Source: an uncultured delta proteobacterium (lineage in GTDB: Bacteria; Myxococcota; Myxococcia; SLRQ01). From it: DNA of 32,067 bases. Of the stretch, positions 1-32,067 are shown one piece after another (the stretch's first letter is position 1; each line of letters starts with the position of its first letter). Made by a program: the position numbers and the translations under genes. The stretch is taken from positions 1 through 32,067 of the forward strand of contig CAVSGM010000012.1 in assembly GCA_963727485.1 (NCBI GenBank). The letters are read 5' to 3'. Under the pieces are notes generated by a model. The model did not search any database and had not been told where the DNA came from. It saw nothing but the letters and a program-made list of their open reading frames with translations.

Positions 1-204
1 TCTCCCGGGCGTTGGCGCGGCAGCGGCGGGGGAAGCTCGGGGAACGCATCCCCTCGCGATTCCTGGAGGAATCTCCCGGAGCACACCTTCGTGACCGTGG
101 ACACCGCGGTCCCCACCGGGCCCCTGACCGGCGACGATCTCGAGGCCGGGAAGGCGTTCCTGGCGCAAATCAAGGCCTCCCTCGGCGCCGGGGCGGACGA
201 GTGA
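1..204 (+). CDS. 3' end of UvrD/Rep/PcrA-family helicase (partial; apparent +1 frameshift at 69-73)
   Basis: Frame 3 reads SRALARQRRGKLGERIPSRFLE, like the SF1 helicase C-terminal 'R...G....PSRFL.E/D(I/L)P' motif. Removing one A from GAATC (69-73) continues DLPEHTFVTVD...GADE to TGA at 202-204. Confidence 0.7.
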   Translation, partial: SPGRWRGSGGGSSGNASPRDSWRNLPEHTFVTVDTAVPTGPLTGDDLEAGKAFLAQIKASLGAGADE

Positions 205-240
205 GGGCCGGCCCCGGTGTCGATCCTCGGGTCAACGGGC

Positions 241-269
241 TTGACGTGGGGTCCGGAGGCCCTTATACA
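241..269 (+). promoter_or_regulatory. putative sigma70 promoter for rplM-rpsI
   Basis: TTGACG (241-246), 17-bp spacer, TATACA (264-269), upstream of rplM. Confidence 0.55.
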
Positions 270-323
270 CGCGCCTTTCCCGGCCCCCGGTCCGGGCCAC
301 CCGTCTATTGCGGAGCAGCACCC

Positions 324-758
324 ATGTCCACGCCGAGCCTCAAGCAGGGAGACGCCGAGCAGCGCTGGCTGCTGATCGACGCCGAGGACCTCGTCCTCGG
401 TCGCGCCGCCTCCCAGATCGCCAGCATCCTGCGCGGGAAGCACAAGCCCCAGTACACCCCCCACGCCGATGCCGGCGACCACGTGGTCGTGGTGAACGCG
501 GCCAAGGTTCGCCTCACCGGCCGGAAGTGGGCCGACAAGATGTACTACCGGCACACCGGCTATCCCGGTGGCCTGGTCGAGCGCACCGCCTCGGAGCTGC
601 GGGACAAGAAGCCCGAGGACCTCATCTACAACGCCGTGCGGCGCATGCTCCCCAGGAGTCCCCTGGGCCGGAGCCTGATGCGCAAGCTCCGGGTCTACCC
701 CGGCGCCGAGCATCCGCACGTCGCGCAGCAGCCCGAGCCCTTCAAGCTCGCCTACTAG
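324..758 (+). CDS. rplM: 50S ribosomal protein L13
   Basis: ATG at 324 after GGAG. Motifs [53 protein letters not shown]. Confidence 0.98.
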
Positions 759-775
759 GTTCCAGGAGCATCGTC

Positions 776-1171
776 ATGCAGGACACCCCGGTCTTCAGCG
801 CCGTCGGCCGCCGCAAGGAGTCGGTCGCCCGCGTCCGCGTCTCCCCCGGAGACGGCAAGCTCTTCATCAACAAGCGCCCGGTCGAGGAGTACTTCCCCTG
901 GGAGACCGGCAAGGCCCAGGTCCGCGCGCCCCTGGTGGCCACGGAGATGGAGGGCAAGGTCGACGTCCACGTGAACGTGCGCGGCGGCGGGCTCACCGGT
1001 CAGGCCGGCGCCATCCGCCACGGCCTCTCCCGGGCCCTCATGGCCTACGATCCCGAGCTCCGGGCCCTCCTCAAGAAGGCCGGCTACGTGACCCGGGACG
1101 CCCGCGGCGTCGAGCGGAAGAAGTACGGGCAGCCTGGCGCCCGCAAGAAGTTCCAGTACTCCAAGCGGTAG
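776..1171 (+). CDS. rpsI: 30S ribosomal protein S9
   Basis: ATG at 776 after [35 protein letters not shown]...[10 protein letters not shown]. Confidence 0.98.
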
Positions 1172-1195
1172 GCGTCTCGCCGCCGTCGCCCGGTG

Positions 1196-1260
1196 CCCCC
1201 AGACGGGGCGCGCCGGGCCCCTCGTGCACCCGGCCTCGGCCGGGTGTACGCGTCTGGGGG
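1196..1260 (+). other. structured 3' element after rpsI (three-way junction, no U-tract)
   Basis: CCCCCAGACG (1196-1205) pairs perfectly with CGTCTGGGGG (1251-1260). These enclose GGGC/GCCC and a 12-bp hairpin at 1223-1250. Confidence 0.45.
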
Positions 1261-1323
1261 ATCCGCCCCTCGGCTGGAGGCCCGATGGTGAGGGGGTGGG
1301 TGGATGTGCTACACGCACCCACC

Positions 1324-3846
1324 ATGCCCACCCGACGCCTGCCGACGCCGCTGGTCCTCCTCCCCGCCCTGCTCCTCGCCGCCGCCGGCTGCGGGAAGGC
1401 CGCCCCGGGCCGCTGCACCTCGAGCGCCCAGTGCGACGGGGCCCGGACCTGCGTCGACGGGACCTGCCAGGACCTGCCCAAGGACAGCGACGGGGACGGG
1501 ATCCTCGATTCCAGCGACAACTGCCCGGAGGTGGCCAACCCCGACCAGCGGGACGAGGACGGCGACGGGATCGGCGACGCCTGCGACGACGACCGGGACG
1601 GCGACGGGGTGAACAACCCGGTCGACAACTGCCCGGACACCGCCAACCCCGACCAGGCGGATCTCGACCAGGACGGGATCGGCGACGCCTGCGACAACAG
1701 CTTCGACGACGACCACGACGGGATCCCCAACGGGACCGACAACTGCCCGACGGTCGCCAACCCCGACCAGGCGGACCAGGACGGCGACGGGACAGGCGAC
1801 GTGTGCGACCCGGACGTCGACGGCGACGGGATCCTCAACGGCGCCGACAACTGCCCGGTGGTGGCGAACCCCGACCAGAAGGACTTCGACCACGACGGCA
1901 TCGGTGACGCCTGCGACGACGACTGGGACGGCGACGGGGTGAAGAACACCTCGGACAACTGCCCCTGGGTCGCCAACCCGGGCCAGGCCGACGGCGACGG
2001 CGACGGGGTGGGGGACGCCTGCGACGACACCGGCACCCGCACCGGGCTCCCGGTGAACACCGACTGCAAGCTGAAGATCCACAAGACCTTCCAGACCGCG
2101 AGCGAGTGGTCGTGGCCCGGGACCCAGACCCTGCCCGCGGCGCTGGCCGGCCGGACCCGGGTGATGATGACCCCGGTGGTCGGCGACGTGGACGCCGACG
2201 GGGTGACCGACGTGGTCTTCGTGGCCCACGATCTCATCAACGGCAACCAGCTGGGGCCCGGGGCCCTGGTGGTGGTCGACGGCTCGACCGGGCAGACCGA
2301 GACCATGGTCGACCCGGCGGGCAACCATCTCGCCGCCGCCGGCAACATCGCCATCGGCAACCTCGACGGGAACGCCGCCCACCGGATGCAGATCGTGGCG
2401 CTTCGCTACAACGCCCCGGTGGGCCCGGTGGTCCTCGACGCCGCCGGCCACGTGCTGTGGAGCTGCAACGACACCGGCAACTGCGGCGGCGGGTGGATCC
2501 ACGGGGGCATGAGCTGGGGCGGGCCCGAGCTCGCCGACCTCGACGGCGACGGGATCCCCGAGATCGTCTACGGCGCCGACGTCTGGACCCGCAACCCCGA
2601 CGGCAGCTACGCGCTCTCCTGGGAGGGCACCGGCGGCGCCGGCGACGCCGGGGTGGGGCCGCTGTCGGTGGTCGCCGACCTCGACGACGACGGCAGCCCG
2701 GAGGTGGTCACCGGGAGCACCGCCTACCACGCCGATGGCACGGTGATGTGGCGCTCGGGGCTCACCGACGGCTTCGTCGCCGTGGGGAACTTCAACAGCG
2801 ATCCCTACCCCGAGGTGGTGGTGGTCACCCACGGCGACCTCTACCTCCTCGATCACACCGGGGCGATCCTCTGGGGCCCGGTGCGCCTCCCCGGCGCCGA
2901 CACCGCCACCACCACCACCGTCGGCGGCGCGCCGACCATCGCCGACTTCGACGGCGACGGGCAGCCAGAGATCGGCGTCGCCACCGCCGGGGCCTACGCG
3001 GTCTACGACACCAGCGGCGAGCCCCTGTGGCAGAAGACCACCCAGGACTACTCCTCGGCGGCCACCGGCTCCTCGGTCTTCGACTTCGAGGGCGACGGGT
3101 GGGCGGAGGTCGTCTACAACGACGAGCAGTACCTCCGGGTCTTCGACGGCGCCACCGGCCAGACCCTCTTCGAGCAGCCCAACTCCACGGCCACCGCCTA
3201 TGAGTACCCGGTGATCGCCGACATCGACGGGGACCACCGGGCGGAGATCGTCGTCGCCGCCAACCCCTACGGGCAGGTGCAGAACACCGGCGTCACCGCC
3301 TACGGCGACTCGAGCTGGGTCGACACCCGGCCCATCTGGAACGAGCACGCCTACCACGTGACCAACGTGATGGCCGACGGCACCATCCCCGCCCACGCGC
3401 TCCCCTCGTGGAAGCCGGCGAGCTTCGACGGCTGGCAGGTGGGGGACTTCGGCGGGAGCTACCGGGCGAACGCCTCGGCGCCGCCCACGGGCTTCTTCGA
3501 CCCGGCGGCGGACCTGGCGGTCACCGGCGCCGCGGTGGACCTCAGCGCCTGCACCGGCGAGGTGGCCCTGCGGATCTGGGTGGACAACGTGGGGGCGGCG
3601 CAGGTCCCCGCGGGCGTCACCGTGGACCTCTACCGCGGCGCCACCATCGACCCCACGAACAAGCTGGCGAGCGTCACCACCACCGCGGCCCTCGACCCGG
3701 GGATGGGCGAGCGCGTCGCCTTCCACGTGAGCGCGCCGGGGGCGCCGGGGCCGATGCTGGTGGTGGTCGACGACGGCGGCACGGTGAGCGAGTGCGGGGC
3801 GCTCGCCAACGACCGCCTGGTGGTCCAGGACGTCGGCTGCCCCTGA
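1324..3846 (+). CDS. lipoprotein with thrombospondin type-3 Ca-binding repeats, FG-GAP/VCBS beta-propeller and C-terminal CARDB-like domain
   Basis: Lipobox LLLAAAGC. Five D.DGDG..D..DNCP..ANP.Q.D.D.DG.GDACD units. Repeated ADLDGDG.PEIV/ADFDGDGQPEI motifs. C-terminal ADLAV...VDNVGAA.VPAGV.V.LY...VVVDD.G.V.EC. Confidence 0.85.
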   Translation: MPTRRLPTPLVLLPALLLAAAGCGKAAPGRCTSSAQCDGARTCVDGTCQDLPKDSDGDGILDSSDNCPEVANPDQRDEDGDGIGDACDDDRDGDGVNNPVDNCPDTANPDQADLDQDGIGDACDNSFDDDHDGIPNGTDNCPTVANPDQADQDGDGTGDVCDPDVDGDGILNGADNCPVVANPDQKDFDHDGIGDACDDDWDGDGVKNTSDNCPWVANPGQADGDGDGVGDACDDTGTRTGLPVNTDCKLKIHKTFQTASEWSWPGTQTLPAALAGRTRVMMTPVVGDVDADGVTDVVFVAHDLINGNQLGPGALVVVDGSTGQTETMVDPAGNHLAAAGNIAIGNLDGNAAHRMQIVALRYNAPVGPVVLDAAGHVLWSCNDTGNCGGGWIHGGMSWGGPELADLDGDGIPEIVYGADVWTRNPDGSYALSWEGTGGAGDAGVGPLSVVADLDDDGSPEVVTGSTAYHADGTVMWRSGLTDGFVAVGNFNSDPYPEVVVVTHGDLYLLDHTGAILWGPVRLPGADTATTTTVGGAPTIADFDGDGQPEIGVATAGAYAVYDTSGEPLWQKTTQDYSSAATGSSVFDFEGDGWAEVVYNDEQYLRVFDGATGQTLFEQPNSTATAYEYPVIADIDGDHRAEIVVAANPYGQVQNTGVTAYGDSSWVDTRPIWNEHAYHVTNVMADGTIPAHALPSWKPASFDGWQVGDFGGSYRANASAPPTGFFDPAADLAVTGAAVDLSACTGEVALRIWVDNVGAAQVPAGVTVDLYRGATIDPTNKLASVTTTAALDPGMGERVAFHVSAPGAPGPMLVVVDDGGTVSECGALANDRLVVQDVGCP
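1483..2030 (+). repeat. intragenic TSP3 coding repeats (~105-110 bp period)
   Basis: Recurrent GACAACTGCCCG...GCCAACCCCGACCAG...GGCGACGCCTGCGAC units. Confidence 0.85.
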
Positions 3847-3864
3847 ATCCGCGCGGGCGCCCTG

Positions 3865-3893
3865 TGTTACAGTGGGTCGTGACCCTCGTCACA
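3865..3893 (+). promoter_or_regulatory. extended -10 promoter overlapped by CRP/FNR-family-like box upstream of the pilT paralog
   Basis: TG-T-TACAGT (3865-3873) followed by CGTGA-N6-TCACA (3878-3893). Confidence 0.45.
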
Positions 3894-3931
3894 CAGGTGC
3901 GCACCCCTGCGCACCCGGAGGCGCCCCCCAC

Positions 3932-5167
3932 ATGGAGCTGAACGACATCCTGAGCGTCGCCCTGCGCGGTGGCGCGTCCGACATCCACCTCAAGGCCGGC
4001 CTCCCCCCGATGTTCCGGGTCGATGGCAGCCTGGTGCCCCTGAAGGACGCCCGCCGGCTGCCTCCCGAAGAGATCAGCCGCATGGCCTTCGGGATCATGA
4101 ACAACTTCCAGAAGGAGCGGTTCAAGGAGTTCAACGAGATCGATCTCGCCTACGGCGTCCCCGGTCTCGGCCGCTTCCGCGTCAACATCTTCCAGCAGCG
4201 CGGCACCATCGGCATCGTGCTCCGGGTGATCCCCTTCCGGATCCAGAGCATCGAGCAGCTGGTGCTCCCCCCGGTGCTCCAGAAGATCGCCATGCACGAG
4301 CGTGGGCTGATCCTGGTCACCGGCACCACCGGCTCGGGGAAGTCGACCTCGCTGGCGGCGATGATCGACCACATCAACACCCACCGCACCTGTCACGTGA
4401 TGACCATCGAGGACCCCATCGAGTTCCTCATCCGTGACAAGCGCTCGATCATCAACCAGCGCGAGGTGGGCGTCGACACCATGAGCTTCGGCCAGGCGCT
4501 CAAGAGCGCCCTGCGCCAGGACCCCGACGTCATCCTCGTCGGCGAGATGCGTGACCTGGAGACCATCGAGACCGCGCTCACCGCGGCCGAGACCGGCCAC
4601 CTGGTGCTCTCGACCCTCCACACCCTGGACGCCACCGAGACCATCAACCGCATCATCTCCGCGTTCCCGCCCTACCAGCAGAAGCAGGTGCGCCTGCAGC
4701 TCGGCGCGGTGCTCAAGGCGGTCATCAGCCAGCGGCTGGTGCCCAAGGCCGACGGCCGGGGCCGGGTGCCCGCGGTCGAGGTCCTCATCGCCACCCACAT
4801 GGTGCGCGAGCTGGTCGAGGACAAGGACCGCACCAAGGAGATCGCCGACGCCATCAGCAAGGGTCACCAGTCCTACGGGATGCAGACCTTCGACCAGTCG
4901 CTGATGTTCCACCTGAAGAAGGGCATCATCTCCTACGAGGAGGCGCTGCGGCAGGCGTCGAACCCCGACGACTTCGCCCTGCGGCTCTCGGGCATCGCCA
5001 GCACCTCCGACGCCAAGTGGGACGACTTCGAGGCCATGGGGGGCGGCGGCACCGCCCCGGTCCCCGGGACCGCCGACTTCGGCTCCAACACCCAGCGGCC
5101 CGCGTCCGAGCCGCCGAAGCCCGCGCCCGCCGGCGAGGACGACGACTTCAAGATCGAGCGGTTCTGA
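3932..5167 (+). CDS. pilT: PilT/PilU-family type IV pilus retraction ATPase (stand-alone paralog)
   Basis: ATG at 3932 after GGAGG. ASDIHL, RFRVN, Walker A GTTGSGKST, TIEDPIE, ALRQDPDVILVGEMRD, AAETGHLVLSTLHT, GMQTFDQSL. Confidence 0.9.
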   Translation: MELNDILSVALRGGASDIHLKAGLPPMFRVDGSLVPLKDARRLPPEEISRMAFGIMNNFQKERFKEFNEIDLAYGVPGLGRFRVNIFQQRGTIGIVLRVIPFRIQSIEQLVLPPVLQKIAMHERGLILVTGTTGSGKSTSLAAMIDHINTHRTCHVMTIEDPIEFLIRDKRSIINQREVGVDTMSFGQALKSALRQDPDVILVGEMRDLETIETALTAAETGHLVLSTLHTLDATETINRIISAFPPYQQKQVRLQLGAVLKAVISQRLVPKADGRGRVPAVEVLIATHMVRELVEDKDRTKEIADAISKGHQSYGMQTFDQSLMFHLKKGIISYEEALRQASNPDDFALRLSGIASTSDAKWDDFEAMGGGGTAPVPGTADFGSNTQRPASEPPKPAPAGEDDDFKIERF

Positions 5168-5206
5168 GGCGGGCGGTCGGCGCGGCGACGGGCGCCGGCG
5201 ACGCGC

Positions 5207-6319
5207 CTACTCCATCAGGGCGTGGCCCAGCTCCTCGGCGGTCTGGAGCCGGTCGGCCGGGTCCTTGCGCAGCAGCTCGTGGGCGATGCGCGCGAGGTGG
5301 AAGTCGACGCCGGGGTTGAGGCTCGCCACCGGCGGGGGCTCGGTCTCCATGAGCTCCTTCCACAGGTCCAGGGGGTGGCGGGCGAGGAACGGGGGCCGGC
5401 CCGTGAGCAGCTCGTAGAGGATGACGCCCAGGGAGTAGAGGTCGGCGCGCTGGTCGACCCGCTCGCCGGCGGCCTGCTCCGGGGCCATGTACCGGTAGGT
5501 GCCCACCACCCGGCCGGCGTCGGTCACCTCGGCGGCGTCGGCCAGGGCCTTGCACAGGCCGAAGTCCATGATCCGGGCGTCGCCGTCGACGTCGACGAGG
5601 ATGTTGGAGGGCTTGAGGTCCCGGTGGACCAGGCCCCGGGAGTGGACGTAGGCCAGCCCCGAGCACACCTGGGTGAGCACCTCCTGGAGGCGGGCGACGC
5701 GCATGGGGCCGTTGAGGACGGTGAGGTCCGCGGCCGCGGCGAAGTCCGGGAGCTCGTAGGGCTCCGGGGGGTGGGCCAGGTCGGCGAAGGGCAGGTCCAC
5801 CGAGGGCGCCGGGCCCGCCGAGCCCACCTCCACCGGCCCCGGGTCGCTGGGCTCGTGGCCCAGGAGGACGTCGGAGTCGGGCTCCTCGAGCCAGGCCTCG
5901 AGGTTGAAGGCGCGGGCGGCGCTCCCGGAGAAGCTCCCCGAGAAGCTCCGGTCGAACGAGTCGTCGAGGCGCACCCCGGGGCTGGAGGTCGACGACCAGC
6001 TCGAGGGGTCCTCGGTGACCAGGTCGAGGTGGCGCTTGATGTCCACCCCGTCGATGAGCTCCATGGCGAAGTAGGGCATGTCACCGGCGATGCCGGCGTC
6101 GATGACCTTGACCACGTAGGGGTGGTCGAGGAGCGCCAGGGACTCGAACTCCCGGGTGAAGCGCAGCGCGGCGCGGCTGTCGCCGGCCGGGGTCCCGGTG
6201 AGGAGCTTGACCGCGACCTCCTCGTCGGTGCGGTCGTCGAGGGCGCGGTACACCACCCCCAGGCCTCCCTTCCCGAGGAGGTCGAGGATTCGGTAGGGAC
6301 CGAGCCGTTCAGGACGCAT
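5207..6319 (-). CDS. cytoplasmic Hanks-type Ser/Thr protein kinase with large internal insertion
   Basis: LGKGGLGVVY, VAVK, HRDLKPSN, DFG, GTYRYMAPE, DLYSLG. About 100 extra residues between subdomains V and VIa. No TM segment. Confidence 0.92.
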   Translation of the reverse strand: MRPERLGPYRILDLLGKGGLGVVYRALDDRTDEEVAVKLLTGTPAGDSRAALRFTREFESLALLDHPYVVKVIDAGIAGDMPYFAMELIDGVDIKRHLDLVTEDPSSWSSTSSPGVRLDDSFDRSFSGSFSGSAARAFNLEAWLEEPDSDVLLGHEPSDPGPVEVGSAGPAPSVDLPFADLAHPPEPYELPDFAAAADLTVLNGPMRVARLQEVLTQVCSGLAYVHSRGLVHRDLKPSNILVDVDGDARIMDFGLCKALADAAEVTDAGRVVGTYRYMAPEQAAGERVDQRADLYSLGVILYELLTGRPPFLARHPLDLWKELMETEPPPVASLNPGVDFHLARIAHELLRKDPADRLQTAEELGHALME

Positions 6320-6355
6320 CAAGGTCTTGCGCCTCTACCCCCCAGGGTGCGGGGC

Positions 6356-6364
6356 ACTATAGCA
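6356..6364 (-). promoter_or_regulatory. extended -10 for the kinase gene
   Basis: TG-C-TATAGT on the minus strand about 36 nt upstream of the ATG. Confidence 0.5.
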
Positions 6365-6408
6365 TCCCCTTCCAGGCAACACCGCTTCCCGGGGTACACT
6401 TCCGCGCC

Positions 6409-8076
6409 GTGAGGGTGGATCCGGACGGGCGGCCCGAGACGCCGGAGGAGCGCGAGGCGCGCCAGTCCCGGCGGTGGCGCCGGGTGGGGCTGGCGGCGGC
6501 CGTGGCGGCCTTCCTCTTGATCTCCGCGGTCATCGCCATCTCCACCCTCGCCGTCGTCTACAGCACCCGCATCTACGGCGACCGGCACCTGGTGCCCGGC
6601 CACCGGGCGGCGTTCCGGGTCGCCGCCTACCTCCTCGGGGCCCAGGACTTCGCCCCGAGGCTCGAGGCGACGTTGTGGATCGAGGGCGCCGGAGGCAAGC
6701 GGGTGCGCCTCGGCGGCGGTGCGAGCGGCGGCCGCGGCGGGGTCGACGTGGACGCCCGGATCCCCCCGTGGCCCCCCGGTCGCTACACCCTGGTGGCGCA
6801 GGTGACGACCCCCGCCGGGGCCAAGGAGACCGCGCGGGTGCCGGTGACCCTGGGGCCGGCGAAGGCCCACCCCTGGCTGCGCACCCGGAACGCCTGCGAG
6901 GAGGGGAGCCACCCGCGCAACGACGGGACCTGGGAGGGGAGCGTGCTCTGCGGGCGGGAGGATCCCCTGGCGCGCCTCTACCCCGAGGCGGGTCACCTGG
7001 TGGGCAACCTCTCCAACCGGGTCTTCGCCTGGCTGCCGGGGCACCCGACCGCCGCGACCTGGCAGCCCCTCTCGGCCCTCCCGGCCCCGGGGGCGACGCG
7101 GCCCCCGGCTCCGGCGCCGCCGGCGCCGCTTCGCCTCGACGGCTTCGGCGTCGGCGCCTTCGACTACGTCCCCGCCTATCCCCGGGGGCCGCTCCAGGTC
7201 GCCGCCGGCCCCAGAAGCGAGCACCTCTGGCTCCGGGCCCTCCCCAGCCAGATCCGCCTCCGGGCCACCCGGGTGCTCCTCGGCCCCGACGATCGCCTCG
7301 ATGTCACCGTGGCGCTCCTGCGCGGCCGGGTGCCCCTCTACCTCGACCTGTGGACCGGGGGCCGGTGGATCGCCACCGACAGCGACGTGGCCACCGGCGG
7401 CGCCTACCGCTACACCGTGGACCTGCCCCACACGCTCCACGGCTTCGTGGCCCTGCGCGCCTACACCAACACCAGCGGCCCCACGGGCACCTACGACGAG
7501 CGGGTGTTCTGGCGCGGGGCAGACGCCCGGACGACCCCGGGGCTGGTGGCCCTGGCCCGGGCGGTGGCGGCGCTCCCGGTGGCCCCGGGGCTCTCCAAGG
7601 CGGTGCCCCACCCGGGGCCCGATCCCCTCTTCGCCGCGGTCGTCGCCGCCCGGCCCGAGACCCTGGACGCCCTCGGGGACGCCGGCCGCGAGGACGTGGC
7701 GGCGGCGCTCCTCTCCCGGGTGGCGGTGGTCCCCGAGGCGGCGCCGCCCCTGGCCGACACCACCCAGGCCAAGCTCGCGGCGATGGAGGCCCACAAGAAG
7801 GCCCTGCGTCGGCCCCTCCTCGCCGGCCTCGGGCTCCTGGGGGTGGGGGCGGTGCTGGCGATGATCGTCGCGCTGCTCGGCGACCGCCGGGGCCTGCGCC
7901 GGCGCCTGGCCGCCCTCCAGATCGACGATCAGGTGCTCCCCGAGGACGAGGCCGAGGGCGCCGGCCCAGGACGGATCACCGACCGGGGCGGGCTGCTCCT
8001 GGGGCTGATGCTCCTGGCGCTGATGGGCGCGGCCTTCGCCGGGCTGCTGACGCTGCTGGAGACCCTGCGGTGGTAG
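6409..8076 (+). CDS. hypothetical membrane protein (N-terminal TM, large extracytoplasmic region, two C-terminal TMs)
   Basis: 555-aa ORF with GC3-biased codons. Hydrophobic VGLAAAVAAFLLISAVIAISTLAVVY near the N-terminus and two hydrophobic helices near the C-terminus. TACACT 8 nt before the GTG. Confidence 0.7.
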   Translation: MRVDPDGRPETPEEREARQSRRWRRVGLAAAVAAFLLISAVIAISTLAVVYSTRIYGDRHLVPGHRAAFRVAAYLLGAQDFAPRLEATLWIEGAGGKRVRLGGGASGGRGGVDVDARIPPWPPGRYTLVAQVTTPAGAKETARVPVTLGPAKAHPWLRTRNACEEGSHPRNDGTWEGSVLCGREDPLARLYPEAGHLVGNLSNRVFAWLPGHPTAATWQPLSALPAPGATRPPAPAPPAPLRLDGFGVGAFDYVPAYPRGPLQVAAGPRSEHLWLRALPSQIRLRATRVLLGPDDRLDVTVALLRGRVPLYLDLWTGGRWIATDSDVATGGAYRYTVDLPHTLHGFVALRAYTNTSGPTGTYDERVFWRGADARTTPGLVALARAVAALPVAPGLSKAVPHPGPDPLFAAVVAARPETLDALGDAGREDVAAALLSRVAVVPEAAPPLADTTQAKLAAMEAHKKALRRPLLAGLGLLGVGAVLAMIVALLGDRRGLRRRLAALQIDDQVLPEDEAEGAGPGRITDRGGLLLGLMLLALMGAAFAGLLTLLETLRW

Positions 8077-8092
8077 GCGTCGGCGCCGCGGG

Positions 8093-9928
8093 TCAGCGGG
8101 CAGCCGGGGTCGCCTCGGCCTTCGCCATCCGACCGGTGTGCTCGGTGGGCTGGAGGAGCGCGAAGCCCGCCACCGGCCACTTCCGGTAGAGCGAGTTGCG
8201 GCGCACGAAGTCGGCGAGGCGCTCGTCGACCACCTGGTGCCACAGGGCCTTCGCCGCGTGGCGGAGCACCAGGTGTCCGTGCACCCGGAACACGAAGCCC
8301 ACGTGGGTCACCCGGATGGGCTCCAGCGGCCGGTCCCGGCGCACCACCAGGAGGATCGTCCCGTCGGGGATCCGCGACATCACCGCCGGGAACCGGTCGA
8401 TGGGCACGTAGGCGAGGCGCGCGCGCCGAAGCGGCAGGTCGTGGGCCGACAGCGGCAGGGGGACGCCCCGGCGGTGGTTCCAGAGGCTGGCGGTGAGGTC
8501 CTTCTCGGCGACCTTCACCTCGGCGCCGGCGATCTCGCGGGCGATGGACCGCACGAACCCCTTCTGCTCGTTGTCGGGGATCCACTCGTCCATCATCAGG
8601 TGGTTGCGGTGGCCGAAGGCGGGGACCCCGTCGCGGTAGCGGATCTGCAGCAGGGCGTGGAGGACGTGGTCGGGGTCGGGGCTGCTCGCCAGCGCCAGGA
8701 CCGTGTCCACGTAGGTGAGGCAGTCCACCCGGTCGTAGCGGATGAGGGGATCGGGGTCGAAGCCGGCGCCCTCGCCGAGGGGCGACTCGAGGTAGGGGGT
8801 CCCGAGGAAGGCCCGGGAGATGGCGTCGAGGCGGGCGGGGAAGGGCTCGCCGGCGACCGACTCGGCGACCTTCAGGGGCGAGGGCCGCGGGGTGCGCTCG
8901 CCGTGGGGCGCCGAGCCGCCGGCGCTCCCCCCGTCGCCCGTTCCCGCGTCGCCCTGCGTGTCCCTCGCCCGGCGCATCTTCGCCCGGAGCCGGGTGAGGC
9001 GGGCCTCGGGGATCTTGAGGCGCTGGAGGGCGTCGGCGGCGGCGAGGGACACCTGCGGCCCCGCGTGGTCCACGGCGTTCACCAGGAACTCGAGGCCCTC
9101 GACCTCGCCGTGGGCGCCGAGGGCCTCGGCGGCGGCGATGCGCACCTTGGGGGCGCTGTCGGTGAGGGCGGTGCGCAGGGCCCCGTCGGACCAGTGGCCG
9201 GGGACCTGGCCCAGGAGCCGCGCCGCGTCGACCCGGGCGTAGGCCGAGGGCCCGTCGAGGCGCGCCAGGAGCGAGAGCCGCGCCCGCTTGTCCCCCATGC
9301 TCGCCAAGGCCCGCAGGGCCGCCAGGCGCACCGCCTCGCTCCCATCCCGGGTCTTGGCCTTCAGGGCCCGGGTCGCGCCCCGCCAGCGGCAGCGGCCCAG
9401 CGCCTTCAGGAGGGCCATCTCGAGCTCGCGGTCGTCCCCGACCTTCTTCAGGGCCTCGACCAGGGCCCGGCCCCCGTGGGGATCGCCGAGCTTCGCCAGG
9501 GCCTGGGCCGCCTCCAGGCGCACCGACCGCTTGGGGTCGGCGAGGCGCCGGGCGATGTTCCGGGTGGCCCGCCGGTCGCGGAGCTTCCCCAGGGCGAAGA
9601 TCGCGTCCTGGCGCACCGACCAGTCCGGGTCGTCGACCACCTTCTCCAGGGCCCGCTCGGTCCCGTGGACCGCGAGGATCCCCAGGGCGTAGGCGGCGCG
9701 GTCCCGGACGTCGGGGTCCGGGTCCCCAAGCGCGCGGGTGATGAGGAACGCCGCCCGCCGGCCCCCTTGGAACGCCACCTGGTTGAGGAGCGGGTCCAGG
9801 GCCTCCTTGGGCCCGGTGTGCACCGTGCGCACCAGGACCCGGGTGACCTGGGCCCTGGCGGGGGACGCCGGGACGGCGAGGACGAGGAGGACCCCGGCGA
9901 GCGCCGGGAGGGTGGACGCGCGGACCAT
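8093..9928 (-). CDS. secreted HEAT-repeat protein fused to a DUF1460 (NlpC/P60-like, AmiA-type) peptidoglycan amidase domain
   Basis: ATG at 9928 after GGAG. Signal peptide ending PARA-Q. PBS-lyase/HEAT repeats (DPDPDVRDRAAYALG, DPDWSVRQDAIFALG). C-terminal FLGTPY...PLGEG..DPDP..R.D..DCLTY, RNH, VTHVG, RHA. Confidence 0.8.
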   Translation of the reverse strand: MVRASTLPALAGVLLVLAVPASPARAQVTRVLVRTVHTGPKEALDPLLNQVAFQGGRRAAFLITRALGDPDPDVRDRAAYALGILAVHGTERALEKVVDDPDWSVRQDAIFALGKLRDRRATRNIARRLADPKRSVRLEAAQALAKLGDPHGGRALVEALKKVGDDRELEMALLKALGRCRWRGATRALKAKTRDGSEAVRLAALRALASMGDKRARLSLLARLDGPSAYARVDAARLLGQVPGHWSDGALRTALTDSAPKVRIAAAEALGAHGEVEGLEFLVNAVDHAGPQVSLAAADALQRLKIPEARLTRLRAKMRRARDTQGDAGTGDGGSAGGSAPHGERTPRPSPLKVAESVAGEPFPARLDAISRAFLGTPYLESPLGEGAGFDPDPLIRYDRVDCLTYVDTVLALASSPDPDHVLHALLQIRYRDGVPAFGHRNHLMMDEWIPDNEQKGFVRSIAREIAGAEVKVAEKDLTASLWNHRRGVPLPLSAHDLPLRRARLAYVPIDRFPAVMSRIPDGTILLVVRRDRPLEPIRVTHVGFVFRVHGHLVLRHAAKALWHQVVDERLADFVRRNSLYRKWPVAGFALLQPTEHTGRMAKAEATPAAR

Positions 9929-10010
9929 CGGCTCCACTCCACCACAGGCCGCCGTCCACCGCCAGATGATCCCCGCGGGGAAAGCAGGGTAGACTGGTGG
10001 CGGTGAGGAG

Positions 10011-10592
10011 GTGGTCGAGACCGTTCCCTTCGACGTCATCCTGAGCTTGGCGGTGGGCCTGTCGGTGGCCTGGACGGCCCAGGTGCACCTCGCCGCCGCC
10101 CCGCGCCTGGTCCCCAGCCGGCCCCTGTGGGCGGTGGTGCTCTTCCAGGGGCTGATCTTCTGCCCCGTGGGCGCCTACCTCATCATCGTCCACCCGGCCT
10201 GGTCCTGGAACTACCTCTTCGATCCGGCGCACGTCCCCGGGTGGCTCCCGCCGGTGGCCATCGGGGCCTACGCGGTCGCCGGGATCGCGGGCTTCCTCTG
10301 GGGCGGGCACCTGGTGCGCACCGACCGGACCCGGCAGCTCGGGCGCATCGTCCTCGGGGTCCTGGGGGTCCTGGGGCTCTACTTCGGGGTCTTCGCCCGG
10401 CAGTTCTGGTGGGTGGGCAGCTACGCCGCCTGGGAGGCCGGGCACCAGGGGATGCAGGGGCTGCCCTTCTCGCGCCTCGGCTTCGCCCTCGCCGGGGTGG
10501 GGCCGATCTTCCTCGGCGTCCTCGGCTGGATCCTCTTCCGCGAGTGGCGCCACGGCCGGCGCCTCCTCGCAGCCGAATCCCGGAACCCTTGA
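10011..10592 (+). CDS. hypothetical integral membrane protein (~5 TM)
   Basis: 193 aa, alternating hydrophobic helices, HPAWSWNYL motif. Start uncertain. Confidence 0.75.
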   Translation: MVETVPFDVILSLAVGLSVAWTAQVHLAAAPRLVPSRPLWAVVLFQGLIFCPVGAYLIIVHPAWSWNYLFDPAHVPGWLPPVAIGAYAVAGIAGFLWGGHLVRTDRTRQLGRIVLGVLGVLGLYFGVFARQFWWVGSYAAWEAGHQGMQGLPFSRLGFALAGVGPIFLGVLGWILFREWRHGRRLLAAESRNP

Positions 10593-10622
10593 AGATTCCA
10601 TGGGAAAGCCGGGGGGCGATTC

Positions 10623-10651
10623 TTGACACCCCACAGGGCCCCTGTTACGAG
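10623..10651 (+). promoter_or_regulatory. sigma70-like promoter with palindromic operator in the spacer
   Basis: TTGACA (10623-10628), 17 bp, TG-T-TACGAG (10643-10651). ACAGGG-C-CCCTGT inverted repeat at 10633-10645. Confidence 0.5.
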
Positions 10652-10695
10652 ATTGCGATGGGCCATCGGTGTGGAAGGTGCCCTGTGGAGGGTCG

Positions 10696-11130
10696 ATGAA
10701 GCGTATCGTCGTTGGGGTCCTCGCGGCCGCGGGCCTGCTCGCCGGCTGCGGGCCGATCGAGTCCGTGGCGGTGATCGACGACGCCCAGGTGGCCCTCACC
10801 GGCGCCAAGGCGGCGAACGGTGATCGCTACGCCCCCTACGAGTACACCTCGGCCGAGCTCTACCTCGACAAGGCCCGGGAGGAGCGGGGCCACGCCGAGT
10901 ACCAGCAGGCCATCGGGTACGCCCGGCAGGCCCGGGAGATGGCCCGCGAGGCCGAGAGCAAGTCGATGAAGGCGACCCAGCAGCAGGGGGACGACGCCTC
11001 CCACGGCGCCCTGGTGCCCTACCAGGGGAGCGACGCCTCCCCGCCTCCGCCTCCGCCGCCCCCGACGACGTCGAGCCCGGACAGCGAATCCCAGACCGCG
11101 CCGGTCAAGATCGTGGCCCCCACGCCCTGA
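10696..11130 (+). CDS. DUF4398-like lipoprotein
   Basis: ATG after GGAGG. Lipobox LLAGC. AKAANGDRYAPYEYTSAELYLDKAREE..YQQAI.YA helical motif. Pro-rich tail. Confidence 0.8.
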   Translation: MKRIVVGVLAAAGLLAGCGPIESVAVIDDAQVALTGAKAANGDRYAPYEYTSAELYLDKAREERGHAEYQQAIGYARQAREMAREAESKSMKATQQQGDDASHGALVPYQGSDASPPPPPPPPTTSSPDSESQTAPVKIVAPTP

Positions 11131-11152
11131 CGCCCAGGAGCCTCGCAAGCCC

Positions 11153-12430
11153 ATGGCCACCGCCCGTTCCCTCGCTCTCACCGCCCTCGCCGGCGTGTTC
11201 CTCTTCGCCGGCTGTGTCACCGGCGGCCAGCTCCGCGCCACCGCCGGGGTGGTCCAGGAGAACCTCAAGCTCGCCCGGAAGCAGGGCGCCATGAAGTGCG
11301 CCCCGAGGCAGCTCGCCCGGGGCGAGGCGCACCTCACCTTCGCCCTCGGGGAGCTCGACCAGGGCGACTGGCAGCGGGCCCAGCAGGAGCTCGACCTCGC
11401 CCAGACCTCCACCCGCAAGGCCGTGCGCCTCTCCCGGGGCTGCATCAAGCAGGTGCTGATCAAGAAGCCCAAGCCGCCTCCGGTGATCGTCAAGATCAAG
11501 GAGAAGGACACCGACGGCGACGGGATCCCCGACAACAAGGACAAGTGCCCCAAGCAGCCCGGCCCCAAGTCGAACCAGGGCTGCCCGGTGGTCAAGCCCA
11601 AGGACACCGACGGCGACGGGCTCACCGATGACGTCGACCGCTGCCCCAAGGTCCCGGGTCCGGCGTCGAACCAGGGCTGCCCGCCCGCCGAGGCCCCGCT
11701 GGACACCGACGGCGACGGCATCCCCGACACCGCCGACAAGTGCCCCAAGCAGGCCGGGCCGGCGTCGAACCACGGCTGCCCCATCCTCGACTCCGACGGT
11801 GACGGCATCCCCGACAACGTCGACAAGTGCCCCAACGAGCCCGAGGACAAGGACGGCTTCCAGGACCAGGACGGCTGCCCCGACCTCGACAACGACCAGG
11901 ACGGCATCCCCGACGTCAAGGACAAGTGCCCGGACCAGAAGGGCCCGCCGGAGACCAACGGCTGCCCGCCCAAGGACAGCGACGGCGACGGCGTCCCCGA
12001 CTACCAGGACAAGTGCCCGCAGACGCCGGGGCTCAAGGAGCTCCAGGGCTGCCCGCGCAAGTACAAGCTGGTCACGCTCACCAAGAAGAAGATCGAGATC
12101 AAGCAGAAGGTCCACTTCGCCACCGGGCGCTACCGGATCCTCTCCGACAGCTTCGAGCTCCTCAACGAGGTCGCCCAGGTCCTCAAGGACAACCCCAAGA
12201 TCACCCTGCGCATCGAGGGGCACACCGACAGCCGCGGCTCGGACAGCTTCAACCTCCGCCTCTCCCAGAAGCGCGCGCGGTCGGTGCGGCGTTACCTCAT
12301 CGGCCAGGGCGTCGACCCGGGCCGGCTCAAGGCCGTGGGCTTCGGCGAGACGCGCCCCATCGCCACCAACGCCACCCGGGCGGGCCGGGAGGCCAACCGC
12401 CGGGTCGAGTTCGTGATCACCTCCCAGTAG
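11153..12430 (+). CDS. OmpA-family lipoprotein (DUF4398-like N-terminus, TSP3 repeats, OmpA_C peptidoglycan-binding domain)
   Basis: Lipobox LFAGC. Six DTDGDGIPD..DKCP...G...N.GCP units. VHFATG, IEGHTDSRG...NLRLSQKRA..V, GFGETRP, NRRVEF. Confidence 0.92.
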   Translation: MATARSLALTALAGVFLFAGCVTGGQLRATAGVVQENLKLARKQGAMKCAPRQLARGEAHLTFALGELDQGDWQRAQQELDLAQTSTRKAVRLSRGCIKQVLIKKPKPPPVIVKIKEKDTDGDGIPDNKDKCPKQPGPKSNQGCPVVKPKDTDGDGLTDDVDRCPKVPGPASNQGCPPAEAPLDTDGDGIPDTADKCPKQAGPASNHGCPILDSDGDGIPDNVDKCPNEPEDKDGFQDQDGCPDLDNDQDGIPDVKDKCPDQKGPPETNGCPPKDSDGDGVPDYQDKCPQTPGLKELQGCPRKYKLVTLTKKKIEIKQKVHFATGRYRILSDSFELLNEVAQVLKDNPKITLRIEGHTDSRGSDSFNLRLSQKRARSVRRYLIGQGVDPGRLKAVGFGETRPIATNATRAGREANRRVEFVITSQ

Positions 12431-12441
12431 CGGGAGCGACC

Positions 12442-13602
12442 ATGCCGAGCTTCGAGGTCTTCATCCCCGCCGCCCCGGAGACGGGGTTCGATCTGACGTT
12501 CCGTGTCGACGCCGACAACTGGATGGCCGCGCTCAAGACCGGCCTAGACCAGGTCGGGCTCCAGGGCCACCGGGGCAACCTCCTCTGCGACATCAAGCCC
12601 ACCGGGATCGACGTCACCGATCCCGGCTCGGGGAAGGTGTTCCGGATCCGCGAGCTCGCCGAGGGCGAGGCCCCGGCGGCCCCGGCCCCGGCGGCAGCGG
12701 CAGCGGCCCCGGCGGCAGCGGCCCCGGCCCCGGCGGCAGCGGCCCCGGCGGCCCCGGCGGCGGTCCCCGAGCCCCCCGAGCCCAAGACCGAGGTCGTGGC
12801 CGCGCCCGAGCCGGCGTTCCCCAGGACCGCGCCCCCGGCCGAGCCGCCAATCCCGGCACCGCCCCAGGACACCGAGCCGTCCCTCCCCGCGGCGCCCCCC
12901 ACCGTCGCCCAGCCCTCGCCCCAGTCGGCGGCCCCGGCCCCCCAGCCCCCGCCGCCGCGGCCCCCCTCCAAGCGCTTCAGCCCGCCGCCGCACCACAGCG
13001 ACACCGAGGTCCGCTCGGTGAGCCGCGTGGCGCAGCGGGCCCCGACCCCCGCCGCCGCCATCGGCCGGGCCCAGTCCCCGGGGGGCTCCTCCCAGGAGGA
13101 CGTCCTCGCCGAGCTCTTCGAGCGGGTGCAGCGGATCTACGACGCCAAGGACGCCGACGCGGCCCTGGGCTTCGTCCTCGACCTCGCCATGGAGAAGGTC
13201 CCCGCCGAGAGCGGCTCCGCCTACCGCGCCGACATCTCCAGCCGGATGGTGCGCTTCGTCGCCGCCCGGGGCCCCAAGGCCGACGAGCTGATGCGCCTCG
13301 CCCCGGCGGTCCCCGTGGGCACCGGGCTGGTGGGCGTGTCGGTGGAGCAGGGCGTGGGGCTGGCCATCAGCGACGCCGACCAGGACCCCCGGTTCTTCCG
13401 CGCCGTCTCCGACCGCCTGGGCTACGAGACCCGCTCGGTGATCACCGTGCCCATCCAGCGCGAGGGCCAGGTCATGGGGGCCCTCCAGCTCATCAACCGC
13501 CGCCAGGGCAGCACCTTCAGCGAGTCGGACCTCGCCATCGTCGACTACCTGGGCCGGGAGTGCGCCGAGTACCTCCGCGCCACCGGCGAGGTCACCGCCT
13601 AG
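12442..13602 (+). CDS. GAF-domain protein with small N-terminal domain and Pro/Ala-rich linker
   Basis: ATG after GGGAG. C-terminal GTGLVG...ISDADQDPRF...GYETRSVITVPI....VMGALQLINRR..STFSESDL is a GAF signature. Confidence 0.85.
   Translation: MPSFEVFIPAAPETGFDLTFRVDADNWMAALKTGLDQVGLQGHRGNLLCDIKPTGIDVTDPGSGKVFRIRELAEGEAPAAPAPAAAAAAPAAAAPAPAAAAPAAPAAVPEPPEPKTEVVAAPEPAFPRTAPPAEPPIPAPPQDTEPSLPAAPPTVAQPSPQSAAPAPQPPPPRPPSKRFSPPPHHSDTEVRSVSRVAQRAPTPAAAIGRAQSPGGSSQEDVLAELFERVQRIYDAKDADAALGFVLDLAMEKVPAESGSAYRADISSRMVRFVAARGPKADELMRLAPAVPVGTGLVGVSVEQGVGLAISDADQDPRFFRAVSDRLGYETRSVITVPIQREGQVMGALQLINRRQGSTFSESDLAIVDYLGRECAEYLRATGEVTA
12670..12762 (+). repeat. low-complexity GCCCCGGCGGCAGCG-type tandem repeats (APAAA linker)
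   Basis: Visible direct repeats encoding APAAPAPAAAAAAPAAAAPAPAAAAPAAPAA. Confidence 0.7.
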
Positions 13603-13674
13603 GGGCGTGTGGCGGGGCCGCCGCCGGCCCGGCGCCCCGGTCGATACGCGCCGCGCCGAGGACCCCCTCGGCAC

Positions 13675-13759
13675 CCCTCGGAACGCGTCACGTTGGGATA
13701 CATTGGGAGACGTTGGGGCGGATTGCCCCAATGGGATACGTTGTGACGCGTTCGACGGG
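13675..13759. repeat. palindromic element with internal 10-bp direct repeats between convergent genes
   Basis: GAACGCGTCAC (13681-13691) / GTGACGCGTTC (13743-13753) perfect inverted repeat. Internal units ACGTTGGGAT, ACATTGGGAG, ACGTTGGGGC, then CCAATGGGAT, ACGTTGTGAC. Confidence 0.75.
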
Positions 13760-13791
13760 TCGCCCCCCCCCGCCGCCCGGGCGCGCCCCGC

Positions 13792-15252
13792 TCACCGCGG
13801 GGACCAGACCTCGCCCTGGCGTGACACCTTCCCCTCGGCGGCCAGCTTCTCCAGGTGCGCCAGGACGCTGCGGTCGGCGAAGGGGTAGAGCGCCGGGGGC
13901 ACGTCGGTGTAGACCGCCTCCACCACTGCGCGGATCGCCCGCGGCCCGGCCTCGAGGCTGGCGAGGATCGCGTCCTCCCGGGCCTGGCGGTGGGCGAGGT
14001 AGGTCTCGATCCGGGTCACCGCCTCGGCGCTCGGGGGGCCATGGGCCGGGAGGACCATGGCGGGCTCCAGGGCCTTCAGGCGCCGGAGCGAGTCGAAGTA
14101 GGCGGCCATGTCCCCCTCGGGGGGATCGATGACGATGGTGCCGACCCCGGCCATCATGTCGCCGACCACCACCGCCCCGGTGGACCGGTCGTGGAAGCAC
14201 AGGTGCCCGGGGGCGTGGCCCGGGGTGTGGATCGCGGTCCAGGTCTGGGTCAGCGGTCCTTCGAGGCGGGTCTCGTCGCCGTCGTCGATCAGCGCGTCGA
14301 CCAGCCCTGCCGGGAGGCGCTCGGCGGTGCGGCCGTGGGCCTTCACCGGGACCTTCAGCCGCGCCTTGAGGTGGGCGACGCCGCCGACGTGGTCGGGGTG
14401 GTGGTGGGTGAGCCAGATGGCGCTGACCCGGGCGCCCTCGGCGGCGAGGTCGTCGAGGACCGCGTCGAGGCGCGCCTGGGCGTCGTCCCAGGGCGAGGCG
14501 GGGTCGACCACCACCCGCTCGGCGCCGGTGCCCAGGACGTAGACGTTGGTGTGGGTCGCCGGCGGCAGGGTGGGGGTGCGCACCGGGACCAACCGGGTGC
14601 CCCGGAGGGGCTCGTGGTGCCCCGGCGCCCCCCCGCCGAGGTCGGAGGCGTCGGCGCCCCGGGCCACCAGGGACGCCAGGGGCCGGCGCACCGTCTCCGG
14701 GAGGGCGAGCTCGCCGGCGTCGAAGGCCGCCAGCGCCGCCTCGGGCCGCCACCACCGCAGGGCCGAGACCTCCGCGGGGAAGGGGCTGCCCTCACCGGCG
14801 GCGCCCTCGGGGAGGTGCAGGCGGTGGAGCACGATGTCCAGGGCGGGGACCACGAAGCCCTCGAGGCGCCAGCGGCCGGTGGGGACGACCGCCGCGAGGT
14901 CCGCCTCCAGGCCCTCGGCCTCGAGGAGCTCGGTGAAGGCCAGCTTCCCCTCCCGGAGGGCGACACGGCGGGGCGCGAGGCGGGCTTCGGGCACGGCGGC
15001 GGCGCCGGGGAGCGCGAGGATCCCCGTCTCCTCGAAGAGCTCCCGGAGGGCGGCGACCCGGCGCGCGCGATCGTCGTCGGCGAGGCCGCCTGCCCCGAGG
15101 CGCGCAGAGGGCCGGGCGTCGCCCTCGGCCACCGAGCCCCCCGGGAAGGCCCAGGCGCCCTCGAGGAGGCTGCCGGCGGCCCGGCGGCCGAGGAGGACCT
15201 CGGGGCCGTCCGCGCCGGGGCGGAGGAGCATCAGCGATGCGGCGGCGTCCAT
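13792..15252 (-). CDS. NUDIX hydrolase / metallo-beta-lactamase-fold (LACTB2-like) fusion protein
   Basis: Interrupted Nudix box FPGG.V..GD...AALRELFEETGI. MBL motifs THHHPDHVGG, TPGHAPGH, GD, PAHG. C-terminal winged helix VY.DVP..L...A..SVLAHLEKL. Confidence 0.88.
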   Translation of the reverse strand: MDAAASLMLLRPGADGPEVLLGRRAAGSLLEGAWAFPGGSVAEGDARPSARLGAGGLADDDRARRVAALRELFEETGILALPGAAAVPEARLAPRRVALREGKLAFTELLEAEGLEADLAAVVPTGRWRLEGFVVPALDIVLHRLHLPEGAAGEGSPFPAEVSALRWWRPEAALAAFDAGELALPETVRRPLASLVARGADASDLGGGAPGHHEPLRGTRLVPVRTPTLPPATHTNVYVLGTGAERVVVDPASPWDDAQARLDAVLDDLAAEGARVSAIWLTHHHPDHVGGVAHLKARLKVPVKAHGRTAERLPAGLVDALIDDGDETRLEGPLTQTWTAIHTPGHAPGHLCFHDRSTGAVVVGDMMAGVGTIVIDPPEGDMAAYFDSLRRLKALEPAMVLPAHGPPSAEAVTRIETYLAHRQAREDAILASLEAGPRAIRAVVEAVYTDVPPALYPFADRSVLAHLEKLAAEGKVSRQGEVWSPR

Positions 15253-15259
15253 GGCCGCC

Positions 15260-15266
15260 TAGGATA
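15260..15266. promoter_or_regulatory. bidirectional overlapping -10 elements
   Basis: TAGGAT (+, 15260-15265) and TATCCT (-, 15266-15261), each 8 nt from a divergent ATG. Confidence 0.55.
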
Positions 15267-15273
15267 GGGCCCG

Positions 15274-15636
15274 ATGCCCGCCACCGAAAGCGCCCCGTCG
15301 TTCTCCCCCTGGCGCGACGCCGACGCCCCTGGCGACGCGGACGCCCTCCCCGCCGGGCCCGCGGTGGTGCAGGTGAAGGTGGCCGCGGGGCTCGTGGACT
15401 ACCCCGAGGGCCGCAGCGCCATGGTCCTCTACCTCTGGACCCCCGACCTCGCCGCCTTCCCCGACCGGATCCTCCCGGCGGTGAGGGCGCGGGCCGAGGC
15501 GGCGGGGCTCGGGGCGGCCCTGCGCTTCCGCTTCCGCGCCGATCCCGACCCGGCGCGGGCGACCGCCGCGCTCCTGGCGCGCTTCCACGCCCGCTTCGGC
15601 GCCACCCCGCGCCTCAACGCGTCCCCGGCGAGCTGA
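15274..15636 (+). CDS. small hypothetical protein, possibly a degenerate GIY-YIG-like fold
   Basis: 120 aa. LP.GPAVVQV...LVDYPEGRSAMVLY...LRFRF...ALLARFHARFGATPRLN resembles the 'P..pGvY.....Y...ll..f...fG..P..N' layout. Confidence 0.6.
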   Translation: MPATESAPSFSPWRDADAPGDADALPAGPAVVQVKVAAGLVDYPEGRSAMVLYLWTPDLAAFPDRILPAVRARAEAAGLGAALRFRFRADPDPARATAALLARFHARFGATPRLNASPAS

Positions 15637-15667
15637 GGCCCGCCCTGCGACCGGGAGGTCCCCCTGG

Positions 15668-16514
15668 CTACCGGGTCCGCCCGCAGTAGCCCTGGAAGAT
15701 GTAGGTGGGCGACGGGGTCAGGGGCGACTGCTGGAAGTCCCCCTGGTCGTCGACGAGGATGGTGAACGAGAATCCCCACCGCCACCGAGTCGCAGCCGCC
15801 GTAGAAGTTGGGGACCACCCAGGCGGCGCAGAGCCCCAGGGAGTCGAGGTCCGGGCCGCCCGAGGTGAACTGGCGCTGCTTGTAGGCGTCGTCCATGGCC
15901 AGGAACACCGGCCGGCCGCCGACGGTGGGCGGGAGGGTGGAGACGTCGGCGACCTGGGTCGCCTGGGACCGGAAGGTGAGGGCGGCGAAGGTCTGCGCGT
16001 CGGCCACGCTGACGATGGGCGCCACGTCCGGGCCGAAGGTGCCGTGGAGGCCCTGGTCGGTGTAGCCGCCGGTGAGGTTCTGCTTCATGGGGCCGACGAA
16101 GCTGCACTTGGGCACCCCGTAGGTCCCGGGGATGCCGTAGGGGTCGGTGGCCTTGAACAGGAGGAGGTAGGGCCCCGAGCCGGCGGCGGTGACGTCGGTG
16201 TAGCCGTCCTTCTTCAGGGCCGCGGCGGTGGTGGTGGCGTCGAGGGCGCAGGGGAGGTCGCGGGTGACCACCGCGGCGAGCTTGGCCTCGGTGGCCGCCA
16301 GAAGGGTGCCCGAGGGGAGCGTCTGGGGGTCGGGGAGCGAGCCGAGGTCCTTCTGGTCGTAGGCCGCGTGGACAATCTGGGCCGCGGTGAACGTGGACCC
16401 GCACGCCGAGAGGGAGAAGGTCTCGAGGTTCTTGTAGTCCGGCGGCGTCGCACCGCAGGCGGCCAGGCTGGCCAAGCCGGCCAGGACGAACAGGAGGGGC
16501 AGGGCCCTGCGCAT
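15668..16514 (-). CDS. hypothetical lipoprotein (~281 aa; apparent +1 frameshift at 15770-15774)
   Basis: MRRALPLLFVLAGLASLAAC lipobox. Removing one base at GAATC restores ...GCDSVAVGISFTILVDDQGDFQQSPLTPSPTYIFQGYCGRTR* with GC3-typical codons and avoids overlap with the convergent gene. Confidence 0.7.
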
Positions 16515-16546
16515 GGGAATCACAATAGTGCTTCCGGGCCCTGGCG

Positions 16547-17656
16547 TCAGGTCCCCGGGCCCGGGCCCGGGATCCCGGCGAGGGCGAGGACCTTCCGGGC
16601 CAGGGTCGAGAGGGGGACGGCGTCGACGCCGTCGGCCGGCACCCACCGCTTCGCCTCGTAGGCGCCGTCCTCGGTGGGTGGCCCCCGGCGGCGCGGGGCG
16701 ACCTCGAGGGCGAAGACCTCGAGCTTCAGCTCGATGTGGGTGAACACGTGGGTCACCATGCCCAGGCGCCGGCCGGCGCGGGCGGCCTCCTCGGGGATCC
16801 GGGGCGGCTCCCACAGGCCCCCGAGGAGGCCCGTGGCCGGGCGCCGGGCGAGGAGCACCTTCCCGCCGCGGGTGGCCACCGCGCAGAAGGCCCGCTCCCG
16901 GCGCCGGCGCGGGCGGCGGGCCACCTGGGGGAGCTTCGTCTCGCGGCCCTGGCGCCGGGCGAGGCAGTGCGCCGAGACCGGGCAGAGGAGGCAGGCGGGC
17001 GCGGCCGGGGTGCAGACGGTGGCCCCGAGCTCCATGAGGGCCTGGTTCAGGGCAGAGGGATCGCCCCCGGCCTCGACCAGCTCGCCGGCCCGGGCCCAGA
17101 GGGCGGTCTTCACCGGCTTCGACGCCGGGTCCCCCTCGAGGGCGTCGAGGCGCGCCAGGACCCGGATGACGTTTCCGTCGACCAGGGGCACCGGGTCGCC
17201 GAAGGCGATGGAGCGGATGGCCCCGAGGGTGTAGGGCCCGACGCCGGGGAGGGCGGCCAGGGCCGCCGGGTCCCGGGGGACGACGCCCCCGTGCGCCTCC
17301 GCGACCACCGAGGCGGCGCGGTGGAGGTTGCGGCACCGCGCGTAGTAGCCCAGGCCCGACCAGTAGCCGAGCACCGTCTCCAGGTCGGCGGCGGCGAGGT
17401 CGGTGACCGTGGGGAAGGCGGCCATCCACCGGTGGTAGTAGGGCACCACCGTGGCCACCTGGGTCTGCTGGAGCATGATCTCGCTGACCCAGACCCGGTA
17501 GGGGCCGGTGACCGGGTCGGCGGCGTCCCGGCGCCAGGGGAGGTCCCGGGCGTGGCGCCGGTACCAGCGGACCAGGTTGGCGGCGACACGCCGGGCGTCG
17601 GCGGGCGCGGCCTTCGGTGCCCGGGCCCCGGAGGTGGCGGACCGGCGGCCGGTCAA
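16547..17656 (-). CDS. mutY: A/G-specific adenine DNA glycosylase MutY
   Basis: WY..HARDLPWR, PYRVWVSEIMLQQTQV, WSGLGYYAR, LPGVGPYT, VDGNVIRV, NQALMELGATVC..P.C..CP....C (4Fe-4S). TTG start overlaps the upstream stop (TTGA). Confidence 0.95.
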   Translation of the reverse strand: MTGRRSATSGARAPKAAPADARRVAANLVRWYRRHARDLPWRRDAADPVTGPYRVWVSEIMLQQTQVATVVPYYHRWMAAFPTVTDLAAADLETVLGYWSGLGYYARCRNLHRAASVVAEAHGGVVPRDPAALAALPGVGPYTLGAIRSIAFGDPVPLVDGNVIRVLARLDALEGDPASKPVKTALWARAGELVEAGGDPSALNQALMELGATVCTPAAPACLLCPVSAHCLARRQGRETKLPQVARRPRRRRERAFCAVATRGGKVLLARRPATGLLGGLWEPPRIPEEAARAGRRLGMVTHVFTHIELKLEVFALEVAPRRRGPPTEDGAYEAKRWVPADGVDAVPLSTLARKVLALAGIPGPGPGT

Positions 17657-19242
17657 CGGCCCTCGCCGTCCACCCAGCGGCGCACCTCGTCTCCCACCGC
17701 ATAGGTGGTGGGCAGGCGCGTCCCGTCCACCAGGTGGCAGGTGCCCTGGAGGTCCATGTCGTAGCGGGCGGCGATGGCGTCCCGGTCCGCCACCAGCTGC
17801 TCCAGCGCCGTCACCAGGGCGTCCACGTCGGCGCCGGTGGAGTAGACGCCCAGGGACGCCCGCACCGCCCCGGGGACGTGCCGCCGGTCGTGGGCCTTCA
17901 TCTCCGAGCGGTAGGCGACCTCGGTGCCGGTGTCCACCTGGAGCAGGCGCTTGACGTAGGGGTGGGCGCAGAAGCACTCGTTGCGCACCGCGATGTCGTG
18001 GAAGTCGTTGAGGTAGTGGGCGACCACCGCGTGGTGCAGGCCGTCGACGTTGAAGGAGACCACCCCGGCGCGGGGGACGGCGTCGAGGTCGGTGCTCCCG
18101 TAGACGGTGACCCCGTCGATCCCGGCGAGGCCCGCGACCAGCCGGCGCACCAGGCCCGACTCGGCCTCGGCGACGGTGTCCATCCCGATGGCCATCAGGG
18201 TCTCGGCCACCAGGCCCATGGCGATGGAGCCGAGGATGTTCGGGGTCCCGGCCTCCTCGCGGGCGGTGACCTGGTCCTTGATCTCGAAGTCCTCGAGGCT
18301 CACGTACTCGACCATCCCCCCGCCGACGTCGGTGACGCAGTGGCGGCCGGTGAGGGTCTGGAGGTTGCCGATGAGGGCGCCGCGGCTCCCCGGGGCGTAG
18401 AGCTTGTGGCCCGAGAGCACCAGGTAGTCGAGGCACTCGGCGGGGTCGCCCGGGTGCATGTCCACCGGATCGTGGGGGACCCACTGGGCGCCGTCGGCGA
18501 GGATCTGGGCGCCGGCGGCGTGGGCCATCCGGGCGATGCGGTGGACCGGGTTCTTGATCCCGGTGACGTTGGAGACGCCGGTGATCGCCACCAGGCGGAC
18601 CCGCTGGCCCTCCTCGGCGAGGATGTGCTCGAGGTGGGCGAGGTCGAGGGCGCCGGTGGCGGGATCGATGTCCACCGCGCGGACGTGGTGGTGGCCCACC
18701 GCCTCCATCCAGGGCAGGAGGTTGGAGTGGTGCTCCATCACCGAGGTGACCACCAGGGGCCGGGCGAGGAGCTCGTCGATGGCCTGGGCGCCGCCGGGCC
18801 CCAGCGCGGTCTTGAAGGCCTCGACCACCTCGGCGGGGGCGCCCTCGGGGAAGCGCTTGACCAGGGAGCGGATCTCCGGCGGGAACAGGGCCCGGGCGAG
18901 GAAGTTGGTGGCCCCGGTGGCGCCGTTGCCGGTGAACAGACAGACGTCGGTGTCCGGGCTGTAGCCCACCAGGCGCCCGATGGCGTCGCGGCTCTCCTCG
19001 ATGGCGCGGGTGGTGTCCCGGCCGGCGCGGTGGGCCACGGTGTGGCTGTTGGCGCTCGCGGCCTCGAGGTAGCGCTCGAGGCTCTCCCACACCATCCGGG
19101 GCATCAGCGCGGTGGCGGTGGTGTCGAGGTAGACCCGGCGTCGCTGCACCGTGTCGCCGCCCGGGCCCACCACGGGGTCCCGGCGGTCGAGCCCGATGAA
19201 GTCCCGGGCGAAGCGGTCGAGGAGGGCGCGGCGCGTGTCCAT
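17653..19242 (-). CDS. class V PLP-dependent aminotransferase / SufS-like cysteine desulfurase
   Basis: YLDTTAT, EHHSNLLPW, SNVTG, DGAQ, SGHKLYAP (PLP lysine), EAGTPN, VRNECFCAHPY, RASLG.Y. GGAGG RBS. Confidence 0.88.
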   Translation of the reverse strand: MDTRRALLDRFARDFIGLDRRDPVVGPGGDTVQRRRVYLDTTATALMPRMVWESLERYLEAASANSHTVAHRAGRDTTRAIEESRDAIGRLVGYSPDTDVCLFTGNGATGATNFLARALFPPEIRSLVKRFPEGAPAEVVEAFKTALGPGGAQAIDELLARPLVVTSVMEHHSNLLPWMEAVGHHHVRAVDIDPATGALDLAHLEHILAEEGQRVRLVAITGVSNVTGIKNPVHRIARMAHAAGAQILADGAQWVPHDPVDMHPGDPAECLDYLVLSGHKLYAPGSRGALIGNLQTLTGRHCVTDVGGGMVEYVSLEDFEIKDQVTAREEAGTPNILGSIAMGLVAETLMAIGMDTVAEAESGLVRRLVAGLAGIDGVTVYGSTDLDAVPRAGVVSFNVDGLHHAVVAHYLNDFHDIAVRNECFCAHPYVKRLLQVDTGTEVAYRSEMKAHDRRHVPGAVRASLGVYSTGADVDALVTALEQLVADRDAIAARYDMDLQGTCHLVDGTRLPTTYAVGDEVRRWVDGEGR

Positions 19243-19284
19243 GGGCTTGCCTCCGAGGCCCGGGCAACCTACACCCGAACGCCG

Positions 19285-21975
19285 ATGGAGACCACGGGCG
19301 CCGCGCGGACCCTCGCCGAGGACGTCCGCGCCCTGGGAGACCTCCTCGGCGAGACCCTCGCCGCCCACGGGGGCGAGGGGCTGCTCGCCGACGTGGAGGA
19401 GATGCGCCTGGCCGCCAAGAGCGCCCGGGAGGCCGGGGACGAGGCGACCCGCGAGGCGGCCCGGGCCGAGCTCGCCGAGGTGGCCGCCCGCCTCGACGCC
19501 TCGCAGGCCGGCGAGGTGGTCCGCGCCTTCGGCCTCTACTTCCAGCTGGTCAACCTCGCCGAGGACGTGGCGCGCACCCGGGCGCTGCGCGCGCGCGAGG
19601 CCGAGGGGCCCGAGGCGGTGGACGAGTCGCTGGCCGCCTGCGTCGCCGAGCTCCACGCCCGCGGCGCCACCCGGGACGAGGTCCTCGCCGCCCTCGGCGA
19701 TCTCCACCTGCGCTTCGTGTTCACCGCCCACCCCACCGAGGCCAGGCGGCGCACCACCGAGCGGCTCCTGGCGCTGGCGCGCCGGGCCCTGGTCGACCTC
19801 GACCGGAGGCGGCTGACCCCCTGGGAGGACGAGGCGACGCGCCGGCGCCTCCGGGCGGCGGTGGAGGCCCTGTGGGAGCACGCCGACGAGCGCCACCGCC
19901 CCCCGGAGGTCCTCGACGAGGTGCGCACCGGCCTCTGGTACTTCGAAACCGTCCTCCTCGACGCCCTCCCGGATCTCCAGCGGCGCCTCGCCGCCGCCGT
20001 CGCCGGGCGCTACGGCGAGGTGGACCCGGCCCGCCTCCCGCTCCCGGTGGGCTTCGGCTCGTGGATGGGCGGCGACCGGGACGGAAACCCCTTCGTCGAC
20101 GCGGACACCACCGAGGCGGCCCTGCGCCTCCACCGGCGCCTGGTCCTCGGGCGCTACCTCGACGACCTGGCGGCGCTCGCCAATCCCCTCGCCGCCGCTT
20201 CGGCCCGGCTCCCGGCGTCCCGGTCGCTCGACGCCGCCCTCGACCGCAACCGCCGCGCCCTCGGCGACGCCGCCGCCGCCCTCGGGGCCCGGAACCCCGC
20301 CGAGCCCCTGCGCCGGCTCCTCACCTTCATGCGCGCGCGCCTGGACCGGGCGCGCACCTTCGCCGCCGGGGCCTACCCGGGGCCCGAGGCCTTCCTCGCC
20401 GACCTCGAAGCGGTGCGGGCCACCCTGCGCCGGGCCCGGGCCAAGGCCCTGCCCGACGACGCCCTCCTCGACCTCATCCTCCGGGTGCGGGGCTTCGGCT
20501 TCGCCCTGGTGGCCCTCGACCTCCGGGAGGACGCCCGGGTCCACCGGCGGGTGGTCGCCGAGCTCCTCGGCGAGGCCGGGTACCTCGAGTGGGACGACGC
20601 GAGGCGCCGGGAGGCCCTCCTGGCCCTGCGCCTCCCCGACAATCCCGCCGGCCTCACCGACGAGGCCCGCCGGCTCCTCGCCCTCTTCGCGCGCCTCGCC
20701 GACCAGCAGGCCCGCTACGGGCCGGCGGCGGTGAGCACCTACGCCATCAGCCACTGCGAGTCGGTCACCGACGTCCTCGAGGTCCACCGCCTCGCCGCCC
20801 TCCACGGCGTCGAGGCCGTGGACGTGGTGCCGCTCCTGGAGTCGAGCCACGCCCTGGCCACCGCCGGCGAGCTCCTCGGCGCGATCCTCGACGATCCGGC
20901 CTACCGGGCCCACGTGGCGCGGCGCGGGGATCTCCAGGAGGTCCTCCTCGGCTACTCCGACTCGGCGAAGGAGGCGGGGATCGCCGCCAGCCGGGTGGGG
21001 ATCCTCGAGGCCCAGCTCGCCGCCGCCGGGGCCTGCGGCACCCGGGGGGTGCGCCTGCGCCTCTTCCATGGCCGCGGGGGCTCGGTGAGCCGGGGGGGCG
21101 GGCCCACCCACCGGGCCCTCCGCGCCCTGCCCCGGGGGGCGTTCTCCGGCGACCTGAAGGTCACCGAGCAGGGCGAGACCCGGGCCTTCCACTTTGGCGA
21201 CCCGGGCCTCGCCAGCCGCTACCTCGAGCGCACCGTGGGCGCGGCGCTGGTGGTCCGCTTCGAGGCGCGCACCGGCGCCGGCACCGGCCCCACCGCCGGC
21301 GAGCCCCACCTCCTGGCCCTCGCCGCCGCCAGCCGCGCCGCGTTTCGCCGCCTGGTCGAGGCCGAGGGCTTCGTCGCGTTCTTCCGGGAGGCGACGCCGC
21401 TGGCCGAGATCGCCGCCCTCAACATCGGCAGCCGCCCGGCCCGGCGCGGGGGCGACCGGGCGCTGGACAACCTGCGCGCCATCCCCTGGGTCTTCGCCTG
21501 GAGCCAGTCGCGGCTCCTGGTCCCCGCCTGGTTCGGGGTGGGCGCCGGCCTCGAGGCCCTCGCCGCCGGCGACGGAGGCCTCTCGGCCCTCACCGGCCTC
21601 TACGCCCGCAGCCCCTTCTTCCAGGACCTGATGGACAACGTCCACATGGCGCTGGCCAAGACCGACGTCCCCATCGCCACCCGCTACGCCGCCCTCTGCC
21701 CCGACCCCGACCGCCGCCAGCGGATCTTCGGCGCCATCCTCGAGGAGCACGCCCGCACCGTGCGCCTGGTCCTCGCGGTCACCGGCCAGGCCGAGCTCCT
21801 GGGCGAGGATCCGGTGGTGCAGCGCTCGGTGCGCCTGCGCAACCCCTATGTCAATCCGCTCTCCTACCTCCAGGTGGAGGCCCTGCGCCGGAGCCGCGCC
21901 GGGGACGCGGCCTTCGCGGCGGTGGCGCGCAGCGCGGTGCGGGGGATCGCCGGGGGCCTGCGGAACACCGGGTGA
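19285..21975 (+). CDS. ppc: phosphoenolpyruvate carboxylase
   Basis: FTAHPTE, GSWMGGDRDGNP, GYSDSAK, FHGRGGSVSRGGGP, TEQGE, LRAIPWVFAWSQ, terminal GLRNTG. Confidence 0.96.
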   Translation: METTGAARTLAEDVRALGDLLGETLAAHGGEGLLADVEEMRLAAKSAREAGDEATREAARAELAEVAARLDASQAGEVVRAFGLYFQLVNLAEDVARTRALRAREAEGPEAVDESLAACVAELHARGATRDEVLAALGDLHLRFVFTAHPTEARRRTTERLLALARRALVDLDRRRLTPWEDEATRRRLRAAVEALWEHADERHRPPEVLDEVRTGLWYFETVLLDALPDLQRRLAAAVAGRYGEVDPARLPLPVGFGSWMGGDRDGNPFVDADTTEAALRLHRRLVLGRYLDDLAALANPLAAASARLPASRSLDAALDRNRRALGDAAAALGARNPAEPLRRLLTFMRARLDRARTFAAGAYPGPEAFLADLEAVRATLRRARAKALPDDALLDLILRVRGFGFALVALDLREDARVHRRVVAELLGEAGYLEWDDARRREALLALRLPDNPAGLTDEARRLLALFARLADQQARYGPAAVSTYAISHCESVTDVLEVHRLAALHGVEAVDVVPLLESSHALATAGELLGAILDDPAYRAHVARRGDLQEVLLGYSDSAKEAGIAASRVGILEAQLAAAGACGTRGVRLRLFHGRGGSVSRGGGPTHRALRALPRGAFSGDLKVTEQGETRAFHFGDPGLASRYLERTVGAALVVRFEARTGAGTGPTAGEPHLLALAAASRAAFRRLVEAEGFVAFFREATPLAEIAALNIGSRPARRGGDRALDNLRAIPWVFAWSQSRLLVPAWFGVGAGLEALAAGDGGLSALTGLYARSPFFQDLMDNVHMALAKTDVPIATRYAALCPDPDRRQRIFGAILEEHARTVRLVLAVTGQAELLGEDPVVQRSVRLRNPYVNPLSYLQVEALRRSRAGDAAFAAVARSAVRGIAGGLRNTG

Positions 21976-22026
21976 GGGCCCGGGGCCGGTGGAGCCCGGG
22001 GCCGCCGGTGGGGTAGCCTCTCGGGG

Positions 22027-23205
22027 ATGGCCCGCCCGACCCTCCGCCAATCCGCCGTCGTCGCCGGCGCCGTGCTCCTCGCCCTGGCCGGGGCCGGGGC
22101 CGCCCCCGCCGCCGACCCCCCGCCGCCGCGGACCCCGGCGGGCCTCCTCTCGGCCCTGGCGCAATGCCGGGCCAACGAGGACTACGCCTGCGTCGACCGG
22201 CTCCTCACCGGCAGCGAGCTCATCACCCGCGTCGCCCGGGCGAAGCTCCGGGCCCCGGGCGGAGCCTCGGACCCGGACCTCCTCCCGGCCCTCCTCGCCA
22301 ACGCCGACGCCGGGGGCCGCCGCCGCTTCCTCACCCTCCTCAAGGGCCCCCTGGACCAGTGCGACATGGCCCTGTCGCTGGCCGCAGAGGCCCTGTGCCA
22401 CGTCCAGGGCCAGGGGCGAAGGGCGCCCCCGGAGCGCGACGTCGCCGGCCTCCCGGCCAAGGCCCGCGCCGCCCTCGAAGGCCTCGACCGCCACCTCGGC
22501 GCCGGGCTGCGCCACCGCCGGGTGCGGCGCCTGGTCTGCGGCCCCTACGCCGACCTCTCCGGGACCTTCCGCTTCGCCGCGGCCACCCTGGTCCTCGCCG
22601 ATCGCCCGGGGACCGGGCCCACGATCCTCGACCTGGCCTGCCACACCCTGAACGCCGGCGGGCCCACCCACCGGACGCCGGTGCCCCTGGCCAAGGTGGT
22701 CGAGGCGCCGGACTCGGAGGCGGTGGTCGCCGCCGTCGACCGGGGGCTGCACTGCCTCGAGGACGGCGGGCGCGGCTGCCTCGACGCCGTCGCGCCCTTC
22801 GGCCGGCTCCTCCACGCCTGGCTGGTCAGCGCCCTCGACGCCGACCGCGCCGACCGGGAGGCCGCCCTCACCCGGGCCCGGGGCCTGGTCGCCGGTGATC
22901 CCGGCGATCGCGCCAGCTTCCTCCTCCACCAGCTCCAGGTCCGCTGCGGTGACCTCACCCGCCTCACCGCCGGCGACTGCCGGGCCGGCGCCGCCACCCC
23001 CGCGCCCGCGGCGCCCCCCCTGCCCCGGCGCCTCGGCCCCTCCGAGGCCGCCCGGGCCCGGGCCCTCGAGGCGCTCGCCGGCGCCCGGGCCCCCACCGGC
23101 CCCCTGGAGGTCCGCCACCTCGCCTGCGGGGACCTCCGGGCCACGGTGACCCTGGTCCGCCCCACAGGTGGCCTCCCGGCGCTCGTCGATCTCACCTGTC
23201 GCTAG
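22027..23205 (+). CDS. secreted hypothetical protein with two tandem 6-Cys domains
   Basis: Signal peptide (SAVVAGAVLLALAGAGAAPA). Internal duplication visible. TAGCCT 7 nt before the ATG. Confidence 0.7.
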   Translation: MARPTLRQSAVVAGAVLLALAGAGAAPAADPPPPRTPAGLLSALAQCRANEDYACVDRLLTGSELITRVARAKLRAPGGASDPDLLPALLANADAGGRRRFLTLLKGPLDQCDMALSLAAEALCHVQGQGRRAPPERDVAGLPAKARAALEGLDRHLGAGLRHRRVRRLVCGPYADLSGTFRFAAATLVLADRPGTGPTILDLACHTLNAGGPTHRTPVPLAKVVEAPDSEAVVAAVDRGLHCLEDGGRGCLDAVAPFGRLLHAWLVSALDADRADREAALTRARGLVAGDPGDRASFLLHQLQVRCGDLTRLTAGDCRAGAATPAPAAPPLPRRLGPSEAARARALEALAGARAPTGPLEVRHLACGDLRATVTLVRPTGGLPALVDLTCR

Positions 23206-23244
23206 AGGCGCCCGGCGCCGCGCACCCCCAGGAGGCCGGCCGCC

Positions 23245-24078
23245 TCACCCGAGGACGTGGTGCCGGTGGCTCGGGATCTCCCCGCGCACCGCCTCGAGCC
23301 ACGCCGGGTCGACCTCGGCCAGCGCCAGCCCCTCGGCGCGGTCCGGCGCCCGGGCGAGGACCTTCCCCCAGGGGTCCGCGACCAGGGCGTTGCCGTAGGT
23401 CACCCGCTTCTCCGAGTGGCGCCCGAACTGCGCCGGCGCCGCCACGTAGCACCCGTTCTCGATGGCCCGGGCCCGGAGCAGCACCTCCCAGTGGTCCTTG
23501 CCGGTGTGGAGGGTGAAGGCCGCCGGGACCCAGAGGAGCCGGGCGCCGGCGCGCTCGAGGCGCTGGTAGAGCTCGGGGAAGCGCAGGTCGTAGCAGACGG
23601 TGAGGCCGTGGGTGACGCCGGCGGCCTCGCCGGTGACGACCTCGGTGCCGGGGGCGATGTGGCCACTCTCCCGGTAGACCGAGCCGTCGGCGAGGTCCAC
23701 GTCGAAGAGGTGGATCTTCCGGTACACCGCCCGGAGCTCGCCCTCGGCGTCGACGAGGACCGAGGTGTTGTGGACCCGCGCCGGATCGGCGGTGCGCTCC
23801 GGGAAGGTCCCCCCGAGGATCACCAGCCCCGTCTCCCGGGCGAGCGCCCGCAGCCTCGCCACCGTGGGGCCCTCGAGGTCCTCGGCGAGGCCGGGCTTGT
23901 CCCCCTCGGGGCCCATGTAGCTGAAGTTCTCCGGGAGCCCGGCGACGGCGGCGCCCCGGGCCCGGGCGGCCCGGAGGAGGTCCGCGGCCCGATCGAGGTT
24001 GTGGCCCACGTCGGGCCCCGAGGACATCTGGATGGCGGCGACGACGATGGGGCTTGCGGTGTCCGGCTTCTGGGGCAT
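23245..24078 (-). CDS. carbon-nitrogen hydrolase (Nit1/YbeM-like, deaminated glutathione amidase family)
   Basis: Catalytic triad motifs LPEN, YRKIHLFDV, VCYDLRFPE. PAAFT..TG..HWEVLLRARAIEN. GGAGG RBS with TATAAC upstream. Confidence 0.93.
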   Translation of the reverse strand: MPQKPDTASPIVVAAIQMSSGPDVGHNLDRAADLLRAARARGAAVAGLPENFSYMGPEGDKPGLAEDLEGPTVARLRALARETGLVILGGTFPERTADPARVHNTSVLVDAEGELRAVYRKIHLFDVDLADGSVYRESGHIAPGTEVVTGEAAGVTHGLTVCYDLRFPELYQRLERAGARLLWVPAAFTLHTGKDHWEVLLRARAIENGCYVAAPAQFGRHSEKRVTYGNALVADPWGKVLARAPDRAEGLALAEVDPAWLEAVRGEIPSHRHHVLG

Positions 24079-24131
24079 GATTCCCTCCTCCCCCGTGGTT
24101 ATAGAGGAGGCCGGCCGAAGGGCCAGAGGTC

Positions 24132-24160
24132 TTGCGACCTCCGGGGGGGCGTGGTAGAGA
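24132..24160 (+). promoter_or_regulatory. putative sigma70 promoter for the rimP operon
   Basis: TTGCGA (24132-24137), 17 bp, TG-G-TAGAGA (24152-24160). Confidence 0.5.
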
Positions 24161-24188
24161 CACCCTGCATTTTCGGTAGGTTGTTCCG

Positions 24189-24222
24189 AAAGTGGGCGCG
24201 GTCCGGCCCGCTTTTCTTTTTT
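24189..24222 (+). terminator. rimP leader attenuator hairpin
   Basis: AAAGTGGGC / GCCCGCTTT stem followed by a T-rich tract just upstream of rimP, resembling the known rimP-leader (AGUGGGC...GCCCACUUUU) motif. Confidence 0.8.
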
Positions 24223-24236
24223 CTGTACGCGAGCTT

Positions 24237-24730
24237 ATGTCCAAGCAGACCCGAGAGGTGGAACGACGTGTCTGGGCCCTCCTCGAGCCAGTGATGGCCG
24301 TGGACGGGTATGAGCTCGTGGAAGTCGAGTACGTCTTCGAGGAAGGTCGGGCGGTCCTGCGCATCTACATCGACAAGTCAGAGGGCGCGATCACCCTGGC
24401 GGACACCACCGCGGTGACCCACCTGGTGGACCCGGTCCTCGACGTCGAGGATCCCATCGACCACGCCTACACCCTCGAGGTGTCGAGCCCGGGGCTCGAC
24501 CGGCCCCTGCGCAAGCCCGAGCACTTCTCGCGCTTCGCCGGGGAGCAGGTGCGCATCCGCACCGAGAAGAAGCTCGAAGAGGCCGGCAACCGCCGGAACT
24601 TCAACGGAATCCTGAAGGGTTACCACGACGAACTGGTGACGGTCGACGTGGACGGGACCCTCTTTGACGTACCCCACGCGGCCATCATCCGGGCCACCGT
24701 GGCGTACCAGTTCGACGAGGAGCACCAGCG

Positions 24731-24734
<4 letters not shown>
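24237..24734 (+). CDS. rimP: ribosome maturation factor RimP
   Basis: [40 protein letters not shown]. First gene before nusA. Confidence 0.96.
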
Positions 24735-26464
<1,730 letters not shown>

Positions 26465-26477
26465 GGGGACGCCCACC

Positions 26478-26765
26478 TTGGGCCCCTCCCTTCGAACCTG
26501 CATTGGCTGCAATCACAAGGACTTGAAGAAGAAGCTGTTGAGACTCGTTCGTGACACAGACGGAGCCATCCACGTCGACCCCGGGGCACGCCTCCCCGGT
26601 CGCGGCGCCTACGTGCACCCCCGCACGCGGTGCCTCGACCCGGGACTCACGGCGGCCCGGCTCGCCCGCGCCTTCCGGGGCCGGGTGTCGGTCGGCGAGG
26701 GGCTCGTGGACGCGGCGCGGGACGCCGCGGCGATTGCGTTGACGGACGGACAGCAGGACGGGTGA
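26478..26765 (+). CDS. ylxR: YlxR/DUF448 (RnpM) family RNA-binding protein
   Basis: RTCIGC, LLRLVR, PGRGAYVHP...C, LARAFR. Located between nusA and infB. Confidence 0.88.
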   Translation: MGPSLRTCIGCNHKDLKKKLLRLVRDTDGAIHVDPGARLPGRGAYVHPRTRCLDPGLTAARLARAFRGRVSVGEGLVDAARDAAAIALTDGQQDG

Positions 26766-26771
26766 CGAGAG

Positions 26772-29462
26772 ATGGCGAAGAAGCGCGTCTACGAGATGGC
26801 CAAGGAGCTGGGCCTCTCCAACAAGGAAGTGGTCGACAAGCTCCAGGCACTGGGGTTCGACGTGAAGTCGCACTCCTCGAGCCTGGAAGACGTCGAGGCC
26901 GATGCGGCGATGTCCCGGATCCGCGGTGAGACCGCCGAGCCGGAGGCGCCGAAGAAGGTCGCGGCGCCGGCGGGCGTGGTCCGCCGTCGCCGGAAGAAGA
27001 CCGCCGGCGACACCGAGGTGGTGACCGAGACCCGGATCGTCCCCGGGGCCCCCCAGGCCCAGGAGGAGGTCGTCCGGACCACCGAGCAGCCGGTGGCCCC
27101 CGAGCCCGAGGAGGTGCCCGCCGAGGTCGCCGCCGAGGGGATCGAGGCCGAGGCCGCCGCCGAGGGCGAGGCCGCCGGTGTCGAGGCCGCCGCCGAGGGC
27201 GAGACCCCGGCCGTCGCCGCCGAGGGCGAGTCCCAGGCCGCCGCCAGCGCCGAGGCCGGCACCAACGGCGGGGCCGCCGCCAAGAGCGACCCGAACCTCC
27301 CCGCCGTCAACGAGGGCGAGGTGGTCAGCGTCGAAGATCGGCTCAAGGAGCCCACGGCCACCCAGGCGGTGGTCATCAGCCGGCCCCTGATCCCGGTGGC
27401 GCCCAAGGTCCCGCCGGCGCCCCGGACCGCCGGTGGCCCCGGCCGGCGCATCGGGCCGGTCAAGGAGTACCAGGTGGTCTCCGACGCCCTCGGCCGCGGC
27501 CGGGAGTTCGTCGACGTCACCAAGGACAAGGGCAAGCGCAAGACCCCAGGCGGCGAGCGCCGCGCCAAGGAGGCCTTCAGCAAGCGCGAGCTGATGACCA
27601 TGGCCCGCTCCCGGGCCTTCGTGCCCATGCGCGGCCGCAAGCGCCGGCCCACCAAGAAGGGCAAGAAGACCGAGGTCACCCAGGCGGCGGCCCACAAGCG
27701 GATCATCCGCGTCGAGGAGACCATCCAGGTCGCCGAGCTCGCCAAGGGCATGGGCGTGCGGCTCACCGACGTCATCCGCAAGCTGATGCAGCTCGGGGCG
27801 CCGGCGACGGCCAACCAGTCCATCGACGTGGAGACCGCGCAGCTGGTGGCCGACGAGTTCGAGTACACCGTGGTGAAGACCGGCATCGAGCTCGAGGACA
27901 TCCTGGAGACCGCGCCCGAGGGCGAGGAGATCGAGGGCGGCGAGTCGCGGCCGGCGGTGGTCACCGTCATGGGCCACGTCGACCACGGCAAGACCTCGCT
28001 CCTCGACTACATCCGCAAGAGCCGGGTGGCGTCGGGCGAGGCCGGGGGCATCACCCAGCACATCGGCGCCTACAGCGTGCCGGTGGGCGAGGGGAGCATC
28101 ACCTTCCTCGACACCCCGGGCCACGAGGCGTTCACCGCGATGCGCGCCCGCGGGGCCCAGGTCACCGACGTGGTGATCCTGGTCGTCGCCGCCGACGACT
28201 CGATCATGCCCCAGACCGTCGAGGCCATCAATCACGCCAAGGAGGCGGGGGTGCCCCTGGTGGTCGCGGTCAACAAGTGCGACCTCCCCCAGGCGAACCC
28301 CGAGCGGGTGCGCCAGGGCCTCACCGAGCACGGCCTCGTCCCCGAGGAGTGGGGCGGCGACGTGATGGTGGTCGACGTCTCGGCCAAGAGCGGCGAGGGC
28401 GTGGACAAGCTGCTGGACGCCGTGAACCTCCAGGCCGAGGTCCTCGAGCTCAAGGCCAACCCCGAGGCGCCGGCCCAGGGCGTGGTCATCGAGGCCAAGG
28501 TCGAGAAGGGCCGCGGGCCGGTGGCCAGCGTCCTGGTGAAGAACGGCACCCTCCACAAGGGGGACGTGATCTTCACCGGCACCCACTACGGCAAGATCCG
28601 CGCGCTCCTCGACGACACCGGCAAGCCCATCAAGGACGTCGGTCCGGGGCTCCCGGCCGAGGTCCTCGGTCTCGACGGCGTGCCCTCGGCGGGGGACAAG
28701 TTCTACACCGCCAAGGACGAGAAGGCGGCCCGGGAGCTGGCGGCCAAGAACGCCGAGAAGGCCCACGTCGAGGGCCTCGGCGGCGACGCCGCCCTCGACA
28801 AGCGCATGAGCCTCGAGCAGCTGTTCTCCGCGATGAAGGAGTCGGAGCAGAAGGAGCTCAAGCTCATCGTCAAGGCCGACGTCCAGGGCTCCACCGAGGC
28901 GGTGATCGGCGCCCTGACCAAGCTGACCACCGAGAAGGTGAAGGTCACGGTCATCCACCAGGGCGTCGGGGCCATCTCCGAGTCCGACGTGATGCTCGCC
29001 GCCGCCTCCGGGGCGGTGATCGTGGGCTTCAACGTCAAGCCCGACGGCAAGGCCCGGAAGACCGCCGACCACGAGGGCGTGGATGTGCGCGCCTACAGCG
29101 TCATCTACGACGCGGTGGACGACGTGAAGGCCGCGATGATTGGCCTGTTGCCCCCCATCCGCAAGGAGCAGTCGGTGGGCCACGCCGAGGTCCGGGAGGT
29201 CTTCCGGGTCAGCGGCAAGGGCACCATCGCCGGCTGCGCGGTGGTCGACGGCAAGGTGCAGCGCTCCGCCCACATCCGGGTGCTCCGCGACAAGGCCTCG
29301 GTCTTCGAGGGGCGGATCGACGGCCTCAAGCGGTTCAAGGAGGACGTCCGCGAGGTGCCCACCGGCATGGAGTGCGGCGTCAGCATCGCCGGCTTCAACG
29401 ACGTGAAGGCCGGCGACGTCCTCGAGGTCTTCGACATCGAGGAGGTGCGGCCCACCCTCTAG
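26772..29462 (+). CDS. infB: translation initiation factor IF-2
   Basis: [12 protein letters not shown]-terminus, [64 protein letters not shown]. Confidence 0.99.
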
Positions 29463-29501
29463 CAGGGGGCCGCATCGGCCCGGAACCCGGGCGCGTCTCC
29501 A

Positions 29502-30104
29502 ATGGTCGTCGGCATCACCCGCGTCAGCCTGGCCCTCCCGGGCAACGACTCCCTGAAGGGCAAGCGCTCGGTGGTGAAGAAGCTCCTGGAGCGGGTGCGC
29601 TCGCGGTTCCACATCTCCGCTGCCGAGGTCGACGCCCAGGACAGCCTCCAGCGGGCGGTCCTCGGGTTTGCCACCGTGGGCAGCGATGGCCGCAAGGTCG
29701 CCACCGTCCTCGAGCGCATGGTCGACTTCATCGACGACGCAGGGTTGGCCCAGGTGGTGGCGGTGGAGCAGGAGACCGTGAACTACGGCGACGACGCCCT
29801 CGGCGAGGATGTGTGGGGGAGCTACGCGGAGAAGTTCGGCGCCGACGAGACCTGGCCCCCGGCGGGGGTGATGCCGGCGCTGGACGCCGGGCCCGCCGGG
29901 GATGCCGACGCCCGTGACGCCACTGACGCCGACGCCGACGCCATCGCCACCGACGCCGGGGAGCTCGCCGACGCCCGGGACGGCGCCGGGTCCGGGCACC
30001 GGGTGCGCATCCGCCCGGGGAGCCTGGGCTTCGGCTCCCGGAAGGCCGTGGACATCCCCGCTCCCGGGGACGCGGCCGCCGACGAGGACGAGGAGGATTC
30101 GTGA
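29502..30104 (+). CDS. DUF503 (YlxP) protein with long acidic C-terminal extension
   Basis: MVVG....L.LP..SLKGKRSVVK....R.RF.IS.AEVD.QD..QRA.LGFA.V. Lies between infB and rbfA. Confidence 0.88.
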   Translation: MVVGITRVSLALPGNDSLKGKRSVVKKLLERVRSRFHISAAEVDAQDSLQRAVLGFATVGSDGRKVATVLERMVDFIDDAGLAQVVAVEQETVNYGDDALGEDVWGSYAEKFGADETWPPAGVMPALDAGPAGDADARDATDADADAIATDAGELADARDGAGSGHRVRIRPGSLGFGSRKAVDIPAPGDAAADEDEEDS

Positions 30105-30563
30105 GCCACCGTACCGCCATGCTGGGTCACGTGATCCAGAGGAGATCACCACCCTCATCCAGCGGGGGAAGCTCAAGGACCCGCGGGTCCACGAGCTGAC
30201 CACCATCACCGGGGTCGACGTCACCGGCAATCTCTCCCTGGCCCGGGTCTACTTCACCGTCCTCGGCGACCAGGCGGCCATCGAGGAGACGGGCCGGGGG
30301 CTCCAGGCCGCCAGCGGCTTCCTCCACCGGCACCTGGGCAAGGTCCTCACCGTGCGCCAGGTCCCGACCCTGGAGTTCCGCTACGACCCCTCGGTGGCCC
30401 AGGGGGAATCGGATCGAGCGGCTGCTGGCGGGCCTGCCGGAGCTGCATGAGGACGCCGCGGGAGATGCGGGGGACGACGCCGAGGCCGAGGCCGACGCCG
30501 GTGCCGAGGCCGATGTCGAGGCCGAGGACGAGGACAATCCTCGAGGGATCCGCCCAGCGGTAG
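30101..30563 (+). CDS. rbfA: 30S ribosome-binding factor A (apparent indels at ~30139, 30406-30410 and possibly ~30537; 3' end uncertain)
   Basis: GTG start overlaps the DUF503 stop. Reconstructed MSHRTAMLGHVIQEEITTLIQRGKLKDPRV..LTTITGVDVTG(D/N)LSLARVYF...GLQAASGFL...LTVRQVPTLEFRYDPSVAQGDRIERLL followed by an acidic tail. Confidence 0.88.
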
Positions 30564-30619
30564 ACGTCCGGGACCGGCCGGCGACGTGCCGGGCGGTGGT
30601 GGGGGCGTTCGGGAGGGGT

Positions 30620-30858
30620 CCGGCGTGCCCGTTTGAATCCGGCGTCGGGGAAGCCCGCACCCGCCCTTGGGCACCGCGCCACACGGCGCCTGAACCCTTC
30701 AGGCGAGGACCCGCCGCGAGCCGGCTCCCCGCGTCCGCATGGGTGATCTCCCCACTCGCCGCCCCTGGAAGAGCTTGCGCGCGGGGCCGGATCCCCCTTT
30801 CCCCAAGGTCTTGGGGTGCCCACATTCCCGATCCGCGGTCCGAATCCTTCACATCCGG
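30620..30858 (-). ncRNA. candidate structured non-coding RNA, unassigned family
   Basis: Four nested long-range stems closing a multibranch core. Outer stems need G-U pairs that form only on the minus strand. No convincing ORF. Confidence 0.4.
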
Positions 30859-30875
30859 GGCCGCGGAAGGATAAT
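30848..30875 (+). promoter_or_regulatory. internal sigma70-like promoter for nrnA-truB
   Basis: TTCACA (30848-30853), 16 bp, GATAAT (30870-30875). GGAGG RBS before ATG 30909. Confidence 0.5.
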
Positions 30876-30908
30876 CTGGCCTTTCCCCACCCTGGCTCGG
30901 GAGGGCAC

Positions 30909-31877
30909 ATGCTTGAGCGGGTCGCGGACCTGGTCCGCGAAGGACGGCGATTTCTGGTGACGATGCATCGGCGCCCGGACGGGGACGCCCTGGGGTCCAG
31001 CCTCGCGCTGGCCTGCGCCCTGCGAGAGATGGGCAAGGACGTGGTCCACTACAACCCGGACCCGGTGCCTACAACCTGCGCTTCCTCCCGGGCGCCAATC
31101 GCATCGTCGACACCGTCGAGGGTGATTTCGACGCCACGCTGGTGTGCGACACCCCTCGCCTCGAGCGCCTCGGCGACGCCCTCCCGGGGGCCCCGGCGCG
31201 GGGCGTGCTGGTGAGCCTCGACCACCACGGCGGCGAGCCCTTCGGCGACGTGAACCTGGTGGACACCGGGGCGGCGGCGGTGGGGGTCCTGGTGTGGCGG
31301 CTCCTCGGGACCCTCGGGCACCCGGTGAGCCGGGAGGTGGCCCACGGCCTCTACGCCTCGAATCCTCACCGACACCGGCTCGTTCCGCTACGACTCCACC
31401 GACCCCGAGTCGCTGACGATCACCGGCGAGCTCATCGCCGCCGGGGTCCGTCCCTGGGAGATCGCCTCCCGGATCTACGAGTCCCAGCCCGCGGCCCGGG
31501 TGCGTCTGCTGGCGCGGGTGCTGGCCACCCTCGACGTCACCCTCGCCGGCCGCTACGCCACCCTGGTGGTCACCCGCGAGATGCTCGACGCCTGCGGGGC
31601 CACCGAGGAGATGCTCGACGGCTTCGTTAACCACGCCCGGGGCGTGGATGGGGTGGAGGTCGCGGGTCTGTTCGTGGAACTGCCGGACGGCGCCTGGAAG
31701 GGCTCGTTCCGCAGCCGCGGCAACGTCGACCTCCGGGCGCTGGGCAGCGGCCTCGGGGGCAACGGCAAGCACAACGCCGCCAGCGCCGTCTTGACCGGCG
31801 ACGAAGCAGCGGTTAAGGACCGGGCGGCGCGCGCCGTGGCCTCACTCTTCGGCGTCGCCGACACCGCCGTGGCCTGA
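30909..31877 (+). CDS. nrnA: DHH/DHHA1 phosphoesterase (NrnA-like nanoRNase/pAp phosphatase); two compensating apparent indels (31068-31069, 31360-31364)
   Basis: MH.RPDGDALGS, then after a shift YNLRFLPG...VCDT...SLDHH, then after GAATC LYASILTDTGSFRY...K.SFRS...GG.G..NAA. Typical position between rbfA and truB. Confidence 0.85.
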
Positions 31878-31939
31878 CCGCCACTGACCACCCTCTTCGC
31901 CCACGCGGGTCCGAGCCCCGCGCGGCTTCGCGAATCGCC

Positions 31940-32067
31940 ATGAGCACCGTGTCCTCGGGGAAGGCGCCCCGCCCCCCGGATCCCGCCGGGATCCTCGTCG
32001 TCAACAAGCCCAGTGGCCCCACCTCCCACGACGTGGTCGCGTCCATCCGCCGCCACCTCCGGGTCAA
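31940..32067 (+). CDS. truB: tRNA pseudouridine(55) synthase TruB, 5' part (runs off the window)
   Basis: MSTVSSGKAPRPPDPAGILVVNKPSGPTSHDVVASIRRHLRV carries the TruB N-terminal G.L.V.KP.G.TSHDVV motif. Confidence 0.9.
   Translation, partial: MSTVSSGKAPRPPDPAGILVVNKPSGPTSHDVVASIRRHLRV

Follow-up and report, generated by a model that had tools for sequence, protein, structure and literature searches.

The window analysed here, a stretch of 32,067 nucleotides from the genome of an uncultured myxobacterium-like lineage (G000), carries a series of single-base changes that are errors concentrated at GATC, and the same concentration is found genome-wide, far beyond chance. The explanation that we consider probable is that these are assembly errors arising from nanopore miscalls of the G preceding a methylated A, with the methyl group likely placed by a stand-alone DpnA-like enzyme encoded on another contig (C1). 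The footprint would thereby suggest that this lineage methylates GATC and does so with a conserved orphan methyltransferase. A technical error of partial penetrance at GATC had already been proposed in the first-pass annotation, whose quoted sequence words were all found in place except for a CAAATC that starts at 166 rather than at 165.

A second assembled copy of the window sits in contig C3 of the same genome, and contigs from other sequencing runs (X1, X3, and X5) were also compared with the window. The two copies are near-identical at 1-260 and from about 20,000 onward, and they are 76-92% identical over 4-18 kb, so they derive partly from different strains. Contigs of the other runs, which have a depth of 3-6 and come from other strains, correct the window at four sites (30407, 31097, 31360, and 31933). 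Four GAATC words had been suggested to be frameshifts within former GATC sites, and all four were borne out by the C3 copy, the X1 and X5 contigs, and related genomes. Unless stated otherwise, positions refer to the plus strand. At 69..73, an extra A causes a +1 frameshift close to the end of the UvrD/PcrA helicase gene; C3 reads GATC there and keeps the frame, giving SRFLEDLP at the helicase end, and its copy matches Pfam UvrD. A nearby GATC at 136..139 is intact in the window and carries an extra T in C3, which is the opposite error direction. The extra base at 15770..15774 frameshifts a minus-strand gene that we take to encode a lipoprotein and that has no Pfam match, and in the diverged C3 copy the gene runs on in the frame that results from dropping one base. 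In rbfA (Pfam RBFA), the extra A at 30406..30410 is common to the window and C3 and is absent from the X1 contig; four of four relatives align up to this base, one of which goes on in the shifted frame. The extra A at 31360..31364 frameshifts a DHH/DHHA1 (nrnA-like) gene and is absent in C3, while the X5 contig is one base shorter at this position. Another GAATC, at 31932..31936, had been overlooked and results from the loss of a G (31933) from GAGATC, as this G is present in C3 and in the X1, X3, and X5 contigs. It should be noted that the frameshifts in the window are not all located at GATC: the DHH/DHHA1 gene also lacks a C within a C run at 31067..31070 that is present in C3 and X1, and rbfA has a further lost base near 30140.

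Substitutions of AATC for GATC were found as well. Conserved Asp residues had been proposed to appear as Asn at three such sites, two of which are confirmed by a G in the other copy: 21853..21856 in the PEP carboxylase gene (RNPYV-D-PL; G in C3), where the E. coli enzyme 1FIY has Asp and the maize enzyme Thr, and 31097..31100 in the DHH gene (G in C3 and X1). The third, 30229..30232 in rbfA, is probably an error common to both copies, judging from the Asp found in four of four relatives; both copies read AAT, and the X1 contig has no listed difference at this site, although its alignment to the window starts only 14 bases away. C3 also has G at 20182..20185 (PEP carboxylase, Asp read as Asn), 20641..20644 (PEP carboxylase), and 30536..30539 (end of rbfA), all previously missed. 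Several rare codons at AATC or GATT had likewise been attributed to error. This proved correct for both CAA ATC pairs, at 168..171 and at 25408..25411 (codons at 25406-25411, in what is presumably a nusA-like gene), as C3 reads GATC at each, and it is probably correct for the CCA ATC at 12849..12852, since C3, although diverged here, has CCG ATC at the corresponding offset. The AATC at 16374..16377, which is an ATT codon on the minus strand, may be an error too; it lies in the most error-prone context, with C preceding GATC, and C3 carries a different codon. Some rare codons at GATC are probably genuine, which would apply to two of those suspected: the ATT at 29139 (GATT, 29138..29141, in the IF-2 gene), which is the same in C3 and lies within a stretch (29077-29490) showing 0 differences from the X1 contig, and the minus-strand CGA ATC at 6287..6291 in a Ser/Thr kinase gene, which recurs unchanged in the C3 copy (~90% identical there). 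CGA is not in excess before ATC (16/1370 vs 157/3507).

A plain Markov k-mer ranking placed neither AATC nor GAATC among its extremes, so codon-aware tests were required at the genome level. Discordant transitions between duplicated contigs affect 23 of 486 G/C positions in GATC vs 35 of 32,579 elsewhere (odds ratio 46), and these 23, all of them falling on the G or the C of GATC, display the concentration at one motif and the dominance of G-to-A/C-to-T that characterize methylation-induced nanopore consensus errors. When +1 frameshifts were tallied by 5-mer, the top two words were GAATC (87/163) and GATTC (79/163) against a background of 0.73%, while GACTC, GAGTC, and GAACC remained at background and the same words in relatives showed a +1 shift in 1 of 33 cases. 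Thus, the genome-wide indel enrichment on which the first-pass annotation had staked its proposal is indeed present. The Ile codon ATT is used in 250/12,158 cases after G vs 45/20,085 after C, whereas the close relative G003 shows 2/1,207 vs 2/1,129. CAA is similarly enriched before ATC (43/976 vs 31/4,300), although A-ending codons pooled show no excess before ATC (134/10,843 vs 677/47,378). An apparent Asp-to-Asn error rate of 8% after C can be taken as an upper bound only, given that just 3 of 10 AAT codons flanked by C on both sides align with Asp in relatives; G003, too, uses AAT more often when C follows (6/353 vs 0/409). Genomes that lack the C1 enzyme (G020, G004, and G001) have a GC content too low for the codon-context model and provide no comparison. 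Overall, insertions affect ~1% of GATC sites and substitutions a few percent. Flanking bases matter for both, as substitutions favor C before GATC and insertions favor A (the 5' base being A in 104, C in 38, and G in 23 of 166 insertions); every 3' base occurs, and no longer motif was found around the 166 insertions. This flank dependence would also be expected of a sequence-context bias in basecalling at GATC that operates without methylation, and a G-to-A bias does persist in amplified, unmethylated DNA (bioRxiv 10.64898/2026.01.14.699587). We nevertheless regard such a bias as distinctly unlikely, since the errors are confined to GATC, error-prone positions were called with 99% accuracy from amplified DNA (PMC11610603), and a matching candidate enzyme is present.

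The direction of the errors carries a further signature. In the near-identical parts, the ten GATC differences of the window are all in the plus-strand G-to-A direction, while those of C3 are C-to-T or an extra T with one exception at 21409. Genome-wide, pairs of errors agree in direction in 141/177 cases at <2 kb, 156/217 at 2-5 kb, 214/359 at 5-10 kb, and 314/637 at 10-20 kb, and none of 200 permutations matched the first three distance classes (<10 kb). Insertions agree with nearby substitutions in 69 of 87 pairs, with control codons near 50% and no direction link for ATT lacking a following G (18/40). Direction is therefore common to neighbors within 10 kb and random beyond, as read-strand miscalls would give. 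This pattern bears upon two other explanations. One is real mutation, in which the lineage is losing GATC through a hotspot or avoidance and accumulating pseudogenes. Relatives of family f2 are truly short of GATC (observed/expected values of 0.02-0.58 for 6 of the 9 sampled), G024 has Ile ATT after G in 12 of 18 cases, the ATT at 29139 is common to another run, and GATC decay likely accounts for part of the rare codons. As the source of the changes as a whole, we judge it highly improbable: of the 326 GAATC/GATTC sites that were classified, 166 hold frameshifts, with rbfA, the DHH gene, and UvrD among the genes hit; errors fall at different places in the two copies and run in opposite directions; agreement in direction decays over read length; the contigs of other runs are intact, related strains having GATC at 4 of the sites; and G000 has GATC at 0.91 of expectation. 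The other is a consensus compromise between co-assembled strains yielding indels and substitutions. Despite the diverged duplicate contigs in this bin and the true-looking synonymous changes between the window and C3, we give almost no credence to strain mixing, which provides no reason for a 46-fold targeting of GATC or for one direction per contig. Separately, CGAACG was considered as a second error motif on account of Phe TTT codons preceded by CG and followed by G (76/289), but its sense-strand mirror reached only 9/262 and its direction agreed with GATC errors in 18 of 47 cases, which ruled it out as a read error; CG-CTT and CGA-AAC were rejected in the same manner.

Under the explanation that we favor, methylation-dependent miscalling, the errors concentrated at GATC would begin with reads over G(m6A)TC that are sometimes called AATC, reads of the other strand giving the mirror error GATT. 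At low coverage and with one read direction dominating over a read length, the consensus may take the wrong base, and since one direction dominates over that distance, neighboring errors would agree in direction over ~10 kb. Alternatively, the consensus may retain both bases as GAATC or GATTC, producing a +1 frameshift, and flanking bases govern the rate of either outcome. The earlier reading of GAATC as a compromise between G and A reads is accordingly plausible, apart from the instance at 31933 with its lost G. G-to-A errors at methylated GATC are already a published artefact (PMC11610603). In R10.4.1 assemblies, C-to-T sites trace back to opposite-strand reads in which G is miscalled as A, m6A GATC produces this very signal (PMC11610603), and strand-specific G-to-A errors have been reported at methylated motifs including m6A GATC (PMC11610603; bioRxiv 10.64898/2026.01.14.699587). 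The errors described here resemble these ONT R10.4.1 errors (Hammerhead, PMC11610603) in being G-to-A/C-to-T at GATC, partial, context-dependent, and able to reach the consensus. They differ in that the published studies used reads and amplified controls with a focus upon substitutions, whereas ours were obtained from the consensus alone and include the +1 insertions GAATC/GATTC, no description of which was found in the sections consulted of either source. The half of the genome that was classified contains 166 such frameshifts, which by extrapolation would bring the total of false ones to ~300 genes' worth. These, as well as some erroneous Asp-to-Asn changes, are not to be read as pseudogenes or variants.

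The predicted writer is an orphan beta-class DPPY methyltransferase at G000:C1:13544-14293 (PF01555, 177.6 bits), which provides a candidate for the GATC methyltransferase that had been expected elsewhere in the genome. It carries the DPPY and FxGxG motifs of a beta-class N6/N4 domain, and the DPPY motif goes with m6A. Its overall identity is non-discriminating (47-48% to DpnA-like relatives, 47% to CcrM-like ones). Among its best plasmid matches, at 48-51%, is the second methylase found in Dam-DpnA-nuclease operons, and the best PDB match is CcrM. In an alignment with one CcrM-like protein and two proteins from DpnII operons, judged by eye, the motifs of its two recognition loops (loops defined in PMC6787082), DPPYxLSNGG...G..V.V.KG.WD and PNLxCRxFTHS, match the DpnA-type enzymes of DpnII/LlaDCHI operons and not CcrM. 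DpnA acts on GATC (PMC3812788), and pSRQ700 carries the DpnII-related LlaDCHI (PMC6458302). From these features, the C1 enzyme is predicted to methylate adenine in GATC. Unlike DpnII-type restriction-modification, its locus has no adjoining Dam-like partner or nuclease. In its genomic pattern, the enzyme is comparable to the orphans Dam (GATC) and CcrM (GANTC), being single copy and lineage-wide with no cognate nuclease found, although it falls outside the D12 Dam family, scores 237 bits vs a cut-off of 830 for the CcrM profile NF050803 (covering positions 5-251 of 350 only), and lacks the C-terminal CcrM domain. MutH was not found in the genome, which also encodes four further methyltransferase genes whose specificity is not assigned.

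The first-pass annotation had mapped the errors to the C of GATC and favored a modification there, with a neighboring m6A as the alternative. The modified base is more likely to be A rather than C, because no C5 cytosine methyltransferase (PF00145 or TIGR00675) was matched in this 93% complete genome while the orphan DpnA-like enzyme is present, which also sets it apart from Sau3AI-type GAT5mC systems. We therefore consider it unlikely that the same artefact stems from a modified C, be it m5C as in Sau3AI or m4C. GAT5mC in S. aureus did lower accuracy at G and C, but its signal was weaker than that of m6A GATC and needed a lower cutoff (PMC11610603). The miscalled strand is not separable from the assembly alone, and PF01555, of which the genome has a second member, includes N4 enzymes; the conserved enzyme nonetheless combines DPPY with DpnA-like loops.

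An orthologue of the C1 enzyme was found in 36 of 40 relatives, with different neighbors in 7 of 7 loci viewed, and the DpnII nuclease family (PF04556) in 0 of 41 genomes. A tree of 23 proteins had long unresolved branches and does not settle the origin of the enzyme. We tentatively suggest, as a possibility somewhat short of even, that this myxobacterial class has its own lineage-wide equivalent of Dam, a single-copy orphan G(m6A)TC methyltransferase derived from DpnA, which would be active here according to the error footprint, with carriers ranging in GATC density from ~10 per kb to almost none. The test for agreement in direction would also allow such methylomes to be inferred from deposited consensus sequences alone. 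No description of a myxobacterial GATC orphan enzyme was found in the open-access literature searched, and a word search of the main text of PMC4752239 returned no Myxococc-, Anaeromyxobacter, or Deltaproteobacteria. For another class of Myxococcota, PacBio GATC methylation has been reported in a contig cluster from which MAGs were binned (PMC12772301).

The G000 genome comprises 5.55 Mb in 14 contigs (73% GC, 93% complete), and the window is the entirety of one of these (C12), containing 178 GATC, 26 AATC, 13 GATT, 12 GAATC, and 7 GATTC words. The genome is probably myxobacterial, since one of its genes finds its top named matches in a delta proteobacterium, Archangium, and Myxococcales. The first-pass annotation had proposed that indels are enriched at GATC, and the genome-wide count agrees. 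In the seven main contigs, 2.98 million positions could be classified by a codon-phase model trained on G000 itself, which placed a +1 shift at 87/163 GAATC and 79/163 GATTC sites, the highest and second-highest shares of any 5-mer with ≥100 classified sites (0.73% overall); under the same model, GACTC, GAGTC, and GAACC did not exceed background. In seven genomes of relatives, only 1/33 GAATC/GATTC sites carried such a shift. The insertion rate is ~1% (166 per 15,565 intact classified GATC), and GAATC or GATTC lies inside 173 of the 555 +1 segments, the remainder including gene junctions and other errors. Substitutions leave a similar trace in codon usage: Ile ATT accounts for 250/12,158 codons following G vs. 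45/20,085 following C (2/1,207 and 2/1,129 in the relative G003), and CAA for 43/976 ahead of ATC vs. 31/4,300, while A-ending codons pooled show no excess ahead of ATC in G000. The preceding base matters as well, as substitutions prefer C ahead of GATC (C 189/3,658, A 12/1,535, G 44/4,657, T 5/2,308) and insertions prefer A (104/166). The Phe control codon was also elevated in G000, which stems from an unrelated CG|TTT context: TTT between CG and G reaches 76/289 vs. ~1% elsewhere, a codon-context effect unlinked to read-direction errors.

The window region is assembled a second time within contig C3 of the same genome. The two copies share 99.6% identity over the first kb, 76-93% at 4 to 18 kb, and ≥99% from 20 kb on; across 1-18 kb they are separate strains or species and thus represent strain duplicates within the bin, as do contigs C6, C7, and C10 relative to C1. 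A gene for an 853-aa repeat-rich, probably secreted protein (window:1285-3846) is missing from the C3 copy. The window has AATC or GAATC where C3 has GATC at 70, 168, 20182, 20641, 21853, 25408, 30536, 31097, and 31361, and C3 reads GAGATC at 31933. Conversely, C3 has GATT or GATTC where the window has GATC at 136, 22603, 23716, 25474, 26234, and 27143, as well as at 17480 and 23994 amid other strain differences. Thus, the GATC sites in error are not the same in the two copies and, apart from 21409, those of the window run in one direction and those of C3 in the opposite one. In eight pairs of duplicated contigs (45,481 columns with ≤3 differences per 300), discordant transitions fell on 23/486 G/C positions of GATC vs. 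35/32,579 elsewhere, an odds ratio of 46 (p = 2e-27).

The sites cited in the first-pass annotation were checked individually. The C3 copy restores SRFLEDLP in the UvrD helicase at 69 and, together with a contig from sequencing run X5, the reading frame at 31360; at 15770, removal of one base unites the frames and the diverged C3 uses that frame. The extra base at 30406 is in both copies but absent from a contig of run X1 with otherwise no listed difference over 30216-30444. The correcting contigs from other runs have depths of 3-6 and derive from other strains. For the Asp-to-Asn changes, C3 and X1 both have G at 31097, and C3 has G at 21853 in PEPC (Asp in the E. coli enzyme, Thr in maize); 30229, which is A in both copies and Asp in 4/4 relatives, is a probable error, although the X1 contig lists no difference there, 14 bases from the start of its aligned part. 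The ATT at 29139 and the CGA-ATC at 6287 are instead probably genuine codons, and are the two cited sites opposed to the error direction of the window. Single-base losses away from GATC in rbfA (window:30140) and the DHH gene (window:31067) are ordinary short-run errors; the two frameshifts of the DHH gene compensate each other.

Mutation at GATC was weighed against artefact by comparing error direction pairwise by distance at 595 candidate sites. The share of same-direction pairs fell from 80% at <2 kb to 72% at 2-5 kb and 60% at 5-10 kb, reaching 49% at 10-20 kb, against a permuted share of 52%; none of 200 permutations attained the values of the three shortest bins. A correlation lost over one read length fits a local surplus of one read direction rather than mutation. 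Within 3 kb, direction agreed across classes for insertions (69/87), CAA|ATC (27/35), G|ATT|G (48/75), and C|AAT|C (49/82), vs. 18/40 for ATT ahead of other bases and 33/63, 14/27, 369/682, and 78/184 for control codons. Orthologues of 10 C|AAT|C codons had Asp 3, Asn 6, and Arg 1 times (AAC codons, n=1,146: Asp 48, Asn 874), and this, with the weaker direction values, indicates that the ATT and AAT classes mix errors with genuine codons. Some true GATT is also expected, because GATC is really lost in relatives of family f2: samples of 20-60 kb (L063-L065, L100-L103, L108-L110, and L113, from G024, G036, G038, G014, G005, and G040) show strong depletion in enzyme-carrying f2 genomes (observed/expected 0.02-0.58), with 0.03 GATC per kb in G014 vs. 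9-10 in G003 and G009. Genome-wide scoring of G000, G003, G009, G015, and G007 also found Asp GAT strongly favoured ahead of C (15% vs. 2% ahead of G in G000; 45% vs. 3% in G003), a bias that places GATC at silent positions; in G000, codons for His and Tyr show little such preference.

An artefact at modified GATC is very probable, and m6A is the likely modification. This type of artefact is already published: PMC11610603 describes C-to-T assembly errors as G-to-A miscalls on the opposite read, arising at m6A GATC with a weaker signal from GAT5mC and gone in amplified DNA, and a bioRxiv study reports G-to-A as the main motif-linked error class in R10 data. Searches of G000 (93% complete) for a C5 methyltransferase, a DpnII nuclease, and MutH gave no match. 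On what would be a nanopore platform, the G just 5' of the putatively methylated A may be miscalled, and a local strand excess could lead the consensus to pick the wrong base or retain both.

The anticipated GATC methyltransferase has a candidate in C1:13544-14293 (L011), one of five amino-methyltransferase genes in G000 (two PF01555, one D12, two Eco57I/N6 type), which is predicted from sequence to methylate GATC as m6A and may be the writer of the mark. Its best matches are second methylases of Dam-methylase-nuclease operons (48-51%, 252-256 bits; CcrM-like 207 bits), one of them on the LlaDCHI-bearing plasmid pSRQ700 (PMC6458302). Overall identity is the same to the DpnII-operon and CcrM-like groups, but the gene does not pass the CcrM model, and two loops equivalent to those with which CcrM reads bases (PMC6787082) agree with the DpnII-operon proteins. 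This DpnA-like enzyme occurs in 36/40 relatives (E 1e-30 or better; L036-L054) as a single-copy orphan with varying neighbours, and no DpnII nuclease match was found in 41 genomes. A search of the main texts of freely accessible papers found none on this lineage-wide orphan; the lead to it is new, as are the present instance and a direction test that uses the consensus only. The D12-like (C3:327803, L013) and two Eco57I/TaqI-like genes (C2:949659, L078; C2:1075743, L077) are of adenine type, and G000 showed no further error motif attributable to these three. The second beta-class methyltransferase (L012:2088-2095; C1 near 1012000) has its own DPFxG motif frameshifted at a GAATC.
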